Source of the DNA: a virus
Virus record (IMG/VR): IMGVR_UViG_3300031555_003913
Location: 1,126 to 65,125 of that record
Direction: 5' to 3' (one strand)
DNA length: 64,000 nt
Shown here: in pieces, positions 1 through 64,000 of the stretch
How positions within the stretch are numbered: position 1 is the first letter of the stretch
Layout of the letters: each line of letters begins with the position of its first letter
Notes under the pieces: generated by a model
The model's database searches: none
What the model saw: only the letters and a program-made list of their open reading frames with translations
Told to the model about the DNA's origin: nothing
Position numbers and translations under genes: made by a program

Positions 1-481
1 GCATAATGGGATAACCATTGCGATTAAATTTTATATTATCAAAGTCCTTTACGTAAAAGGCAGAGATACCATCGTGCCCAAAAATTGCCCCTGCGGGCAT
101 ACGGCGGTCATGGAACCGTACATCATTGTACGGATTTATTTTCATATCAATCCTTTTTCCTTTGAGGCAAGGATTCCAACCACGGGCAATGGCTGTGTCA
201 GGAATAATGCACAAAGATTCGTTTTGTGCGTGAAAATCTACGATTGCATCAGTTGTAATATTGCCCTCTTCACGGCGGCAAAATTTATCCGAGTTAGAAT
301 TATAACGCATAATTTCTAAGATTGGAAATTTTCCTGATGCATTCATATCTATGATGTTGTAATTTTTGCAGTAAAATTCACTGCGGGCATCCCATCCATA
401 AATGGTGCCCACTTCAAGCATACGTCCGCAAAATGCAAGCGGCTTTCTTTTTACTACACGCAGGGTGATTTCATTTTTCAT
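1..481 (-). CDS. Hypothetical phage protein (runs off the window edge)
   Basis: Manually translated open frame MKNEITLRVVKRKPLAF... from ATG at 481, preceded by AGAAAGGA RBS; no stop before base 1. Confidence 0.7.
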   Translation of the reverse strand, partial: MKNEITLRVVKRKPLAFCGRMLEVGTIYGWDARSEFYCKNYNIIDMNASGKFPILEIMRYNSNSDKFCRREEGNITTDAIVDFHAQNESLCIIPDTAIARGWNPCLKGKRIDMKINPYNDVRFHDRRMPAGAIFGHDGISAFYVKDFDNIKFNRNGYPIM

Positions 482-498
482 TTCATTTTCCTTTCTAT

Positions 499-528
499 TA
501 AAAAAGGACAGACGGGTTGCGTCTGTCC
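499..528 (-). terminator. Intrinsic terminator
   Basis: GGACAGACG/CGTCTGTCC hairpin followed by a U-run on the minus strand. Confidence 0.55.
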
Positions 529-591
529 GTGGTAATTCAACTATAAATGGACGCACTTATTGCGTCAGATTCCAGGCACGGTTTGTCCTGA

Positions 592-777
592 CTAAATATT
601 GCCACAATATTTCACGGCTTCATCGAGCGGAATTCCCGCCTCTTTTAACACGCGATACACTTTTTCTAAGTGGTCGCGATATATTTCGCCAAGCAATAAA
701 TCCATTTTATCAGACTTTGATTCTTCAAAATCTATGTACTGTACCCATAATTTACGGGCGATTTCGTTTTTATTCAT
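592..777 (-). CDS. Small hypothetical protein (MNKNEIARKL...)
   Basis: ORF track 592..861; internal ATG at 777 avoids overlap with the upstream gene. Confidence 0.6.
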   Translation of the reverse strand: MNKNEIARKLWVQYIDFEESKSDKMDLLLGEIYRDHLEKVYRVLKEAGIPLDEAVKYCGNI

Positions 778-788
778 AACGCACCCCA

Positions 789-953
789 CTATCCTGCGAT
801 GTATCCGCAAATAAAGATTAAGGCACACGCAAGGATAATTTCTATGGCATGAATACCCCAATCAATTAAAAAGTGGGCAATTCCACCACGTGTGACGTGG
901 TATGTTTTGCCAAAAATTACACGGGTAACGTGTGTTGATTTTTTTCTTTCCAT
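789..953 (-). CDS. Small membrane protein
   Basis: MERKKST... with C-terminal hydrophobic helix; GGAG RBS upstream of ATG 953. Confidence 0.6.
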   Translation of the reverse strand: MERKKSTHVTRVIFGKTYHVTRGGIAHFLIDWGIHAIEIILACALIFICGYIAG

Positions 954-1136
954 GATTTTTCTCCATTTCCGCCGGTTCCGGCTTAATCGTGTCATGCAAA
1001 CACTTTCCGCGTGTGCTTTAAGGCTGCACTCTGCAAAAATTTGTTCTATCGTGGCACGCAAAAACAATAATTTTAGTGGAAATTTCCACTTGCAAACCTA
1101 AAAAAATAGGCTTGAAACTGGAAATTTTATGCACAC

Positions 1137-1165
1137 AAAAAGCAAGGGGTTTTCCCCTTGCTTTT
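1137..1165. terminator. Bidirectional intrinsic terminator
   Basis: AAAAGCAAGGGG-TTTT-CCCCTTGCTTTT hairpin just past the stop of 1177..2022. Confidence 0.75.
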
Positions 1166-1176
1166 CTTTGTAATGT

Positions 1177-2022
1177 TTACTTTTCAATACTTTCCGCTTT
1201 TTCCTTGGCGTCCGCCATTGCTTTATCGGCTTTTTCTTTTTCAGCTTTCTGCTTTTCAGCTTTCTGCTTTTCTTTGTAAGCTGTTTTTACTGCATTCTTC
1301 AAACCTTTGATGTCGTCTGCTTTTACGAAAGTATCCCCGTCTACAGGATACCCCTGTGCTGTTAATTCGTTGGCACGGTTACGGTACTTTAACCAGTCGC
1401 CGTTGTCGTGCTTGTCCGTGTGGTCGTGCAGGTCTACACCTGCTAATACTGCTGCAATGGCTTGTTCTACTGCAAAGGCAAATCGGTTGATTGTTTCGTC
1501 TGTGAAGGACTTTCCAGTAAAAGTACCTGCTGTATTTTCCAGTTTCTTGCGGTCTTCCTTTAAGGTAAACAGCTCAGTTGCTAACACAATACGCTTTTCG
1601 GCGTCCTCTTCCACCTTTAATTCAGCGGACTTTTCTGAAATGGCTTTACGGCACTCTTTGAGCGCTTTTCCGCTTTCAGTATCAGCTATGGTATTAGGTT
1701 TGAATTTAACGCCTAAACCTGTGAGATTAACTTTGCTTGCGTCTACGGATTCATTTACGCCTAAAGCAATTAGCACAGCCTTTAAGTGGTTTGCAGTTTT
1801 CTTGCCAGTAGTAACTGCTGTTAACAGATTTCCTATTTTGTCCATGTATTCAAGATACATGTCCTCATTGTAGAAGTCGCTCTTTTTAAGAGCAGTTACC
1901 TTGATACGGTCGATGCCTGCAGCCTTGCCCTTTTCGGTCAATATTGCTGTGAAGTCTGGCAGGGTTACTAATTCGCCAATAGGTCCAACGGTTACGGTCT
2001 TGAAGTTTCTTTTCATAGTCAT
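1177..2022 (-). CDS. Hypothetical Lys/Ala-rich phage protein
   Basis: Long ORF; GAGGT RBS before ATG 2022; highly biased codon usage; KAEKQ repeats at C-terminus. Confidence 0.75.
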   Translation of the reverse strand: MTMKRNFKTVTVGPIGELVTLPDFTAILTEKGKAAGIDRIKVTALKKSDFYNEDMYLEYMDKIGNLLTAVTTGKKTANHLKAVLIALGVNESVDASKVNLTGLGVKFKPNTIADTESGKALKECRKAISEKSAELKVEEDAEKRIVLATELFTLKEDRKKLENTAGTFTGKSFTDETINRFAFAVEQAIAAVLAGVDLHDHTDKHDNGDWLKYRNRANELTAQGYPVDGDTFVKADDIKGLKNAVKTAYKEKQKAEKQKAEKEKADKAMADAKEKAESIEK

Positions 2023-2394
2023 TTTTTTTACCTCGCTTTTCTTTGTTATAGTGTCCGGGGATATCCCCTTGCCCGGCGTCTGAGTAGGCACCCGGCAAGG
2101 GGAACGGGCAAGCCGTTCCCGGTATATAGTCGCATTGTTGCGTTACCGTCATTTATACTTTCGATATGTTCAGTCCACGAGTGGAACCGCCTAAGCGAGT
2201 TACCTCTTGAATCTTCACCGCACCACCGGAGCGAGTGGGTAAAGGTTCGCTGTCGCTTTCTTGCTTGTCTGCCGTGTGGAATCGAACCACATTTCGGCTC
2301 AGTAATAGTATAACCGATACTGGAAAGTAAGGGTTAAGTGCCCCTAATAAAATTTTAATTTTCACTTTTCCCAGTTTTGAAAGTTGGTGGAAAC

Positions 2395-2701
2395 GTTGGA
2401 ATTTCAACATTTACAGCCTTTGCAGTAAAATTTGAAAAATTCAAACAGGGGAGGTATGTTACAACTAAAAAGGTTGAAATTTCAACGATATAAGCACCCG
2501 GTTATCAACCCATCTCGTCCCTTGAAATTTCAACGTTCCGAGGCATTTTTGCCTCAAAACCCCCTCAATCGGTAAAAATTTTCGGTAGATCCAGCAATTC
2601 CAACAGATCCAGCCATTTAATCCCCCTTAAAATCCATTAAAAATGACACAAAATCTGCAAAATGTGTCACTAAAAACACCCCTAAACCATTGAAAATTCA
2701 A
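2395..2701. repeat. Cluster of TTGAAATTTCAA-type palindromes
   Basis: Copies at 2395-2408, 2431-2445, 2473-2486 (perfect), 2522-2533 (perfect), 2690-2701; related AGTGGAAATTTCCACT at 1075-1090. Confidence 0.7.
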
Positions 2702-2773
2702 CAAAAACACCGAAAAAATAAATCAAAAATCTGAAAAAACATTGAAAAATAGCCATTTATCTTAAAAAAACAG

Positions 2774-2802
2774 TTGCATTATATGCTCAACTGTGCTACA
2801 CT
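2774..2802 (+). promoter_or_regulatory. Sigma-A type promoter of the recombinase gene
   Basis: TTGCAT-17 nt-TACACT with extended TG; overlapped by inverted repeat 2785-2812. Confidence 0.65.
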
Positions 2803-2848
2803 ATAGTTGAGCTTAAAAGTAATAAGTTCGAAGGGAGGGAAAGAGATT

Positions 2849-3595
2849 ATGACAACAGCAAGAATATTTGAATTAAAAGAAGCGGAAGGTAAATTAGTAC
2901 ACTTCCCGCAGCCGCCTAAGAAGCGCCGCACTAACAGCAGCTTGAAATCTGACGGCAAACCAAAGCCTACTAAGGCAGATCCTATCCGCGATGTTGCAGA
3001 CATTGGCAAGGTACAGGAATATTTTCTGGATAAAGGCAACTTCCGTAACTACATGCTGGTTACATTGGGCATTAACTTCGCCCTGAGAGCCGGGGATTTG
3101 CTGAGCATTACATTGGGGGATGTATATGAGACAAGTGGCAAACCAAAGGACTTCTTCTACCTGCATGAAGAAAAAACCAGCAAGCGGAAGAAGGTAAACA
3201 TCAACTCCCTCTGCAGAGAAATACTGGCAGAAAATTGGGAGGATCTTTATCAGCCGCACATGGAAGAGCCGCTGTTTCCGAGCCGCAACTACGACAAAGA
3301 AACTGGCCTGCATAAGCCAATTACCATCCAGCGCCTTAATCAGATACTGGCAGAGGCACAGCGAGATACAGGCATAGTGGATCATATGAGCAGCCACTGC
3401 CTCCGTAAAACACATGCTTATCAGACCATGAAGGAGGCCAGCAACAAGCAGGAGGCTCTATACGCAATGCAGCACAAACTAAATCACAGCGACGCAAAAG
3501 TGACTATGATCTACTGCGGCATAGAAGATGATATAGTCAGAGAGCTGGATGAAAAGGCCGGAAACTTTACAGGCAACATCCGCCGCAGAAAGTAA
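2849..3595 (+). CDS. Tyrosine recombinase/integrase family protein
   Basis: Catalytic R (ALRAGD), K, HxxR (HCLRKT), H (LNHS), Y (TMIY); GGAGG RBS before ATG 2849. Confidence 0.9.
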   Translation: MTTARIFELKEAEGKLVHFPQPPKKRRTNSSLKSDGKPKPTKADPIRDVADIGKVQEYFLDKGNFRNYMLVTLGINFALRAGDLLSITLGDVYETSGKPKDFFYLHEEKTSKRKKVNINSLCREILAENWEDLYQPHMEEPLFPSRNYDKETGLHKPITIQRLNQILAEAQRDTGIVDHMSSHCLRKTHAYQTMKEASNKQEALYAMQHKLNHSDAKVTMIYCGIEDDIVRELDEKAGNFTGNIRRRK

Positions 3596-4159
3596 AGCAG
3601 ATTTTCCTGGCCCTTTACAGACCAGGCAACATATAAATGGAGGAATTTATCGATGAAGTGAGAAACATCGATATAAAGTAGAAAGGAAAAGCTCAGAAAT
3701 GGGTGTATACCCTACCCCTCCACCTACATAGCAGTCAAAAAAAAGAAACGAGGGACTGCACCATGAAAACTTCATAGGGAAAACGGCCCCATGCATGGCG
3801 GGGCATAAAGCCGGATGAAAACGCCGGTAGTGACAGAGGCAGCTAAGGGGAGCTGCCCTACCAGACACCAGGGGATACATAACAACAAACAGAGGCCGGG
3901 GTAACAGCTGGCCGGGATAAAGAAAGCAGACATGGAAATACAAAAAACATAAACAGATACACAGAAACATAAAAAAACAGGGAACAGAAAAAAAGAAAAC
4001 AATATCAATTACACTGTATAGTGTAAGAGATGGAGTACAGAGTACTCTATTTTTTCAGTAGTTTTTTCCCTCTACAGAGGGAATTTCTTACGCATACCCC
4101 TGTTTAAAAATTCCCTTCCAGGAGGGAAAAAACTTACGCAAACGGGAGGAGATGACTTA

Positions 4160-4999
4160 GTGCATAAGATACAGTATTTTATAGTGCCTGATGACATTTT
4201 TAGTAACGCTGAGAATTGGCAATATGTTATGCCAATATTCATGCAAATCCGCTTCAGGACTGACTTTACGGGGCGTTGTACTACGTCGCCAATTAGACTT
4301 TTAAAAGCCTGTGGATATAAATATTTAGGACCAAACAAGTCTAAACAACAGTTGGAAAAAGTTACGGAAACGTTAAACTATCTCGTTTCTGAGGATTTTT
4401 TCTATGATCCGGTAGATGCTACAACAGGAGAAGAAATTACGGATTTCAAAAATATTTCACCGTCAACATTCTTTGAGGTGACAATTAACGAAGATTTATG
4501 TAATACGTCAGTAAAAGGGTTCTGCCCTATTTATCCATATTTATATGAAAAATTATATAAAAGCTATGAGAAAGCGGCCGGGGTAAAGTTATGGCGGCTT
4601 CTTGTTATTTTTTGCTACTTTAGCAAACACGTATGGAAAAACTGGAGCTTCAAATATTGCATGGAAGATGTTGAGCTGTATAAGAAGCAGCGGTTTGAAA
4701 ATCCGGAATATTATGGCGCCACAATATCACATATTTGTGAAAGACTTGGGAGCAGTTTTTCAAGATCAACAGTTGAAAAGGCCATTGAATACTTGGACAA
4801 ATACGAAATTGTTCACCGTAGAAAAATTGGATCTATTTTATCTGATAATGGGAGTTTAATACCACTTGGATCAGTATTTGTCTTAGATAAATTCGGATGG
4901 AAAGATGAAATTGAAGGAGCTACAGTATTGTGCAGGCTTGAACGCGAACAATATTTTACAAAACAACCAATATCGAAGGAGGTAAAAGTGACGAATTAG
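4160..4999 (+). CDS. Hypothetical protein with C-terminal winged-HTH-like segment
   Basis: 279-aa ORF; TISHICERLGSSFSRSTVEKAIEYL resembles an HTH. Confidence 0.65.
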   Translation: MHKIQYFIVPDDIFSNAENWQYVMPIFMQIRFRTDFTGRCTTSPIRLLKACGYKYLGPNKSKQQLEKVTETLNYLVSEDFFYDPVDATTGEEITDFKNISPSTFFEVTINEDLCNTSVKGFCPIYPYLYEKLYKSYEKAAGVKLWRLLVIFCYFSKHVWKNWSFKYCMEDVELYKKQRFENPEYYGATISHICERLGSSFSRSTVEKAIEYLDKYEIVHRRKIGSILSDNGSLIPLGSVFVLDKFGWKDEIEGATVLCRLEREQYFTKQPISKEVKVTN

Positions 5000-5012
5000 T
5001 TACTGATTAAAT

Positions 5013-5219
5013 ATGACAGAGGGTACGACAGGATTAAGCTGCGCAAACTGCCAGTGGGCAGATCAATGCGGCGGCAATGAGATTTGTGAGTATTTTGACT
5101 CGCTAGAAGATATGGATTGGGGAATCCAGAATGAAGCAGATGAATATGCGGCGGCTTATAGAAGCTATCGCCGGGCAATGGAATGTGATGCAAGAGAAGC
5201 ATCATTTTTTATTTGCTAA
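5013..5219 (+). CDS. Small Cys-rich hypothetical protein
   Basis: CxxC...C...C motif; fits the operon. Confidence 0.55.
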   Translation: MTEGTTGLSCANCQWADQCGGNEICEYFDSLEDMDWGIQNEADEYAAAYRSYRRAMECDAREASFFIC

Positions 5220-5244
5220 AATTTTTTAAGGGGGAAATGAGAAA

Positions 5245-6030
5245 ATGAAAAATGAAATTACAGTATTTAACAACGAAGTATTTGGAAATTTACGTAGTGT
5301 AAATATTGACGGTGAACCTTGGTTTGTAGGAAATGATGTTGCGGAAGCTTTAGGGTACGCTCGCCCACGTAAAGCCATTCTAGACCATGTGGACGAAGAA
5401 GACAAAATGAAGGACGTCCCAATTCGGGACCCCCATGGTGTAGAACAATATCCCACATGGATTAATGAGTCGGGATTATACTCATTGACACTAAAAAGTA
5501 AACTTCCTGCGGCAAAAAAATTTAAGCGTTGGGTAACATCAGAAGTTCTTCCTTCTATTCGGAAGACCGGCGCCTACATGTTGCCGGAAGTTCTGCAGCA
5601 AGCTACAGAGGATCCTGAGTACTTGAAATATATCGTCAACTTATTGAACGAAGATCAAAAACGTAAACAGTTAATTACAGTTGAAGTAGTGAAATTGAAT
5701 ACATCTTACCACGACTGGAATAATACACAAGTTACGCCACTGATAAATGAGTTACAAAAGTTTCATCCGTCTCATACAAACTATGAGATGTTAAAAGCTA
5801 CTTACCGTGCGCTTAAAGCATATGACGGATTTGATGTTTATGCTATGAGGGATAACTTTATAGCAGAGCAAATGCACATTGCAAAAGAAAATAATCTTGA
5901 AGTATCATCTGATGAATTTAGAGTTCCATATCTTTATATGATTTACGAAAACATGGAATGTCGTCTTCGATATATGAAGACGTTATATGAGATGATTGAA
6001 ACTGAGTATTCCCAGGGGGTGACCGCTTAA
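5245..6030 (+). CDS. BRO-N domain (antirepressor-like) protein
   Basis: FGNLRSVNIDGEPWFVGNDVAEALGY...INESGLYSL...AKKFKRWVTSEVLPSIRKTG signature. Confidence 0.9.
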   Translation: MKNEITVFNNEVFGNLRSVNIDGEPWFVGNDVAEALGYARPRKAILDHVDEEDKMKDVPIRDPHGVEQYPTWINESGLYSLTLKSKLPAAKKFKRWVTSEVLPSIRKTGAYMLPEVLQQATEDPEYLKYIVNLLNEDQKRKQLITVEVVKLNTSYHDWNNTQVTPLINELQKFHPSHTNYEMLKATYRALKAYDGFDVYAMRDNFIAEQMHIAKENNLEVSSDEFRVPYLYMIYENMECRLRYMKTLYEMIETEYSQGVTA

Positions 6031-9000
6031 TGTTTGCACCAAAACTTTATACGGTATATAAAATCCCTATGCGGGATATAGCGGCGGCTGATTACAACAT
6101 TGAACGGTCAGAGGATGAATTGCGGCGGTATAAAATCCGGCAACAAGATGGCAGTATGCTAAGACTTATTAGACTTATCACCGGCGATGATGGTCAATTC
6201 AATCCGTATATTATCTTTGTGAATATCGATAAGAAGGACGAAGATATTATCCGGCGGATAGTTATGGAGGGTTTCTGGCTTAACGGTCGGCACTTTATAA
6301 TGTCCGAGCGGTCGGCCTCTATGACACGAACTGGAATTCTGAGTTTTGTTGATGAAGAAATCGAACCGGAACTTAACCGGCGAATAACGATGGATATCGA
6401 GTTTGATAAAACTGTACTGAGTAAATAATACATTTGCTCCTCTGTGTGGCGACATACAGAGCAAACTCCTTTAATTGCTGGAACTCCCTTAGAGCATCGT
6501 CGGCTACAACATAATCATGAAATATAGATAGGTGTGAATGCGAAAAAACAACGATGATTGGGAAATCAGCAGCCAAGTCTCGAATAGAGAAAGGTTCATC
6601 GACTATTCCGTAAGGAAGTACGCTAAGCGGCGGAAATGGGGAGCGTCTCACTGAGATGAAGATATAGTCAGTGCTCTATGGAAACATAGAGAAATTGAAT
6701 TTGTGATAAAAATCTTAAATGAAAGGAGGAACAAAATGTTAATACTTGAACGAGAAATTGAAATGATAGCAGTTACAGAAAAAAATGCAAATTATTATCG
6801 TAATAAAGGATATAATGTACAACTTAGAATACCATTTAATGTTAAACCTATAGATCTTCCACCAGGCTCAAACAAGAAGGTATGGGTTAAATGTGATTAC
6901 TGCGGCAAAGAATATCAGATGGTATTTCAAAAATACATCAAGCGTGTTTTAGAGGCGACAGTACATAAATGTGCATGTAGAGAGTGTGAACATCTTAAGA
7001 TTGCAGAGAGCAATATGATTAATTATGGTATGAGTACCAATGCTTTGCCGGAAGTAAAAGCAAGGAAGTTACAATCCAACAGAGACAACTACGGTGTCGA
7101 TAACCCAATGCAACTTAAGAAGTTTCAAGATAAACAAAAACAGACAATGGTTGATAGATACGGTGTCGAATATTCTGCGCAAAGCTCTACATTAAGAGCG
7201 AAAACAATAAATACTTGGATGACGAATTATGGAGTAAATCACCCATCAAAATCAAATGAAATTTTAGAAAAGAGAAATAAGAATAATTTAGAAAAATACG
7301 GAGTCGAACATACCCTGCAGTTAGATTCGGTTAGAGAACAGATAGCGCAAACTTCATATAAGAATAGTACTTGTAAAGTCAGTGCAGAGCAGCTTCATCT
7401 AAAAGAATTGTTTAGTGCAGATCTGAATTATCCTATCGGGAAATATAATGCTGATCTTCTTCTTGCTGATGATGTGATTCTTGAACTTGATGGAAGTGGA
7501 CATGAGTTAAACATACTTTATGGAAATGTAAGTCAAGAAGAATTTCAGAGAAAAGAAGAACGACGTACAAGATATATTTTAAGCCAGGGATATAAGATTA
7601 TCAGATTCTCTCATAAGAGACATACACGTATTAGAGACTGGAAATATATAGACGCTTTGGAGAAATGCTTGGATAAGTTAGACGCCTATAATTGTGTGTG
7701 TTATGATTTTGATACAGATGAACTTATAGTATAAGACTTTTAATCACAAATTCAACTGTATGAGATTAGCGAACTTATACAGTAACAAATCAGAAATATT
7801 ATAGTTATAGAGGTTTACTCCTGAGCGCATGTCATATGTTAGAAGGATTCCGACCAAAAGTTATCGTTGTTCCAGATTACTTCCGCATAGTTCCGGATCA
7901 GCATATTAAGTACGCTTACGACGACACTATTGAGTTTATTGACAAAGAAGGTCGTGATCGAATTTGGACACAGAAATCTATTGGGCAAGATATAAGAGAT
8001 ATAGAAATTAATGCATTTGATGGATGTGGTATCCACCACCCTGCTATTTCTCGCCAGGTTGAAGAGATCCTTAGAAGTAAAACGCAGATGTCTAGTATTC
8101 TGTGGAGAATGCCTTGGATTAAAGGAGTAACCCATGAATTAGATTATTCATCTTTCTTTAATGAAAACGGAGTTCACACAATAAAGGATATGTGGGGAGT
8201 AGAACATGACGTGAATGATCCAATGATTATCTGTACTGAATCAATGTATAAAGGGTTTAAACATTTTAAGGTATATGGAGATGAACGGGATTGGGAACTA
8301 TATTGGGAAAAGTTTGAAAAATATGACCACTGTATTGGTATTGCGAAATGGAATTTTACCGCCGATGAAGAGCCGGTATATACCCGGGCAAACTATCAGA
8401 TACTCCAAGACCTTAACTTACCTTATGAACAATTTAGAGAACTTGCTACTTATAGTGTAGAGTGGGCTGAGAAAATTATCAGCGGCGACCCCCTCTACAC
8501 TTTTTGTTTTCTGGGAATGATGGCCGACAATCATGTTCCAAAGAATGATTACGCCGCGGCCATATTAAAGAATCCTGAAATGATTAAGGAACAGAGCGTA
8601 AAAAAATATCTGATGAGTTTGCTGAGTAAATATCGTGACGATATGAAGTGTGGGAAACTTTGGATGAAGGCAGCTTTTAAGTTTTTAACTCCAGACTTGA
8701 TTATGCTTATGCAACATATTGGTGGACTTGAACCAATCGGATGCCTGGAATCCAATGAGTTTTATTCTCATAATAAGGACGGCGTTATCCTTGGAGAACG
8801 GTTGATTGAAAGAAATCCTCATATCTGCAAATCCGAACATGTTATTCTTACTGGCGTTCAGAATGAATTAACAAACATCTACTGTTCACATTTGGATAAT
8901 ATTTGTATGATAAATTCAAAAAGTATTACGAACGCACGTTTGAATGGTGCCGATACAGATGGCGACCTTGTTTTCTTAATCGATAACCCATTGATGATGA

Positions 9001-10156
9001 GTGGTGTCGATCGAAATGCACAAGTTGTTATGGATACAGAAGATAAAATTACTGCAATGGCCGAAGAAGACACTCCGGAAAATAGAGTGTCTCTAGTATT
9101 GAGAACTATTAATTCTTTAATAGGCGAATGCAGTAATACATCAAGTTGTTTCCATAATAAGAAACCAAAGAGTGAAGAGGTAAAGAAAAAATATGAGAGC
9201 TACATTGACCTGCTCTCAATTATTAACGGTAATCGCTTTGCCGTTATAAAATTTCGTGAACCCCGCCCGGGGGTGTAGGGTTATACCCTGCTAACGGTCA
9301 ACTAAGCCGAAAGGCTAAGGTGGTAAGAGAACCTAAATCCATGCTGGATACGGTAATACCGTGCGAAGCACCGCAAGGTGAACGTGTAGAGACTAATGGT
9401 GATGAGTGTAACCATGTAGGAGAAGAGATAGGCACTTCTTCCAAGCGCGAAACTACATAGTAGAAGATATAGTCCACATTCCATGAAAATGGAAATTGTT
9501 TGAAGGCGATAGATTACGCAAAAACCGGGGTGTTATATAACATACCAAAACACATAGCAAAATATAGCAAACCCCTCCCCTACTTTATGAAGTATGCATC
9601 GGAGTACTACGGCGGCCTTCACACCTTCTCCAATGCGCCGAGCAATATGAATCGGCTCTGCAAAGATCTGGAGAAGTGGTCGCAGCGGCAGCATTACACC
9701 ATCAACAGCCGCGATTTCGATTGGACAATTATGTTGGATGATTCTATTCCACATGATGAAGATAAGCAGGAGCAGATAAATAGGACCTATCTTGAATTCT
9801 GCCGCGAGATGTCTACCCTCGCCCACGACCAGTCACAGATTCGTAAATATGGGGATGAATCACTGAGCAAATACGATGCACGTAACTTTACAATTAACTG
9901 GGGATATTATTACGATAGATATCGCGAACGTTGTCAGGAGATTTGCCCAGATATTAAAGAATTGGCAAACTTGGCAGTTAGAGCTTGCTATGAATATTAT
10001 CCTCAGAAAAAGAACAGTAAGTTTATGTGGCGTGTTGCCGGCGAAGGTATTGTACAAAATATTGACCAACAGACCTTCCCCCTTCCAATGCGGGATGATA
10101 AAGGTGAATATGAGTATTTGGGAAAACGCTATAGATTTGAAAATATAATTATATAA
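6030..10156 (+). CDS. yonO: YonO-like single-subunit RNA polymerase, spliced from exons 6030-6422, 7794-9230, 9503-10156 (827 aa)
   Basis: GADTDGD catalytic motif, RNPH and AIDYAKTG motifs; junctions read KTVLS|KYYSYRGL and SIING|KAIDYAKTG in frame. Confidence 0.88.
6423..7793 (+). mobile_element. Group I intron RNAP-I1 with homing endonuclease in P9
   Basis: P1 GAGU/GCUC with U-G; P10 AUUU/AAAU; P AATTGCTGGAA, Q AATCAGCAG, P7 GACTA (6601)/TAGTC (6665); terminal G7793; stem TTGAATTTGTGAT/ATCACAAATTCAA encloses the ORF. Confidence 0.92.
6736..7734 (+). CDS. Intron-encoded endonuclease, Vsr/DUF559-like PD-(D/E)xK domain with YGV repeats and Zn finger
   Basis: ADLLL...ILELDGSGH...GYKIIRF C-terminal motif; CDYCG; repeated NYGV units; GGAGG RBS. 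Confidence 0.8.
   Translation: MLILEREIEMIAVTEKNANYYRNKGYNVQLRIPFNVKPIDLPPGSNKKVWVKCDYCGKEYQMVFQKYIKRVLEATVHKCACRECEHLKIAESNMINYGMSTNALPEVKARKLQSNRDNYGVDNPMQLKKFQDKQKQTMVDRYGVEYSAQSSTLRAKTINTWMTNYGVNHPSKSNEILEKRNKNNLEKYGVEHTLQLDSVREQIAQTSYKNSTCKVSAEQLHLKELFSADLNYPIGKYNADLLLADDVILELDGSGHELNILYGNVSQEEFQRKEERRTRYILSQGYKIIRFSHKRHTRIRDWKYIDALEKCLDKLDAYNCVCYDFDTDELIV
9231..9502 (+). ncRNA. Group I intron RNAP-I2, ORF-less, 272 nt
   Basis: P1 AACGGU/GCCGUU; R GTAGAGACTA, S AAGATATAGTC; terminal G9502; splicing restores the frame. Confidence 0.92.
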
Positions 10157-10169
10157 GGGGGAATTTGAG

Positions 10170-11021
10170 ATTATTAATGAAAGAGTTGAGGTTCAACAGT
10201 ACCTCCAGGGGAAAAATCTGCATCGCGATATTGAATATCGTATTTGTTTGTTGCTGGCGAAGTGGTATTACGAACAGGGGTATACTACTGTAGAAGGAAT
10301 TAGAGAACAGTTAAAACACTGGGCTAAAGAAAATCGTTTTTACTTTGAGGTGGCCATGAATCCGGTGGCCGCCCGGGTAATTAATGATAAAATGAAACTT
10401 CAGGGAGATTATACGGTATATATCAGCGACAATGATATTAATGAGATAAAGGAGCGTTTTGACAATTACTATGAGCGTTTGGTAGCCTTAGGGGTGCTTG
10501 CTTATGCTAAAGTATATGCTGATAAAAATGGCGAATTTAAACTGTCTCATTCTGGTGTATCCAGATGGCTTGGTATAAATTTGCAAACGGTTACCAAATA
10601 CATTGATATGCTTGAGCGGCTGAAATACATAAAGAAAGTCAAGACAGGAACAACAAAGTCGTGGTATCAGAAAACAGTAGCGGTTCAGCTGAATAGATAC
10701 CGCATTTTAGTTCCGTATGAAAATACCGGCACTCATGCATTGGCAAACAACAACATTGCGGCGGCTTATGACGAGATCTTTAATGGGTGTAATTATGACG
10801 CAGAAGAATGGTATCCTATCCCAGGATTTAATGACTGGTACGAAGTTAGCAATATGAATCGTGTGAAAGCCAAAGAAAGAGAAATCGGATTGCGACTTTA
10901 TCCAGAAAAAATCATCAGACCTTTCAAGAGTAAGTCCGGTAAATTATATGCAAATTTAACAGACGAAAGCGGTAAACAGAGAAAACTTAGCATAGAAAAA
11001 CTCCTTGAAATTTCCAGATAA
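10170..11021 (+). CDS. Conserved phage HTH protein with C-terminal NUMOD4 motif (probable ATT start)
   Basis: Frame open upstream of 10248 to ATT after AAGGGGG RBS; central HTH-like segment; EEWYPIPGFNDWYEVSNMNRVK is NUMOD4-like. Confidence 0.7.
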   Translation: MINERVEVQQYLQGKNLHRDIEYRICLLLAKWYYEQGYTTVEGIREQLKHWAKENRFYFEVAMNPVAARVINDKMKLQGDYTVYISDNDINEIKERFDNYYERLVALGVLAYAKVYADKNGEFKLSHSGVSRWLGINLQTVTKYIDMLERLKYIKKVKTGTTKSWYQKTVAVQLNRYRILVPYENTGTHALANNNIAAAYDEIFNGCNYDAEEWYPIPGFNDWYEVSNMNRVKAKEREIGLRLYPEKIIRPFKSKSGKLYANLTDESGKQRKLSIEKLLEISR

Positions 11022-11038
11022 AAAAGACCTGTGTATTA

Positions 11039-11103
11039 TGAAATCTAAGTATATAGACTTATAAGAATGTACAAAAAACAAACTTTTATATACTTAGATT
11101 TCA
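11039..11103. repeat. Perfect 17-bp inverted repeat
   Basis: TGAAATCTAAGTATATA ... TATATACTTAGATTTCA, 31-nt spacer. Confidence 0.85.
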
Positions 11104-11130
11104 AATACAAACACAAGGAGAAACGGAATA

Positions 11131-11295
11131 ATGATTATGATTACAAAAGCGGAAGCCGATTATATTAGAGAACATGCTAAGAATGTTCGTATTGTAACCA
11201 CTGGCAGAAATAAGAACAAGAGACAGAAGAAGAGATATGCTGATGAAAGCAGAGAAACTTATCGTCTCCTGCAGCGTTTCCATACCACTAAGTAG
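11131..11295 (+). CDS. Small basic protein (54 aa)
   Basis: MIMITKAEADYIREH... with AAGGAG RBS; below the ORF-track cutoff. Confidence 0.65.
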   Translation: MIMITKAEADYIREHAKNVRIVTTGRNKNKRQKKRYADESRETYRLLQRFHTTK

Positions 11296-12510
11296 TGAGG
11301 TGCGGTATGGGGGTTACATGGAAGAGATTATCCGGAGAAACTGAAAACGGATATATATATAGAATCTGCTCCAACAAAGAAGCTATTGGTACTTGGTATG
11401 ATGTTGCTGACATTCTCAATGCGGAACTTGGAAGAGAATGGAATGAATCAGCCTATCGTAAGAAATATCAGAGTGGCAAAGCTTTTTTAGAAGAAAAAGA
11501 AGATGAGCTTTTTGAGAGCGAATCCTATATTGAAAAAATGCGTAAAGAGCGAGAGGAACTGCAGCGTGAAAGAATCAAGTTGCAGACCGAAAAGCTTGAA
11601 TATAATAAATGGCTGAGAGAGCACGCTAGGGACGAGTTGTTTGAAGAAAAGATAGTTAATAGTATTTATGAAGTTCTGGGGACAGTGCAAGCGCCTAAAG
11701 CCATACCTGTTAAACGTAGCGAAAGATGCGGAGTATTAATTTTTGGTGATACACATTTCGGGAAAGATTTTACTATTAAAGGTCTAAATGGAGAAATCAT
11801 CAATGTATATAACCCGGAAGTTTTTGAATCTCGAATGAATCAGTTATTGTCTGAAACAATTGATTATTGTAAAAAAGAAGATCTAAAATATATAAAAGTA
11901 TTATGTTTAGGAGATTGTCTTGATGGCTACTTAAGACATTCTCAGGCGTTTAGTTTGAGATATGGAGTTATTGAATCAGCGATCAAGTTTGCAGATTATA
12001 TGGCGCAGTGGTTCATGGAATTATCAAAATATGTTGCTGTAGAGGCTGGCTTTACAACTGGCAATCATGGAGAGCTTAGGTTACTTGATGGTAGAAAAGG
12101 TCAACATCTAAACGAAAATATAGAAACTGTTATTGTCGAAATAATCAAAATTTACAATAAAGATAATATTAATTTTGAATTAATTCCAGATAATTGCGGA
12201 TATATCTTTACGGATGCTGTTGGGTATTCATTACTTGGCATCCATGGTGAAGTAAAAGATGCAGTGGAAGCAGTTAAAGAATTTTCAAATGTGTATGATA
12301 AAAAAAATCGATTATCTTTGCACTGCTCATAAGCATCATGCATCTTATAATAATTGTGGCACCCGGCGTGGAGTTATTGGGGTTGGATCTATTATGGGCA
12401 GCGATGATTTTTTTATGAAAATCCGTAGAGCTGCAGATGCGACGGCATCTCTTATAATTTTTGAAAAAGGCAAAGGCAAGGTTGATGATCATACTTTTGT
12501 ATTAAATTAA
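11295..12510 (+). pseudogene. Calcineurin-like metallophosphoesterase, frameshifted at an A8 run (12300-12307)
   Basis: Motifs GDTH, LGD, GNHG and HG lie in one frame; AHKHH lies in the next frame; removing one A joins them. Confidence 0.75.
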
Positions 12511-12614
12511 ATATCGTAAAACTTCGACAGGACAGAGGATAGCTCCCTTTTCTATTTGCTGCTACAGATAGATTACTGTCGATTTTATTATATCTTTTAG
12601 CAGGAGGATATAAT

Positions 12615-13769
12615 ATGAGTGGTAAAAAATGTGGAATATATTGTATAAAAAATTTAGTAAATGAAAAAATGTATATTGGACAATCTATATACATACAAAA
12701 AAGATGGCGAACACATAAGAGTGCTTTAAGAGGTAATAAGCATCATAATTCCGAATTGCAAGATGACTGGAATAAGTATGGAGAGGAAAATTTTATTTTT
12801 GAAATACTTACGGAATGTACTAAAGAAGCTTTAGATATTTTAGAAGTAGAATATATTCATGAGTATGGAACATTCTGGAGCGGGTACAACAATGACTTTG
12901 GTGGAGAACATACAAAAGGACATGCGAGTTGTTATAATGATATTGAAAAAACTGCTATTAGCGAATCCAGAGCAGAAGCACAGTCTCATAGGAGTATAGC
13001 TATTATACAGATTGACTTTGATGGTAATGTTGTGAATAAGTGGAATAGTATATCCGCGGCAGCAAAATCATTAAATATCAGATCTCAAAGTTTGTATGAT
13101 GCGGTACACCAAAATGGCCGGAAGACTCTTGCTGGATATATATGGGTAAAAGAATGTGATTATACTCCGGATATTATCATTAGTGATTATTTTAATTCGC
13201 ATAATGTTAGTAGAAAAGTTGTTCAGTATGATAAATTAGGAAATGTAATTAATATATATCCTAATTTTAATTATCTTAACCGATATACAGAGTACGATGG
13301 TAGTTGTGTTCGTAAGTGTTGTATAGGAGAAAAGCTTTCATATAAAAACTTTATCTGGAGATACGATGGGGATGTATTTGATAAATACCCAACGCAAAAA
13401 ATCTCTCGTGCCAGAAAAATATATAAATATACTCCTGATGGTAAATTAGTTGATATTTATCTTTCGACAAACGATGCAGCGAAAAAGACCGGATATAATA
13501 AAAATAGTATTGCCAATGCATTATCTGGGAAAAGCTTATCTCATATGGGATATATTTGGAGATATGAAGGAGAATCTTTTGATAAATATAACACTAATAT
13601 AAAAAATGTCAAACAAATAGAACAGTATGATTTAGATGATAATTTTATAAAAATATTCGACAGCACAAGTGTTGCTGCTAAAGAGTTAGGCGTGAGTAAA
13701 GATATGATTTACAAATGCCTATGCGGAAAGTGCAAAACCGCACACGGTTTCATTTGGAAATATGTATAG
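12615..13769 (+). CDS. Free-standing GIY-YIG homing endonuclease with NUMOD1-type repeats
   Basis: GIYCIKNLVNEKMYIGQS...RW..H; four repeats of the S.xxAA.....I..C..G......G.IW type. Confidence 0.88.
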   Translation: MSGKKCGIYCIKNLVNEKMYIGQSIYIQKRWRTHKSALRGNKHHNSELQDDWNKYGEENFIFEILTECTKEALDILEVEYIHEYGTFWSGYNNDFGGEHTKGHASCYNDIEKTAISESRAEAQSHRSIAIIQIDFDGNVVNKWNSISAAAKSLNIRSQSLYDAVHQNGRKTLAGYIWVKECDYTPDIIISDYFNSHNVSRKVVQYDKLGNVINIYPNFNYLNRYTEYDGSCVRKCCIGEKLSYKNFIWRYDGDVFDKYPTQKISRARKIYKYTPDGKLVDIYLSTNDAAKKTGYNKNSIANALSGKSLSHMGYIWRYEGESFDKYNTNIKNVKQIEQYDLDDNFIKIFDSTSVAAKELGVSKDMIYKCLCGKCKTAHGFIWKYV

Positions 13770-13921
13770 TATTAAACAGAACTCACCACGCCTCTGATTC
13801 ATGCGCAACCCGGTAGGATATATGCGAGCTCCCCACGCCTATGTGTCATTACATTAAAAATTTACTGGCATACGCGGACCACGGGGAGCCTTTTTAATTT
13901 TTTGAGAACTGGAGAAATAAC

Positions 13922-14197
13922 ATGACGACAAAAGAATTATTTGAGGCAGTAGCCCTCGAAAACGAAATAGATCCTCGGCTGGCCAAGAAAATATGTCAGT
14001 CGATGTTAGATATAATCAAGAGAGAATTAAAAGACGGTAGATCCGTAACAATTTCTGCTTTTGGTGTTTATGAAACCAAAATTAGAGAACAGAGAAATGG
14101 ATATAATCCAAAAAGCAAAGAATCAATTGTAATTCCAGCTAAAAGATATCCGGTGTTTAGGGCAGCAAAAGCCCTTAAAGAAGAAATAAGCGAGTAA
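13922..14197 (+). CDS. hup: HU-like DNA-binding protein
   Basis: FGVYETKIREQRNGYNPKSKESIVIPAKRYPVFRAAKALK matches the HU/IHF arm. Confidence 0.9.
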   Translation: MTTKELFEAVALENEIDPRLAKKICQSMLDIIKRELKDGRSVTISAFGVYETKIREQRNGYNPKSKESIVIPAKRYPVFRAAKALKEEISE

Positions 14198-14298
14198 CTC
14201 TTTTCTTTCTTTATATAGCATTACTACATCACACTCCTTTCCTTTTCACTTTTATTTTTTTGCTCCTTTTTATACATAGTGGTGTAGTAATGCATTAT

Positions 14299-14384
14299 TG
14301 GAGGGCGGCAGAGTTGGAGAGCTGCGCCTGACTGTAAATCAGGTGCTTCAGGCTGAGTGGGTTCGAATCCCACCCCTCCAACCA
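14299..14384 (+). tRNA. tRNA-Tyr(GTA)
   Basis: Cloverleaf: TGGAGGG/CCCTCCA, CCTGA-CTGTAAA-TCAGG, GTGGG-TTCGAAT-CCCAC, long variable arm, encoded CCA. Confidence 0.88.
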
Positions 14385-14455
14385 TAATTTTCTCAGCGCT
14401 GGCATACCGCGCATATAGTATGCTCCCCTTTTATTTTTTACGGGAGGTAAGAGAC

Positions 14456-14761
14456 ATGGATTTTGATATGACGGAACTTGAAGTTTTGGATTTTATAAAT
14501 AGAAGATTTTCCTTTGAGGATAGATGGCTATCAGGCAACTGCTTTTATTTTGCCAAGATATTGCAAGATAGATTTGGCGGCAGTATATATTATTTACCTA
14601 TCATTGGTCATTTTGTTACTAAGATAGATGGTAATTATTATGATTGGACCGGCAAATTAAGCGATGAGCAATTAGCAGAAGATAGACTGACATCATGGGA
14701 TTATCTTAAATACGCAGATCCCCTACTTTATCATAAACTTATAAGAGATTGTGTGAATTAA
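14456..14761 (+). CDS. Hypothetical phage protein (GNCFYFA...GHFV...YYDWTG)
   Basis: GGAGGT RBS before ATG 14456; Cys/His/Asp motif. Confidence 0.7.
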   Translation: MDFDMTELEVLDFINRRFSFEDRWLSGNCFYFAKILQDRFGGSIYYLPIIGHFVTKIDGNYYDWTGKLSDEQLAEDRLTSWDYLKYADPLLYHKLIRDCVN

Positions 14762-14767
14762 AAATGT

Positions 14768-14844
14768 GCGACATTAGTCTAGCTGGTTAAAACGCCAGAC
14801 TGTTAATCTGGATAGCCTTGGTTCAAATCCAGGATGTCGCGCCA
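14768..14844 (+). tRNA. tRNA-Asn(GTT)
   Basis: GCGACAT/ATGTCGC acceptor; CCAGA-CTGTTAA-TCTGG; TTCAAAT loop; CCA. Confidence 0.88.
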
Positions 14845-14848
14845 TCAT

Positions 14849-14943
14849 GGACGGGTACCGAAGTGGTCATAACGGCGCAGACTTGAAATCTGTTGTGTCA
14901 GCTAGTACCTGACGCGTGGGTTCAAATCCTACCCCGTCCGCCA
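14849..14943 (+). tRNA. tRNA-Ser(TGA)
   Basis: GGACGGG/CCCGTCC; GCAGA-CTTGAAA-TCTGT; long variable arm; G73 and CCA. Confidence 0.9.
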
Positions 14944-15005
14944 TAAAATTTATCGGAGAGGTATGCCCTCTCCTTTTTTATTTTAGTGAAACGGAGGTGC
15001 TGCCG

Positions 15006-16094
15006 ATGGGCAGAAAACCAAAAGTGGTGGCACCAGAGCCACCAGAGATAAAAAATGATATAAAACTTTACAAGTGTGTTTGTTGTGGGAAAGAAACAGA
15101 TACTCCTAAAGGCACATTTTACAAAAGCCAGAGTTCGATGTTTGAAGCCAATGATGGATATGCCCCATTATGTCAGAAATGTGCTCAAGCTAAGTTTGAA
15201 GAATTTTCAAACAGATTTGATGAGCGAACTGCAATGGTGATTTTATGTCACTATCTTGATGTACCTTTTTTCTACGCACTGTATGACAGCGTAAGAGTTA
15301 ATAATGATACATTTACAGTAGGCACCTATCTTAGACAGCTTAATCAAAAACAATACACTCGGAAGAGTTTTGTCAATACATTGCTCGATAAGAAAGAGCT
15401 AATGGTAGATGCACAGAAGTTTGAAGATATTAAAGAAAATACAAGATGGAAAATATCTGAGCAAAGAAATAAAAATAATGCAATTGATATTATTGGATAC
15501 GATCCATTTGAAGGATATAGCGAAGATCAAAGACGATTCTTGTTTAATAATATCATTAATTACCTCGAAGAAGATGGTATTGAAGATGATAATTTTAAGA
15601 TGTCTCAGATTATACAACTTGTAAATAACAACTACCAAATTAGCCAGGTTGATATGGCGATAGCCAGACTTGACGCTATAACACAGATTACTGATATACG
15701 AATTCTTCAGGCAGCTAAAAAGAGTCTTGTAGATGCGAATGATAAGATTGCCAAGGAAAATGGGATATCTGTTAAGAATCGACTGAATCAACAGGCTGGT
15801 CAAAATACATTCACATATAAGATTAAGCATATGAGAGAAATTGATATACCAGAAGCTGAGGCAAACTTTTATAATCAACTTAAAGGAATTGGTTCTCAAT
15901 GGGCTGCTAATATGAGTTTAAAGGCTATTCGTGAGAATGGTTTTTTTGATGAAAATGATTTCAAGGATATCCTTGAAAATCAATATAAGATGATTCAGGA
16001 TCTTCAGTCAAAGCTTGATGATGTTGAAGAATCCAATCGCTTACTCCTTATAGAAAATGATGAATTAAAGGAGGGCGGAAAACGTGGCAAGTAA
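15006..16094 (+). CDS. Zn-finger protein upstream of terminase (possible small terminase subunit)
   Basis: CVCC...CQKC; GGAGGT RBS; overlaps the terminase start. Confidence 0.6.
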   Translation: MGRKPKVVAPEPPEIKNDIKLYKCVCCGKETDTPKGTFYKSQSSMFEANDGYAPLCQKCAQAKFEEFSNRFDERTAMVILCHYLDVPFFYALYDSVRVNNDTFTVGTYLRQLNQKQYTRKSFVNTLLDKKELMVDAQKFEDIKENTRWKISEQRNKNNAIDIIGYDPFEGYSEDQRRFLFNNIINYLEEDGIEDDNFKMSQIIQLVNNNYQISQVDMAIARLDAITQITDIRILQAAKKSLVDANDKIAKENGISVKNRLNQQAGQNTFTYKIKHMREIDIPEAEANFYNQLKGIGSQWAANMSLKAIRENGFFDENDFKDILENQYKMIQDLQSKLDDVEESNRLLLIENDELKEGGKRGK

Positions 16095-18500
16095 AAATCA
16101 GAAAATTGCGATGACAGATACAAAATGGAATAATTTTGTTATGGATGCTAAGCTGTTGAGTTACTTCAGACGGAATCCATGTATTGCAGCTAAAGAACTT
16201 CTTTTTGTATCACTGCTTGATTCGCAGAAATATATACTAACTTCTTCGTGGAATACACCACAGAATGTTTGGGCTTGCTCTCGAAATTTTGGCAAGTCTT
16301 TTTTAATTGCAGTAATGGCTATTTTGAAGGCTGTTTTGTATGAAAATCAGAATATTTACATAATTAGTTCGGTTGGTTCACAGGCTAAATCCTTGGCGTG
16401 CTAGTCAGTAATGATTAGTATTATCAGGGGGTAAAATCGGCGAATCCTAAGTCATTTGATATGGCAACGCCGAGGTAAGCTGGCGGATAGCGAAAGGCCG
16501 CCAGACACCGTAACGCATAGGTGGTGAATAAATATAATCCACCCACGAGTGCCCCTCACCCTACTCTTTTGAGGGGTGAAAACGTATGCTGAACTTATTC
16601 GAAAGAATAAGAAATGTCGGATAAAAAGCCGGCATGATAACATTCAAAAGAAGGAAACTTTTTTAAAGATTCAAGAATTAGTACTTAGACAAGGTAGAAC
16701 TGCAGAGTCTTTTGACTTTCAAGGAATGCCAAATTATATACGACATGAGATTGTTACGAATCCGTCGAACAAAGATGGGTTTAAGCATTCACCAGAATCA
16801 TATTCCGTATCATTTTATAATGGTAGTACTATTTATACATTGAATTCAAAACCGGACAACATTAGAGGTTTACTGAATTGCACTAAGTTTGCCTCTCCAC
16901 TTAGTAATAAGTGTGCATGAAACTGAGGAAGAAAACTGGGAGCCTGAGATGGTAATCAGACTGGAAGGCTGATGGTAATACATTGGTCACAGGCAGAGCG
17001 TACCGGATGAAACTATTTATAGAATATAATTCCGGCAAGAGTCCTCGGCCCCTATTAGGGTGAAAAGGTACGCCAACCTTACAGGAATATGAACTGTAAG
17101 AACTATGGGATAAAAAGCCTGTAGGGTAATAATTGAAACGTGCAACCGTAATATTCTTCGACGAAGCGGCGTTTTGTTCAGAAGAAATTCTATCAATCGC
17201 TGCAGCCTTTGGTGCTCAGGACAATGACTTTAAAACCTCTGCATCAGAAAATTTTGATTTGAGAAAAAGACCAAAACAGGTTCCAGTCCAGGTGGTTTAT
17301 GCATCATCTCAGGATAGCATGGATACTGTGTTTTATAAAAACTATAAGAATTTCGCAAAAGAAATGATCGCAGGTAATCGTAATTTCTTTGTTTGCGATA
17401 TGCCATGTACAACAGCAATTCAGGTATATATGGATGGCGAGCCTCACGCACCTTTGTTATCACAGGATCTTGTTGATACTGAAATGAAAAAAAATCCTGA
17501 AAAGGCAAGGCGCGAATTCTATAATATTCCGACTATGGATGGTGGCGTAACTCAAATTATCAAATGGGGTACAGTCCGACGCAACGAAAAAACTATCATT
17601 CCTTATGCCGAATGGAAGCCGAACAATCGTATTGTTATGGCATTTGACCCTGCTCGTACAAACGACAACTCTATTCTTGGAGTTATGAATCTCTACGAGG
17701 ATCCAGAATTAGGATTATGTGGTCAAATCATTAATTGCGTAAATTTTATAGATACGGCAAGTCGAAATAAATATAAGCTTGATGTTAATAGGCAAGTTGG
17801 ATTACTGCGTCACTATATTGCTACATACAATGGAGATAATCCAGATTATGAATATATTGATATGATATATCTTGATGCTGGTGCCGGAGGAGGCGGTCAG
17901 CTTTATGGAGATTTATTACTAAATGATTGGTATGATTCAAAAGGTCGTAAACATCATGGTTTGATTGATAAATCAAATGAACTATATGATGGTTATACAA
18001 AAACATATCGTGATGCTGTAGATAAAATTCGACTAATTAATCCACGAGCATTACGTACTCAGATGGTAGAAGAGTTTATAGAATTGTTTAATCTCGGTGT
18101 GATCAAACTTCCAATAGAATATAGTGGTCAAGATTTTATTAGAATTCCAATTCCAGAAGACGAGAAACCAAAGCGCCGAGGAAAGCAATCTGAGGACGAT
18201 ACGTCCGATGATAAGTTGTATTATTTAAGCCAGGATGAAAAATTATCATTGTCTCAGATTGATCTTATGAAGACAGAAATTACATCTATCCATAAGTTTA
18301 CTAATCCTGATAATACTACGGTAAGGTATTCACTGCCTAAAGAAAAAGAAAACAAAATGCATGACGACCGTTTTTATGTGGCAATATTGCTTGCCCATCG
18401 TCTCTATGAACTTCGTCGTGAAAAAGCGATAAAGTCACGTAAAAAGACTAAAGATACTTCTGCCCTATTGCAAATGCGGGCACCAAAATTATATAGATAA
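16084..18500 (+). CDS. terL: Terminase large subunit, spliced from exons 16084-16386, 16651-16869, 17136-18500 (628 aa)
   Basis: Walker A SRNFGKS, Walker B IFFDEA, nuclease FDPA and HDDR; junctions GSQA|KETFLKI and NIRG|KRATVIFFDE. Confidence 0.9.
16387..16650 (+). ncRNA. Group I intron TerL-I1, ORF-less, 264 nt
   Basis: P1 GCU/GGC; P10 CCUU/AAGG; P7 GCATA/TATGC; terminal G16650. Confidence 0.88.
16870..17135 (+). ncRNA. Group I intron TerL-I2, ORF-less, 266 nt
   Basis: P1 AGAGGU/GCCUCU; P10 GUUU/AAAC; P7 GCGTA/TACGC; terminal G17135. Confidence 0.9.
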
Positions 18501-20035
18501 TGAAAGGAGGTTGTGAGTTGGCAACCAAAAACTCAAAAAAGAAGGCCCAACAAAAAGCCTCCAAAAAATTATCAGTTGCAGAACGTCGTAAACATCTTGA
18601 AAGACTTGATAGTCAGATGTACGCTGCTCAACTGGCAAAGTTGATGGTGTCTGATATTGGTAAGAAAGCTACTCGTACATACACACAGTATACTAAAGAA
18701 AATTACCGCACATATATTCAGAATCCATCATCTAATGAAAAAAATATTAGAGAGATGTCAAATTTTTTCTATCGTGCATCAATGCCGTATAGAAGATTTG
18801 TTAACTATATGAGTGACATCCCTCTTTTTTATTGGAATCTAACTCCTCAGCTGGATTTTACGAGCACTGTTAGCCCAGATAAAATATTAAAAAATTATTA
18901 TAAAATCCTTCAGATATTACAGAATATGTCAATGCCTCATGAATTCCGTAAGATTTTGAATACGGTGTTTCGTGAAGGTATTTTCTATGGGTTTATTTAT
19001 ACAGATAAGAACTCATTCTTTATCCACAAATTAGATCCAGAATACTGTAGAATCGTGGAAATTGAAGCTGGTTGTTTCAACTATGCTTTTGACTTATCAT
19101 TCTTTGATAAGTATGCAACATATCTTGAATATATGGATCCATACTTTACTACTCTATATAACGTATATCAAAGAGATAAAACAAATCAACGCTGGCAACT
19201 TGTCGATCCACAGAGATCTATCTGTATTAAAACTGATCCAGACAACGTTGATGAAAATTTACCAATGTTAATTGGTATTTTTGAAGCATTGATTGACCTT
19301 ATTGATGCTCGTACACTGCAGCGTAGCAAAGATGAAATACAGAACTATAAGCTAATTGTTCAAAAGATTCCTTATTTTGATGACACTAAAGAAGTCGATG
19401 ACTTCAGTTTGGATATTGAAACTGCTCTGAAGTTCTATCGTACATTAGTTGATGTTGTCCCAGAGGCTGTAGGTGTTGCACTCTCCCCTATGGATGTAGA
19501 CACTATAGATTTCAAAACAGATGATAATAGTAATGACTTAATAGCTACATCAATGAATAATGTTTTTGATGAATCTGGTCTACCAAAATTGTTGTTTAAC
19601 TCAAACACTACAGGTTCAGTTGGATTAGATGGCTCAATTAAGACGGACGTTGCCTGGGTATGGAAGACAGTTGAATGTCTTGAACGTTGGGTGCAGCGTT
19701 ACATTATGTATAACACTACAGGTAATACAAAGTATTTCTTTGAAATATTAAGAGTAGATATTTTTAATCGCGATGCGGTTTCAACTCATGAACTTGCGTT
19801 AGCAAATAGTGGTGTGCCAAATAAAATGAAGCTTGCCGCAACAAGTGGAATGAATCCATACGAAACTCTGTCTGCTCAGATTTTTGAAAATGAAGTTTTA
19901 CAGCTGCATATGAAATGGATTCCATTGCAAACTTCTTACACGCAGTCAGGTGAAGCTGATGCTGAAATAAAAGAGCCAAATGACGAAGGCGATCGTAACG
20001 CTGATGCAAATGGTAATGTTGATGAGGTGGAATAA
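18500..20035 (+). CDS. Portal protein (SPbeta YonE-like position)
   Basis: About 500 aa directly after TerL; C-terminal IPLQTSYTQSG. Confidence 0.75.
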   Translation: MKGGCELATKNSKKKAQQKASKKLSVAERRKHLERLDSQMYAAQLAKLMVSDIGKKATRTYTQYTKENYRTYIQNPSSNEKNIREMSNFFYRASMPYRRFVNYMSDIPLFYWNLTPQLDFTSTVSPDKILKNYYKILQILQNMSMPHEFRKILNTVFREGIFYGFIYTDKNSFFIHKLDPEYCRIVEIEAGCFNYAFDLSFFDKYATYLEYMDPYFTTLYNVYQRDKTNQRWQLVDPQRSICIKTDPDNVDENLPMLIGIFEALIDLIDARTLQRSKDEIQNYKLIVQKIPYFDDTKEVDDFSLDIETALKFYRTLVDVVPEAVGVALSPMDVDTIDFKTDDNSNDLIATSMNNVFDESGLPKLLFNSNTTGSVGLDGSIKTDVAWVWKTVECLERWVQRYIMYNTTGNTKYFFEILRVDIFNRDAVSTHELALANSGVPNKMKLAATSGMNPYETLSAQIFENEVLQLHMKWIPLQTSYTQSGEADAEIKEPNDEGDRNADANGNVDEVE

Positions 20036-20036
20036 A

Positions 20037-20213
20037 ATGAAACCTGGCACAAAATTTATTTTTACTAAAGATGAGAAAACCAAGAATAAACTTATTGAAG
20101 CTGGATATAAACTTATCTGCGAAACTGCTGGTGGGTGGCAATTTATAAATAAGAATGAGTTGGTTTTTGATAAATATGACAATGTGTTTATTACAGACAC
20201 ATTAACATTTTAA
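20037..20213 (+). CDS. Small hypothetical protein
   Basis: MKPGTKFIFTKDEKTKNKLIEAGY..., coupled to the portal stop. Confidence 0.6.
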   Translation: MKPGTKFIFTKDEKTKNKLIEAGYKLICETAGGWQFINKNELVFDKYDNVFITDTLTF

Positions 20214-20265
20214 TGGCTGGCACTCCAGTCTTTTTTTATTTTTTGAAGAAAGGAGGTGTTGGCTG

Positions 20266-21774
20266 TTGGATAAGGAAATGAGGTTAGAATATTCCTCTGC
20301 TCTGCTAAATCTCGTTGAAATTAATCCGTCGTTTGATTTGGGTACGTTACGGATTGCTTATACAGGTAAAAACAGAAATCGTTCATTTATTAGTAAAGAA
20401 GCTTTTGAACGTGCGATTCCTACTATGTTTGGTTGCCCAGTTGTGGCGAATTATATTCGCGAAGAAGATGAGATTGGCAGTCACGATGGAGAATTCATAA
20501 CCACAAAAGACGGTGACATCGATTATGTTAACATTACACAGCCCGTTGGATTTGTACCACAGAATGCTGCTTGGAAATGGGAAATAGTCGAAGACAATAA
20601 TGAAATTCATCAATATCTAACTACAGAGGTATTATTGTGGAAACGCCAGGAAGCCTATTCCAAGATTAAGGAAAATGGCATTACTAAGCAGTCCATGGAA
20701 ATTACCGTTAATGAAGGTGAGATGCGTGATGATTACTATCAAATTAATGATTTCTACTTTACAGCGTTTTGTCTCTTAGGCACTGCAGAACCATGTTTTG
20801 AATCTGCTGCCCTCTTTACTTTTGAGCATATGGATCAGTTTAAAAAGGAAATGAGCGAAATGCTTGAAGAATTCAAGTTGGCATTTGCTGCCGATGAAAA
20901 ATTCCACGCAAAGGAGGGAAATGAGAAAAACATGGACAAGTTTACTGAACTGTTAGCACAGTACAACGTATCTGAAGAAGATGTAACTTTTGAAATTGAA
21001 GGTTTGTCAGATGAAGAATTGGAATCTGCTTTTGCTGAAGCATTTGCAGTCGAAGAAGAGCCCGAAGAACTTACAGAAGAGTTTGCAGAAACTGATGATG
21101 TAGAACTTGAAGCAGAACATGATGAAGAACCTGCAGCAGATTTTGCTTTGGCAGGCCAGGTTCGTGAAACTTTAAGTCGAGCTATCTATTCAGCTGAAAC
21201 AATTGAAGGTGAATGGGGTTCTTATCCACGTTATTACATGGTGGATTATGATGAATCCGCATCAGAAGTTTACTTTGAAGATACAACAGATTGGAACCTG
21301 TACGGAACATCTTACTCTTTTAATGGCGATAACATTGTTGTTGATTTTGAAAGCATGAAGAGAAAGAAATATTCCATTGTAGATTTTAATGAAGGCGAAG
21401 AAACATTCTCATTCAAGGGGTATGTTGAAATCTTTATGAATGCTTACACTGAAAAATCCAGCGCGTCTTATATTGCTCTGGAAGAAAAGTATAATGCTTT
21501 ACTTAAAGCAGAAAACGGTAGATTAGCTAATGAGTTATTCGATGAATTCGAAGAACAGTTAGGCGGATCCCCAGAGTTCGAGGCTTTAAAGAAAGCTAAT
21601 GATTTGTTTAACTTAGAAGAACTTGAAAATCAGCTGTTCGCCATGGTTGGCAGAAAGCGATTCAATTTAAATAAGAAAAGTTCTCAGAGACCGGCAAAGG
21701 CTCCGTTAATCCCAGCTGAAAAACCAGCTGCAAATGGACCTTATGGCGATCTTTTTAATTTTATTGAAAAGTAA
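20266..21774 (+). CDS. Prohead protease/scaffold fusion
   Basis: GSHD, QSMEI and FCLLGTAEPCFESA motifs, then an acidic coiled region. Confidence 0.7.
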   Translation: MDKEMRLEYSSALLNLVEINPSFDLGTLRIAYTGKNRNRSFISKEAFERAIPTMFGCPVVANYIREEDEIGSHDGEFITTKDGDIDYVNITQPVGFVPQNAAWKWEIVEDNNEIHQYLTTEVLLWKRQEAYSKIKENGITKQSMEITVNEGEMRDDYYQINDFYFTAFCLLGTAEPCFESAALFTFEHMDQFKKEMSEMLEEFKLAFAADEKFHAKEGNEKNMDKFTELLAQYNVSEEDVTFEIEGLSDEELESAFAEAFAVEEEPEELTEEFAETDDVELEAEHDEEPAADFALAGQVRETLSRAIYSAETIEGEWGSYPRYYMVDYDESASEVYFEDTTDWNLYGTSYSFNGDNIVVDFESMKRKKYSIVDFNEGEETFSFKGYVEIFMNAYTEKSSASYIALEEKYNALLKAENGRLANELFDEFEEQLGGSPEFEALKKANDLFNLEELENQLFAMVGRKRFNLNKKSSQRPAKAPLIPAEKPAANGPYGDLFNFIEK

Positions 21775-21794
21775 TCCAAAGGAGGAATACAAAC

Positions 21795-22340
21795 ATGGCA
21801 ATTACTAGACAGAAGTATGGCTATGCAGAATCCAGTGCTCTGAGAGCTACCAACTGGGGCGGCCATATTGTTAACGTTATTGACGAAAAGAATATCTTAG
21901 AAAACGGTATGCTGGTAGTACTGGGCAAGGACATTGACAGAGAAAATCGCGAAGCAGTAACTCCAACTGAAAAGGATGAAGTTTATCTGGTATTAGATGT
22001 TATTCTGCCATACGATGAATCTTCCAGAATTTATCAGCACGAAATGTATCACTATGCACACGAAGAACTGATTGGTCATCCAACAAGAACATATGAACTG
22101 TTTGAAAATGACAGATTTGCTATCGCTGATTACATGGTAACAGCTCCACTGGCTGGTGCAGGCGAAGCATGTGTTGTTGGCAACTATCTGGTTGTTGATG
22201 AAAACAGAAAGTATAAGGAAGTAGCTGCGGACGCAGATATTACTGGTTATGGTTTTGTAGCTGTAATCCAGGAAATTGATTACAAGTCCGGTTTAACTCT
22301 GTACAGACTGAGAGTTGTACAGAATAAGCAGGTTGCTTAA
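21795..22340 (+). CDS. Capsid decoration/minor head protein
   Basis: Lies between scaffold and major capsid; LENGMLV motif; highly biased codons. Confidence 0.6.
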   Translation: MAITRQKYGYAESSALRATNWGGHIVNVIDEKNILENGMLVVLGKDIDRENREAVTPTEKDEVYLVLDVILPYDESSRIYQHEMYHYAHEELIGHPTRTYELFENDRFAIADYMVTAPLAGAGEACVVGNYLVVDENRKYKEVAADADITGYGFVAVIQEIDYKSGLTLYRLRVVQNKQVA

Positions 22341-22361
22341 TAGAAAGGATGGTCGTACGAT

Positions 22362-23372
22362 ATGAATAACTTTAAGAAACTGTTAATTGATACCGGCAAA
22401 GGCTGTCCTGTACAGTACTCTGTTGGTGAATCCAACCAGGCAATCAGAAAGAAATTTAATGAAATTCTGGGCACTGATGAAAATTCTTCTGTAAAGGATA
22501 TTAGAAGAGCATATAGAACTCACAAGTATGAAATCTTTGCAATTATCGAAGATGTTATCGACGAACTGCTGGTTTCCGGTTGGGGCGAAAACCCATTCTT
22601 CAGAGACTTTGTTGAAATGAAGAATCTGGCTGATGGCGACAGAAACGAATTCTATGTAGAAGACGATTCCGTTCTGACTGTTTCAAGATTTTCAGGTAAT
22701 CACCACAACCTGGTGCGTGAAAAATTGGGTCTCGGAAGCTCCTTCTCCGTAAACACTTCTTGGTATGGTGTAAAGATCTACGAAGAATTCGAAAGATTTA
22801 TGGCTGGTAGAATCGACTGGGCTCACATGGTTTCCAAGATTTACGAAGCAATGGATAAGAAGATCAATGATATGCTGTATCAGGCATTCCTGGGTCTGGA
22901 TGAAATTGTTCCTGCTGAATATAAGTTTACCGGAGACATTACTGAAGAACAGTTACTGCATATTATCGAAATGGTAGAAACTGCAACTGGCAAGGAAGTA
23001 GTTATTGCAGGTCCAAGAGCTGCTATCTCTAAGATTGGTGCTCTGACTGGTGCTGATATGTGGTCTGATGAAATGAAGAATCAGAGAAACACACTGGGTC
23101 AGCTGGGTGTATGGAATGGTGTAAAGCTGATGAGAGTACCACAGGTATTCGAAGCTGGTAAGAGAGAATTCGCTTATCCAGAAAATAAGTTCTACATTCT
23201 GCCTCTGACTGACAATAAACCAATTAAGATGGTTTATGAAGGTGATTCTTACTTCAATGAATCTACTGCAAGAGAAGAACGTCAGGACATGACAATTGAA
23301 GCTGAATACATGACCAAGTTTGGTATTAATGTAATTTTCGGCGTTGATTTTGCTACTGGCGAAATTGCTTAA
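22362..23372 (+). CDS. Major capsid protein
   Basis: 336 aa; synteny; highly biased codons; followed by a terminator. Confidence 0.75.
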   Translation: MNNFKKLLIDTGKGCPVQYSVGESNQAIRKKFNEILGTDENSSVKDIRRAYRTHKYEIFAIIEDVIDELLVSGWGENPFFRDFVEMKNLADGDRNEFYVEDDSVLTVSRFSGNHHNLVREKLGLGSSFSVNTSWYGVKIYEEFERFMAGRIDWAHMVSKIYEAMDKKINDMLYQAFLGLDEIVPAEYKFTGDITEEQLLHIIEMVETATGKEVVIAGPRAAISKIGALTGADMWSDEMKNQRNTLGQLGVWNGVKLMRVPQVFEAGKREFAYPENKFYILPLTDNKPIKMVYEGDSYFNESTAREERQDMTIEAEYMTKFGINVIFGVDFATGEIA

Positions 23373-23384
23373 GTAAATACATAT

Positions 23385-23414
23385 GGGTGTGGGGTTTATC
23401 CCCCCACCCTTTTT
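23385..23414 (+). terminator. Intrinsic terminator
   Basis: GGGTGTGGGG...CCCCCACCC then TTTTT. Confidence 0.7.
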
Positions 23415-23439
23415 AATAGAGAAAAGGAGATAATTAATA

Positions 23440-24066
23440 ATGGCAGAAACTAAGAAGAAAACAACTTCCAAGTCTACTGCAACTAAAAAGTCTGCTGCTA
23501 AGAAAGTAGCCGATCAAACGGTTGAATTAAAAAACGAAGCTGGCGTAGAGAATACAGAAGTGGTAACACCTATAGTGGCAGAGCCTGTAACAGTGAAGAT
23601 TCCAGAAAAGAAGGTTTACCAAGCTAGTGATATGATTCTATGCAAAAGCGTTAGATATGGCACACTTCATCATGTTTCGAAGAAAAGTGGAGATATGTAT
23701 GAATGGGCGGACTATGGCGATGAAGTTCCAGTTGCATATGGTGATTTGTTAGCTCTTAAGTCAAGAAAATCTAAATTTCTGTATGCTCCATGGTTTTTAA
23801 TTTTAGACGATCAATTAGTTGAAGAGTGGAAGTTGGCTGACATTTATTCATATTATGAAGATTTCGAAGATGTGGAGGATTTCCTGCAGGCAGGGGCAAT
23901 CACATTGAGAAGAAAGTTGCCAAATGCTCCGCAGGGCTATAAGGATTTAATTGTTCACAAGGCTGGCGAAATGATCCGACATGGTACTTTGGATAGCATT
24001 GCAACAATAAAGGCTATTGATGATATTCTGGGCAAGAATTTAATGGATATGCTAGGAGGAAATTAA
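23440..24066 (+). CDS. Hypothetical virion-cluster protein
   Basis: ORF with AAAGGAG RBS; synteny. Confidence 0.7.
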   Translation: MAETKKKTTSKSTATKKSAAKKVADQTVELKNEAGVENTEVVTPIVAEPVTVKIPEKKVYQASDMILCKSVRYGTLHHVSKKSGDMYEWADYGDEVPVAYGDLLALKSRKSKFLYAPWFLILDDQLVEEWKLADIYSYYEDFEDVEDFLQAGAITLRRKLPNAPQGYKDLIVHKAGEMIRHGTLDSIATIKAIDDILGKNLMDMLGGN

Positions 24067-24491
24067 TGGCTACACCTTACATTACGGTTTTTAACCGATT
24101 TTTAAGCAAGGTGACAGATTACTATATTTTCGATTTAAATGATGAGGAAACATATGACTACTGTAGAGGATTGTTAAAATCAGCCCTGGCTGATTTAAGT
24201 AATATTGAAGCTGATTTAACAAATGTTGATGATGAACTATTACAGTTCAATGATAACCTGAGTAATACTGAGATCGAATATATCGCATATCAAATGGTAT
24301 GTGAATGGTGCAATCCTCAAATTCAGAATTCGACGCTAACAAGACAGTATATTGGAACTGCAGAAGAACGTTATTTCAGTCCAGCAAACTTACTTGGTCA
24401 GCTTCGTGGATTACGTGACGATGCTTTAGCTCGCAGAAAAAAAATTCGTCGCGATTGGAATTTACAACATAGTGACTACTTTGCAGACTAA
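24066..24491 (+). CDS. Putative head-tail adaptor
   Basis: MATPY...FLSKVTDY; FSPANLL motif; synteny. Confidence 0.55.
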   Translation: MATPYITVFNRFLSKVTDYYIFDLNDEETYDYCRGLLKSALADLSNIEADLTNVDDELLQFNDNLSNTEIEYIAYQMVCEWCNPQIQNSTLTRQYIGTAEERYFSPANLLGQLRGLRDDALARRKKIRRDWNLQHSDYFAD

Positions 24492-24783
24492 ATATGGATC
24501 TTTGAGAAAAGATAAGTTCGATAAATACAAACGTTCTGTGATAGGCCGGATTTACGCTATTTTACCTATGAAAGAAGAAGGCGCAGAGACGGTTAAGGAA
24601 TATATCGAAAGCTTGAACAGAGAATTGGTCAAAAATATTGATGTATTTGGACCTTGCGAGCATATTCTCTCTGTTGTCTGTTTGTTAGAACATATCATTT
24701 CAGAAGATAATCATTCCGTATATCGAAAAGAAGTACTGCACTGTTGCAGCATAATGTCAAGGGTTGGTGAGGCAGATGTTTGA
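24472..24783 (+). CDS. Hypothetical protein
   Basis: Overlapping operon ORF. Confidence 0.6.
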   Translation: MTTLQTKYGSLRKDKFDKYKRSVIGRIYAILPMKEEGAETVKEYIESLNRELVKNIDVFGPCEHILSVVCLLEHIISEDNHSVYRKEVLHCCSIMSRVGEADV

Positions 24784-25837
24784 ATCTTATAGAAGTAGAC
24801 TCAATAAGTCAGGCGGGAGTAACCGTGGTTACAACGCTGAATCTATGAGAATGACAAAAGAAGCTGTGTTTAACGATAGCCAATCCTATAAAGAAGTATG
24901 TATAAATGGAAAGAAATACGATGCAAGAATAATTGAAGATGTCGACGATACTGTAAAAAACGGCAATGGAAACTTTAAGATCGAATTCAGATCTGGAGTA
25001 CTATTTTATCCTGGCACGTATGTACATATTAAAAACGCATTTGGCCATATTGAACCGTGGCTTATTGTAGATGTATTAGATAGCCTTTTCTTTCCAAAGG
25101 GCTTAATTAAAAAATGTAACTATAACCTTAAATGGAAAAATAAAAGTGGCGATATAATTTCGCGTTGGATTCATTTTGATGATACATATAAACTATATGA
25201 TGCGATACGAAACTATGATAACAAAACCAATTTGCCAGAGGGTACATTGGTAATTACTTTACCGTATGACAAAGAAACAGTTGCTATAAATATCGATCAT
25301 AGATTTATTATCGATGCGCCAGGATTCTCAGAAACTCCAGATGTCTACACTGTATCTAATCGAAGTGTTGCTGCTAGAATGTATGACGACAGCCATGGTG
25401 TCATTAAGCTATCATTAACACATGATCAATTTAATCATACTGTTGATAATGCTGAATTGATGATTGCCGATTATTTTGTTGAGGCGGAATCCCTAGAAGA
25501 AAAGCCTGCGATTGACATACCGTTAATTTCTGAACGTCACTTAAACATTTCTTATAAGGGCCAAAATCGTATTGTGATGGGCACTTCATTTAAGGAGTAT
25601 AAGCTGAAATTTACAGATCCCGCAGGAAGACCTTTGCCAGATGAAGTTGGTTTATGGGAAGTAAATGTTTTACCAGAATTTTCCGAGTTTATTATTTACG
25701 AAATTGATGGAAATACGTTACGTATAAAAAGCACTTTTAATGAAAATCTTGAAAGTTATAAATTCCGCATCGTAGGTTATAGTGTTGATAAAACAGTCTC
25801 AGCCGAGACTCATATTAAGGTGGTGAGTGGTATATAA
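24764..25837 (+). CDS. Putative head-closure/neck protein
   Basis: IKKCNYNLKW motif; Ig-like C-terminus; synteny. Confidence 0.55.
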   Translation: MVRQMFESYRSRLNKSGGSNRGYNAESMRMTKEAVFNDSQSYKEVCINGKKYDARIIEDVDDTVKNGNGNFKIEFRSGVLFYPGTYVHIKNAFGHIEPWLIVDVLDSLFFPKGLIKKCNYNLKWKNKSGDIISRWIHFDDTYKLYDAIRNYDNKTNLPEGTLVITLPYDKETVAINIDHRFIIDAPGFSETPDVYTVSNRSVAARMYDDSHGVIKLSLTHDQFNHTVDNAELMIADYFVEAESLEEKPAIDIPLISERHLNISYKGQNRIVMGTSFKEYKLKFTDPAGRPLPDEVGLWEVNVLPEFSEFIIYEIDGNTLRIKSTFNENLESYKFRIVGYSVDKTVSAETHIKVVSGI

Positions 25838-26355
25838 TGGCTAGTGGAAATTCACAGGAAATTATTGAATATAAGCGTTCTGCGATGGCTAAGCTGGCAA
25901 GTACCGACACTATCGTAAAAGCATTGAATGCAAGATCATCGTCTGGCGAATCTCTTGAGCCAGGCGATCTTTTTTATACGCATATTTTTCCGTATGCTTA
26001 TTTGCCAGATACTGTAGAGGTAGCTGGTGCATACATTACTCTCGAGGTAAGTATGCCTAATGTTTCTACTGTAAATTACTTTTTTAAGGATGTTTTAATT
26101 ACTTTTACTATTATTTGTCATCAAGATGTTATGCGAATGATAGACGAAGAGCCGCTTGGTGCTACTGGTGCTACCAGAGCAGATTATATTTCGGTTGAAA
26201 TAGATAAGCTGTTCAATAAATCTAAGGGAATGGGTAGAACAGAGCTTGAGCTTGTTTCAAATGTTGAGGGAGCTATCGACCCTGTTCATCGTTGTCGTAT
26301 TATGCGATTTAAGACCCAGGAGCAAGTTGCTTCATTCTGTGGAGATGATGACTAA
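25837..26355 (+). CDS. Putative tail-completion protein
   Basis: IFPYAYLP...RADYI; synteny. Confidence 0.5.
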   Translation: MASGNSQEIIEYKRSAMAKLASTDTIVKALNARSSSGESLEPGDLFYTHIFPYAYLPDTVEVAGAYITLEVSMPNVSTVNYFFKDVLITFTIICHQDVMRMIDEEPLGATGATRADYISVEIDKLFNKSKGMGRTELELVSNVEGAIDPVHRCRIMRFKTQEQVASFCGDDD

Positions 26356-27077
26356 TGGATAAGTTGGCTTTACTTCGTGGAGCGCCAAAAGAAATTACCC
26401 CGCTTATAGTAATTAAGCAGCCTACATTAGAAGAAATAATGACATATGGAGAGCGTAATTATTGGCAGCTTGTTGCCTCATTAACATCGTCAAGTTATGA
26501 TTGTAGATTTTTCCTTGATGATAATGGCTTTGCTTATGAAGATGTTGAAGACTACGTTGTTTTTTGTATGCAGATTATGATGTTAGAACCGGGAGAATCC
26601 GCCATATTATTTGGCGACACAGATTTATATGATTTTTCTCCTGACACTATTGATGGAGAGGAAGTTCTCCTAAATAAGAAAAACGGCGCAATAATCAATC
26701 GCTACATATACAACGAAATTGTTGAATATCTTCGTGATTTACATGGCCTTAAGCGAAATTGGCAAGAGGCAGCCAACAGTTTTACGAGAAGATATATCAT
26801 GGAGGAAGAGAGGAAGGAGCTTGAGGAAAAACTAAAAAATCAAGATCCGGATGACTCTTCATATGCTCCACTAATTTCTGCATTAGTAAACTGTTCTGAC
26901 TTCAAATATGACTACGATTCAATTTGGGGTCTTACGATTTATGCGTTCATGGACTCTGCTAAGCAGGTTCAAAAATTAAATAATTATAGAAACGTAATGA
27001 CCGGTGTTTATACCGGAAATATCGATTCGAAGAAGCTACCAAAAGAAAGTAGTACATGGATAGGTGGTACCTCATAA
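26355..27077 (+). CDS. Hypothetical tail-region protein
   Basis: Coupled ORF; LTIYAF...GVYTG. Confidence 0.65.
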   Translation: MDKLALLRGAPKEITPLIVIKQPTLEEIMTYGERNYWQLVASLTSSSYDCRFFLDDNGFAYEDVEDYVVFCMQIMMLEPGESAILFGDTDLYDFSPDTIDGEEVLLNKKNGAIINRYIYNEIVEYLRDLHGLKRNWQEAANSFTRRYIMEEERKELEEKLKNQDPDDSSYAPLISALVNCSDFKYDYDSIWGLTIYAFMDSAKQVQKLNNYRNVMTGVYTGNIDSKKLPKESSTWIGGTS

Positions 27078-27116
27078 GGTCCATCTTTTTTTTATTCCAA
27101 AAGGAGGCAAAATACA

Positions 27117-27914
27117 ATGGCTTGGAATATTGAAAATATGATTATCAATAAGGCAATCAGAGGTACCATGTTCGATAAGAGTACCGATGAAGTATATTTC
27201 AGCATTGACAAGATCGCTGATCCATCTCTGGAATGTGGCGGCGAAACTGTATATGCAAATGACGCACAGGGTGTTCCTATTGCTGGCTTTGACAGAAGCA
27301 AGACCGCAACTTTAAGTGGCTCTAATGCAATGTTTAACTTTGGCTTAATGGCTGCACAGCTGGGTTCTGACAAGGTTGTTGCAACTGATGAAGCAAAGAT
27401 CGCAGTTCCTAAGTTTGAGTTGATCAAGGTTACCGATGCTACTAAGATTACTCTGACAATTCCTGAACATCAGACTCTGGTAGATACTTCTGTGAAGTAT
27501 ATTTATTCCACTAATTCTGATAAGAGCAAGAATATGTCTTATGCAAGAGGTACTGCGGCATCTGAAACTGAATTTGCTATCAATGGCAATGAAATTACCC
27601 TGCCTACTGGCGTTTTTGCAGTTGGAGACAGAGTGGCTGTATGGTATTCCGTAGAAGCAACTAAGGCACAGCAGATTGTTAACTCCGCAACTAAGTTTGC
27701 TAAGGGTGGCAAGTTTGTTCTGGAAGTTCTGGTTGCAGAAGCATGTGACCCTAACAAGGTTTACTATGCTTATCTGATTTTCGGTAATGCAAAGCTGGAT
27801 AACAACTTCAATATTGACTTTAACACTGAAGCTACTCATGGTTTCTCCATTAGCGCAATGCAGGATTACTGCTCTGATGAAAACGAACTGTTCACTCTGA
27901 TCATCGCCGAATAA
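27117..27914 (+). CDS. Major tail tube protein
   Basis: 265 aa, beta-rich, highly biased codons; synteny. Confidence 0.65.
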   Translation: MAWNIENMIINKAIRGTMFDKSTDEVYFSIDKIADPSLECGGETVYANDAQGVPIAGFDRSKTATLSGSNAMFNFGLMAAQLGSDKVVATDEAKIAVPKFELIKVTDATKITLTIPEHQTLVDTSVKYIYSTNSDKSKNMSYARGTAASETEFAINGNEITLPTGVFAVGDRVAVWYSVEATKAQQIVNSATKFAKGGKFVLEVLVAEACDPNKVYYAYLIFGNAKLDNNFNIDFNTEATHGFSISAMQDYCSDENELFTLIIAE

Positions 27915-27916
27915 AG

Positions 27917-28288
27917 GTGGTGACAGACGTGACTGGTAATTTAAATCATAAGTGCATTGTCTGTGGTACTATGTACCATGCATGCGATAATTGTCAACAG
28001 GTAAAAACATATACACCTTGGCGTGCTTTATGCGACAGTTGGGATCACTATCAGATTTATCTGTTGATTCGTACTTTTCAGGAAGGTCTGGACACAAAAG
28101 AGAATCTTCAGGCGCAGCTGAGAAAGTTAGGCGTTGAACGCGGATCTTATGCTGATTGGCCAGAAGGTACACAGAAACTTTTAAATCAGATTTTCGATAC
28201 TCCTAAAAGAGTAAAGAAAATTGCGAAAGTTGTAGAGGTTCAGGAAGAAATTCCTGTAGTTGAAGAACTGGTAGTACCAGAGGAATAA
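27917..28288 (+). CDS. Zn-finger hypothetical protein
   Basis: CIVCG..YHACDNC. Confidence 0.65.
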   Translation: MVTDVTGNLNHKCIVCGTMYHACDNCQQVKTYTPWRALCDSWDHYQIYLLIRTFQEGLDTKENLQAQLRKLGVERGSYADWPEGTQKLLNQIFDTPKRVKKIAKVVEVQEEIPVVEELVVPEE

Positions 28289-28359
28289 ATGAATATGAGA
28301 GGGACGAATGGGATCATTTTGAAAATTATATCTTATTTAGTCCCTCTTTTTAACAGAAC

Positions 28360-28806
28360 ATGGAATACAAAATAATAATTACACAACAAGATGTTGATGC
28401 ATATAATCAGAAATATTTTGCTGAACATCCAAGAGCTACTAAGCTAAGAATAAAAGCACCGGAACACCCTTCTTTGAATGAATATATGATTGCAAATAAT
28501 CACGCACAAAACAATCAAAAACAGGCGTGGAAAGATTTCATTGTTTGGGTATTGCAGAGTAAAAACTTAATAAATACCGGTGTAGATCGTTGCGAAATTA
28601 TATATCGTACTTTTTTTAAGACCAGACGTATTCATGACATAGACAATGTAACTCCAAAATATATCTTTGATGGAATGACAGAGGCTGGTTTTTTGGTTGC
28701 GGATGATTACAATCACATAGTTAGGTTGATTACAGAGTGCGGTTACGATAAGAATAACCCACGAATTGAGCTCATTGTAAATGAGATTAGAGAAAAGGAG
28801 AAATAA
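28360..28806 (+). CDS. RusA-like Holliday junction resolvase
   Basis: PSLNE...DIDN..PK.I.DG....G...DD...NPRIE. Confidence 0.75.
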   Translation: MEYKIIITQQDVDAYNQKYFAEHPRATKLRIKAPEHPSLNEYMIANNHAQNNQKQAWKDFIVWVLQSKNLINTGVDRCEIIYRTFFKTRRIHDIDNVTPKYIFDGMTEAGFLVADDYNHIVRLITECGYDKNNPRIELIVNEIREKEK

Positions 28807-28807
28807 T

Positions 28808-29374
28808 ATGGAAAAGATGAATATTGAAATTGCAAATAAATTATTTGAGGCGGTTGTAGACACAATCAACCAGCCGGAAAGTATTATATATAAAGGATTA
28901 AATGTTAAGGTACATACGAATGTTCCTTTTACCGAACTGATAAAGTTTGTTGAACGTGTTGTTTATGCGGGTTATTCAGGTGGAGAAAAGAATGATATGC
29001 TTTGTGATTTAGAAATTGCTAGATGTATCATTGATGACCTTTCTGATATTCCAATGCCTATGATTACTGGTGACGATGGTAACAAAATTGAAAACTTGAA
29101 TTTATGTTATGAAATCGTGTTTGGCCAGGGCGGTCTTATTGAGCTTTCTGATGGACTGAGTCATTTAGTTGGTGTCGTATATGAATATGTGACCAGTGAG
29201 ATCAAAGAACGTAAATTTAGAGGGTCTGCTCAAAACAGGGTTATGGAGAAGCTCCTGGATTTATATGAGCTATCTAAGATGGAGATCAATGATATGTTGA
29301 CTAATCCGGTAAGACTAGATAATTTGTTAGAGATGGTTAACAGCACTAAAGCAAATTTTGACGTTGTTGAATAA
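28808..29374 (+). CDS. Hypothetical protein (possible tail assembly chaperone)
   Basis: AAAAGGAG RBS before ATG 28808. Confidence 0.6.
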   Translation: MEKMNIEIANKLFEAVVDTINQPESIIYKGLNVKVHTNVPFTELIKFVERVVYAGYSGGEKNDMLCDLEIARCIIDDLSDIPMPMITGDDGNKIENLNLCYEIVFGQGGLIELSDGLSHLVGVVYEYVTSEIKERKFRGSAQNRVMEKLLDLYELSKMEINDMLTNPVRLDNLLEMVNSTKANFDVVE

Positions 29375-29395
29375 ATAGAATGAGAGATGGTTTAA

Positions 29396-30064
29396 ATGAA
29401 GACAAAGAGTTTTACGTCTGAAGCAGACCTTATAAAGTTCGTTGGAAATAATTACGATGTGATTGATGCGTACACAGACGATAAGAGTCTGTCTTCGAGG
29501 AGATTACATAGAAGTAAAGCTAGTCAAGAAAAAAAGATACTTGGTCTTCCTTATGATATGTCAAGAGATGATATATCTTTTTATGCGAATGAATTGAGAG
29601 ACATGATATTTAATGAATATGCAAATTATCCTGCAATGAAAACAGTTGGGTTTCGCTCTATGTTTAAGAATTATAACTTCTTAAACGAAGATGGTCTTTA
29701 TAATATAAACCTACGATTCAATTTCTCCAAAATGTATAAGGAAAATAAATTTAAGGGGAAAGGCACATGGGAAAGTTTTATGCCTATATTATGGGAGTAT
29801 GGATGGAGCTGGGGATCAAGAAAAAATAATTCTGATGGAAAATATTTTTCCGCAGTGACATCAACAGTAAATCCTAGAGGCGGAGATCGCATGTCTTATG
29901 CTTACTTTGCTGGTACACATGCTATATCAGATGCTATTGCTAAATTCAATAAGAAACATGCCGCAGATGGTATTTATGCCAGATTTATGATCGGAGATAC
30001 AAATATAGAATTATATCCTGGCAATAAACATAAGCCGTATAAGAAAAAAGCAATTGAATTTTAA
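29396..30064 (+). CDS. Hypothetical protein
   Basis: 222-aa ORF. Confidence 0.65.
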   Translation: MKTKSFTSEADLIKFVGNNYDVIDAYTDDKSLSSRRLHRSKASQEKKILGLPYDMSRDDISFYANELRDMIFNEYANYPAMKTVGFRSMFKNYNFLNEDGLYNINLRFNFSKMYKENKFKGKGTWESFMPILWEYGWSWGSRKNNSDGKYFSAVTSTVNPRGGDRMSYAYFAGTHAISDAIAKFNKKHAADGIYARFMIGDTNIELYPGNKHKPYKKKAIEF

Positions 30065-30126
30065 TTTGTAAATTAATACTAATCACATCATTGTTTTTTA
30101 TAAAATGTATTATTTAGATAAAGGAG

Positions 30127-31140
30127 TTGTTGAAGATGAATAGATTGCCGGTGATAACTCCGGATGAGTGGCTTCAATGTAATGAATACAATAGAAATAT
30201 ATTAGATGAATTTTTAATGAATTCTCCTCAGCTATCAGATCAAACAAAGAAAGCTTATAAATCCAATCTAATGATTTGGTTTAATTGGGTTCGCAAGAAT
30301 TTGAATAATAAAGCACAATATGAAATTAAGTCGATTGAGTTCATGAAGTTCCAAAATTGGCTTATTTCGATGGATAGAAGTTCTGCAGATATTACTAATA
30401 AGAGAGCTGCGGTGTCTACTCTGAACAACTATATTGTTTTATATTACAGTGATGATTTCCCTACTTTTAAGAATTTTATTGTTAAAGGGATGCCAAAACC
30501 TGAGGCATCATTCGTAAATGAAAAGAATCCGCCTACAAAAGAGGAATTTCTGCATATTGTCGATGTCATGAAGGAACGTGGTGATTGGCAGAAAGTTGCA
30601 TATCTGTTATATACGTTTGATACCGGTTGCCGTAGGGCCGAGTCAGTTCAACTACTCAAAGAGGTGGTTGATTACGAGCCAGTGATTAAAGAGAAAAAAG
30701 TGTATAATGAAGATGGTACATATGAAATAAAGACAGTGAAATATTATCATAGTAATCCAACCCGCTGTAAGGGGCGCGGCAAAACAGGCAAGGTACGCAA
30801 ATTAGTATTTTCTGAGGATACTATGAATGCTATTAGAAAGTGGCTTGAGGTTCGTGGTGATGATGATTGTCCATACGCGTTTGTTACAAAACACGGAAAT
30901 GCTGCTACGCAGTTATCTCCTACTACACTTAATAAATGGGCTGTAAATATATTCTCTCCTATTCTTGGGCGACGTTTTCATCCTCACATTCTTAGAGAAG
31001 CGAAAGCTACAGTTAGTGTAGTTGAAGAAGGAAAGAATATTTCTGCAGTTCAAAGATTGCTTGGACACGAAAGTTCCTCAACTACTGAGATATATGTAAT
31101 AGCTGATCTCGATGAAGAAATCGACGAATTATTTTTATAA
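30127..31140 (+). CDS. Tyrosine recombinase (YomM-like position before the tape measure)
   Basis: TGCRRAE, KGRG, HPHILR, LLGH, TTEIY. Confidence 0.9.
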   Translation: MLKMNRLPVITPDEWLQCNEYNRNILDEFLMNSPQLSDQTKKAYKSNLMIWFNWVRKNLNNKAQYEIKSIEFMKFQNWLISMDRSSADITNKRAAVSTLNNYIVLYYSDDFPTFKNFIVKGMPKPEASFVNEKNPPTKEEFLHIVDVMKERGDWQKVAYLLYTFDTGCRRAESVQLLKEVVDYEPVIKEKKVYNEDGTYEIKTVKYYHSNPTRCKGRGKTGKVRKLVFSEDTMNAIRKWLEVRGDDDCPYAFVTKHGNAATQLSPTTLNKWAVNIFSPILGRRFHPHILREAKATVSVVEEGKNISAVQRLLGHESSSTTEIYVIADLDEEIDELFL

Positions 31141-31235
31141 AGAGCAGGCTCAGTCCTGCCTTTTGTATTTTTTGAAGAAATAATTTTTATATTAATAAAA
31201 ATTCAAAAGCCAGGATTGACACAATAAAGGGGTGA

Positions 31236-34200
31236 ATGAAATATATGGCTGACCCTATTCGTATACAAATAACACAAATCAGTATTGACTCAAATAAGAA
31301 GCCAAAAATTTTTAGTACTTTACAAGCTGAGATTTATGGCCATTTATTTGATGTAAAGATAGGAAGTATTTCCTTAGCAGATGCTGTTAATTTTACAAAA
31401 CTAAGAAAAGATGTTGAGCTTGGAATAAATCAAAGCCCAATTAAAATACTTGTAAATCATGATATAATTCAAAATCAGATTGTCACAGCCGTTAAGTCAT
31501 CAGAATATATTCTTAATACTGGTGATGGAATTAATGTTAAAATAAATGAGTCTCAAATTCGTTCTGATATTGGCTCTGCAATGCAAGTTGCTATTTCAAA
31601 TACGGATGCACAGATAACATTACCGGAGATTAATTTAGGCGAAGTTTTTAAAAATTTGGAAATGCCTAAATCTTTTCCAACTGATTTACAAAAAATAATT
31701 AACAGTTTAGAAAAATTTACAAATGCATTTGAGAATAGTGGAGCAAAAATTACTAAACAGACAAATAATCTTAAAGCGTATCAGAGTGCAATTAAAGATT
31801 TAAGGAAGTCATATCTTCAAAATTTTGAATCTTCTTTGCAATATGCCGATGATAAATCAGCTCCTGAGTGGAAGAAAGCCGCGAGGTTGAACACTCAATC
31901 ATATAATGCAATTAACGAAAGACTTGCGGAACTAGGTGCGACAAAAGAAATTCGCGATAGCATTGCACAGAGCATCAGACTTGAAGAGGAAAAGATTCGT
32001 GCTGCCTTTGAAAACAAGCGGCTTAAGCAAATGGAAGCCGATGAGCAAAAAGAACTTAATGCTCATTTAAAAGAAGCAAATCGTTTATTGTCTGATTACC
32101 AGGCAAAATATAAAGCATACGTTTCTTTAGTTGGAAAAGAAGGTACTAAAGAGCATACTACGGCCTATGAACAGTTAGATGTTGCACGAAAAAGATTCGA
32201 AGACTTTTTTGACTCAGTGGAGCTACGCGAGAAAGACGCTGACGAGTTGCGCGAAACTTTTGATCGTGTGATGACAAGCTCTCATGAAAAGTATCAAATG
32301 AGTGAGTCTAGGACGTTTGACTCTTTAGTTGAACGTTCTAAGGAGTATAAAATTGAGCTTGAAAATTTATTAATTACTGATCGAAAGCTTAAGAATATGA
32401 CGATATTCGATTCTGATATCGTTAAAGACCAGGATTATGCTGGATATACTAAAAATCTTGAACGAGCTAAGTCAATTCTTGGTGACATCAGAAATATGGA
32501 TCAGTCCGGCGATTATGCAGGCATTGATAAGTTGTATAAAGAACTTGACGATTTAGTTATAAAAATCAACGCATTTTCAAAGGCTAAGCAAAATGCAAAC
32601 GCAGCGGTTCTTTCTGACAATAAGGAGATTGATAAGTTAAATAAACTTGGACAATCCTTAACAAGATATTTAAATGATTATGAAACCAGGTTGAAGAGAT
32701 TCCCTGATTTATATAGTCAATTTATTGAACTTCAGAGAAAGTTAAACAACAATGAGATTATTTCTGCTGATGCTGCTAGAGAACTAAATCGAATTCAGAT
32801 GGAAGCAAGAGCGGCTGGCGTAGAAGTTGATACGTTATGGCGCAAGCTCAAAAAGGCGTTTATGGCCAACATGCGTGGCCAGCTTGCAAACATGGGATGG
32901 ATGGCGATTACAACGTCATTTAGACAAGTTTACCAGAACGTCCTCCAGCTTGACACTGCAATGACCGAGCTGAAAAAGGTTACTAATGAGACGGAAGATG
33001 CCTATATTCAGTTCTTGGACAACGCTGAGAAGCGAGCTAAAAGGCTTGGCGCTACGTTAGTAGATGTAGTTAACGCAACGGCTTCATACAGCAGGCTTGG
33101 ATACGATATTCCTGATGCTTCTAATTTAGCCGATGTAGCGATTACTTATATGCATGTTGCAGATGGTGTCGACAGTATTGAAGACGCTACATCTATTTTA
33201 GTAAGTTCAATGCAGGGCCTTGGAATTGCAGCAAAAGATGCGATGTCCATTGCAGACATTTATAATGAAGTAAGTAACCGGTATGCTTCTACCGCTGGAG
33301 ATATTGGCGAAATAGTAAAAAGATCTGCTGCGACAATGAAAGTTGCCGGAAGCGATATCAATGAGATTGTAGCTCTTGGTGTTAGTGCGAATGAGGTTCA
33401 GCAAGATGCTGACGTCGTAGGGACTGCTTTGAAAAGTTTATCTATGCGTCTCAGATCTAGCAAGAGTGATTTAGAAGCTGCGGGCGAAGATACAGAAGGA
33501 ATGGCGGATTCTGTATCGAAATTGCGAGAAGAAATTCTTGCATTAACTGGCGTTGATTTGATGTTAAATGACGATACATTTAAGACGCCTTATACAATAT
33601 TAATGGAAATTGGTGAGGTTTGGGACGACCTTACTGATGTAAGCCGGGCTAATGTTAACCCGATTGTACAGAAATGTGCATAAAGAACAGATCTAAAACC
33701 AGTAACCCCTAAAGCTTGACTACTACAATGCGGATGAAATAAGCTGGCATGAAAGTAACGAAAGTAAAACAACAGTCAAGATGGTATATGGACAAAATCC
33801 TAAGTATCGATACAATGGGTATTTGGTCGCGAAGTCTCGAATAGAGATGTGTCAAACGACTATGGCATAGGCAGAAATGCAAAACCAGTACGGCGCAAAT
33901 TTATGGCGCGGGTGAAATTCCCTTAATTGGAAAAGGTCTGCCCTTCCAGGTAATGCTGAAGGTGAAGAAATAGTCTATTCTTATATGAAAATATAAGGTG
34001 TTATTTGATATTTAAATTTTAGATAAATGGATAAAAAATTTGATAAAGAGTATTCAACACAATTTGTGGACGAAATGAAATTTTTACAAGAGCATGGTAT
34101 TAATTATACTTTTGTAAAAACAATAAATGGGATTACGACATATAAATACGAAAAAACTCCTCAGCTATTTTATTGGCTGAGGATTTTTTATTGTCGATAA

Positions 34201-37200
34201 CTATTTTTTTGATTAATAATAGGTGATTAAATGAAATATTCATATGAGGAAATTAAATCCATGTTTGATGAACGTGGTTACGAGTTGGTTACAACAAAAG
34301 AAGAATTAGATGGTATGGCTGTAACAGATAAAATTAAATACATATGCCCAAAACATAGAGATTGCGGTATCCTGTCTATAACGTATCATCACCTGAAACG
34401 AAATCGTGGATGCAAATATTGTGGAAGAGAAAAAGCTGCGGAAAAGAGAACAAAGCCACTAGATGAATTCAGAGCAAAGGCAAAGGATTGTCTTGAATCT
34501 AAGGGATTAGAATTTGTTAATGTATTTCGTTCCAAAGACACAAATGGCCGTGCGGTGATAATGGTTGAATTTATCTGTCCAAAGCATAGAAAATATGGTA
34601 TCCAAACTACAAAATATGGAAATCTAATGTTTAGAGAAACTAATGGGTGTAAATATTGTATAGGAAAAGATATTCCAAAGGAAGAAATTTTCAAACAAAT
34701 ACAGGATATTCTGCCGCATATTGAAATTATTAGTGAGTTTAATGGTGTTAGTAAACCAATAAAATATCGCTGTAATATACATAATTATGAAGGCTGGTCT
34801 ACTTGTCAAAATTTATTGGCGGGAAGAGCTTGTTATTATTGTGGCTTAGAAAAATTAAGAAAACATAATACACTTTCTCAAGATGAATTTGTAGAAAGAG
34901 TCTGCAAGATAAATAAAGACATTGGAATCATAGGAGAATATCGAGGATTTGATTATCCCGTAAAAGTACACTGTAATAGATGTGGTAACACTTGGGATGC
35001 ACCCGTGTATTCATTATATCGTAGGGAGCATGGATGCCCAGTGTGTAATATGTATACTGGAGAAGGCGTAATCTATGAATTGCTTACTCAATGGGGGTAT
35101 AATTTTGATACGCAGCACAGGTTTAAAGATTGTGTCGATAAGAAACCTCTTCCATTTGATTTTTATTTAGAAGATTATAATATAGCAATTGAGTTCGATG
35201 GAATATTGCATTATATTCCTAAAATTCTTAAAAGAGGTATGACCCAAGAAACTGCAGATTATTCACATAAAAAGACATTAGAACATGATTTTATTAAAGA
35301 AAGTTATTGCGCAGATAATGGTATAAAATTAATAAGAGTTCCATATTGGGAATATGACGAAGGAAATGTCCCATATTATTTATTCGATCATTTAGTAGAA
35401 TATGGAGCTATGGAATTGATTACCTAAATATATAAAATATCAAATAACCTATGTCGAGTTATGACCGACATATAATATTAAGTAACGTTGGTGAATTATT
35501 ATTCGGGAAGCGTCAGGCTTCGATAGGATTTAGTATCCTTGAGAACTATGAACGCGCGCAAGAAATATATGAAGCGACTCTGGAAGCTCAAGGTTCTGCA
35601 GAATTAGAGCACCAAAGATATCTCGATTCCATTCAGGGACGGCTCGATAAGCTCACAGCTTCTTGGCAATCCCTGTCTAACACACTCCTGGATGATGGTC
35701 TTGTAAAAGACTTTGTATCCGGAGCAACAACAGCCCTCGACGTTGTAAATGCAATCGTCGAACAACTTGGCCTTATGCCAGGTCTTATTGCTGCCGCAGG
35801 CACTGTCTGGGCGCAGCACAATAATGTAGGTAAAGAATGTGCCCTCTTACTGAGAGCCGCATAGCAATCAGTAGGATGTTACCGGCCGTCAACCGGTAAT
35901 ACAAAACTTTCAAATTGCTGGAAAAAGCTAAAGCTCCCCTGCCCTTTTGGGAGAGGAAACTCAGAAATAACTGGGGAGATGAGGTATGCTGAGATAAAAG
36001 CCGCTTTGTGGTGCTAACCCTCGTTACAATGCTTAATCAGCAGCGAAGCCCTTAGGGGAACGCTCAACGACTACTTGGAAGTTGGAGTCTGTCATCTATA
36101 AAATATGCGTTTGGTGACAGGCTTTTAATGGATAGTCTGAACTGTGCCGAGAGGTACAGAGGGAGGATGAAGTGCCTCCCCGCCGTAATTACGATAATCG
36201 CCCTCCCCTTCTTTGAGGAGAGAAGGATGGGAAAATATAAGCCGGACATGGTGGGCCGGCAGGTTGTTGCCGGCAACAGAAAAACTGGCCAATTTTATGA
36301 GAAAAGGAATGATAAAATGAAAAAGAATTTTTATGAAAAATATTGGTGGATACCACATGTAGCGTCTAGTGTTGCATTGGTTGTATCACTTCTAACTCTA
36401 ATAGTAAGGCTATTGCTGATATTATAATTGCAACTACCGATAATCCAACAGGAAGCCAAAATTGAAGCATGTTTTATTAATTTACAGAAATTCTCTGTTT
36501 TTATTTGTTGCATTTCATCTATTTTTGTGTATACTTAAAGTAAAGACATATATAGAATAAGTTTGAAGGGGGGAATTTTGAATGACATTTAAACCAACTA
36601 ATGTAGCTTTTATTATTGCGCCAGAAAAAGCTGAAGATTTCCTAAAGTCAAAAGATGCAAGCGCTAAAAAAGCTATGGAGCGTTTTTATGCACACCAGCC
36701 AAAAAAAGGCATAAAGACCCCGTATAAAGGCAGTAATGAATAGGTATAGATTTGGCGAAGAAATAGAATACAAGTATAATCTATTAGAGGCTGATGATTT
36801 TAATAATCTTCAGCTTTTTAGTTGTGGAAATACACAAATGGATTATCATTTACATAATGAAGTAATTGTAGAGGGTAAGCTTAGGAGTGAAGATGGGCTA
36901 TATTATAAATTCTACGATGAAAAAACGAATGAAATTTTAGCTGTTGTGTCGTTAGCCACTTCTGGTATTTTAAGACAAATAGGTACATATAGTCATATAT
37001 TACCTGCAATAAAAATTGATATTTTTGCTGTAGATAAAAGATATCAAAAGATGCATTTCAACGAAGAGTCTCAGTCGTCATATATACCGGATGAACATTA
37101 TTATTTTAGTGACGAAGTGATTGGCAATATTATAAGACGTTGCATGGAAATTAGTGAAAATTTTGCATTAGCACAATTTGTTGTTGCGTATGCTGATGTG

Positions 37201-40200
37201 AAAGCTTATCGTTTCTATGAACGAAATGGATTTGGCAATTTTGAAAATTTTATGATAGAAGAACATAATATGGAAGTTTCAAAAAATATTCCAATGTATC
37301 TCAATCTTTTTGAATAACGCAAAAGACCAAGCTAAATAGCCTGGTCTTATTTTATTTCCACGTATATCCACAGTTATCACACGCATTAACCATTTTATTC
37401 ATACCAGCTACACCCGCTACCGCTGCTACATCCAGGAAGCCGGTAGGTAAACACCATAGAAAGGAGAACCGTAATGACATATGAATTAGTTTTACAAAAC
37501 ATGTCAGACTACGAGTCATACTTAATCAAACTTGTCGAATCAGATGCGCTGCTATTAGATAAAGTGTTTGTATTTCCTTTTAAATTCGTTCTTCGGTAGT
37601 TAGTCTACGTAGATTCCGACTTTATTTAAAGCCTTTTTGAATTCACGTGCAAACTTAGATGTATCTACAGAAATATCCTCTCCACAATACTTACATTTGT
37701 ACAAGAATTTTGATGCTTTAAACACATCTTTTGATTTAAACGTTTCGGAACGTCTACATTTTGGACATTCAAGTTCAAATTTAGGATTATCGTCACAAAA
37801 TGCTTTTAAGTATTTTTCCATGGTATCATCTCCTATTTCCACGTATGGCCACAATCGTTGCAACAGTTAATCATCTTATTAGAACCAACACCGCCAGCAG
37901 CAGCGGCAACATCTACGAAGCCAGTTACTGCGGCAGTAGCGATTGCCCTACCCCATTTGAAGCCGCGCTTGGTTTTACCGAGATTAGTGGAGCCGCATTT
38001 TGGACAGTGAGGTTTGGAATTATATTCACGAGTGATTTGTTCTGCTTCTTCTATCATAGAGTTATACACCTTCTGGTGTTTTTCAAGATCGTAATCAGTA
38101 TCCTTAAGAAATTCTTTCGTAACAAATTCAAATAATTCGAAACCATTTTGAGGATCTCTATGATAAACGTCGTAGAATCTATAACTCCACTCATCATCAT
38201 CGCTGCCGGTATAAATCATTTCCCCTCCACATTCTGGACATATTAAATCCGCACAGCAGTCAAACCATGTTGCTGTACTACATTCTTTGCAAATAAAAAC
38301 ATCTTCAAGTTCATAACTATAACTCATATAATCACCCTCCTCTATTTAGTGATTATATCAAAAATAGTAATTACGGTCAATAAAGTAACAGTTGACATTC
38401 AATAGCACTAGCGATATGAGTATTGCTGGTATACTATCTTCATATAAAGGAAACTCAGGCACAATAGTCAGTGGATCTAAAAATATTGCCGCATTAAAGG
38501 AATGGAACGCTGCAATTAAAGAAGGTGGAAAAGAGCTAAAACGACTTGGTACGATAAAAAAACAGCTCGATAAAGAGTACAGAGGTCTTGTAAGTGTATT
38601 AAAAAAGGAAGCGGTAGAACTTAAAGTTGTTGGAAGAAATGCTGTTGTCGGCGCTAACGGACTCAAAGGCTTAGCTACCGCAGCTAAGCTTGTAGGTAAA
38701 GAAATGCTTCTTGCTGCCGGTCAGTTTGCAATCTTTGCGGCGGCAACTTGGGCAATCAGTAAGGCAGTTGAAGGATTAGTATGGCTCTATGACGAGTTCT
38801 CAATGTCGATGAAGGCGACGGCTAAGAGAGCTGAAGAATCTGCAGCAGCACTTCAGGAAACTGAATCTGAAATAGAATCTCTTGAAGGCGAACTTGAAAC
38901 AGTTAGAGATCGTATTGAAGAGATTCAGTCTTTAGGCTCTTTATCTCTAACCGAACAATCAGAATTAAAAACACTTCAACTTGAAAGCGCTGAATTAAAG
39001 AAACAAATTAAGCTTCTTAAAGAAAAAAAGAAAATCGAAGAAGCTGAGCTCATTGAGGATAATATCGATGCAATTCATTCGTATGATTATCAAACAACTA
39101 TCAAAGTTGATTATGGAACTGCGAATGCGTATAATGACTCCCTTACACTTCCTGAGGAATTTGCATATAGAACAGAACAGTTAAAAAAGTATAGAGCTCT
39201 TCTTGCAGATTTAACTACCGATGATGAAAATTATGAACATTATCATGAGTTCTATACTAATCAAATCAAAGAGCAAAGCGAAGCCATTACTGAACTTAGC
39301 CTTGCAATTGATGGATATAGAGTTTCATTAGATGACATTCCGGAAGCAGAAAAAAACTACTTTGAACAGTTATACGCCGCTGAGAATAAAGCATTATTGG
39401 AAAATGGCACAATGTCCATCATGGACTTTATTAGTGCTGGTTTAGATGATAATGGGCTTGAAGAGTTCAATCAGCAAGTTGATGAAATGGCCAAAGCCGG
39501 AAATGCAACGAAAGATTCCATAGAGGACGCTTTTGGCAAAACAATCATTCCTATTCTTCATGAAGCCGGTCTTGTTGGGGACGAAGCGGCAGATGCACTT
39601 TTAAATCACATTTCTTCTCTTCGCAACGTCGGCGATGTAGTTGAACAAGTCATCGGTAATAACTCTGCTTTCTCCGATGTTCACTCAAAGATTGATAAGA
39701 TAACTACAACCGGATTTGATATCAATACTGATAGTGTCAGAACTGCGCTTGGCGAAGACTTTACTGCCGCCATGGATAAGGCTGGTGTATCTATCGATGA
39801 CCTTTGCAGTTGGCTAAAGACTCTGCAGAGTGAAGTTGACAGTTTTACTATCAAAGATATTACGGAAGATTTAACCGCTATTGAAGAGAAAATGGACGCC
39901 CTTTCAGATGCATACTATGAGTTTGTAGATGAATCTGGAAAAGTTAAATCTGCAACGCTTGATAGCATTGCAGAAACCTTCGCTGGTCTCGATGATACAA
40001 GAGCATTAGAGAACTTTATAAATATTCTTGGTGATTCATCTTCTACTATTTCGGAAGTTAAAGAAGCGCTTAACGGCGTAGTAGATGCATATTTTGCAGA
40101 AGAAGCTACGGCTAAACGTTTAACTGAAGCGAATAGAGATCTTTATGAATCTCAGTTAAAGCGACTTGGTATTGCGAATTATGAAGATGTTGTTTCTTAT

Positions 40201-42753
40201 AATTTAGCAGTCGCAACATTAAAAGAGTTAAGCGCAAAAGAAAAACTAACAGACGCAGAAAAAGAACAGTTAATAGCTGCTCAAAACACTGTCGATGAAT
40301 TAGATGCCGAAGGCGATGCGTTATCATATTTGGCTACTCAATTATTGGATGCAGCAACTCAGACTGCATTATTAGAATCTAAGCAAAATGGTATAGCCGA
40401 TTCTAATTTCGCATCTGTATTACAGAGTCATGCTGCAGCACTTTTAATTGTAGCAGAAGCTGCAGGTCTCTCTGTCGATAACATTAAGGCTTATCTTGAT
40501 GCAATAAGATATAAGGAATATTATGAAAGCCATATCGCTAAGGGTGACCGTGTTTCAGATGACGATATAAAACGATATGAAGATAAGTTATCAATCATTG
40601 ATAAAAATCAAGAAACGGTTGATAAACTACACGATCTTCTTTATGGTGGCGTAGAGACTGATACGACGCCTCAACGTACCAAAGACCAATCCGGAAAAAC
40701 TGCAGCGGAAGAAGCGTATGAAAAAGCTAAGAAAAAGCTCGACAAGCAGTTGGAACGTAATAAGATTACATACAATCAGTACTATGAATCTCTCGTTGAC
40801 TTAGGCAACAAGTACTACAAGGGCGACGCTGAAAACATAAATGAGCATTATGCTACATTGGCTGATGTTCGTCGTGACGCTTACGCCAAGTATCAAGGTG
40901 ACTTGGATAAGAACCTTGAAAAAGGTATTATTTCTCTTCAGGTTTACCATGATAAGTCTATGGCCCTTTCTAAGAAGTGGCTTGATGGCCGCAAGGCTAA
41001 CGAAGAGGATTACAAAGAAGCTGTAGAAGCTATATATGACCAGATCAACGATTATTGGGGCGACCGTATGTCCAAGATGGAAACCCAGATGGATCGTTGG
41101 AATTTGGATCAGACATGGGATCCTGATTTAACAAGGGTAAAAGTCTGGGAAAATGAACTGGCCGCACTGGATGCTGACTATAAAGCCGGCCTCTTTGATT
41201 CAGAAAGAGACTATTTTGATAAGCGTTATGAACTGCTCGAAAAGCTAAGCGATGCTCGTAAAGAATCTTATGAAGCTGAGCTTGATTTAATCGAAGAACA
41301 AAAGGACTCTATCCAGGAGCTCATTGACCTTACAAGCGAAATGCTCAAACAGCAGAAGGAAGATGAGATCGAAGCCCTGGAAGAACAGGCAAAACTGTAT
41401 TCTGACATAGTCTCCAAGAAAAAAGAAGCGCTTGACATTACTCGCCAGGAGGCTGACTATCGACGTGAGTTGGAAGAGCAAACTGCTGCACTGACTGAAC
41501 TTCAGGCAAAGGCCGCAGTATTGGCGCTCGATGACAGTCGTGCCGGCCGAGCTGCATATCAGGAAGTTCTGAAGCAGATTAAGGAACAGCAGCAGACAAT
41601 TGCTGACACCCAAGCTGATCATACATACGAAGGCAGTATTACCGCCCTTGATGAAGCTGAAGCAGCTTATCAGGAATCCGTCGATAAGAAAATCCAGGCA
41701 ATCCAAGATTTGTTAGACCACGCCGGCGAATGGCTTGAATATGTGTACTCTTATATCAAGACCACCAATCCATCTAAGTTGTTCGCTGAACTGCGGGACT
41801 ATAATTATCAGTATGGCTCTGGCATAAATGATACTGTTGACGAAATTCAGAAATCGTCTGCTCAGTTGCTGAGTTCCTTTAATAGCAGTATTCCAGATAT
41901 CCTTGCTGCCTTAAAACAACAGAAAGAATCTGCTGAAGCAGCTATTGAAGCGGCCGGCAATGAAGAGGACTCTACTCCATCCGGAAACTATAAAAGCCAG
42001 ATTAGTTCTGCTCTAAATAAGAAGATACAGGCAAGCACAACTGAGAACAACAAACATTCTACCAACCGTGGATTGGTGACTGATATCAAAAAAGAGACAG
42101 GTCTTGATTCATGGTATGATGAAAAGAATAAAGTTATCTATATGGGTTCCGAAGGCGACCGCAGGGTGACTGCCGGTGCTTATAACCTAATTGAACAGCT
42201 TCGTGAATTAAACAATTCAGGTGGAACGCGCAAAGAAAAAGAAGTCGCCATGGAAGAGATCATGACAAAGCTTAAGCGTAAATGGTCTTATACAGGCGCT
42301 TATCTTGAATGGAAAGGCAATACGGCGAAACTCTATAAGAGCAAGGATTTACAGGTCTTCCATACTGGTGTACAGCAAGGTATTGTTGGCGGCAACCAGT
42401 CTGGCAACAGACATCAGCGCGAACTACTTGCTATGCTTCAGGCTGGCGAAATTGTTCTGAACCGACAGGACCAAAATGTACTGCTTGCAAATCTGCAGAC
42501 GCTTGAAACTATGGCAACTACATTAAAGAAGCTTCAGCTGGATACTATGCCGGTTGGCAATGTAGGGGCAACAGAGGTCAACGTAACTGTTCAGGCACCG
42601 ATTACTATTACTGGTTCTGCTGATGCGGATACATTGAAGGAACTCGAAAAGTTTAAGAAGAATATTTCTAAGGATGTTCTTGGCGAGGTTACTGACGCAA
42701 TGAAGAAACGTGGATATAGCAGCAACACTGCTGCAAATGCACGTAAGAAGTAA
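31236..42753 (+). CDS. Tape measure protein, spliced from exons 31236-33649, 35483-35831, 38395-42753 (2373 aa)
   Basis: TP901-type core LDTAMTELKKVT...VGTALKSLSMRLR; junctions DVSRA|NVGELLFGKRQ and NNVG|TFNS; coiled coils; FHTG...AMLQAGEIVLN near the C-terminus. Confidence 0.88.
34027..34200 (+). CDS. Small intron-encoded protein (57 aa)
   Basis: MDKKFDKEYSTQFVDEMKFLQEHGINYTFVKTINGITTYKYEKTPQLF...; manually translated. Confidence 0.6.
   Translation: MDKKFDKEYSTQFVDEMKFLQEHGINYTFVKTINGITTYKYEKTPQLFYWLRIFYCR
34231..35427 (+). CDS. Intron-encoded endonuclease: Zn-finger repeats plus C-terminal Vsr-like PD-(D/E)xK domain
   Basis: Four CxxH/C...CxxC units; LPFDFYLEDYNIAIEFDGILHY...IKLIRVPYW. 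Confidence 0.82.
   Translation: MKYSYEEIKSMFDERGYELVTTKEELDGMAVTDKIKYICPKHRDCGILSITYHHLKRNRGCKYCGREKAAEKRTKPLDEFRAKAKDCLESKGLEFVNVFRSKDTNGRAVIMVEFICPKHRKYGIQTTKYGNLMFRETNGCKYCIGKDIPKEEIFKQIQDILPHIEIISEFNGVSKPIKYRCNIHNYEGWSTCQNLLAGRACYYCGLEKLRKHNTLSQDEFVERVCKINKDIGIIGEYRGFDYPVKVHCNRCGNTWDAPVYSLYRREHGCPVCNMYTGEGVIYELLTQWGYNFDTQHRFKDCVDKKPLPFDFYLEDYNIAIEFDGILHYIPKILKRGMTQETADYSHKKTLEHDFIKESYCADNGIKLIRVPYWEYDEGNVPYYLFDHLVEYGAMELIT
36317..36427 (+). CDS. 36-aa single-TM peptide (type I toxin-like)
   Basis: MKKNFYEKYWWIPHVASSVALVVSLLTLIVRLLLIL; AAAGGA RBS. Confidence 0.5.
   Translation: MKKNFYEKYWWIPHVASSVALVVSLLTLIVRLLLIL
36508..36535 (+). promoter_or_regulatory. Sigma-A type promoter inside the intron
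   Basis: TTGCAT-16 nt-TATACT, upstream of the small ORF and GNAT gene. Confidence 0.55.
36582..36743 (+). CDS. Putative antitoxin (53 aa)
   Basis: MTFKPTNVAFIIAPEKAEDFLKSK...; GAAGGGGGG RBS; overlaps the GNAT start by 8 nt. Confidence 0.6.
   Translation: MTFKPTNVAFIIAPEKAEDFLKSKDASAKKAMERFYAHQPKKGIKTPYKGSNE
36736..37317 (+). CDS. GNAT acetyltransferase, TacT/AtaT-like toxin candidate
   Basis: FSCGN..MD..L, LPAIKI..FAVDKRYQ, A..FYERNGF motifs. Confidence 0.75.
   Translation: MNRYRFGEEIEYKYNLLEADDFNNLQLFSCGNTQMDYHLHNEVIVEGKLRSEDGLYYKFYDEKTNEILAVVSLATSGILRQIGTYSHILPAIKIDIFAVDKRYQKMHFNEESQSSYIPDEHYYFSDEVIGNIIRRCMEISENFALAQFVVAYADVKAYRFYERNGFGNFENFMIEEHNMEVSKNIPMYLNLFE
37321..37353. terminator. 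Bidirectional terminator within the intron
   Basis: AAAAGACCAAGCTA-A-TAGCCTGGTCTTATTTT. Confidence 0.65.
37352..37444 (-). pseudogene. C-terminal relic paralogous to 37833..38327
   Basis: TGFLDVAAVAGVAGMNKMVNACDNCGYTWK* versus TGFVDVAAAAGGVGSNKMINCCNDCGHTWK*. Confidence 0.8.
37474..37599 (+). CDS. Small protein (41 aa)
   Basis: AAAGGAG RBS; MTYELVLQNMSDYESYLIKL... Confidence 0.45.
   Translation: MTYELVLQNMSDYESYLIKLVESDALLLDKVFVFPFKFVLR
37600..37821 (-). CDS. Zn-ribbon protein (73 aa)
   Basis: CPKC...CKYCG; AGGAG RBS. Confidence 0.7.
   Translation of the reverse strand: MEKYLKAFCDDNPKFELECPKCRRSETFKSKDVFKASKFLYKCKYCGEDISVDTSKFAREFKKALNKVGIYVD
37833..38327 (-). CDS. Double Zn-ribbon protein with Gly/Ala hydrophobic segment
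   Basis: CKEC/CPECG, CPKCGS...CNDCG; GAGGAGGG RBS. Confidence 0.8.
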   Translation of the reverse strand: MSYSYELEDVFICKECSTATWFDCCADLICPECGGEMIYTGSDDDEWSYRFYDVYHRDPQNGFELFEFVTKEFLKDTDYDLEKHQKVYNSMIEEAEQITREYNSKPHCPKCGSTNLGKTKRGFKWGRAIATAAVTGFVDVAAAAGGVGSNKMINCCNDCGHTWK

Positions 42754-42846
42754 ATTAAATATAATTTCAAGGCCATTTAGGGCCGCATATAAGGGCCCCC
42801 TTCTCCCTTGGGGACCCTATTTTATTTGAAAGGAGGCTTGACGCCG

Positions 42847-43725
42847 ATGATTTCAAAACCATGTTCTTTTACATTTAACGATGTATCTTCTGAAGATTTT
42901 GGCGATGGCCTCGTAATCTATTATCTTGGTGATCCTGGTGGATCTTATACAGAGCCACTGTATACTGTTGATCTATTTGAAACACGATTAACAACACGCC
43001 ATGACAGTATTTATCATGGGCTAACCGACAACAATAATACTCTGACTAGGGAGTTGGTGTTTGGTTCAACTGATGGTTATCTTGATAAGGAAACTATCGA
43101 TGCTGTAGCTCAGTGGTTATCATCTGTTAATGGATATTCAAGACTTGTAATTGATAATGATGAGTTGGGCGACTATTTCTTTTGGGCATTATTTCAAACA
43201 ATTGAATTAGTAAGTAATGGCGATGCGTACGCCTTTAGATGCGATGTTTGTTTCTCAGATCAATTCGCACATGAAGAGCCATATGAAACAACATTTAATA
43301 TTGCAGATGATTTAATTCAGACTGCAACTGGCGAACCAAGAGAACAGACCGTTCTAAATAACGACAGTTCTTTGTATGACTATCATTATCCACTTGTAAC
43401 TTTACATATACCTCTTACGTGCGATGAGTTTAGTATTGTTAATATGACAGATAAAAATGGCACCAGACCGTTCTTGTTTAAAAATATTACAAGTTTAAGT
43501 GTTAATGATGATAGCAATACTTTAATTGTTGAAATTGATAATCTTAATAAAATTATCAAAAGTCCTAATTGTGATAATATCAAGGCTTTATATAGATGCT
43601 TTGGAAATATAGATGAACATTATCATTACTTTTTCCGTTTGTTGCCAGGCGATAACACCCTAATATTTACTGGCACAGGCATGGTTAAGATACAAATGAA
43701 GCCAGTTAGAAAGGTGGGCTTTTAA
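42847..43725 (+). CDS. Distal tail protein (Dit-like)
   Basis: FTFNDVSSEDFG...FFRLLPGDNTL; directly after the tape measure. Confidence 0.7.
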   Translation: MISKPCSFTFNDVSSEDFGDGLVIYYLGDPGGSYTEPLYTVDLFETRLTTRHDSIYHGLTDNNNTLTRELVFGSTDGYLDKETIDAVAQWLSSVNGYSRLVIDNDELGDYFFWALFQTIELVSNGDAYAFRCDVCFSDQFAHEEPYETTFNIADDLIQTATGEPREQTVLNNDSSLYDYHYPLVTLHIPLTCDEFSIVNMTDKNGTRPFLFKNITSLSVNDDSNTLIVEIDNLNKIIKSPNCDNIKALYRCFGNIDEHYHYFFRLLPGDNTLIFTGTGMVKIQMKPVRKVGF

Positions 43726-46700
43726 TGATTGTGAATTTACAGAATCTAATGCCTGATGGCTTTGGGAAATATGAGCAACCTACCCTTCTTTTGACTACTT
43801 TGAGTGACGATCCAATATGTTATATTAGCAATCCGCTCTCATTTACAGCTAAGTTTGAATATAGTGATGTGAGCGAAATTAATTTCTCTGTTGCTGATAA
43901 AAACTATGTCGATGGTGAATGGCTCGAGGATTCATCATATGACGAGCTAATCGGTATGAGAAAAATAATTATGGAGCCATATGGCGCGTTCCTGGTTAAT
44001 AATCCCACCATTAGCGAAGATGACGGGCATGACGGGCGTCATATTAAAGAGGTGTCTTGTCAAAGTTATGAGATTACTCTAGCACATCGCATGATGCCGC
44101 CGCTCGAAGGCACATTTCTTTTCAATGACCCGACCGGTCAAAGTAAAGATACAATAACAGCGATTATACTTGAGAATGCTCCTGGGTGGACTTTTGCTCC
44201 AATACCAAGTAGTATTTCTAAGAAGTACAGGACTTTTTCTACTGCAGCTCAATCTGTGTATGCTTTTATGAGTGGCGAAGGTGCTACGAGTTATGGCTGC
44301 CTTTTTACATATGATACCATTAACAAAATCATTTATACGAAAGATATTACAGACGAAGTTCCTGTGGCGCCAATTCATTTAGACAGATTTAATCTTATTA
44401 AAAGTCAAGACATTGAACAGTTAAGCGACGAAATAGTTACATGTCTCAGCGTATATGGTGCCGATGATGTTTCCATCAGAGAAGTGTCCCCTCTTGCTAG
44501 TCCTAAGATCTATAATTTAGATTATTTTATAGAGCTTGGCGACATAGACGAGGATACAGCAAAAGCATGGAATACATGGAAAGAAAAGTTTAATATATAT
44601 CAAAAATTGTTTAGTGATTTGTATGCACAATATTATACAAATCAGCTAGTAGCAAACAACGAAGAAGCAATTCTGGTCGATCTTGAAGGCGAATTATCAG
44701 CTATGGAAGCTGTTCTTGAAACTTATCTGACTGATACGACAGGAGATCATACGGAAGATCGAATTGAGTTAGAGTCGAATATGAGTTTTAAGCAAGCTGA
44801 AATAGATGTTCAGCAAAATAAAGTTGATGCAGCAAATGAAAAAATCGAATCAGACCTTTCAATGATGGCTGATATCACAAAGAAGTGTTCTTTTGAAAAT
44901 AATTTTACAGAGGAACAATTATCCGTAATTCAGATGTATATTAAAGAGGATTCGTTGCAAGAGTCTTCTTTTCAAGTAAGCACTGTAGCTGACACTCCTA
45001 ATTCTGTACAGGTAATTTCATCTAATGATAGATTTTCTATTACAATAGAATCCGGTGATTTATATCGTACTGATGATTATGCAGAAATGACTGAAGATGA
45101 ATGGGATAAGCTTGATTTAAGTGTATCAGAAAAAGAAGAATTACAGAATACAATTGATGCTTTAGATAACACTTATCTTGGACATCAGTTCTTTAAAATT
45201 AATTCAGGGATATGTAATATCTTTAATGAATCGACTACATTTGAATTGTATGGCCCGCTCGTAGATTCTACTGTGTCGTTCTCGGATACCGTAAATGATG
45301 ATGGAAGCCGAGATTGTATTGTAACATTTGGGTTTAATCAACCAACATGGAATGGTGACGAGGTTAGTTATTCCACTGCCCTCTTCGTTGCATCTGGACA
45401 GTTGATAAATTTCTCTTACGATGCAGATATCGATTCTGACAATACAGATACGATGAATTTTGAATTAATTGGCGGAATTATGACTTTAACATGTGATTCA
45501 TCTATAGATATGCGTCAACATGTGTTGCAGGATTTATATGAGTTTGGTGTTACAGCGTTAAATGAATTAGCGTATCCTGCATATGAATTTGCTGTGTCGC
45601 CAGCAAACTTATTTACCGCTTCGGATTTCGAATGGTTTAGACAGAACATTAAAATGGGTGAAAAGGTTTACATAGGTATCGGTGATGATGATTATTACCT
45701 CTCCCCTATTCTTACTGGTGTTGAAGTAGACTTTTATGATCCCACAGCTTTAGAGTTATTGTTTAGCAATAGATTTCAACATAAATCAGAAGCTTTTAGC
45801 CTTGCTGACTTAATTGGTAAAACCGCGCATACTGCAGCATCTCTGGACGCAAGTAAATTTAATTATAATGCATTTATTGAATCGAATGTTCAGAATGATG
45901 TTACAAACTTAATTGAAAATGCTCTTGATCTTTCTGTTAAGTCTATTATCAACTCTGTTAATCAGAATATCGTAATCAATGGTCAAGGCATACATTTACA
46001 GAAGTATGACCCAGCTACAAACACATTTGACCCTGGACAACTATGGCTTACTAATAATCAGATAGTATTTACAAATGATGCTTGGCAAACTGCTGATCTT
46101 GCTATTGGCAGGTTGGAAACTCCTGATGGTGCTTCTACGATGGGGATTGTTGGTCAGTCTATTATTGGTGAAATTTTCATTGGTAATAAACTGTTAATTG
46201 AGGCTACTAATCCCGATGCCAATTTTGGTGGTGACAATATTACACATTTCCGCGTTGATGCTGGCGGTGTAAAGCTGGCAAATGGAGCAATTTATATTCA
46301 AGGGCCAGCAGAAGAGCACAATCAAATTATTATCGACCCTCAATATGGTATCATGGCCGGAAATAATACATTGTTTAAGATGGGTGATTCTGATTTTGAA
46401 TTAGATATCTTAGATGAAAATGGTGATATGATCCGAGATGCTGAATTATACGATAAGTTCGGATTAACTATTCCACCAGGAGCAAAGTTCTATTTTGACG
46501 TCAATACTGGCAACCTTGCGTTCCGTGGTGATGTGTATGCTGAAAATGGTTATTTTAATGGTGATGTGGTAGCACAAAATCTAACTATTTCTGATACTGC
46601 TACAGTCACAGGACTTGTAGTTGGAAACAATGTAACTATGGGTCCAAATGCAACCATCAGCTGGGATAATGTAACTGGTACTGGAACTGTAATTACGCAA

Positions 46701-47537
46701 AGTGATATTAAAACTATATCTATCAGTGCCGATCAAATTACTACTGGCACACTTGATGCAAATACGGTAGTAATTAGCGGCTGGATCTGGGATGATGTTG
46801 AAGGTAGTGCACCACAAAGAATACTGGGAGTTAATATAAATGATAATTTACAGATAGGAACTGTAAGCAATGCAAATTATAAGGACATTAATATTTATGC
46901 CGTAGAAAACATCAATCTTGTTCCATCTGGCGGAGACGATAAAAATGATTATATTTTACGTGCTTCGAGTAGTGGTGTCGATGTGAGTGGCAACTTATCC
47001 GTAGATGGAGATTTAGTTGCTACACTTAATGATTTAGGAGATTATATTTCGTCTGGCGATGACGCATATTTTACATCATTACAAGTGTCGAGCTTGGCTG
47101 ATTCAACAACCACAAGTTCATATCGTATTATGCACACTGGAAGCTCAGGGAAAGTATACGCCAGTGATATTACATATAGCGACTTATCATCTGCTCTCTC
47201 TGGTTCAACTAGAAGAATAAAACACGATATCGCTCCTATCTCAGACGAATCACTTGCTCCAGAAAAATTATATGCTATTGATGTTGTTCAATTTAAATAT
47301 AATAATGATGTTATCGAAGAAGATGATGAAAGATACGATATATTACTACCAGGGTTTATTGCAGAAGATTTGTATGAAATATATCCACGGGCAGTTCATC
47401 TGGATTTGGATGGTAAAATAAAAAGTTGGAATCCTATTTTTATAATTCCTCCTATGCTGAAACTCATTCAAGATCAAAAAAAAGAAATAAATCAATTACG
47501 TGCAGATTTAGATGCGCTTTTAGAGACAAGGAGTTAA
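43725..47537 (+). CDS. Tail tip/spike protein with C-terminal intramolecular chaperone (S74-like)
   Basis: STRRIKHDI...PGFIAEDL...LIQDQKKEINQL. Confidence 0.75.
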   Translation: MIVNLQNLMPDGFGKYEQPTLLLTTLSDDPICYISNPLSFTAKFEYSDVSEINFSVADKNYVDGEWLEDSSYDELIGMRKIIMEPYGAFLVNNPTISEDDGHDGRHIKEVSCQSYEITLAHRMMPPLEGTFLFNDPTGQSKDTITAIILENAPGWTFAPIPSSISKKYRTFSTAAQSVYAFMSGEGATSYGCLFTYDTINKIIYTKDITDEVPVAPIHLDRFNLIKSQDIEQLSDEIVTCLSVYGADDVSIREVSPLASPKIYNLDYFIELGDIDEDTAKAWNTWKEKFNIYQKLFSDLYAQYYTNQLVANNEEAILVDLEGELSAMEAVLETYLTDTTGDHTEDRIELESNMSFKQAEIDVQQNKVDAANEKIESDLSMMADITKKCSFENNFTEEQLSVIQMYIKEDSLQESSFQVSTVADTPNSVQVISSNDRFSITIESGDLYRTDDYAEMTEDEWDKLDLSVSEKEELQNTIDALDNTYLGHQFFKINSGICNIFNESTTFELYGPLVDSTVSFSDTVNDDGSRDCIVTFGFNQPTWNGDEVSYSTALFVASGQLINFSYDADIDSDNTDTMNFELIGGIMTLTCDSSIDMRQHVLQDLYEFGVTALNELAYPAYEFAVSPANLFTASDFEWFRQNIKMGEKVYIGIGDDDYYLSPILTGVEVDFYDPTALELLFSNRFQHKSEAFSLADLIGKTAHTAASLDASKFNYNAFIESNVQNDVTNLIENALDLSVKSIINSVNQNIVINGQGIHLQKYDPATNTFDPGQLWLTNNQIVFTNDAWQTADLAIGRLETPDGASTMGIVGQSIIGEIFIGNKLLIEATNPDANFGGDNITHFRVDAGGVKLANGAIYIQGPAEEHNQIIIDPQYGIMAGNNTLFKMGDSDFELDILDENGDMIRDAELYDKFGLTIPPGAKFYFDVNTGNLAFRGDVYAENGYFNGDVVAQNLTISDTATVTGLVVGNNVTMGPNATISWDNVTGTGTVITQSDIKTISISADQITTGTLDANTVVISGWIWDDVEGSAPQRILGVNINDNLQIGTVSNANYKDINIYAVENINLVPSGGDDKNDYILRASSSGVDVSGNLSVDGDLVATLNDLGDYISSGDDAYFTSLQVSSLADSTTTSSYRIMHTGSSGKVYASDITYSDLSSALSGSTRRIKHDIAPISDESLAPEKLYAIDVVQFKYNNDVIEEDDERYDILLPGFIAEDLYEIYPRAVHLDLDGKIKSWNPIFIIPPMLKLIQDQKKEINQLRADLDALLETRS

Positions 47538-47540
47538 TTA

Positions 47541-47702
47541 ATGAATTTGGATAAATTAATTACAATTTATAATACAATGAGACAGATATCCGTTAACGGT
47601 GATAACGTTAAGTTGATGAATACCTGTCTGGTCAATTTTGAAGAATTTTTCAAAGAAATACAGATAGCTCAAGCGGCAGCTGCTGCAGAAAAATCTGAGT
47701 AA
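47541..47702 (+). CDS. Small hypothetical protein
   Basis: AAGGAG RBS; 53 aa. Confidence 0.55.
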   Translation: MNLDKLITIYNTMRQISVNGDNVKLMNTCLVNFEEFFKEIQIAQAAAAAEKSE

Positions 47703-47756
47703 TAATAATACTTAGAAGCTTAAAGCTTCTTTTTTTTATTTTTTGGAGGTGGCTAA

Positions 47757-48050
47757 ATGCGAAGAGGTACAACTCCTACACTAAAGTTAATTACAGAGTG
47801 GGATTGGAGTGGATATGAACTCTGGGTCACCATTGAACAGAAAGACTATGAGGCTACTTTCAAAGATGATAGATTAAAATTATCTGAAAGCGGCACTGAT
47901 GTCTACTTGGAATTGACCCAAAACGAAACATTGGCATTTAAAAAAGGAAGTGCCAAGGTTCAGATAAAAGGAAAAAAAGACGGTATTGTAGATGGTACTG
48001 ATATAACAAACATTAAGATATACGATATTCTCAACGAAGAGGTGATGTAG
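47757..48050 (+). CDS. Small tail-associated protein (MRRGTTP...)
   Basis: GGAGGT RBS. Confidence 0.65.
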   Translation: MRRGTTPTLKLITEWDWSGYELWVTIEQKDYEATFKDDRLKLSESGTDVYLELTQNETLAFKKGSAKVQIKGKKDGIVDGTDITNIKIYDILNEEVM

Positions 48051-49172
48051 ATGGCAGAGAAAATCATAGGATTGTCTGTCATTGCAGACGAAGAAATATA
48101 TCTGAAAAAGGATTTAGCGATCAAAGGTGATAAGGGTGACATTTTTGTGCCATCTGTGGACGACAATCCAGAGTCAGATACATACGGGATACTTTCTTGG
48201 GAACTTATGGATAACCCACCAGAAGAGGGGATCCCGTCATCCAATATACTTGGCCCAGATGGAAAAGTGTGGCTCCCAAATGTAGATGAGAATGGTAATA
48301 TCTCATGGATTCTTGAAGCATCACCTAGCAAACCTGAACCTGCTAACATAAGAGGACCTCAAGGGTTTTCAGGCACAATGGTTATCGGTAATGTTATTAC
48401 TGGCGAGCCAGAATCGGATGTCTCTATCATTAATTCTGGCACTCCAGAGAATGCAATATTAGATATTTCTATACCACAAGGTGTGCAGGGTGAACGTGGT
48501 TTTAGGGGTTATACATACACACCGTCCATGGATTCCACGGGTATTCTTTCGTGGAGTAATGATGGAAACCTAAAAAATCCGGAAAGTGTTGATTTAACTG
48601 GCCCACAAGGTCTATCAGGTACAATAACCATTGGTGATGTAACAACTGGTAATCCTGGCACGAATGTAATTATTACAAATACCGGTACGGCAGAAAATGC
48701 GATTCTAAATATTACTATTCCGCGTGGGAACGTCGGTGCAAAAGGCGAAAAAGGTGAAGGCATTCATATATTAGGAAGCTACCAAACTGTTGACGGGCTT
48801 GTGGCTGCTCACCCTACTGGGATACCTGGTGACAGCTACATGGTTGACACTGAGATGTACACCTGGGATGAAATAACATCTACTTGGGTTTCTGCTGGAC
48901 AAGTACAGGGTGCCCAAGGTTATACATTCATTCCGTCTGTAAGTGAAGATGGGATTATCAGTTGGACAAATGATGGCAATTTAGATAATCCAGCCTCTAT
49001 AGATATTACTGGTCCAAAAGGCCCTCCTCTCACTTATTCGGACATGAGTGAAGAAGAAAAGATAGAACTTAAGAATGCTGTAGTGGCGGATATGGGTGGA
49101 TCTTTGACAAATTATGCAACCATCGAATATGTGAATGAGCTTATGATGGTTGATGAATCAATAGAAATCTAA
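48051..49172 (+). CDS. Collagen-like repeat tail fibre protein
   Basis: GPQG/GEKG triplets; repeated PSV..dG..SW.N units. Confidence 0.7.
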   Translation: MAEKIIGLSVIADEEIYLKKDLAIKGDKGDIFVPSVDDNPESDTYGILSWELMDNPPEEGIPSSNILGPDGKVWLPNVDENGNISWILEASPSKPEPANIRGPQGFSGTMVIGNVITGEPESDVSIINSGTPENAILDISIPQGVQGERGFRGYTYTPSMDSTGILSWSNDGNLKNPESVDLTGPQGLSGTITIGDVTTGNPGTNVIITNTGTAENAILNITIPRGNVGAKGEKGEGIHILGSYQTVDGLVAAHPTGIPGDSYMVDTEMYTWDEITSTWVSAGQVQGAQGYTFIPSVSEDGIISWTNDGNLDNPASIDITGPKGPPLTYSDMSEEEKIELKNAVVADMGGSLTNYATIEYVNELMMVDESIEI

Positions 49173-49191
49173 CCGGAAGTGAGGTGAACTA

Positions 49192-49926
49192 ATGTATACG
49201 ATTTTAGTTAATGATGATAATACGTTAATGACAAGTGTAAAAGAACGTATTATGCAAAGAAGTAAACTAGTAGACGATTTATGTTTTTTAGTAAACCCCT
49301 TTTATAAGGGATATGATATGTCCCAGTTTACTGCTGTATTGGAGTATTTAACTCCGGTTGGTAAGAAATATAGGTCTGAGATTCTAACATTATCCGACAA
49401 TCCTTATAAGACACATTTGATGTATACTCTCCCATTTGACACAAAGTTAACTGCTGAGGCTGGCAAGGTCGAAATTCAGTTAACTTTTTCTTTTGTAGAC
49501 TTAAACGAAACTGGTAAGAGCATACAGCGCGTCAGAAAGACGTCTAAGACTTATATTGAAATTTTCCCTATTACAGCATGGAGCGATATTGTGCCAGATG
49601 ATGCTTTAACACCATTAGACCAGAGAATTCTAAAACTTGACGCTCAACAAAGGGCTATGGAAGAGACTATAAACTCATACTATGCATATAAGGCTGATGA
49701 TATAAAGTATGATAAAAGTGCCAATACATTACAGCTGTTATCTGGCGATGAGACGATTGGACAGAAAGTCACTCTAAATGGAAATGGCGGCACAGGTGGC
49801 GGTAATGGCATTACAGAGGAAGGTGTTCCGGTAGTAGATTTTAGTGAATTGTTTAGTGATGAAATTACACCAGAAGAACCAGACATTCCATCTGATAATA
49901 ATGATAAAGATGTTGTTGAATTTTAA
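49192..49926 (+). CDS. BppU-like baseplate protein
   Basis: LTAEAGKVEIQLTF; synteny. Confidence 0.55.
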   Translation: MYTILVNDDNTLMTSVKERIMQRSKLVDDLCFLVNPFYKGYDMSQFTAVLEYLTPVGKKYRSEILTLSDNPYKTHLMYTLPFDTKLTAEAGKVEIQLTFSFVDLNETGKSIQRVRKTSKTYIEIFPITAWSDIVPDDALTPLDQRILKLDAQQRAMEETINSYYAYKADDIKYDKSANTLQLLSGDETIGQKVTLNGNGGTGGGNGITEEGVPVVDFSELFSDEITPEEPDIPSDNNDKDVVEF

Positions 49927-49927
49927 T

Positions 49928-49953
49928 GTGGGGTTAATATAACCCCACTTTTT
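49928..49953 (+). terminator. Intrinsic terminator
   Basis: GTGGGGTTA/TAACCCCAC then T-run. Confidence 0.65.
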
Positions 49954-49980
49954 ATTTATCTGCAAGGAGGACAAATAAAT

Positions 49981-52900
49981 ATGGGTTTATCTTTTGAAGA
50001 ATCTATGAAGAAGATTCTTGCAGAAAGTGAAGCGGCGGCAGTAGCAGAGCCTGCGACTATGGCAGTTGCGGATTATGGCATTGCGACTGCGGACGTAGGT
50101 ATCATGACGCTAGATGAGGCACCGCTTATCGCTGCTTATTCCGGTGAGGAATCCTGGATGGAAGATACCAATTATCTTCACTATGCAGAATACTCAGATA
50201 ATAATATATCTATAATAGATGACGAAAAAAATATTGCTTTAAACGAAAAGCAATTTAATATAACACAAGAAAGCAATTCTCAATTCATTCCGTTTGAAAT
50301 GCCGAGATATTATGATGGTTTTGACTTATTAAAAGCAAGACTGTTTATTCATTATGTAAATAAAAACGGTGATGAAGATAGAGATGCAGTTGTAAATGTT
50401 ACTTACTCCGATACCAAGATACGTTTTGCTTGGTTGGTTGGTAAGACAGCTACCGCTGTTGAAGGTAAATTAGAATTTGAAATCGAAGCAATTGGAACAA
50501 ATTCTAAAGGCAAAGAATATGTTTGGAAGACTAAGCCGAGCGGAGATCAGTTGAATGTACTCCGCTCTCTTTCTGGCAATGGAATGATTAAGCCGGATGA
50601 AACATGGATTACGAGCTTCTTAACTCAGGTTACTGAGCAGGTTGCAGAGGCTCAGGCAGCGGCTCAAGAAGCTTCAGCGGCGATTTCAACGGTTGAAGAA
50701 TATGCTCGTCAGGCTGCAGATTCTGCAGCAGAAGTTTTGGCAGTAGTTGATACCGCTAAAGCTGACTTAGAGGCTGCCGTTGAGACTGCAGTTGTTGATG
50801 AGGTATCCGCTGCGCTGTTAAATTACTATACTAAGCCAGAAGTCGATAGTATTATTGCTAATATTGATATTTCAGATCAATTAGAAGAACTGCAGAATCA
50901 GATTGATTCTGTGGATGGTTTGGCAAATTTTAATGTTGAATATGATGGCTCCACTATGACTTTTTATAATGGTTCCGCCATCATAAAAGAAATTAAAATA
51001 AATAGCGACCCATCTGTAGAATGGACCACTGCTTATACCGCAGGTGTTGATGAGAAAATCTTAGCCGCTAAAACAGAATCAGCGACCGCATTAGAAGAAT
51101 ATAAGGCCACTGTCAACTCCGACCTGGAAAATATTCACTCTGATATTGATGGTCTGCCAGAAACCCTGGCCACCGATTATTACAATAAGATTGATGCGGA
51201 TGCAAAATTTGCTACGAAAGAGGCTTTAAACACAACCAACACTACTGTATCAGGACTTTCTTCTTCTATAGATACTAATAAGGGCAATATTACTGCTCTT
51301 GGTACTAAAGTTGGAGAACTTGAAACTGCTATTAGCGGTATAGATCAGTCCCCTCGCCTCACTTATGATGCTACTTATAATACCGAGGGTGACTATACCT
51401 TTAAGTTAGAAGAAATTCAAAACGAAGGTGATTCTGATAATGAAGTTCGTACTGTAAAGGCACAGTTTGTCATTCAGGGTGGCAGTGGTGGCTCTACGAC
51501 CAGCAGTGTTTTAAAGATTGAATATATTACTAAAACGCCTTTAGTCGTAACGGCTAATGATAAGGCTGAAATTAAATATAACTTCTCTGGCACTGACTCA
51601 TCTGGTGATGCAGTGATGGAAGGTACTGCTACATGGAAAGTAAATGGAGCTATTGTAGCAACCAATACTGCAGTTGCAGGTGAAAATTTATTTGACATCA
51701 CAAACTATCTTGGTATTGGAACCCAGAAGGTCAATTTAAGTATCACCGATGACGCTGGTAGTTTAGTAACTAAAACTTGGACAGTTCAGAAAGTGGATGT
51801 TCGTCTTGAATCAGATTTCAATGATAAATTAACCTATCCAATTGGGGATATTACTTTAGACTATACACCATATGGCGCGATATCTAAGGATGTTCATTTT
51901 ATTATGGATGGTAAGGAAATTGGTACGGTTACTACTTCCGCTTCTGGTATTCCTATGGGATATACTCTGCCGGTTCAGTCTCATGGTGCGCATTTAGTTG
52001 AAGTATATATGACTGCTACAGTCAATAATAATACGATTGAGTCAAATCATGTACTGAAGGATATTATTTGGTATGATGCTTCTAGTGACGCTCCTGTTAT
52101 TAGTACTGTATATCAAGATTTTACAGCACGTCAATACGATACTACTAATATTATTTATACTGTATATGATCCTGCAACAGAATCCCCTTCTGTTGAATTA
52201 GCAATAGATGGCATTGTAGTATCAAGCCGTAAGTTAGAATCTAACACTCAGACTTGGCAGTTTAAGTCATCTGATGTTGGCACTCATGTACTGACAATTA
52301 CTTGTGGGGAAACAGTTAAGACACTTAAAGCTACCATTGAAAAGATTGATATTAATCTTGAACCTGTAACAGCAGGATTAGTATTTGACTTTAATCCATC
52401 CGGAAAGTCAAATAACGATGCTGATAGACTATGGACGAGCAATGATATTGCAATGACAGTATCTGATAATTTCGACTGGGTAAATGGTGGGTATCAGATT
52501 GATGCCAATGGCGATCAATATTTCTGTATTAAGGCAGGCACATCCGCAGAGATTAATTATAAGCTGTTCGAGGATGACGCTAAGAGAAATGGTAAGGAAT
52601 TCAAGCTAGTATTTAGAACTACAAATGTTGCAAAACCAGACGCTATATTCCTTTCTTGCATAGATAATACTACAGGGTCAGACCATATTGGTATTCAGAT
52701 GGATGTTCATGAGGCTAATATTTATGCTCAGGCAGGTAAATTAGATCTCTCCTACTCTGAAGAAGATATTATTGAGTTTGAGTTTAATATTAGTAAGAAT
52801 ACTGAAGCAATTCCTATGGTGATGGGTTATGAAGATGGTGTATCTACCAGACCTATGGTTTATGATGATTCATACAACTTCACCCAAAATACACCTCAGA

Positions 52901-55900
52901 TTATTAGCTTAGGTTCTGCCGACTGTGACTTACACATCTATAGATTTAAGGTATATAATACATCTCTTACCGCGAGAGGTATTTTAAATAACTTCATCGC
53001 TGATGCACGTAATGCAGAAGAAATGATTTCTCGTTATGAACGTAATCAGATCTACGATGAAAATCAGAACTTAGACCCGGATGTATTGGCTGAAAAATGT
53101 CCGTGGTTAAGAGTATATAAGGTGTCTGCTCCTTATTTTACTAACAATAAGAGTGACAAAGTGCCTGGTACTACTATTCAGCAAATTTATAAGGGTGGCG
53201 ACCCTGTTCTGGATAACTGGACTGCATATAATTCTATGCACTCGGGGCGAACTTCAACTTGCCCCTTGGCTATGGAAACATAGTCATAAGCTTTGCGGAA
53301 GAAAACGGGAATGCTGAAATGCAAATCCGAATGGAAGGCTGTTAGTAACGCAATAGTCACATGCAACGCATAGCAGGTGAACCTGTCATAGACAGAATAT
53401 AATCCTGCCACGAGTCCGCAATACCTAAACGCTAAGGCGCATGGTAAAAAGATATGCTGAACTTATACAAAATAAATAAAAACATATAACACATTTCAAA
53501 TAGTCATCCACGTGATGGCTTTTTTATTTTGCAAAAAATATCCAATAAGGAGGTGTATTGTGATGGAAGAAATTTGGAAACCGATTCAATATGAAGGCTA
53601 TGAAGTTAGTAACTTCGGAAGAATTAAAAGTTATAAATATGATAAAGAGAATGGAAAAATTCTAAAACCGAGTCGTGATACAAAGGGATATTTACAGTTG
53701 GATTTACGTATCGGTGGACGGAAATATGAAAAAAGAGTTCATCTTGCAGTACATAGACTTGTTGCGATGGCGTTTATTCCAAATCCTGAAAATTTACCTC
53801 AAGTAAATCACAAGGACGAAAATAAAGAAAATAATCATGTTACCAATCTTGAATGGTGTACTAATGAATATAACGGTAGATATGGAACGCACGATGAACG
53901 CGTTGCACAAAAACGAAGAAAACCTGTTTATTCTATAGATATTGATGGTAATAGAGAAGATTTTGAAGGATTGAGAGTAGCTGGTAGGGCTATGACAGGC
54001 AATCAAAGCGATTCTGGAAGTCAGATTCGTTATGCTATTACACATCACAGCGCTGCTTATGGAAGACAATGGTTTTACAGATAAAATAATTGAAATGTTT
54101 TTATTTATGCAAGTATAAGAACTATAGGATAAAAAGCCTATAGGATAACAAAATTGAAGGAACGTCCAGTAATAACTATGGAGCTGCAGGCAGAAATCTG
54201 GACTTCATTATGAATAAGTCTGGTATTGAAGGTGTAGATCCATACTTTATTTTAGGTGATGGCAGCAGAGTTACAGAAATTAATATGACTCGTACTTCTG
54301 TTCCAGTTGCTTATTTAAATGCAAAAGTCAATATTGCTTCTTCAAATAATATGACGAATCCGATGTTGGCAAATAGATATAATGAGTTCAACCCTTATAA
54401 GAGAAAGTTTGTCCGTGGCGAAGGTATAGATACAAGCTTCATTAAGGACACCATGGAATTCCATAATTGCGTAATCTTTATTCAGGAGACTAATGAAGAT
54501 TTGTCTACTCATAGAGAATTTGCAGACACAAACTGGCATAAAACAGCGTAAATGTGCCAGTATAAAACCAATTCTAATATACGGCGAAACCCTGATAGGA
54601 CAGGCAACGCCTTGGAAAAAAAGATAAAACATAATAATTAAAATCATAAAAAAGAAGGTGATTTAATGAACGAGATTTGGAAAAATATAGATGATAGGTA
54701 TTCCGTCAGCAATTTAGGCAGAGTCAAGAGTAATTATGCGAATAAAGAAAGAATACTTAAACCAACGCCTGACGTTCGTGGATATTTAAAAGTAGATTTA
54801 AGACACGGAGAAAAACGAAAGGGCATGATGGTTCATAGACTCGTTGCTTTCGCCTTCATTGAAAATCCAGACCCTGAAAATTTCAAAGAAGTCAACCATA
54901 AAGACGAAGATAAGACTAATAATTGCGTTGATAATTTGGAATGGTGTGATACTAAATATAATTGCAATTATGGCACAAGAAATAAAAGAAAGGGCGAGAA
55001 TTGCAAAAAGCGTGTTTGTTCTGTGGACAAAAATGGAAATGTAACTCATTACAGTTCTCGTAATGAAGCGGCAGAATTAATTGGCATAGATGCAGCTAGT
55101 ATTAGCAAATGCTTGAGTTCAAATTTTTCTCAAAATATAACAGCAGGTGGAATGTTATGGTTTTATGATGATGAAAATATAGAACAAATGATTAGAGAAA
55201 ATAACATCAAAGCAAAGCCATTTGAAAAAGCTGTTTATTCTATAGATGTCAATGGAAAAATCGAAAGATATTCCTCTGCATCACAAGCCCATAGAGAAAC
55301 CGGGATTAATAATATAACACGTTCTATTAAAAATAACACTTTGGCAGGTGGTAGACATTGGTTCTACGACAATTAAATAAATATTAAATAAAGATGTTTT
55401 ATATTTTTACCAACAACGACTAAACGAATTGGGCGCGGATAGTTTCCGCGTATGTAATAGTCTGATCTCACGAAATAATCCTATAATCAAGAAACGTGAG
55501 AAGAGAGGTCAAGTGTAAAGACACTTTCGGAAGCACCTCTCTCGCCTGCTTTATGCAGGTATAAATAACTGACTACCGACAGTTATTAGTAACATAATGT
55601 TTTACGCAATCGGTAACATCGGTGACTCTAAGAAGACCGATAAAACTCGTCTGACAGATATCAACGATAAATACGAATGCTGTGTAGAAATCATGGATGT
55701 AGAACTTCCACTGTCTGATTGGCCGGCTAATACTATGTATAATGCCATGGGTTATAAGGTTGATGAAAAGACAGAAGAAAAGATTTACACATGGGCAAAG
55801 GATGAAAATCTTGGTATTCTGCATGAACTTATTGACGGTGAATATGTACTAACTCAGGACGAACATGTTGATTTAACTAAGACTTACTATGTAGATATTC

Positions 55901-58900
55901 TTGAGCATGATGACTTCAGCGAAGATTTCACTTATGGATGGAGATATATCTATGAATGTGATAACGATGAAGAAAATGAGGAAGTTTTTGATTATTGCAA
56001 ACAAAAATGGATCGATCTTTACAGATTTATAACCACGTCTACAGACGATGAATTCAAAGAACACTTTGAAGATTACTTCGTTAAAGATTCTGCGTTGTAT
56101 TATTATCTGTTTACTACGAGATATTGTATGATCGACAACAGAGCAAAGAATTCATTTTGGCATTATGGTAAAACTGGAGAGGTAGATGCAGATGGCAATC
56201 CTATTCGTAAGTGGGACCTGTCATGGGCATACGATTGCGATAGTTCTCTTGGCTTGAACAACTACGGTACTCAAGTATATCGTTATGGCCTCGAAGATAC
56301 CGACGTAGACGAAAACGGTGTTGAGGTATTCAGAGAATCTGACAGTACTTTCTTTAGTAGAGTACGCGACCTCTTCCCTACCGAACTCAAGGTTCTGTAT
56401 AATACTCTTGAATCAAAGAATGCTTGGCACGCAGAAAGTTTCATTAACAAAGCCGATGCATGGCAGAGCGAGTTTCCGGAAGAGCTGTGGAGAATTGATA
56501 TTGAAAGAAAGTATCTTCGTACTTATAATGAATCTTTCATTAATGGTGAAGGTGATTCTCAATTCTTGGTTAATATGGCAAACGGCAAGATGAAATATCA
56601 TCGTCGTCAGTGGGAACGCAGTCAGGAAAAGTACATGGCGTCAAAATATCAGAGCTCTACCGCTTCCTCTGATAATGCGGTATTCCGTTGTACCGTTCCT
56701 ACCGGTGAAGTTGTCGTTCAACCAAATTATAGATTAAAATTAATTCCTTATGCGTACATGTATCTGAATGTTAAATATGGCACTCAAAGCCCTATTCAGT
56801 TACGCGCAGTTCCTAATGTAGAATATGAAATTCCATTTGAAGGGACTTCTGCAGACATTATTGATGTATATAGTGCATCATTAATCCAATCCTTCGGCGA
56901 CCTTTCCACCTGTTATCCTGCTACTGTAGATACCAGTAAAGCGTCGAAAATCAAAGAGCTGATTATTGGTAACAAAACTGATGGGTATGACAATCCAAGT
57001 TTAACTACTTTAACTACAGGTGCAAATTATTTGTTGGAAACTTTGAACGTAGAAAATGTATCTGGTTTAACTCAGGCTTTAAATCTGACAGTATTGAATA
57101 ATTTACGTGAACTTCATGCACATGGATCTAATATTGGCGGCGTTACATTTGCCAATGGTGGTCGTATCGAGATTGCAGAATTACCTGCCATCGGTGCTTT
57201 ATCAATGAAAAATCTGGCATACTTATCAGATTTGAACATTGTTTCTCTTGATAAATTAACAACCGCCACGATTGAAAACTGCAACACTATTGATATTAAA
57301 GTTCTATTAGAGCAAGCCACAAAGCTTAACCGTGTCAGAATAATCGGGATTGATTGGGCACTGGATGACACTTCCCTACTTGAATCTATCTATGATATGG
57401 CCGGTATCGATAAGAGTGGCTATAATATTCCGCAATCTGTATTATCAGGAAAAGTACATGTTCCTGTAATTAGACAGCAGCAGTTATACAATTATCAGCA
57501 AGCTTGGTCTGACCTTGAAATCACGGCAGACACAATCATTGAACAGTTCCCTGTTACCTTTGTAAATGAAGATGGCACAGTTCTGGATGTTCAGTATGTT
57601 GATAAAGGTTCTGATGCTGTTGACCCTATTACAAGAGCTGATAATCCAATTCCTACTCCAACAAAGGAAAGTTCTATTCAGTACGATTACACCTTTGATA
57701 AATGGGATTCTGTGTTAACAGGTATTTTTGCGGAAAGAACGATTACTGCAATGTATGCTGAATCTATTAGATCCTATACTATAAAGTATGTGTCTAAAGG
57801 TGTAACTCTTCAAGAATCTACAGGTTTATACGGTGAAAATGTCATCTATGAAGGCTCTATTCCTACATACACTTTAGAAGAAAGTGCTTATACCTACTAT
57901 TTGTTTAATAGATGGGATAAGAGTGGATTTATTGACGGAGATAAGGTTGTTAACGCAATCTTTGACTCATTTGTATATACCCCTACTGCTTTAGAAGGTA
58001 AGGAATTAGCCGACATGACACCAGTTGAAATTTATGCATTGACCAAGCTTGGACTTGATACGGTTACATCTGTAGACATTCAGGATGGCGATGACTACTC
58101 TTTTACAATTGGGTATGATGTTGATTACGATGATATTGAATCCGTAAACATCATTACAGAAAAGACTACATTTACTGGATCTAATTATATTGATACTGGT
58201 ATTCAGTTGTTTGAAGAAGATAGAGATTTTGTACTGGCTGTTGATTATAAGATGGCTGAAGGCAATACTCTGAATAATGTTCTGATGCAATGTTTCCAGG
58301 CCAATGGATCTAACGGTATTAAGTTATGGTATAACTCTGGCGTAAAGTTTACATGGGGCACTGCCTCTAACGATGCTGCCTATGTTGGTAAGAGAGAAAT
58401 GTTGGTTATCCGCCATAAGAAAGGCGAAAATAATCTAACTATCTACAACTCTAATTTAGATGGCACTACATTTGTAACAGTTGAATTGGAACGTAATAAG
58501 TCTACTTCGACAACAAGTACACTTGTATTTGGCTGTGCAAAAGCAGACGATGGTGCATACGAAAACTATGCAACTGGAGACATATATTGGTGTAAGTTAT
58601 GGTATAAGGATCTCGGAGAAAAAGCATGTGAAAAACTTTCTAGCTGGATTCATGAGGATATTACACTTGAAGTATGTGGATTTAAGAAATATTACTTAAC
58701 TGAAAACCCATCAAAGAGATGTACATTTAGTATGCTAGCAACTCATTTGTTAGATCGTAACAGACGATATAATGCAAACAACAGTAATGTTGGTGGTTGG
58801 GCAAGCTCAGCATTAAATGCATACTTGAATGGTCGGTTATATAATGCACTGCCTGATCAGATGAAGTTATTAATCAAACAGGTTACCGTATCCTCTTCTG

Positions 58901-59211
58901 TTGGCCAGCAATCTACAGAAATTAGTACGTCAGAATGCTATATTACTGTTCCTGCCGTAATTGAAGTGACGAATGATTCAACGTTAAATATAGATCCATA
59001 TATTTATGAGGGCACAACCATCTCATATATGATTTCCAACGATATGAGAAAACGTGCTTATGTGGATGGTAACTACGGTGCTTATTGGCTGCGCTCTCCA
59101 AATGCAGGCTACGCAAATAACTATGTATATCGTGTTGAAAATGATGGTTCTATATACGGATTTAGTAATCCATCAAACTCCCTTGGAGTATTAATTGAAA
59201 TATCTATTTAA
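49981..59211 (+). CDS. Giant tail/adhesin protein with CotH-kinase-like domain, spliced from exons 49981-53248, 54157-54539, 55600-59211 (2420 aa)
   Basis: Junctions HSGQ|GTSSNNYG and NWH|FYAIGN; IDNRAKN...YDCDSSLG; LRR-like and LamG-like regions; YWLRSP C-terminus. Confidence 0.8.
53249..54156 (+). mobile_element. Group I intron Tail-I1 with HNH endonuclease, C-G 5' splice pair
   Basis: P1 GGGGC/GCCCC; P10 CUU/AAG; P7 GCATA/TATGC; terminal G54156. Confidence 0.88.
53563..54084 (+). CDS. NUMOD4-HNH homing endonuclease
   Basis: EIWKPI..YEVSNFGRIK; VHRLVA...VNHKDENKENN...NLEWC. Confidence 0.9.
   Translation: MEEIWKPIQYEGYEVSNFGRIKSYKYDKENGKILKPSRDTKGYLQLDLRIGGRKYEKRVHLAVHRLVAMAFIPNPENLPQVNHKDENKENNHVTNLEWCTNEYNGRYGTHDERVAQKRRKPVYSIDIDGNREDFEGLRVAGRAMTGNQSDSGSQIRYAITHHSAAYGRQWFYR
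54540..55599 (+). mobile_element. Group I intron Tail-I2 with HNH endonuclease inserted before P7 (P6 region)
   Basis: P1 ACUGGCAU/GUGCCAGU; P10 GCGUAAA/UUUACGC; P7 GACTA/TAGTC downstream of the ORF; terminal G55599. Confidence 0.9.
54666..55376 (+). CDS. NUMOD4-HNH homing endonuclease with two NUMOD1-like repeats
   Basis: VHRLVA...VNHKDEDKTNNCVDNLEWC. Confidence 0.9.
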   Translation: MNEIWKNIDDRYSVSNLGRVKSNYANKERILKPTPDVRGYLKVDLRHGEKRKGMMVHRLVAFAFIENPDPENFKEVNHKDEDKTNNCVDNLEWCDTKYNCNYGTRNKRKGENCKKRVCSVDKNGNVTHYSSRNEAAELIGIDAASISKCLSSNFSQNITAGGMLWFYDDENIEQMIRENNIKAKPFEKAVYSIDVNGKIERYSSASQAHRETGINNITRSIKNNTLAGGRHWFYDN

Positions 59212-59217
59212 GTCTAT

Positions 59218-59243
59218 GAGGGTGTCATCAAGACACCCTCTTT
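59218..59243 (+). terminator. Intrinsic terminator
   Basis: GAGGGTGTC/GACACCCTC then TTT. Confidence 0.55.
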
Positions 59244-59255
59244 ATCTATAAAGAG

Positions 59256-59579
59256 GTGCATAGAATGTTCTGGAAAGTTTTATACAATGGCAGGGTCATC
59301 GATGTACTGAACGAATTAGTGTATTTAAAATATCAGGAAAAGCACAATCGTATGATTTTTTCTGATGAAGAAGATGCACAGGCGATCTTTTCATCTGACC
59401 GAACTAAAATTTGGCACGAAGAAACATTATATAACATTCCTGTGCCGGGATATGACACTGTCCGTATTGAACCAATTGATGAATATGAATATCGTCAGTT
59501 AAAAATTCTCGATGGCAAAACACCACAAGAAATTATTGACGCTTTTGTACTTGAATTGTTAAAGGACGGGATGTTATAA
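59256..59579 (+). CDS. Hypothetical tail-associated protein
   Basis: ORF following the giant tail gene. Confidence 0.65.
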   Translation: MHRMFWKVLYNGRVIDVLNELVYLKYQEKHNRMIFSDEEDAQAIFSSDRTKIWHEETLYNIPVPGYDTVRIEPIDEYEYRQLKILDGKTPQEIIDAFVLELLKDGML

Positions 59580-59720
59580 ATGAGACAGGTTGTGGAATCA
59601 TTATGGCGGTTACTTAATGAAGCACACGCTATTGAAAAGACTATAATCATTGAGCTTTTCGAAGAAGGCCAAATTACTGAAGAAGAAAAAAATTATATTC
59701 TGAATATTGAATGTATTTAA
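59580..59720 (+). CDS. XkdX-like small protein
   Basis: ...GQITEEEKNYIL motif; 46 aa. Confidence 0.55.
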   Translation: MRQVVESLWRLLNEAHAIEKTIIIELFEEGQITEEEKNYILNIECI

Positions 59721-59798
59721 AATAGTTTAATCGGAGACTGTGAGGCTTAAACGTCCTTGTAGTCTTCTTTTTTTATATTTCTAAGGAGGAAGATATAT

Positions 59799-60782
59799 AT
59801 GGCTAATATGTCAAAATCTGCTTTCGGTTCCAAGGAAAATATCGAAACCGCTAAGGCGGCTGGCGCAATTGATGCGTATGATATTTTATATCTGGACAAC
59901 CAGGAAATTGGTTGGATTAACAAAGAAGGCGAAACTGTAATCTCCACTACTAGAACACAGAATGACATCGAAGTAAATGGTGTTACAGGTCTGGGTATTG
60001 GTAATGGTGAAACAATTCCTGCTGGCACATCTGTAGATGATATCGTAAAGATGCTTGTGCAGAAGGCTGTTCCTGCAACTTACACAAAGCCTACAATTGC
60101 ATTGGCAAATAACGGCGGTCAGGCTGCTGGTAACGTTGAAGCAGGTTCTTCTATTACCCCTAAGCTAAAGGCTACTTTCACAAAGAATGATGCTGGTGCT
60201 TTATCTGCAATTTCTATTAAGAAGGGTACTGATAGCGTTGCAGATGGAACCGCGTCTCCGCTTACCTATGACGGAGAAGCTATTGTGATTGGAGATGAAA
60301 CTATTTCCTTTACTGCTTCTGCGACTTATGGAGATGCGCCAGTAAAGAATAACAATCTTGGCCAGGAATCTAAGGAAAATTGGTTTGCTGGTGGCACTAT
60401 TAGTTCTAGTGCTTATTCTATTACTGGTAAGAGAAATCTGTTCTACGGTACTGGTGTGGGCGCAGTTCCTGCTCTGACTTCTAGCGTAGTTCGTGGTTTA
60501 GCCAATAAAAAGTTAGCACCGACTCAGGGTTACAGCTTTAATGTTAATGTAGCAGTAGGCCAGCAGTATATTGTTTTTGCATACCCTGCTGATCTGAGAG
60601 ATGTTAACAATGTAACTTATGTTGAAGCAAATGACGGCGGTATGGCAGGCAACTTTACCAAGACCACTATGGATGTTGCTGATGCTCGTGGCGGCGAAAA
60701 TGGAATGAAGTCTTATAAGGTTTATACTTATGCTATGGCGGTTCCAGCTGCAGCAACTATGACATTTAAGGTAACTATTTAA
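59799..60782 (+). CDS. Virion structural protein (beta-rich)
   Basis: Strong RBS; highly biased codons. Confidence 0.65.
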   Translation: MANMSKSAFGSKENIETAKAAGAIDAYDILYLDNQEIGWINKEGETVISTTRTQNDIEVNGVTGLGIGNGETIPAGTSVDDIVKMLVQKAVPATYTKPTIALANNGGQAAGNVEAGSSITPKLKATFTKNDAGALSAISIKKGTDSVADGTASPLTYDGEAIVIGDETISFTASATYGDAPVKNNNLGQESKENWFAGGTISSSAYSITGKRNLFYGTGVGAVPALTSSVVRGLANKKLAPTQGYSFNVNVAVGQQYIVFAYPADLRDVNNVTYVEANDGGMAGNFTKTTMDVADARGGENGMKSYKVYTYAMAVPAAATMTFKVTI

Positions 60783-60802
60783 TTTATAGGAGGTAAGAAA
60801 AT

Positions 60803-62485
60803 ATGGCTACAATTGATAGCAAGAATTTACTCGTATGGGTAAAGGCGATGTCAAGAGGTCAGGCTTTACCTCTGGACGCATCTGAAGTTCATGATAGTTT
60901 TGCAGCTGCGGAAACTTATGCCGCTTCTGCAACAGCTTATGCCGGTCAGACTATTAAGGCTCTGATGGATGATGGTAAGTATCATGAATATATTATTCAG
61001 CCAACGGCATCAGGTTTTACTCTGGAAGAAGTCGGTGCAATTAAAGAATCCGATCTGAAACAATATGTTCAGGTTGTTGAAGCTCTGCCTGAATCCGGTC
61101 AGGAAGAAGGGGTTCTGTATATTGCTGATACTACTGGTTCTATTTGGACAGGTTCTGCTTGGAAAGAAGTATTCCATGATGTAACCGCTGATATTGAAGC
61201 ATTAGAAGAAGCTATTGGTGACGAAACTAAGGGTCTGACTAAGGCAGTAGCAGATAATAAAGCTGCTATTGATGCTGAAAAGGCCGCAAGAGAAGCCGCT
61301 GATAAAACTAACGCCGATGCTATTGCAGCTGTTGACGCTAAGTTTGGTACTCTGACTGAAGGTAAGACAGTTGCTGAAATGATTGCTGATGCTCAGTCTG
61401 CTGCTACTTATGATGATACTGCATTATCTGGTCGTGTTAAGACTATTGAAGATGATTATCTGAAAAAGGCTGACAAGGATGAACTAGCTGGCAATATCAA
61501 GACTAATGCAGATGCAATTGCTGCAGTTAAGGAAGATGTAGATACATTCTTCAAGGATGCTGATCTGACTGAATCCGCAAAGGATACTCTGAAGGAAATT
61601 CAGGAATATATGAACTCCGATGCTGGTGCGGCAGCTGAAATGACTGCATCTATTCAGAAGAATGCTCAAGATATCAAGGCTATTAGCGATGATTATCTGC
61701 AGTCTTCTGATAAGACTGAGCTGCAGGGCAATATTGATGCACTGTCTGAAATTGTAGAAGGCAAGGCAGATGCAGAACATGGCGTACACGTAACTTATTC
61801 TGATGCCGCTCCTGAAATGGATGGAGAAGCTTCTGCTGGTGTATCTGAAGCCGTTGCACGTGCTGACCACAAGCATCCGGTTGATACTTCTCGTGCTTCT
61901 AAGTCTGAATTCGATACTCATGTTGGCGATGCTGTTGCTCATCTGACTGAAGCTGAGCATGTTAAGTTAACTGGTATCGAAGAAGGCGCAGAAGTAAACG
62001 TAATTGATTCTGTTGATGAAAACGAATTTATTATCGAAGATCGTAAGCTGAGTATTCTGCAGATTGCTATGAACAAGATTACTGGTCTTGTGGAAGCACT
62101 TGCAGGAAAGGCAGATAAAGCTACTACTCTGGCTGGTTATGGCATTACAGATGCTTATAATAAGACCGAGATCGATGGCTCTCTGCAGACAATTACCGAT
62201 AATTTAAATACCAAGATTTCTGCCGCTGACGTAGATACTAAGATTGCTGAAGCTAAAGAAGAAACTCTTGAAGAAGCAGCAACAGCATCTGATGCCGCTC
62301 TGGAAGCAAGAATTGGTGCCATCCCTGAAGATACAACTATTCAGTCTTACATTGATACCGCTATTGGTTCTGGTGGTACAGCGAGTGCGCAGGCAATCGC
62401 TCAGGCAAAACAGGAAGCAATCAACACTTCCAACACTTACACAGACACTCAGATTGCGGAAGCACTGACTATTACTGAATTTTAA
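60803..62485 (+). CDS. Fibre-like coiled-coil virion protein
   Basis: Ala/Asp-rich; ARADHKHP, KLTGIEEGAEVN and TTLAGYGITDAY fibre motifs. Confidence 0.7.
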   Translation: MATIDSKNLLVWVKAMSRGQALPLDASEVHDSFAAAETYAASATAYAGQTIKALMDDGKYHEYIIQPTASGFTLEEVGAIKESDLKQYVQVVEALPESGQEEGVLYIADTTGSIWTGSAWKEVFHDVTADIEALEEAIGDETKGLTKAVADNKAAIDAEKAAREAADKTNADAIAAVDAKFGTLTEGKTVAEMIADAQSAATYDDTALSGRVKTIEDDYLKKADKDELAGNIKTNADAIAAVKEDVDTFFKDADLTESAKDTLKEIQEYMNSDAGAAAEMTASIQKNAQDIKAISDDYLQSSDKTELQGNIDALSEIVEGKADAEHGVHVTYSDAAPEMDGEASAGVSEAVARADHKHPVDTSRASKSEFDTHVGDAVAHLTEAEHVKLTGIEEGAEVNVIDSVDENEFIIEDRKLSILQIAMNKITGLVEALAGKADKATTLAGYGITDAYNKTEIDGSLQTITDNLNTKISAADVDTKIAEAKEETLEEAATASDAALEARIGAIPEDTTIQSYIDTAIGSGGTASAQAIAQAKQEAINTSNTYTDTQIAEALTITEF

Positions 62486-62505
62486 AATAAAATGGAGGTT
62501 CGCAC

Positions 62506-62973
62506 ATGGCAGATACTGCAGTAACTACAATTCTGTCAGTTTGTGCTACTACCGGTGAACGAGTTAAAGAGCTGCCTGTCTCAAACGGGCAGCTTATTTT
62601 CGTTCAAGATAAACATAGAATTGCCCTTGATTTTAACAATAAACGTAGATTTTATAACCAAATAGAGGAATTATCTACTGACTACGCACGGTCCTCCCTT
62701 CTTGCCCCGGTTTCTGGCATGTATTATTTCGTTATAGAAACGGCCGTGTTATGGACTTATCAAGAGGGTGCGTGGGTTCAGATTACTTCACGACCAGAAG
62801 AAATCATGTTTATCGGTGAAGAACTGCCAGAATTAGGACAAACAAAGACACTGTATGTAGATTCAAATGACAAAGAGATATCGATTTGGGATGAGTCTGC
62901 AGGTAATTATGTAGTGGTTTCTGATTACACAAAAGAAATTACTGCTGATGATATTGAAAATCTTTTTAAATAA
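62506..62973 (+). CDS. Hypothetical fibre-associated protein
   Basis: GGAGGT RBS; LP..NGQLIFV.D. Confidence 0.65.
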   Translation: MADTAVTTILSVCATTGERVKELPVSNGQLIFVQDKHRIALDFNNKRRFYNQIEELSTDYARSSLLAPVSGMYYFVIETAVLWTYQEGAWVQITSRPEEIMFIGEELPELGQTKTLYVDSNDKEISIWDESAGNYVVVSDYTKEITADDIENLFK

Positions 62974-62986
62974 TGGAGGATAAAAT

Positions 62987-64000
62987 ATGGCTGTTGAAAG
63001 AAAGTACTTATCTTTAGATAAATTAGGTCTGTATGATGAGAAAATTAAGAAAGTCATCTCTGATGGTGACTCTGCTACACTGAAGTCTGCGAAGGATTAT
63101 GCTGATGAACTGGCTGATAATTATGATGCTGCTGGTGCAGCTGCTACTGCTGAAGCAAACGCTAAGAAGTATGCAGATGAACAGGTAGCTGCTGAAAAGC
63201 AGAGAGCAGAAGCTAAGGAACAGGCTAACGCTACTGCTGCTGCTACTGCTCAGTCCGCTGCTGAAGCTGCTCAGGCTGCTGCTGATAAGGCTCAGGAAGA
63301 TGTAGATGCATTAGCTGGTAAGGTTGGTGCAGTTCCTGAAGGTTCTACTGTAATGGGTATTATCGAAGAAATTCAGGAAGATATGTATGATGATACAGAA
63401 GTTAGAGGTCTGATTGCTGGCTTAGAATCTAATAAGGCTGACAAGACTCAGGTTGCTTCTGACATTGCTACTGCTAAGACTGAATTAGAAGGTAAGATTA
63501 ATCTGAAGGCTGACCAGACTGCTCTGGATGAAGTTTCTGGTGTTGCTAATGCAGCTGCTACTAAGGTTGCTTTAGAAGCAGAAGTTAAGAGAGCAACTGA
63601 CGAAGAAGCTAGAATCGTTGGTCTGGTAGAAGCAGAAGCAGAACGTGCTGCTGGCGTAGAAGAAGATTTCGAAAGCAGAATTGCTACTATGGAAGTGTTC
63701 TGGGATACTACAGAAGATGCTGACGGTGTAGTTAATAAGCTGAAGGAAATTCAGGAATACATTGCTGGTGACGAAACTGGTGCAGCTGAAATGGCTGGTA
63801 GCATTCAGGCTAATACTAAGGCTATTGAAGCAATGGATAAGGCTTACAAGGCTGCTGACACTACATTACAGGGTAATATTGATACTCTGGCTGGTACTGT
63901 AGCTACTAAGGCTGCTCAGGCTGATTTAGAAGCTGCTGTTGGTAGAATTGGTACTTTAGAAACCGCTTCTGCAAAACATGCTTTAGCTGCTGATTTAGAA
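62987..64000 (+). CDS. Fibre-like coiled-coil protein (truncated by the window end)
   Basis: GGAGG RBS; MAVERKYLSLDKLGLYDEKIKK...; shares LKEIQEY...GAAEM with 60803..62485. Confidence 0.75.
   Translation, partial: MAVERKYLSLDKLGLYDEKIKKVISDGDSATLKSAKDYADELADNYDAAGAAATAEANAKKYADEQVAAEKQRAEAKEQANATAAATAQSAAEAAQAAADKAQEDVDALAGKVGAVPEGSTVMGIIEEIQEDMYDDTEVRGLIAGLESNKADKTQVASDIATAKTELEGKINLKADQTALDEVSGVANAAATKVALEAEVKRATDEEARIVGLVEAEAERAAGVEEDFESRIATMEVFWDTTEDADGVVNKLKEIQEYIAGDETGAAEMAGSIQANTKAIEAMDKAYKAADTTLQGNIDTLAGTVATKAAQADLEAAVGRIGTLETASAKHALAADLE

Follow-up and report, generated by a model that had tools for sequence, protein, structure and literature searches.

The window analysed here, a stretch of 64,000 nucleotides from a 65-kb gut-type phage genome (65,125 nt), carries four genes, those for an RNA polymerase (RNAP), the large terminase, the tape measure protein (TMP) and a giant tail protein, each of which is divided into three exons by two group I introns (Table 1). 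Together the eight introns amount to 8,537 nt, or 13% of the genome. Their boundaries were set from homologue alignments combined with reading of the sequence, and where a join was ambiguous the placement that gives a terminal G was picked; all eight frame-restoring joins are compatible with G as the last intron base. Once the eight elements are removed in silico, each of the four genes reads through in one frame without an internal stop. The proposal of an earlier sequence-only reading, of eight group I introns placed as pairs in four genes, with joins that restore frame and conserved sequence, is supported by in-silico splicing and by the RNA architecture. Its expectation that the spliced proteins would align with intron-less homologues holds at seven of the eight joins, over which uninterrupted homologues of other phages align contiguously, but at the second TMP join the bridging alignment is no more than 7-17 residues long. 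A ninth intron was not detected, matches to Rfam and to our variant model in the window being confined to these eight elements. One further candidate, around a GIY-YIG gene (12615-13769), was rejected; what disrupts the gene upstream of it is a frame change at a run of eight A residues, not an insertion.

Table 1. The four interrupted genes and their introns (positions in the window).
Feature	Coordinates	Strand	Size	Parts and type
YonO-like single-subunit RNA polymerase gene	6030-10156	+	827 aa	exons 6030-6422, 7794-9230, 9503-10156
RNAP intron 1	6423-7793	+	1,371 nt	core 6423-6691; endonuclease gene 6703-7734; 3′ hairpin and tail to G7793
RNAP intron 2	9231-9502	+	272 nt	no ORF; ends in UUUG
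Large terminase gene	16084-18500	+	628 aa	exons 16084-16386, 16651-16869, 17136-18500
Terminase intron 1	16387-16650	+	264 nt	no ORF; variant-P7 group I type
Terminase intron 2	16870-17135	+	266 nt	no ORF; variant-P7 type
Tape measure gene	31236-42753	+	2,373 aa	exons 31236-33649, 35483-35831, 38395-42753
TMP intron 1	33650-35482	+	1,833 nt	core 33650-33997; endonuclease-like ORF 34231-35427
TMP intron 2	35832-38394	+	2,563 nt	core 35832-36160; no endonuclease gene
Giant tail protein gene	49981-59211	+	2,420 aa	exons 49981-53248, 54157-54539, 55600-59211
Tail intron 1	53249-54156	+	908 nt	variant-P7 type; HNH endonuclease gene 53512-54084 in P9 loop
Tail intron 2	54540-55599	+	1,060 nt	canonical type; HNH endonuclease gene 54666-55376 in P6 loop

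A U before the 5′ splice site is a near-invariant feature of group I introns, and the 5′ exon ends in U for six of the eight, with C at position -1 for TMP intron 1 and tail intron 1. The P1 helix with its U-G pair is clear in both RNAP introns, in terminase intron 2 and in tail intron 2. The P3/P7 pseudoknot core is aligned to the Rfam model RF00028 in four introns, could be folded in tail intron 2, and is supported by covariation in the three introns of the variant type. Four introns contain a homing-endonuclease gene, three contain no gene, and one, of 2.56 kb, contains unrelated cargo genes.

The polymerase is recognised by a Pfam match in exon 2 (PF05183, RdRP; 31.8 bits, 8.2e-8, cut-off 23.8) and by tblastn, which gives 45% identity to TR-TP1 gp3 and 25-27% identity over ~400 aa to yonO of SPbeta (E 2e-16), in agreement with the assignment to the YonO type made from the sequence at the outset. 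SPbeta YonO is a single-subunit RNA polymerase of late genes. Residues 1-825 of the spliced protein align with residues 1-860 of TR-TP1 gp3 in one HSP, and the aspartate-rich ADTDGD in exon 2 is aligned to CDFDGD of gp3, which we take to be the catalytic motif with the metal-binding aspartates. At the two intron sites the polymerase genes of TR-TP1 and PMBT24 are uninterrupted. Intron 1 is matched by RF00028 with 89.4 bits (6413-6691), in an alignment that places the U-G pair of P1 at AGU/AAA (the slash marking the splice site), and its ORF has the domains DUF7487 (1.1e-18), DUF4379 (1.6e-5) and DUF559 (2.4e-5). The match of intron 2 (33.6 bits, E 8.4e-5) lies under the gathering score of 50 bits; its P1 is AACGGU/GCCGUU with a U-G pair.

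Exon 1 of the terminase gene matches phrog_2. A tblastn search of exon 3 against phages gave no match, and a megablast search of 5000-25000 against phages likewise found nothing. Nine of the twelve IMG/VR relatives that cover all exons have an uninterrupted terminase in one frame, and four homologues align as single HSPs over residues 4-624 or more of the spliced protein. Intron 1 has U at -1 and G at its 3′ end, and its P1, read by eye as CAGGCU/GGCGUG, has one mismatch. Intron 2, which lies directly 5′ of the codons for the Walker B-like FFDEA, has a P1 of AGAGGU/GCCUCU with a U-G pair, and its type of intron is also found at the same site in two relatives (L006 and L016). Both introns belong to an alignment (A1) in which group I helices covary.

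The giant tail protein has DUF6273 at its C terminus, and in three homologues single HSPs run over spliced residues 1-2420. Among twelve IMG/VR relatives, eleven are uninterrupted at both intron sites; the remaining one, at 28% identity, likewise has a single frame. At the join of intron 1, C and AA form a Gln codon, in agreement with Gln in four of four homologues; the exon base at -1 is a C paired to G. The ORF of intron 1 matches NUMOD4 (50.3 bits, 2.9e-13) and HNH_3 (33.7 bits, 2.7e-8; cut-off 24.8), and that of intron 2 matches NUMOD4 (38.1 bits) and an I-HmuI NUMOD-like domain (37.6 bits), with HNH_3 at 20.7 bits, under the cut-off. The core of intron 2 is split by its endonuclease gene, which is flanked by a 25-nt stem. 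When folded minus the ORF loop, this intron forms P1 (U-G), P3, P4, P5, P6, P8, P9, P9.1 and P9.2, with a 7-bp P3 that bridges 850 nt across the ORF and a P7, read by eye, of GACUA (55418-22) with UAGUC (55458-62).

In the tape measure, PF10145 is matched on exon 1 (9.2e-24) and phrog_4211 on exons 2 and 3. A search for related loci with exon 3 found nothing, and relatives of TMP were obtained via the contigs of the tail-protein loci. The first join (aa 805) is spanned by all three homologues, and its sequence SRA/NVGELLFGKRQ agrees with both of the homologues that keep the motif, the boundary itself being ambiguous by a few bases inside a 5-nt repeat. At the second join (aa 921) the alignment of one homologue (p33) extends across by only 17 aa and that of another (p34) by only 7 aa; the third (p35) has its own intron there, which leaves this site uninterrupted in two of the three. 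In one relative an uninterrupted frame of 2,547 aa extends over exons 2 and 3. Intron 1 has C at -1, opposite A in P1, and a match to RF00028 (31.9 bits, E 1.7e-6, 33641-33997) that appeared in a narrow search and in none of the wider searches; its ORF matches DUF723 (3.1e-7), the remaining domains being under the cut-off. Intron 2 was matched by RF00028 with 79 bits (35822-36159) in one search and was absent from two others. Its 3′ end is G38391 or G38394, and no convincing P1 was found in it. Cargo ORFs on both strands, ~2.2 kb in all, are looped out by a long-range stem between 36184-36193 and 38367-38376; by itself this stem is not statistically special, the region having 26 inverted repeats in total.

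Our best explanation, to which we assign a probability of about 0.85, is that each of the eight elements is a self-splicing group I intron and so a mobile selfish element. They would have to be removed from the mRNA before whole polymerase, terminase, tape measure and tail proteins could be translated. Five would have the usual phage-type core and three would represent a very common variant lineage (P7 GCRUA/UAYGC). The four introns with endonuclease genes of their own probably spread by homing, the three gene-less introns would be passengers, and in TMP intron 2 a peripheral loop appears to have been filled with unrelated genes. The C in place of U at two of the 5′ splice sites may mean that these introns splice slowly or with the assistance of a protein. 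Because relatives carry introns sporadically, having none, the same type at the same sites, or introns at other sites, the arrangement of two per gene looks like a coincidence.

It is unlikely, in our view, that some of the elements no longer splice, so that the genes are made as separate polypeptides or the genome is defective. The likeliest to have lost splicing would be the cargo-bearing TMP intron 2 and both introns that have C at -1. Such a loss would be in keeping with those C residues, with the want of a clear P1 in TMP intron 2, and with the antisense ORFs and the strong promoter-like site on the minus strand (38380-38352) within that intron; a relative (L035) has the same split arrangement, which could be a stable two-gene state. 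However, TMP exon 3 is preceded by no ATG and no sequence resembling a ribosome-binding site and starts directly after a typical intron 3′ tail, and the internal exons, of 73-128 aa, have no starts of their own. In the homologous intron of L035 the cargo differs and compensatory changes preserve the long-range stem, and relatives have tape measure and tail proteins without interruption.

The sequence-only reading had suggested that the introns form a regulatory checkpoint, a suggestion for which we find no support. They would then be retained as a timing device, the polymerase being spliced twice before late transcription and each late gene requiring two splicings after that, so that late development would be a chain of required splicings whose rate sets the timing of assembly and the introns would not be neutral passengers; two of the late-gene splicings would use non-U-G sites and may be slow. 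What speaks for such a device is the arrangement alone, in which the polymerase and three late genes are interrupted, and we consider it quite improbable. The introns are absent from nine of twelve terminase relatives and eleven of twelve tail relatives, others have introns at other sites, a distribution typical of selfish homing elements, and the homing-endonuclease genes in four of the introns are a hallmark of selfish spread.

Detection by Rfam was uneven over the eight introns. RF00028 passes its gathering score in two (89.4 and 79 bits), falls below it in two (33.6 and 31.9 bits) and gives no match in four. One of these four is tail intron 2, for which the 3′ half alone was also without a match, and the others are the three introns of the variant type, namely both terminase introns and tail intron 1. 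We give the blanks little weight because detection was erratic, a search of 33600-38500 having lost the known 79-bit match of TMP intron 2. The variant motif, searched as an exact pattern, occurs at at least 113 viral loci and at least 120 loci in bacterial genomes, and RF00028 matched this lineage at none of the 19 loci tested. The sequence AAGATATAGTC allowing up to two mismatches was found 28 times against 28.0 expected, which is the level of chance, and inside introns it has only two exact matches and one match with a single mismatch. In all 88 variant sequences in which both strands of P7 were located (105 sequences overall), the variable P7 pair covaries. The structure modelled from 51 sequences comprises P3, P4, P6, P7 (a pseudoknot), P7.1, P8, P9 and P9.1; 87.2% of its cells are paired versus 28-43% with the partners slid, the covariation score is 0.58 versus at most 0.137 in controls, and for 39 of the 47 pairs both partners change, though the structure was drawn from the very sequences tested and is therefore favoured in one control. 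A variant model with tail intron 1 outside its training set (R1) matches that intron at 53358-53500 (60.4 bits) and 54087-54159 (40.6 bits). Further matches of this model are to P7-P9 of RNAP intron 1, which Rfam confirms (31.8 bits with the variant model, E ~2e-5), and, weakly, to TMP intron 2 (16.3 bits, E 0.066); tail intron 2 and TMP intron 1 had no match at E ≤ 10.

Going by descriptions of subgroup IA introns in the phages T4 and Twort (the latter from Staphylococcus), we take the introns here to resemble them in the extra helix between P7 and P3, the P9.1/P9.2 extensions, the short A-rich 3′ tail ending in G and the placement of ORFs in P6 or P9 loops, and the variant introns to differ from them in the sequences of P7 and J8/7. 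The P4-P6 region of the variant introns is presumably reminiscent of bacterial tRNA introns. The unusual P7 and J8/7 sequences could be taken to mean that the three variant elements are a separate class of ribozyme and not group I introns at all, as could the finding that RF00028 matches neither terminase intron at E ≤ 10 and none of 18 related loci at E ≤ 0.1. We regard this as very improbable. The variant elements have the same order of helices, with a covarying P3/P7 pseudoknot, and a terminal G; their model matches a confirmed group I intron; and all three have a P1 guide pairing, with a clean U-G in terminase intron 2, a clean C-G in tail intron 1 and one mismatch in terminase intron 1. 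Moreover, in a study of Bastillevirinae introns the Rfam and GISSD models are said by the authors to leave parts of phage introns undetected (PMC11878797).

Other kinds of insertion can be dismissed briefly: inteins are inconsistent with the stop codons and with the change of frame that separates the pieces of three of the genes; group II introns would be longer and would have group II ends, which these elements lack; lengths of 264-2,563 nt are far too long for translational bypass; and an assembly chimera would not explain why relatives carry introns of this type at identical sites.

In prophages of the Bacillus cereus group, tape-measure genes (TMP-IVS1/2/3), terminase genes and tail-tube genes are interrupted by group I introns (Tourasse and Kolsto 2008, PMC2504315), and in the portion of that report considered here these introns resemble ours in being in-frame introns of late or virion genes with several sites per tape-measure gene. 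One of these prophages has introns in both its TMP and its terminase gene, related introns have been adapted to different sites through P1, and many are without an endonuclease gene (PMC2504315). In contrast to the eight introns in 65 kb found here, the same portion of the report names three in one prophage, E33L (TMP-IVS1, TMP-IVS3a and term-IVS1), mentions neither an RNA polymerase intron nor one in a tail protein of 2,400 aa, and describes no cargo-filled intron (PMC2504315).

The genomes of Bastillevirinae are much larger than 65 kb. Two or three group I introns in a single terminase gene are described in Bacillus phage Moonbeam (PMC4299906) and in Bastillevirinae, where HNH/NUMOD4 and Vsr-like endonuclease ORFs lie in loops that split the core (PMC11878797). 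The highest number given for a Bastillevirinae genome is six introns (Table 3 of PMC11878797) versus eight here, and the intron-bearing genes named in the sections consulted are those for DNA polymerase, terminase, thymidylate synthase and ribonucleotide reductase; tail genes are not among them (PMC11878797). The density of introns had been called unusual when the sequence alone was read; the count is indeed unusually high, but the rarity was overstated, since introns in tape-measure, terminase and tail genes and terminases with several introns have been published. Among the papers listed by full-text literature searching, none described a group I intron in a YonO-type polymerase gene, and further genes with introns may be given in the supplementary tables of PMC11878797 and PMC2504315. 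Each of the yonO-type homologues that we examined is one uninterrupted ORF, whereas the polymerase gene here is interrupted twice.

The introns of this phage are ordinary mobile elements, and no new mechanism is established by them. As anticipated from the sequence, gene callers would report these genes as fragmented: automatic annotation would give about a dozen fragments instead of four large essential genes, a problem that related gut-phage contigs share. With half of the eight introns giving no Rfam match, standard intron detection is incomplete. The pair of natural splice sites that have C where U is usual, together with a polymerase gene that would have to be spliced, offer simple test cases for the extent to which phage ribozymes deviate from textbook rules.

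The sequences that interrupt the genes for a YonO-like RNA polymerase (RNAP), the large terminase, the tape measure protein (TMP) and a giant tail protein are, in our reading, group I introns, an identification that both the sequence and the comparison with relatives support well and to which we give a probability of roughly 0.85. The sequence-only reading had counted eight intervening sequences, two in each of these four genes, and this was borne out. In the ORF tables each gene consists of three pieces on one strand, split by stops or frame changes, and the joins were placed by aligning uninterrupted homologs to the window. Removing the eight intervals in silico restores the frames with no internal stop and gives proteins of 827 (RNAP), 628 (terminase), 2,373 (TMP) and 2,420 (tail protein) amino acids. 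The expectation that these spliced proteins align contiguously to intron-less homologs held at seven joins, where BLASTP returned single HSPs (RNAP, terminase, tail protein and TMP join 1), whereas TMP join 2 is bridged by a homolog alignment of just 17 and 7 residues.

Gp3 of Thomasclavelia phage TR-TP1, a single ORF of 864 aa, aligns to the RNAP gene at 6030-6425, 7794-9230 and 9503-10141. Twelve of the 13 IMG/VR relatives of the terminase cover all three pieces, and nine of the twelve (loci L004, L005 and L007-L013) read through in one uninterrupted frame; L006, L015 and L016 have insertions of their own, at the same two sites as in the window and with motifs shared with its terminase introns. 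For the tail protein, 11 of 12 relatives are uninterrupted at both window sites, and the twelfth, at 28% identity, is likewise single-frame. TMP relatives were found via the contigs of the tail-protein loci; one reads through exons 2 and 3 in a single frame of 2,547 aa, and three span site 1.

Predicted introns and other features of the window, with scores against the Rfam group I intron model RF00028
Feature	Position	RF00028 (bits)	Remark
RNAP intron 1	6423-7793	89.4	canonical
RNAP intron 2	9231-9502	33.6	canonical
NUMOD4 + helix-turn-helix protein	10248-11021		free-standing, among ordinary genes; domain match
Metallophosphatase-like gene	11295-12510		
Frame change in run of eight A	12259-12332		
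GIY-YIG/NUMOD1 endonuclease	12615-13769		free-standing, among ordinary genes; domain match
Three tRNA genes in a row	14299-14940		between early region and packaging genes
Terminase intron 1	16387-16650		variant P7; 264 nt
Terminase intron 2	16870-17135		variant P7; 266 nt
TMP intron 1	33650-35482	31.9	canonical; E 1.7e-6, search restricted to 401 bases
TMP intron 2	35832-38394	79	canonical; match at 35822-36159
Long-range stem, TMP intron 2	36184-36193/38367-38376		10 bp
Promoter-like site	38352-38380		minus strand
Tail intron 1	53249-54156		variant P7
Tail intron 2	54540-55599		canonical

Four of the five canonical introns match RF00028. In the fifth, tail intron 2, the core is interrupted by an HNH endonuclease gene that lies within P6; with the ORF loop omitted from the fold, this intron has an 8-bp P1 whose splice-site pair is U-G, a P3 of 7 bp spanning the ORF, and P4, P5, P6, P8, P9, P9.1 and P9.2, with GACUA/UAGUC as P7 and the ORF flanked by a 25-nt stem. 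RNAP intron 1 and TMP intron 1 carry an endonuclease-like ORF 3′ of P9, and their 3′ ends consist of a hairpin followed by a short A-rich tail. The 79-bit match of TMP intron 2 was found in one Rfam search and missed in two others that covered it, so negative Rfam results carry little weight.

Of the other three introns, the two in the terminase stayed without an Rfam match at a cut-off as loose as E≤10, and none of the 18 tested loci carrying the variant matched RF00028. The terminase introns resemble each other and have motifs in common with tail intron 1. A pattern taken from the 3′ part of the terminase introns, matched exactly, turns up in at least 113 viral contigs and in the genomes of at least 120 bacteria, which among the matches listed belong mostly to Bacillota and Cyanobacteria (filamentous ones included). 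Pieces of the lineage were also placed by blastn, mostly in unannotated stretches, in records of Staphylococcus, Clostridium, Alicyclobacillus, Leptolyngbya and crAss-like phages. As we read it, the structure runs P3, P4-P5, P6, 5′ strand of P7, an extra hairpin (P7.1), 3′ strand of P3, P8, J8/7, 3′ strand of P7, P9, P9.1 and a tail whose last base is G, which is the group I order, P3/P7 pseudoknot included. Among the 88 sequences with both strands located, the sole variable pair of P7 is G-C 55 times and A-U 33 times, with no mismatch; the regular expression missed the 5′ strand in 17 of the 105 sequences counted. In 51 non-redundant members aligned with MAFFT, the structure pairs 87.2% of cells as against 28-43% with the partners slid, 39 of 47 pairs show changes on both sides, and the covariation score is 0.58 against at most 0.137 in controls, with none of 500 shuffles attaining the 0.58; the structure was drawn from the tested sequences themselves, and the alignment is partly off in the P4-P6 columns (70-81% paired). 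R1, a covariance model built on the variant's 3′ half, matched tail intron 1, which was absent from its training, in both halves (60.4 and 40.6 bits), and also matched P7-P9 of the Rfam-confirmed RNAP intron 1 at 31.8 bits (E about 2e-5, calibration rough). Because of these matches we take the variant to be homologous to ordinary group I introns. R1 detected no additional intron copy in the window.

The 5′ exon ends in U at six of the eight introns. At TMP intron 1, GC|U is the only join that gives both a terminal intron G and the homologs' ...AN-V/I-x-ELLxGKRQ; its C faces A in the P1 hairpin, a hairpin that Rfam also draws. Joining as C|AA at tail intron 1 yields Gln, as in all four homologs, and fits the 3′ tail of the lineage, with the splice-site C paired with G in a GGGGC/GCCCC P1. 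An alternative U/G join there was rejected, as it would remove the conserved residue and add 8 nt to the tail.

The predicted splicing is least certain for TMP intron 2. Its core and P9.1 hairpin are followed by a stem that would loop out about 2.2 kb; taken alone, the stem counts among 26 inverted repeats in the region that reach 10 nt or more. The looped-out ORFs comprise a small membrane-like ORF, a 53-aa ORF, an acetyltransferase-like ORF (phrog_1758) and three minus-strand zinc-ribbon ORFs, with no endonuclease gene among them. A strong, near-consensus promoter-like site (TTGACC, 17-nt spacer, TG, TATAAT; matching at 11 of 12) lies partly over the stem's 3′ strand and faces the zinc-ribbon ORFs. 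We read the interval as one large intron because no start signal of its own was found at TMP exon 3. In the relative L035 (G005, 9545-11936), a homologous intron at the identical codon has a long-range stem at the same place, 13 bp long and retained by compensatory changes, and a similar 3′ tail. Its cargo differs, with an SPP1-type holin, a CHAP/PG-binding lysin and a minus-strand zinc-ribbon ORF; if the same reading applies, a lysis cassette would lie within an intron.

Insertions occur elsewhere in these genes as well. Six of the 12 tail relatives (L018-L022 and L026) have an insertion of about 1.1 kb at a third site, which falls between residues 215 and 216 of exon 3 (roughly 640-1,790 nt into the match to that exon); the insertion weakly matches the window's HNH endonuclease and is probably another intron. 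One TMP relative (L033, 5962-7200) has an insertion in exon 1 whose ORF resembles that of the window's TMP intron 1, and two terminase relatives have insertions in exon 3 (L015, 5242-5488; L016, 2948-3311), one of the two with canonical P and Q motifs. An intron at the frame break of the metallophosphatase-like gene was rejected, since ...NVYDKK resumes as IDYLCTAHKHH... in a different frame inside the A run; either a sequencing error or slippage would account for it.

The suggestion that the introns serve as a splicing checkpoint for late development found no support. Four of the eight encode endonucleases (two HNH/NUMOD4, two with treble-clef and DUF559/Vsr-like parts) and their presence is patchy among relatives. 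This pattern is typical of homing elements, and it argues that the count of two per gene is chance. The free-standing GIY-YIG/NUMOD1 and NUMOD4 genes could mobilize the ORF-less introns in trans.

The source is a single-contig virus record, of whose 65,125 bases the window covers 64,000. Its nearest named relatives at the protein level are gut Bacillota phages (TR-TP1, Enterocloster phage PMBT24 and an unverified human-faecal phage clone), and megablast of positions 5000-25000 against phages found no near-identical record. Introns in virion and late genes, whose density here the sequence-only reading had considered unusual, have substantial precedent in the literature. Bacillus cereus-group prophages are described with introns in TMP (three sites), terminase and tail-tube genes, one prophage combining two in TMP with one in the terminase gene (PMC2504315), the Moonbeam terminase with two (PMC4299906), and Bastillevirinae with 45, at most six per genome, in an account that explicitly states that phage variants are missed by Rfam and GISSD models (PMC11878797). 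The novelty is modest. What is notable is that eight introns make up 13% of the genome, that the genes they interrupt include those of a YonO-like polymerase and a 2,420-aa tail protein, that two splice sites lack the U, and that a large annotation gap is exposed.

What the first reader, a model, noticed from the sequence alone, without database searches (positions are those of the whole stretch)
35832..38394. Group I intron in the tape measure gene used as a multi-gene cargo island, with no homing endonuclease
Seen: a complete group I core (P, Q, R, S at 35913-36137), a 6-bp P10, P9.0 and terminal G; splicing rejoins NNVG|TFNS in frame. A 10-bp stem (36183-36192 with 38367-38376) loops out about 2.2 kb. 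The loop holds at least six ORFs on both strands, a promoter and a terminator, none endonuclease-like. Established: phage group I introns usually carry nothing or one endonuclease. Inference: the ribozyme loop is a neutral landing pad for accessory (defence/TA) genes inside an essential structural gene.
Basis: partly seen in the sequence, partly recalled or inferred. Interest (0 to 1): 0.93.

Follow-up and report, generated by a model that had tools for sequence, protein, structure and literature searches.

The report
Cargo-carrying intron in tape-measure gene
A gut phage's essential tail-length gene is interrupted by a self-splicing-type (group I) intron whose ribozyme occupies the first 360 bases, while 2.2 kb of swappable accessory genes, some read backwards, sit in a loop before the far splice site; splicing itself has not been observed.

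Summary
Rfam's group I model matches 35822-36159 (79 bits, E 9e-20). The 5' site follows a GGU codon. The intron ends on G at 38394. A 6-bp P10 and a 10-11-bp stem (36182-36192 with 38367-38377) tie the far 3' site to the core. The join is in frame. Related viral, proviral and metagenome contigs carry the same intron after the same Gly codon, with the exon resuming at x-Phe. Their ribozyme ends are up to 98-99% identical, yet they hold eight different gene loads (introns of 1148-4292 nt). The closing stem and P10 change by compensatory substitutions.

The window's load is two convergent units. One is a small protein plus a GNAT-fold acetyltransferase, a toxin-antitoxin-like pair (modelled complex 0.75, best control 0.12). 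The other is an antisense operon of zinc-ribbon proteins behind a near-consensus promoter. No nuclease or transposase domain was found.

No RNA data exist, so splicing is inferred. Group I introns in tape-measure genes and IStrons are in print. I found no report of a multi-gene, two-strand, endonuclease-free load. This scan has flagged the same phenomenon before on other DNA. Verdict: new variant of a known kind, high interest.

The parts
35451..35831 (+). Tape-measure exon 2. This is the ORF as listed; the true exon probably starts near 35483, after the upstream intervening sequence. It ends on the Gly codon GGT at 35829-35831.
   Evidence: phrog_4211 (tape measure) profile positions 832-947 follow directly on those of the 815-aa upstream ORF, 562-833. 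tblastn to L003, L005 and L006.
35832..38394 (+). Group I intron, 2563 nt. The ribozyme lies in the first ~360 nt, followed by a cargo loop and an 18-nt tail ending on G.
   Evidence: Rfam RF00028, 79 bits. Splice sites from P1, P10 and the frame. Same layout in relatives.
35829..35843 (+). P1 and guide sequence. Exon GGU (35829-35831) pairs with GCC (35841-43), including the U-G pair at the splice site. The loop between holds the P10 guide GAAUGU (35835-35840).
   Evidence: Read. GGT|AAA...GCCC is invariant in 7 of 7 aligned introns. P1 has only 3 exon base pairs.
35845..35901 (+). P2 (35845-35853 with 35868-35876) and P2.1 (35877-35885 with 35893-35901).
   Evidence: MFE fold of the cargo-less construct. 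The three pairs that extend P2 differ compensatorily among the intron types (read).
35905..36137 (+). Catalytic core. P3 is 35905-13 with 36075-83. P4, P5 and extensions run 35917-36041. P6 is 36042-64. P7 is 36069-73 with 36133-37. P8 is 36084-96 with 36113-25.
   Evidence: cmscan alignment and MFE fold. P7 is taken from the Rfam alignment, because it forms a pseudoknot that the fold cannot show.
36142..36180 (+). P9 hairpin (36142-36159) and P9.1 hairpin (36161-36180).
   Evidence: Fold of 36142-36200: -23.0 kcal/mol, z -3.9, 0 of 200 shuffles as good.
36182..36192 (+). 5' strand of the long-range closing stem (P9.2-like).
   Evidence: Homologous strands in L005, L006, L017 and L081.
36193..38366 (.). 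Cargo loop, 2174 nt. It starts with about 100 nt of G+C-rich hairpins (36193-36290); the rest is AT-rich (28-35% G+C) coding DNA.
   Evidence: Composition, fold of 36160-36300, ORFs.
36582..36743 (+). 53-aa ORF, antitoxin-like partner of the acetyltransferase. It overlaps the next gene by 8 nt.
   Evidence: No family hit. Modelled to bind the next protein: score 0.75 against best control 0.12.
36736..37317 (+). 193-aa GNAT-fold acetyltransferase.
   Evidence: phrog_1758 acetyltransferase, E 7.8e-10. Atlas feature score 0.95 and TM 0.86 to acetyltransferase clusters. No Pfam hit at E 0.01 or better.
37323..37348 (.). Hairpin between the two convergent units, with a U-run on both strands (terminator-like in both directions).
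   Evidence: Fold: + strand -12.5 kcal/mol (2 of 200 shuffles as good); - strand -16.2 kcal/mol (0 of 200). The terminator scan did not list it.
37352..37444 (-). Relic of a second copy of the C-terminal zinc-ribbon module of the 164-aa protein.
   Evidence: blastp 66.7% over 30 aa, E 1.6e-12.
37600..37821 (-). Small zinc-ribbon protein. It is 73 aa from the ATG at 37821 (the listed ORF starts at a TTG at 37863). It is the second gene of the antisense operon.
   Evidence: ORF list. Weak zinc-ribbon hits below cut-off. A GGAG lies 8 nt before the ATG (read).
37833..38327 (-). 164-aa protein with an N-terminal zinc ribbon and a C-terminal zinc ribbon split by a Gly/Ala-rich hydrophobic stretch. 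It is the first gene of the antisense operon.
   Evidence: phrog_2546, E 2.8e-15. Homologs sit at the same place and strand in L005 (45.6% over 57 aa, E 2e-15) and, through L005, in L006. LITAF-like is a lead only, 0.86.
38352..38380 (-). Sigma-70-type promoter-like site for the antisense operon: TTGACC, 17 nt, TG-extended TATAAT. It overlaps the 3' strand of the closing stem.
   Evidence: Best site of the scan, 11 of 12 plus TG. It is a consensus match only.
38367..38377 (+). 3' strand of the long-range closing stem.
38378..38394 (+). 3' tail with a GUAACA motif and the terminal G (38394).
   Evidence: Read. AAAGTAACAG is shared with L005 and L006, and GTAACA with L017 and L081.
38395..42753 (+). 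Tape-measure exon 3. Its first six bases are the exon strand of P10.
   Evidence: phrog_4211 profile positions 2003-2623. Frame is open from 38386.

Best explanation
35832-38394 is one group I intron in the tape-measure gene of an uncultivated SPbeta-like gut phage.

The ribozyme (P1-P9.1) is made first. A 10-11-bp AU-rich stem then closes off a 2.17-kb loop. An 18-nt tail ending in G and a 6-bp P10 bring the remote 3' exon into the active site, so the exons join in frame (Gly|Thr-Phe). These steps are inferred from structure and comparison.

The loop is neutral for the tape measure because it is spliced out, and it has become a storage place for accessory genes. Here it holds a sense-strand pair (a 53-aa protein plus a GNAT acetyltransferase, toxin-antitoxin-like). 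It also holds an antisense operon of zinc-ribbon proteins, with its own promoter and a shared two-way terminator hairpin. That layout is typical of genes expressed from a prophage while late genes are silent.

Cargo is exchanged between phages by recombination, with the conserved ribozyme and the 3' tail plus exons serving as flanking homology (inferred from breakpoints). The intron has no endonuclease of its own. It is probably inherited vertically or carried along by conversion tracts started by nearby endonucleases, for example the 398-aa HNH gene 400 nt upstream (speculative).
For: Ribozyme:
- RF00028 gives 79 bits, full length.
- The cargo-less construct folds into P10, P2, P2.1, P3-P6, P8, P9, P9.1 and the closing stem.

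3' site:
- P10 is 6 bp, and 8 of 733 candidate sites are as good.
- The frame is kept.
- Nothing resembling a ribosome-binding site precedes the TTG/ATG at 38392/38416 (read).

Relatives:
- A motif scan found real family members in 5 of 10 viral, 1 of 25 genome and 16 of 62 metagenome stretches.
- All members have GGT|AAA at the 5' site. All 13 with both ends resume at x-Phe.
- The computed joins have no stop codon in 4 of 4 relatives and align across the junction.
- LIBA2945 and TR-TP1 have unbroken frames at this site.

Covariation, read:
- In the closing stem, pair 3 is G-C in the window and A-U in the others. Pairs 8-10 differ compensatorily among the window, L006 and L017/L081.
- In P10, two pairs change from G-C to A-U between the window and L006 (10 bp there, 1 of 822 sites as good).
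- The longest complement to the 16 nt after the last core hairpin lies 13-44 nt from the 3' site in 4 of 7 introns.

Cargo turnover:
- Introns are 1148, 1818, 2020, 2479/2514, 2563, 2837, 3598 and 4292 nt long.
- L018 and L019 share nt 1-386 (99%) and the last 303 nt (92%), with nothing alike between. L017 and L081 share nt 1-1183.

Other:
- The assembly is real: contigs of independent runs bridge 35584-35861, 36112-36282, 38096-38411 and 38255-38418.
Against: No RNA evidence exists, so splicing is unobserved.

Structural weak points:
- P1 has only 3 exon base pairs plus 1-2 on the intron side.
- P10 counted from +1 is 0 bp in L005 and 1 bp in L017 and L081. It reaches 5 bp there only if a first-position mismatch or a one-base bulge is allowed.
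- In L018 and L019 the proposed stem is only 7-8 bp and is not the best complement. L005 has none of 7 bp or more without G-U pairs.
- An RNAduplex control did not separate the true tail from other windows.
- The stem alone is within chance for this AT-rich DNA.
- The standard Rfam model is below its cut-off for the L017 type (44.7 bits) and silent for the L018 type.

Transcription obstacles:
- A sense-strand terminator-like hairpin and a strong antisense promoter lie inside the pre-mRNA. Full-length transcription needs read-through.
- The core is finished about 2.2 kb before the 3' site, which invites premature 5' cleavage.

Covariation counts come from only 5 alignable types and were read by eye.
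Confidence: 0.78

Rival explanations
1. Split gene with a relic ribozyme. The ribozyme fold is kept but does not, or barely does, join exons across 2.2 kb. The tape measure is made as two polypeptides, with the C-terminal part starting at TTG 38392 or ATG 38416. The cargo simply sits between two genes.
For: No RNA data. A terminator-like hairpin and an antisense promoter lie inside the would-be pre-mRNA. P1 is short. P10 is weak in 3 of 7 introns. Depositors annotate split tape-measure genes in Geobacillus virus E3 and TR-TP1.
Against: A useless ribozyme should decay. Instead the core, the exact Gly|x-Phe junction, P10 and the closing stem are kept with compensatory changes, while exon 2 has diverged to about 42% amino-acid identity. 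No Shine-Dalgarno-like sequence precedes 38392 or 38416. The frame is continuous in every relative. Homologs unbroken at this site exist.
Confidence: 0.13
2. Transposon- or IStron-like insertion. The 2174-bp block was delivered into a small intron by a mobile element. The 9-bp direct repeat GTAATTACG on both sides (36184-36192 and 38367-38375) would be a target-site duplication rather than an RNA stem.
For: The stem sequence is nearly palindromic, so its two strands are also a direct repeat (read). IStrons have exactly this layout: the insertion lies downstream of P9.2 and is flanked by AU-rich inverted repeats (PMC4227781, passages).
Against: No transposase or TnpB family was found in any cargo protein of the window. 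No terminal inverted repeats appear at the block ends. In L006, L017 and L081 the two strands are complementary but not direct repeats, and they change compensatorily. The first ~100 nt inside the block are G+C-rich hairpins like the ribozyme, not like the cargo. This rival concerns origin and could be true of an ancestor without changing how the intron works now.
Confidence: 0.05
3. The cargo includes an unrecognised homing or maintenance nuclease, so this is an ordinary mobile intron with passengers. One candidate is the conserved antisense zinc-ribbon protein. Others are the CoiA-N or NYN proteins of relatives.
For: The gene next to the 3' splice site on the minus strand is homologous in the window, L005 and L006. 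L018 has a CoiA_N plus topoisomerase-type zinc-ribbon protein, and L019 has an NYN-domain protein. Zinc ribbons often flank HNH domains (abstract of PMC3592412, seen in the listing).
Against: No HNH, GIY-YIG, LAGLIDADG, PD-(D/E)XK or Vsr-type hit in the window's cargo. The 164-aa protein has no room for a nuclease domain between its ribbons, and it carries a hydrophobic Gly/Ala stretch. The L017 and L018 types have unrelated genes at that position.
Confidence: 0.04

Closest known systems
Group I introns in tape-measure genes of Bacillus cereus-group prophages (TMP-IVS1, -IVS2, -IVS3; Tourasse and Kolsto 2008, PMC2504315; I read section 8)
   Same: Group I ribozymes interrupt the tape-measure gene of temperate siphoviruses of Firmicutes. 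A gene can have several sites. Some copies lack a complete endonuclease gene. P1 and P10 are adapted to the site.
   Different: Those introns are described as carrying an endonuclease gene, a remnant of one, or nothing. No multi-gene, two-strand load is described in the section I read. The introns here are 1.1-4.3 kb, and their load differs between near-identical ribozymes.
IStrons (CdISt1, BcISt1 and relatives; Tourasse et al. 2014, PMC4227781, passages; Hausner et al. 2014, PMC3984707, passages)
   Same: The ribozyme is at the 5' end. Foreign coding DNA sits in the 3' part downstream of P9.x and is enclosed by an AU-rich inverted-repeat stem. The 3' splice site lies beyond it, so an insertion into a gene is made harmless by splicing.
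   Different: IStrons carry IS605-type transposase genes on the forward strand, are multi-copy and transpose. Here there is no transposase and only one site, in one gene. The genes lie on both strands with their own promoter and terminator, and the load is unrelated accessory genes.
Phage T4 nrdD (sunY) intron type, with an ORF between the catalytic core and a 3'-terminal domain (recalled from memory: Michel et al. 1992, not seen here; the review passage mentions sunY only for endonuclease-gene invasion)
   Same: A long insert separates the core from the 3' splice site, so long-range pairings must bring the site back. The core may wait for the 3' domain.
   Different: sunY holds one sense-strand endonuclease gene of about 0.8 kb. 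Here there are several genes, antisense transcription and no endonuclease.
Phage morons and lysogenic-conversion cassettes (recalled concept; no paper read here)
   Same: Autonomous units with their own promoter and terminator, often antisense to late genes, variable between related prophages, and lower in G+C.
   Different: Morons sit between genes. Here they sit inside an essential gene and depend on RNA splicing to be harmless.
GNAT toxin / ribbon-helix-helix antitoxin pairs (TacAT, AtaRT, KacAT; recalled)
   Same: A small upstream gene overlaps a GNAT-fold gene. In the model, the small protein covers the GNAT groove.
   Different: There is no DUF1778 or other family hit for the 53-aa protein and no Pfam GNAT hit at E 0.01 or better. 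Toxicity is untested.

Membership tests
Group I intron (Rfam RF00028) | Conserved core P3-P9 with the P, Q, R and S elements | tested here: met
   cmscan gives 79.0 bits against a gathering score of 50, model positions 1-253, E 9e-20. It was missed by the whole-window run with default filters.
Group I intron (Rfam RF00028) | [quoted passage not shown] | tested here: met
   Exon GGU pairs with GCC at 35841-43, and this is invariant in 7 of 7 aligned introns. P1 is short, with 3 exon pairs.
Group I intron (Rfam RF00028) | Terminal G, and P10 between the guide sequence and the 3' exon | tested here: met
   G38394. The 6-bp P10 is matched or beaten at 8 of 733 sites that follow a G. P10 covaries with L006.
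Group I intron (Rfam RF00028) | P9.0 pairing next to the terminal G | tested here: inconclusive
   AA/UU is possible here and AC/GU in L005, but I found no such pair in L006 or L017 (read).
Group I intron (Rfam RF00028) | Self-splicing with guanosine | not testable with these tools
   No RNA holder was listed. The laid runs were contigs.
Mobile (homing) group I intron | Intron-encoded homing endonuclease (HNH, GIY-YIG, LAGLIDADG, PD-(D/E)XK and others) | tested here: not met
   No such family in the window's cargo ORFs in Pfam, PHROGs, PADLOC or NCBIfam. The same searches do find HNH and homing-endonuclease families in the neighbouring ORFs 34231-35427 and 6703-7734.
IStron | IS200/IS605-type transposase genes (TnpA, TnpB) within the 3' part of the intron | tested here: not met
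   No transposase family. The only related hit is a sub-threshold 'Zn_ribbon_IS1595' match (21.2 bits against a cut-off of 25.4) in the 87-aa ORF.
IStron | Insert downstream of P9.x, enclosed by an AU-rich inverted-repeat stem | tested here: met
   Stem 36182-36192 with 38367-38377. The layout is as described in PMC4227781.
IStron | Multiple copies per genome at many sites | tested here: not met
   The 369-nt core has 1 match in the 65-kb record. All family members found sit at the same tape-measure codon. The record is estimated at 40% complete.
GNAT/RHH toxin-antitoxin pair | GNAT-fold acetyltransferase | tested here: met
   phrog_1758, E 7.8e-10. Atlas 0.95 by features and TM 0.86 by structure to acetyltransferase clusters. 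Pfam found nothing at E 0.01 or better.
GNAT/RHH toxin-antitoxin pair | Cognate small protein that binds and blocks the toxin | tested here: inconclusive
   The modelled complex scores 0.75 (best of 3 controls 0.12). Runs agree in at least 68% of contacts, and the partner's pLDDT is at least 65. The mark was reached by 51 of 78 solved complexes and 2 of 108 mismatched pairs. Because GNAT toxin-antitoxin complexes have been solved (recalled), the pass may reflect likeness. No antitoxin family hit.
GNAT/RHH toxin-antitoxin pair | Growth arrest by the toxin, relieved by the antitoxin | not testable with these tools
   Needs expression assays.
Known anti-phage defence systems (PADLOC) | Match to a defence-system protein model | tested here: not met
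   0 of 10 cargo proteins of the window, L005, L006 and L003 matched.

The most novel reading that the evidence does not exclude
A lineage of group I introns in SPbeta-like phages of gut Clostridia has turned from a selfish element into a standing cargo bay inside an essential virion gene.

The ribozyme and a covarying long-range stem plus P10 let it excise loops of 0.7 to 3.9 kb. The loop is exchanged like a cassette between phages, with the conserved RNA ends as recombination arms. It holds genes that are expressed antisense from the prophage (membrane zinc-ribbon proteins, toxin-antitoxin-like pairs, nucleases) and even a holin-endolysin pair.

Because the core is finished long before the 3' site, closure of the remote stem would act as the switch that licenses splicing. 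The internal terminator would restrict full-length tape-measure mRNA to the phage's own YonO-like polymerase.
Probability: 0.55. Interest if true: 0.88.

Novelty: new variant of a known kind. Interest (0 to 1): 0.8.

Why it matters
Textbook bacterial and phage group I introns carry nothing or one homing endonuclease, and IStrons carry a transposon. Here the loop of a ribozyme serves as a safe harbour for unrelated, independently transcribed genes inside an essential structural gene. Near-identical ribozymes hold quite different loads.

If splicing is confirmed, three things follow:
- A bacterial ribozyme can find a 3' splice site several kilobases away, across antisense transcription and a terminator.
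- There is a new kind of accessory-gene hot spot in prophages of gut Firmicutes. Current annotation hides it, showing 'split' tape-measure genes with 'intergenic' islands.
- It offers a natural design for carrying payloads in a self-excising RNA.

It also warns that default Rfam scans miss such introns. The whole-window run missed this one.

Tried and rejected
DNA and protein searches for close relatives:
- megablast of 35000-39500 against phage records found no match.
- tblastn of the first 702 aa of exon 3 against phages found no match.
- The search for related loci with the same piece gave 60 pattern matches, none confirmed.
- blastn of the core hit only short stretches (8-34% of the query) of the conserved core of unrelated phage introns.

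RNA evidence:
- No RNA holder was listed for 35300-38900.
- I laid 4 runs (X1, X2, X5, and X18, which is only guessed to be RNA). All are contigs, and there is no joint at the splice sites.
- The one joint listed (36614 to 37020, with 4123 other letters between, side 20) is a short chance match in X18.
- X18's 649-nt contig covers 35673-36320 unspliced with 19 differences. It says nothing either way.

RNA tests that gave nothing clear:
- The RNAduplex test of the 5' segment against the tail, compared with other windows, was uninformative. Long bulged duplexes form everywhere (window: 25 of 200 control windows as good; L018: 280 of 299).
- MAFFT, both by the tool and L-INS-i, misaligned the window's P6-P8. 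I therefore built no consensus fold or covariance model. A1 also has 498 columns, over the 400-column limit. Covariation was read by eye.
- P9.0 is not supported across relatives.

Cargo proteins:
- The single-sequence AlphaFold model of the GNAT protein had mean pLDDT 38.4, so I ran no fold search.
- phmmer against PDB sequences gave one chance-level hit, E 0.51.
- I ran no further search on cargo proteins.

Other points:
- The target-site-duplication reading of the palindromic 9-mer is kept only as a minor rival.
- L003 (MT837120.1) has its tape-measure frame broken after the homologous GGT, with a good P1 (6 bp) and at least 2.4 kb of ORFs on both strands. It has no Rfam hit at E 0.01 or better, and the contig ends before any 3' site. 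I did not count it as a member.
- Rows dropped before counts: 5 of 10 viral, 24 of 25 genome and 46 of 62 metagenome pattern matches lacked the core motifs and were treated as chance. Of 22 member loci, 8 ended 478-1595 nt after the 5' site and gave no length. L056's end was placed by blastn, not by the tail pattern.
- Literature: searches found no paper describing a multi-gene or antisense non-endonuclease load in a phage group I intron. The library lacks most subscription journals.

Full report
WHAT THE WINDOW IS

The window is 64,000 of the 65,125 bases of an IMG/VR virus record, estimated 40% complete. Almost all genes lie on the + strand: anti-repressor, portal, tail genes and three tRNAs.

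A 480-aa ORF (7836-9278) resembles what depositors call 'RNA-dependent RNA polymerase' in Thomasclavelia and Enterocloster phages, and it matches SPbeta-type Bacillus phages at 25% identity. From memory this is the YonO-type phage RNA polymerase family; no call names it so.

The tape-measure gene is in three pieces. PHROG 4211 (tape measure) matches as follows:
- ORF 31236-33683 at profile positions 562-833.
- ORF 35451-35831 at profile positions 832-947.
- 38395-42753 at profile positions 2003-2623.

The first gap (about 33650-35482) holds a 57-aa ORF and a 398-aa HNH-type endonuclease gene. The second gap is the finding.

Ribozyme. Run on 35700-38500, Rfam's group I model matches 35822-36159 over its full length, at 79.0 bits and E 9e-20. 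The whole-window run at gathering threshold found the intron at 6413-6691 but not this one. This is a filter effect.

Splice sites. The exon ends on GGT (35829-31). Its GGU pairs with GCC at 35841-43, giving the U-G pair. The nine bases between contain GAAUGU, which is exactly complementary to the six bases after G38394. Joining 35831 to 38395 keeps the frame. Among 733 positions that follow a G, 8 give a P10 at least as long.

Closing stem. The 10-bp stem is there, and reaches 11 bp with a G-U pair. A fold of the intron without its loop returns P10, P2, P2.1, P3, P4, P5, P6, P8, P9, P9.1 and this stem. P7 is seen in the Rfam alignment. On its own the stem is not special, because 42 inverted pairs of 9 nt or more occur in these 2.65 kb. 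It is, however, the longest Watson-Crick complement anywhere downstream of the 16 nt that follow P9.1.

Not confirmed. I could not confirm P9.0.

Assembly. The DNA arrangement is not an assembly artefact. Contigs from other faecal runs, identical in sequence, bridge the 5' site (35584-35861), the core-loop border (36112-36282) and the 3' site (38096-38411 and 38255-38418).

RELATIVES

Finding them:
- A tape-measure query found two related viral contigs, L005 and L006. Both have an Rfam-positive group I core at the homologous place (71.1 and 52 bits).
- A motif shared by the three (P1/P2 region) was then scanned.
- Viral contigs: 5 of 10 stretches matched were real members.
- Genome contigs: 1 of 25 was real, in Ruthenibacterium lactatiformans 585-1.
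- Metagenome contigs: 16 of 62 were real.
- The members fall into five types besides the window: L005, L006, L017/L102, L081/L095/L103 (the same ribozyme as L017), and L018/L019/L056 and others.
- Rfam gives 44.7 bits (below cut-off) for the L017 type and nothing for the L018 type, though both show the P, Q, R and S sequences.

Splice sites in relatives:
- Every member has GGT|AAA at the 5' site.
- In the 13 loci where both ends are in hand, the intron ends on G and the exon resumes with x-Phe: Thr, Leu, Ile, Met or Ile followed by Phe.
- The computed joins of 4 of 4 relatives have no stop codon. They align with the window's join straight across the junction.
- The uninterrupted tape measure of Clostridioides phage LIBA2945 also aligns across it.
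- In the cultured Thomasclavelia phage TR-TP1 the exon-2 homolog lies in a 790-aa open frame with no break here. HNH genes interrupt that gene elsewhere.
- So the region is intragenic, and the intron is present in some lineages and absent in others.

RNA PAIRINGS ACROSS THE CARGO

P10:
- Counted contiguously from the first exon base, it is 6 bp in the window, 10 in L006 (1 of 822 sites as good), 5 in L018 (11 of 938) and 5 in L019 (6 of 578).
- It is 0 in L005, and 1 in L017 and L081. In those three, five pairs follow a first-position mismatch or a one-base bulge (and reading).
- Between the window and L006, two P10 pairs change from G-C to A-U on both sides.

Closing stem:
- Its 5' strand directly follows P9.1 in the window, L005, L006, L017 and L081. 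Its 3' strand lies 13-44 nt before the terminal G.
- Lengths are 10, 8 (with one G-U), 11-13, 9-10 and 10 bp.
- Pair 3 is G-C in the window and A-U in the others. Pairs 8, 9 and 10 differ on both sides among the window, L006 and L017/L081.
- The L018 type has a different 7-8-bp stem (GUGGUCAU with AUGACCAC) at the analogous place, but it is not the best complement there.
- By the objective test, 4 of 7 introns are clear, 1 fails and 2 are ambiguous.
- The three pairs that extend P2 also covary among all types.
- These counts are by eye on five alignable types and should be redone with a structure-aware alignment.

THE CARGO

Window:
- Sense strand. A 53-aa ORF overlaps by 8 nt a 193-aa protein with a GNAT fold (phrog_1758 E 7.8e-10; Atlas 0.95 and TM 0.86; no Pfam hit).
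- The modelled complex of the two supports binding: score 0.75, best of 3 controls 0.12, runs agreeing in at least 68% of contacts, partner pLDDT at least 65. The mark was reached by 51 of 78 solved complexes and 2 of 108 mismatched pairs.
- Because GNAT toxin-antitoxin complexes are solved (recalled), this shows likeness rather than proof.
- Middle. A hairpin at 37323-37348 with U-runs on both strands lies between the two units.
- Antisense strand. The best promoter-like site of the region (TTGACC, 17 nt, TG-TATAAT; 11 of 12) is followed by GGAGG and the ATG of a 164-aa protein.
- That protein has an N-terminal zinc ribbon and a C-terminal ribbon split by a hydrophobic Gly/Ala stretch (phrog_2546 E 2.8e-15; the LITAF-like lead is only 0.86).
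- Next come a 73-aa zinc-ribbon protein and a 30-codon relic of a second copy of the C-terminal module (66.7% identity).
- ORF 36128-36427 overlaps the ribozyme and is probably not a gene.
- No nuclease, transposase or PADLOC defence family was found.

Relatives:
- L005: one antisense homolog of the 164-aa protein.
- L006: SPP1-type holin plus a CHAP/PG-binding endolysin on the sense strand, and an antisense homolog plus an 88-aa ORF.
- L017: a membrane protein, a lipoprotein-like protein and a small membrane protein.
- L018: a DUF4325 protein, a membrane protein, a CoiA_N/topoisomerase-zinc-ribbon protein and a 60-aa ORF.
- L019: an NYN-domain protein.

Turnover:
- Intron lengths are 1148, 1818/1819, 2020, 2479/2514, 2563, 2837, 3598 and 4292 nt.
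- L018 and L019 share nt 1-386 at 99% and the last 303 nt at 92%, with nothing alike between.
- L056 has the same ends with a further 1.4-kb insert.
- L017 and L081 share nt 1-1183 at 98% and then differ.
- Breakpoints thus fall just after the ribozyme or within the loop, and just before the tail.
- This is what cassette exchange by homologous recombination would leave. That mechanism is an inference.
- No empty allele was seen among the 14 introns of known length.

HOW IT MOST LIKELY WORKS

Late transcription runs through exon 2 into the intron. Ribosomes stop at the in-frame TAG at 35862-64. The core folds, but the 3' site appears only after another 2.2 kb.

I infer that the closing stem and P10 then dock the tail, and that exon ligation follows, as in other group I introns whose ORF separates the core from the 3' domain (T4 nrdD type, recalled). 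Whether the core waits for the stem is unknown.

The sense-strand hairpin must be read through. A homolog of that polymerase family is encoded in the window, but nothing here tests the idea.

The antisense operon, with a host-type promoter, would be expressed from the prophage. Two relatives are classed as proviruses.

The intron has no endonuclease. The HNH gene 400 nt upstream could drag it along by co-conversion (speculation).

WHAT IS KNOWN

- Group I introns at three sites of tape-measure genes in Bacillus cereus-group prophages are in print, with or without endonuclease genes (PMC2504315, section 8 read).
- IStrons have the same layout: ribozyme, then an insert after P9.2 enclosed by an AU-rich stem. 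They carry forward-strand transposase genes and are multi-copy (PMC4227781 passages; PMC3984707 passages).
- Gut jumbo phages have many small group I introns, with splicing seen in metatranscriptomes (PMC12880540 passages).
- My six searches found no report of a multi-gene, two-strand, endonuclease-free load in a phage group I intron.
- Supplements are closed and subscription journals are mostly absent, so this is not proof of absence.
- This scan has reported the same phenomenon on other DNA at least eight times. None of those stretches resembles this one by sequence look-up.

VERDICT

The membership tests gave:
- Group I intron: met.
- Homing intron: not met.
- IStron: not met, though it works like one.

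This is a new variant of a known kind. The main gap is direct evidence of splicing.

Noticed in passing
L006:11728-13101 (IMGVR_UViG_3300031555_005503): In this relative the sense-strand cargo of the same intron is an SPP1-type holin plus a CHAP/PG-binding endolysin. These are the only Holin_SPP1 and CHAP matches in the 110,740-base record, which is estimated 64% complete. A lysis cassette may therefore sit inside an intron of the tape-measure gene.
   Followed up: partly
window 33650-35482: The first gap in the tape-measure gene holds a 57-aa ORF and a 398-aa HNH-type endonuclease gene (phrog_559, E 1e-53). It has R- and S-like motifs, but no Rfam hit at E 1 or better. L005 has an ORF-less, Rfam-positive intron at the same junction (63 bits). 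L003 and L006 are unbroken there.
   Followed up: partly
window 6030-9278: A group I intron (6413-6691, 89.4 bits) with a homing-endonuclease ORF (6703-7734, phrog_12131) splits a gene of phrog_8308. The 3' part of that gene matches 'RNA-dependent RNA polymerase' of Thomasclavelia and Enterocloster phages and SPbeta-type phages. It is probably the YonO-type polymerase; that name is recalled.
   Followed up: partly
L005:8851-9979 and 10444-10678: This relative has three Rfam-positive group I introns in one tape-measure gene (79.4, 63 and 71.1 bits). The first is followed by a 254-aa ORF.
   Followed up: no
L003 (MT837120.1) 5060-7667: The tape-measure frame breaks after the homologous GGT, with a possible 6-bp P1 (CUGGGU with GCCCAG). 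ORFs on both strands follow, including a zinc-ribbon protein. There is no Rfam hit, and the contig ends before any 3' site. It may be a different intron at the same codon.
   Followed up: partly
window 36184-36192 and 38367-38375: The closing stem is nearly palindromic (CGTAATTACG), so its two strands are also a 9-bp direct repeat flanking the 2174-bp loop. This looks like a target-site duplication, but relatives' stems are not direct repeats.
   Followed up: yes
window 36193-36290: The first ~100 nt inside the loop are G+C-rich and fold into two strong hairpins (fold of 36160-36300: -50.3 kcal/mol, z -2.3). In L006 the same position holds hairpins followed by T-runs that look like sense-strand terminators (read).
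   Followed up: no
window 36318-36427 and 37474-37599: There are two small sense-strand ORFs. One is a 36-codon hydrophobic peptide, the tail of the listed 99-aa ORF. The other is a 41-aa ORF preceded by AAAGGAGAA. It lies between the antisense genes and overlaps the relic ORF. Whether either is a gene is unknown.
   Followed up: no
window 35822-36159: The default-filter Rfam run on the whole window missed this 79-bit intron. The genome search with RF00028 also missed the homologous introns of G001 and G002. Surveys with default filters will under-count this family.
   Followed up: yes
window 14299-14940: Three tRNA genes lie in a row (48-64 bits).
   Followed up: no
PQ571309.1 23364-31193 (Thomasclavelia phage TR-TP1): This cultured relative has its tape-measure gene annotated in pieces, separated by two HNH endonuclease genes (gp28 and gp30). 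The gene is unbroken at the site studied here.
   Followed up: partly

Follow-up and report, generated by a model that had tools for sequence, protein, structure and literature searches.

What is the pair of overlapping genes that lies within the interrupted tape-measure gene of a gut phage, and does it sit there as a toxin-antitoxin module? The question arises from a 64,000-nucleotide stretch of a virus record (IMGVR_UViG_3300031555_003913, positions 1,126 to 65,125; hereafter the window), in which a first-pass annotation had read the pair as a GNAT toxin-antitoxin-like operon nested in an intron. Our analysis favours, with moderate confidence, a type II toxin-antitoxin (TA)-like GNAT module with a new minimal partner, carried as cargo in a group I intron of the tape-measure gene.

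The two open reading frames are real and form a conserved pair. On the + strand, a 53-aa ORF (36582-36743), the gene of a putative minimal antitoxin, is preceded by a strong Shine-Dalgarno sequence (GAAGGGGGG, 36565-36573) and overlaps by 8 nt (ATGAATAG) a 193-aa ORF (36736-37317) encoding a divergent GNAT acetyltransferase, the putative toxin. This agrees with the overlap at the GNAT start described in the first-pass annotation, and the gene order that it expected, in which the GNAT follows and overlaps a small gene, recurred well beyond the window. Across 19 loci (the window, 15 genome loci and 3 viral loci), the small ORF was directly upstream of the GNAT gene in every case, with a length of 48-54 aa and a spacing to the GNAT start of -8 to +9 nt, which is the layout of an upstream, translationally coupled antitoxin gene. 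Because the pair recurs in all 19 loci, its association is beyond chance. A flanking protein within 4 kb was common to only 5 of the 171 locus pairs, and the cassette was mostly found in bacterial chromosomes with unrelated flanks. It appears as a mobile module, residing chiefly in chromosomes of gut Bacillota and Treponema. In two loci, the GNAT was broken beside an intact small ORF, by a frameshift in one (L012) and by a split with a deletion in the other (L015).

The motifs by which the 193-aa protein had been recognized are present in its translation as FSCGN (residues 28-32), PAIKID (90-95) and FYERNGF (160-166), and in an alignment of 29 sequences they occupy columns that are conserved or invariant. 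The protein had no Pfam match even at E<=10 and no PADLOC match, and it matched phrog_1758 ('acetyltransferase') with an E value of 7.8e-10. A profile built from 29 GNAT homologues retrieved 12 PDB sequences at E<=10, among which the only significant ones were GmvT (9ilr, 3.5e-6) and 7byy (5.7e-5), the latter being ItaT according to a paper citing that code (PMC7367177). The other ten (E 0.19-0.58) comprised nine TacT/AtaT chains and 2k4k. When the AF2 model of the GNAT (pLDDT 83.6) was searched with Foldseek, 7byy ranked top (E 9e-10), followed by AtaT2, TacT, AtaT, KacT and GmvT. In VIA-align, the top 18 entries were all tRNA-acetylating TA GNAT toxins (Z 15.2-17.3, rmsd 1.9-2.9, 141-156 residues aligned), and the next entry, also a GNAT, had a Z of 13.2. 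The predicted GNAT fold is therefore closest to that of tRNA-acetylating toxins by AF2 model, VIA-align and PDB profile.

The catalytic tyrosine of known toxins is Y140 in TacT, Y144 in AtaT and Y145 in KacT. Its putative equivalent in the window protein, Y161, was invariant in 29/29 sequences and, within the profile stretch 'rfYerngf', aligned with the position mutated to F in the TacT Y140F crystal (5FVJ). The canonical acetyl-CoA (AcCoA) pyrophosphate loop reads Q/R-x-x-G-x-G/A. In the present family this stretch is YQK(M/L)H(Y/F), with YQKMH in the window protein, and an insertion of ~15 residues separates it from HYYFSD; ItaT has KYQKRGF at the same position. Since AcCoA binding by the loop runs through backbone atoms, such binding is not judgeable from sequence. 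By sequence profile and predicted fold, the assignment of the 193-aa protein as a TacT/AtaT/ItaT-type GNAT toxin is supported in silico, in line with the TacT/AtaT type proposed at first.

The small partner had 91 homologous clusters, none of them named, and among these a single Pfam match was found (PF13275). The window protein itself had no Pfam match even at E<=10, none of 16 small-protein members matched DUF1778 at E<=1, and a small-protein profile returned no antitoxin from the PDB at E<=10. The earlier remark that the small ORF does not look like a canonical RHH antitoxin was thereby borne out: no DUF1778/RHH or other DNA-binding domain was detectable, and the protein does not show the DUF1778 antitoxin architecture of an RHH domain plus a C-terminal neutralising region. 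As it lacks a detectable DNA-binding domain, there is no visible basis for autoregulation, a usual type II trait. Only four longer matches were found (P0058-P0061); P0058 and P0060 resemble upstream-extended gene calls, P0061 has an acidic tail, and none of these three is a fused longer form. The alignment also revealed a Lys-rich tail on the small protein.

A complex of the small protein with the GNAT was predicted with an ipSAE of 0.89, compared with 0.06 for the best control. Of 80 solved complexes, 58 attained that mark, as did 2 of 110 mismatched pairs. Resemblance to toxin-antitoxin complexes of known structure may account for part of the score. The prediction runs agreed in at least 86% of contacts, and the pLDDT of the partner was at least 78. 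The predicted contacts involve residues 76-81, 122-137, 149-152, 164-175 and 184-193 of the GNAT and residues 7-14, 16-41 and 44-48 of the small protein. Structure prediction, which had been suggested as a check on both proteins, thus yielded a GNAT model matching tRNA-acetylating toxins and a predicted direct complex, in which the small protein would bind the GNAT.

The cassette lies between two coding segments of the tape-measure gene. Exon 2 (35484-35831, + strand) matches phrog_4211 positions 832-948, continuing from the exon-1 match (562-833), and aligns to the uninterrupted tape-measure proteins of the related phages L021, PMBT24 and L023. Its frame is open from 35448, with homology from about 35484 and a last complete codon GGT at 35829-35831. 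Exon 3 (38395-42753, + strand), whose frame is open from 38389, matches phrog_4211 positions 2003-2623. Between them lies a predicted group I intron of 2,563 nt (35832-38394, + strand) with its catalytic core, P1-P9 (35822-36159, + strand), at the 5' end. The core matched Rfam RF00028 with 79.0 bits (gathering score 50, E 1.5e-20, model positions 1-253 of 253); whole-window Rfam scans missed it, and a narrow scan found it. The 5' splice site falls between GGT and AAA. The internal guide sequence (35835-35843, + strand) would form both P10, in which GAATGT (35835-35840) pairs with ACATTC of exon 3 (38395-38400, 6 bp), and P1, in which GCC (35841-35843) pairs over only 3 bp with GGU of exon 2 (35829-35831), including the splice-site wobble U35831.G35841. 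Together, P1 and P10 locate the 3' splice site immediately behind G38394, which preserves the reading frame. The intron 3' end (38383-38394, + strand) consists of the motif AAGTAACAG, common to the window and L022 introns, and the terminal G (38394). The locus thus has a catalytic core, the U.G wobble, terminal G and P10 of a group I intron, and it interrupts a gene that is continuous elsewhere. A 3' extension of ~2.2 kb carries four ORFs.

Related phages bear on this assignment. L022 has the same intron at the corresponding site (RF00028, 47.6 bits) with a P10 that is different from that of the window but complementary (ATTTAAATAT with ATATTTAAAT, 10 bp), and its cargo is a holin and a CHAP endolysin, with no GNAT pair. 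L023 represents an intron-less allele, collinear across the junction. The final 100 aa of L022 exon 2 are matched by L023 residues 17-116, a match that stops precisely at the predicted splice site, and exon 3 is matched by L023 residues 129-435. The tape-measure gene of PMBT24 is also continuous across the junction. The location of the cassette inside a group I intron of the gut phage tape-measure gene, as first annotated, is confirmed in silico by the RF00028 match, the P1/P10 pairing, the L022 homologue and the intron-less L023. At this tape-measure split site, a GNAT cassette is also found in a second phage, L019. Its cassette and that of the window belong to different subclades (an AU test rejects a common clade, p 0.0009), which points to exchangeable cargo. 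Because the homologous L022 intron carries a holin and a CHAP endolysin instead, the cassette likewise appears exchangeable and not a fixed intron part. On these sequence comparisons, the intron 3' extension holds variable cargo.

Expression signals and further ORFs surround the pair. The promoter proposed earlier (36508-36535, + strand; TTGCAT at 36508-36513, 16 nt, TATACT) is weak, with 3/6 and 5/6 matches, and did not hold up: a scan of 35800-38500 listed 16 promoter-like sites, against 10.1 +/- 2.7 expected by chance, and this one was absent from the list, which makes it no better than a chance match. The terminator placed after the GNAT was recovered by RNA folding as a bidirectional terminator-like hairpin and T-run between convergent gene sets (37323-37357), the hairpin (37323-37348; -12.5 kcal/mol on the + strand and -15.9 kcal/mol on the - strand) being followed by ATTTTATTT. 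It is missing from a strict pattern scan because its stem has one mismatch. A 99-aa ORF (36128-36427, + strand), with a hydrophobic C-terminus and no Pfam or PHROG family, overlaps P8-P9 of the intron. The - strand encodes a 55-aa ORF (37352-37519), which by BLASTP is a truncated paralogue of the C-terminus of a 164-aa Zn-ribbon/Gly-rich protein (67% identity over 30 aa, E 7e-14), an 87-aa Zn-ribbon protein (37600-37863; weak zinc-ribbon Pfam matches, all below cut-offs) and the 164-aa protein itself (37833-38327; phrog_2546, E 2.8e-15). Counterparts of the latter occur at the same place on the - strand in L019, where phrog_2546 is matched at 7.4e-11, and in L022, where the similarity is weak (E 0.002). 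A strong promoter-like site (38352-38380, - strand; TTGACC, 17 nt, TATAAT, with TG) would serve these - strand genes and, with 11/12 matches, was the best in the promoter scan of 35800-38500.

In the reading that we favour, the 193-aa protein would be a divergent GNAT of the TacT/AtaT/ItaT/KacT/GmvT lineage, toxic in that it transfers acetyl from acetyl-CoA to the amino group of aminoacyl-tRNA, upon which translation would stop. The 53-aa protein would be translated first, coupled to the GNAT by the overlap, and may act as a minimal antitoxin that neutralises the GNAT by direct binding. In the predicted complex, the GNAT sheet is extended at its edge by a short N-terminal strand of the small protein, whose two helices cover helix alpha3, strand beta5 and the C-terminal strand of the GNAT. 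Such a strand-helix-helix would resemble the toxin-binding C-terminal part of DUF1778 antitoxins, minus the RHH domain. The cassette would sit as cargo in the 3' extension and, being within the intron, would be removed from the tape-measure mRNA by splicing, and it might bring some benefit to the phage.

Rather unlikely, though deserving weight, is that the GNAT arrests no growth and acetylates something else, such as a small molecule, a protein of the host or phage, or its own small partner. The two genes would then provide an accessory (moron) function, the 53-aa protein serving as substrate, regulator or specificity subunit. PMC9177977 leaves this open in discussing GNATs whose short upstream ORFs encode no DNA-binding domain. 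The atypical AcCoA loop, the lack of a Pfam or PADLOC match to the GNAT and the Lys-rich tail of the partner would agree with it, and the predicted complex is equally compatible with an antitoxin, a substrate and a regulator. However, every one of the top 18 structural matches is a tRNA-acetylating toxin, with other GNATs trailing by at least 2 Z units, and GmvT and ItaT are the only significant PDB sequence matches; the layout is typical of TA modules (small gene first, overlapping, mobile, with unrelated flanks), as are the two broken GNATs beside intact small genes. The intron itself might be doubted as well, the tape-measure protein being made as separate polypeptides, or a short intron splicing just after P9, with the cassette as an intergenic moron. 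A sense-strand terminator-like hairpin and convergent - strand genes do lie between the core and exon 3, the ORF at 36128-36427 runs on from the core, L019 has no RF00028 match even at E<=10, and a candidate long-range helix that would close the 2.2-kb loop lacks significance, being equalled in 34 of 500 shuffles. Nevertheless, this account is improbable given that exon 3 lacks its own Shine-Dalgarno sequence and starts in frame where P10 predicts, in both the window and L022, that the P10 sequences differ between the two in a compensating manner, and that the intron-less L023 is collinear across the junction.

The first-pass annotation had further suggested that the module may take the place of homing in maintaining the intron. 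No recognisable homing endonuclease was found in the GNAT-bearing intron with Pfam or PHROG, its other ORFs being Zn-ribbon proteins; intron 1 of the same gene, by contrast, has an HNH/homing endonuclease ORF (phrog_559, E 1.1e-53), and L019 has a cassette at the same split site. It is nonetheless highly improbable that the module works as an addiction system which retains the intron, or else the phage or prophage, as a substitute for a homing endonuclease. The homologous L022 intron persists with other cargo, the cassettes of the window and L019 fall in different subclades, and the cassette is mostly chromosomal with unrelated flanks. Moreover, segregation would not remove an intron from an essential gene, which leaves no obvious target for post-segregational killing.

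Returning to the cassette as TA-like intron cargo, a wider reading can be offered tentatively, as a possible but doubtful joint claim. The 3' extension would be a portable cargo bay for autonomous cassettes, exemplified by the L022 lysis cassette, the window GNAT pair and the L019 pair of a different subclade at an equivalent split site; these would be spliced out of an essential mRNA and would therefore come at no cost to the phage. The GNAT pair would be a new type II TA class, used by the phage or its lysogen in rival-phage exclusion or retention, whose antitoxin is reduced to the toxin-binding strand-helix-helix, without a DNA-binding domain. The small ~52-aa protein is a concrete and conserved candidate for the 'yet unidentified antitoxins' that PMC9177977 mentions for GNATs without DUF1778 partners, and it appears to keep the toxin-binding module only. 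A phage group I intron can evidently carry non-homing cargo on both strands, together with signals for its expression. Should splicing be confirmed, the introns of essential phage genes would offer accessory genes a safe site, and pipelines annotating split tail genes would need to check for introns with cargo. In practical terms, Rfam scans of long windows can miss introns, even one of 79 bits.

Among known systems, the GNAT/DUF1778 TA modules (TacAT, AtaRT, KacAT, ItaRT and GmvAT) provide the best GNAT match by both sequence and structure. The window GNAT has the N-terminal F-x-C-G-N-x-x-L motif in common with GmvT and ItaT and keeps the catalytic Tyr, and the small gene comes first and overlaps, as in these modules. 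In KacA, the C-terminal betaB-alphaC-alphaD wraps KacT and impairs AcCoA binding and dimerisation, as described in PMC6698736, and the window partner is predicted to wrap its GNAT similarly as a strand-helix-helix. In contrast, this partner is ~52 aa long, has no DUF1778/RHH and shows no detectable sequence similarity to those antitoxins, and the GNAT is ~25 residues longer than the known toxins, has the AcCoA-loop insertion and falls outside every Pfam GNAT model. GNATs outside the DUF1778 'true TA clade' that have short divergent upstream ORFs are considered in PMC9177977 as possible TA pairs or as possibly having other functions, and the TA-like bicistronic loci described there, with short upstream ORFs without DNA-binding domains, have the same layout as the window pair. 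Compared with those loci, the window short ORF belongs to a conserved family (91 clusters), has a predicted complex with its GNAT, and is not DUF4065 as in the DUF4065-GNAT pairs.

The intron resembles phage group I introns with homing endonucleases in that a core interrupts an essential phage gene and ORFs lie in a peripheral extension. It differs from them in its cargo, a TA-like pair together with opposite-strand Zn-ribbon genes, with their own promoter- or terminator-like signals. The IStrons of Clostridioides difficile, in which a group I intron is fused to an insertion sequence, likewise combine a group I ribozyme with non-endonuclease cargo, all of it spliced from the host transcript, as PMC4430133 describes. 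Unlike IStrons, the window intron has no transposase or IS ends in view, and in introns of its type the cargo varies between homologues, from a TA-like pair in the window to a lysis cassette in L022.

Neither the 193-aa GNAT protein, searched against Pfam at E≤0.1 and then at E≤10, nor the cassette as a whole, searched with PADLOC at E≤1, returned a match. PHROGs placed the GNAT protein in phrog_1758 (acetyltransferase, E 7.8e-10). A profile of its family retrieved 12 PDB sequences at E≤10, led by 9ilr (GmvT, 3.5e-6) and 7byy (5.7e-5), the latter cited by a paper on E. coli ItaT (PMC7367177); the other ten (E 0.19-0.58) comprised nine TacT/AtaT chains and the unrelated 2k4k. An N-terminal motif, F-(S/D)-C-G-N-x-x-L, was common to the protein, GmvT and ItaT. 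When the AlphaFold model (pLDDT 83.6, pTM 0.81) was searched with Foldseek, 7byy ranked first (E 9e-10), followed by AtaT2, TacT, AtaT, KacT, TacT3 and GmvT. In VIA-align, the best 18 entries were all tRNA-acetylating toxins of toxin-antitoxin (TA) systems (Z 15.2-17.3), ahead of Ard1 at 13.2 and other N-acetyltransferases. These structural matches, together with GmvT and 7byy as the best profile matches, bear out the first-pass assignment to the TacT/AtaT type. The protein is thus of the tRNA-acetylating toxin type, and its sequence and model suggest a corresponding function. The TacT crystal structure 5FVJ carries a Y140F mutation, according to the excerpt of its report (PMC4942678); the mutated tyrosine aligned with the Y of rfYerngf, which is Y161 of the 193-aa protein and invariant in 29 of 29 aligned GNAT sequences. 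The acetyl-CoA loop differs, reading YQKMH followed by an insertion that ends in the invariant H121-Y123-S125-D126.

The distribution of the pair was then surveyed. Among 127 candidates, 57 relatives of the GNAT protein were found at E≤0.001; the window's own copy aside, they were 43-59% identical to it and mostly about 190 aa long, a few being fragments or longer gene calls. A single-sequence scan of genome contigs produced 33 pattern matches, none of them confirmed. A profile built on 29 of the 57 relatives identified three loci in viral contigs and another 15 in species genomes, from Lachnospiraceae, Treponema, Acetivibrio, Eubacterium and Anaerovoracaceae. At all 19 loci, the window included, an ORF of 48-54 aa belonging to one family lay directly upstream of the GNAT gene, at a spacing of -8 to +9 nt. 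A flanking protein (at least 100 aa, within 4 kb) was common to only 5 of 171 locus pairs, indicating that the pair moves as a unit. The GNAT gene was broken beside an intact small ORF at two loci, by a frameshift in L012 and by a split and deletion in L015, and the GNAT locus in L010 ended at the contig edge. The gene pair is therefore real, conserved and mobile. In an all-against-all profile search of the GNAT family, 393 representatives passed E≤1e-3, of which 199 also passed E≤1e-10 and 24 passed E≤1e-30.

The 53-aa partner of the window had no Pfam match at E≤0.1 or at E≤10, and its family consisted of 91 clusters of 28-95 aa, every one unnamed or labelled hypothetical. DUF1778 was absent from all 16 members searched, and the small-protein profile matched no PDB antitoxin at E≤10, in agreement with the earlier remark that the ORF does not look like a canonical RHH antitoxin. 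Four database matches were longer than the rest; P0058 and P0060 appeared to be upstream-extended gene calls and P0061 carried an acidic tail, and none of these three was fused to a known domain. The best scores in the protein atlas (0.82-0.84) fell on unnamed clusters and were below the meaningful level. Modelled alone, the protein formed two helices (residues 14-22 and 26-37) at a pLDDT of 65.6, a confidence that would not support a fold search. In many of the loci L001-L018, the reading frame continued without a stop through the 15-25 codons that precede the conserved Met, a stretch rich in Lys and Glu (one reads ...TKEEEGIM...), with a second Shine-Dalgarno-like site further upstream; in the window, an in-frame TGA immediately precedes the ATG. 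This open frame represents either a longer alternative small protein or the imprint of a ribosome-binding site.

With alignments supplied for both chains, the predicted complex of the 53-aa and GNAT proteins scored an ipSAE of 0.89 against 0.06 for the best control. Of 80 solved complexes, 58 attained that mark, compared with 2 of 110 mismatched pairs, although likeness to solved complexes can raise the score. At least 86% of contacts were common to the runs, with a partner pLDDT of at least 78. Residues 7-14 of the small protein were predicted to contact GNAT residues 76-81 at the sheet edge, and its helices to contact residues 122-137 (start and body of alpha3), 149-152 (beta5), 164-175 and 184-193. 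In the KacA-KacT system, the excerpt of PMC6698736 describes a C-terminal betaB-alphaC-alphaD segment of KacA that wraps KacT and impairs both AcCoA binding and dimerisation, and the layout predicted here is of the same kind. Because of this likeness, the small protein may be an antitoxin pared down to its toxin-binding module. An RHH (strand-helix-helix) reading of the same short chain was also considered; a toxin-binding strand would fit better, since the neighbouring residues A9-F10 are invariant and the strand is predicted to pair with the GNAT. The partner represents a new minimal family and is probably the antitoxin.

The ORF pair was present as first described, the 53-aa ORF (36582-36743) overlapping the start of the 193-aa ORF (36736-37317) by 8 nt, and the small ORF was preceded by a strong Shine-Dalgarno sequence. 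Downstream, a hairpin at 37323-37348 with a T-run folds (-12.5 kcal/mol; -15.9 kcal/mol on the opposite strand); a strict terminator scan did not list it. The proposed promoter, TTGCAT and TATACT separated by 16 nt, matched consensus at 3/6 and 5/6 positions and was missing from the promoter-like sites listed for the region, which numbered 16 versus 10.1 ± 2.7 in shuffles; it is therefore treated as unproven.

The window covers 64,000 of the 65,125 bases of an IMG/VR virus record estimated to be about 40% complete, and holds a long plus-strand series of phage structural genes with three tRNAs. Its tail tape-measure (TMP) gene is in three pieces by matches to phrog_4211: ORF 31236-33683 (profile positions 562-833), ORF 35451-35864 (832-948) and ORF 38392-42753 (2003-2623). 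The roughly 2.5 kb separating the second and third pieces contain the cassette; megablast of 35400-38600 against phages gave zero matches. Between the first and second pieces lies a 398-aa HNH/homing-endonuclease ORF (34231-35427; phrog_559, E 1.1e-53). This first intervening sequence (33641-35483) looks like a group I intron too, with an RF00028 match at 33641-33997 (31.9 bits, E 2.6e-6) that falls below the gathering score of 50; by comparison with L021, an uninterrupted TMP relative, its exon junction lies near 33650-33668 / 35481-35500. Another group I intron was observed at 6413-6691 (RF00028, 89.4 bits), between ORFs 6030-6428 and 6703-7734. Phage_integrase (tyrosine recombinase) domains occurred in two ORFs, at about 3029-3517 and 30538-31098 (48.6 and 54.7 bits), one of these ORFs (30127-31140) being directly upstream of the TMP gene.

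For the cassette-bearing interval, a narrow Rfam scan of 471 bases detected a full-length group I core at 35822-36159 (79.0 bits, E 1.5e-20; gathering score 50). Like the RF00028 match in the first intervening sequence, it had gone unreported both when the whole window was scanned at the gathering score and in an E-value scan over 5.5 kb; long insertions seem to defeat the Rfam speed filters. Exon 2 ends in GGT (35829-35831), and P1 pairs U35831 with G35841 and GG with CC. Just 5' of the P1 strand, GAATGT (35835-35840) exactly complements ACATTC (38395-38400) as P10, directly after G38394, where the TMP frame is restored; ACATTC occurs four times in 35851-38700, and the word alone proves little. 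At the same TMP site, the related viral contig L022 has a group I core of 47.6 bits and a guide, ATTTAAATAT, with its pairing partner ATATTTAAAT immediately downstream of a G and in frame, and the motif AAGTAACAG precedes the 3' splice sites of both. In L023, an uninterrupted allele, residues 17-116 align at 61% identity with the final 100 residues of L022 exon 2 and stop precisely at the predicted splice site, and residues 129-435 align with residues 15-299 of exon 3. Exon 3 had no Shine-Dalgarno sequence in the window, L022 or L019, a viral contig with an equivalent TMP split. Together, the core, P1/P10, the L022 counterpart and the L023 allele place an intron of 2,563 nt at 35832-38394, with the cassette wholly within its 3' extension to the extent that sequence can tell, which sustains the original nesting claim.

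Against an intron, P1 is short and a terminator-like hairpin lies on the sense strand ahead of exon 3. This element (37323-37357) is inside the intron and upstream of an essential exon. A look-up of RNA runs covering 33400-38700 returned none. No intron-less DNA form was found in four DNA runs, whose contigs were short, of low depth and identical to the window; two joints with sides of 21-22 nt in the same runs were untrusted. A candidate long-range helix, 36182-36192 / 38367-38377 (11 bp, one G.U), was reached by 34 of 500 shuffles and was not significant. Aligning three 5' intron regions as DNA proved uninformative, and blastn among the intervening sequences of the window, L019 and L021 detected similarity in coding regions only. 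A 99-aa ORF (36128-36427) starts in P8-P9 and has a hydrophobic segment at its end; no family was found for it, and it could be a chance frame or a peptide from unspliced RNA.

The cargo of these interruptions is variable. On the minus strand of the window, 37352-38380 holds a 164-aa Zn-ribbon/Gly-rich gene (phrog_2546), its 55-aa truncated paralogue and an 87-aa Zn-ribbon gene, a convergent set served by a strong, near-consensus promoter-like site at 38380-38352; minus-strand Zn-ribbon counterparts also occur at the 3' ends of the intervening sequences of L019 and L022. In the L022 intron (7349-10185), the plus (sense) strand encodes an SPP1-type holin (PF04688, E 3.9e-14) together with an endolysin that has CHAP and PG_binding_1 domains, making up an intron-borne lysis cassette, and the minus strand encodes a Zn-ribbon protein. 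In L019 (208 kb), the TMP is split at the same profile position, about 950, and its halves flank a small ORF paired with a GNAT gene, as well as a phrog_2546 gene; RF00028 gave no match at E≤1 or E≤10, and calling this intervening sequence an intron is not warranted. The GNATs of the window and L019 fell in different subclades of a 16-row tree that omits the incomplete L010, L012 and L015. An AU test rejected their union (p 0.0009), the group having been named from shared context after the tree was seen. Different cargo among homologous introns and the separate subclades indicate that the cassette is exchangeable cargo and not a constant intron part, which argues against the suggestion that it is the force keeping the intron. 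Farther upstream in its TMP, L023 has a separate interruption (6088-6738) with a 216-aa ORF showing a weak, below-cut-off match to the I-TevI DNA-binding domain (E 4e-4).

A group I intron that bears cargo is an unusual place for the cassette. Phage tape-measure genes with group I introns seem to be already in print, and IStrons, described in the excerpt of PMC4430133, join a group I intron to cargo that is not an endonuclease; in a literature search, titles and abstract openings yielded no account of a TA module residing in an intron, and no paper on a GmvT-GmvA crystal structure was found. As to the cassette itself, we lean towards a TA-like reading, with the function suggested by family and model. 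The excerpt of PMC9177977 gives DUF1778 antitoxins as the known partners of GNAT toxins, with DUF4065 in one clade, and notes that, outside the DUF1778 clade, homologues are preceded by short, divergent ORFs that lack DNA-binding domains and whose role it leaves open. The present family fits that description, as worded in the text, and adds to it the conservation of the pair and a predicted complex between its members.
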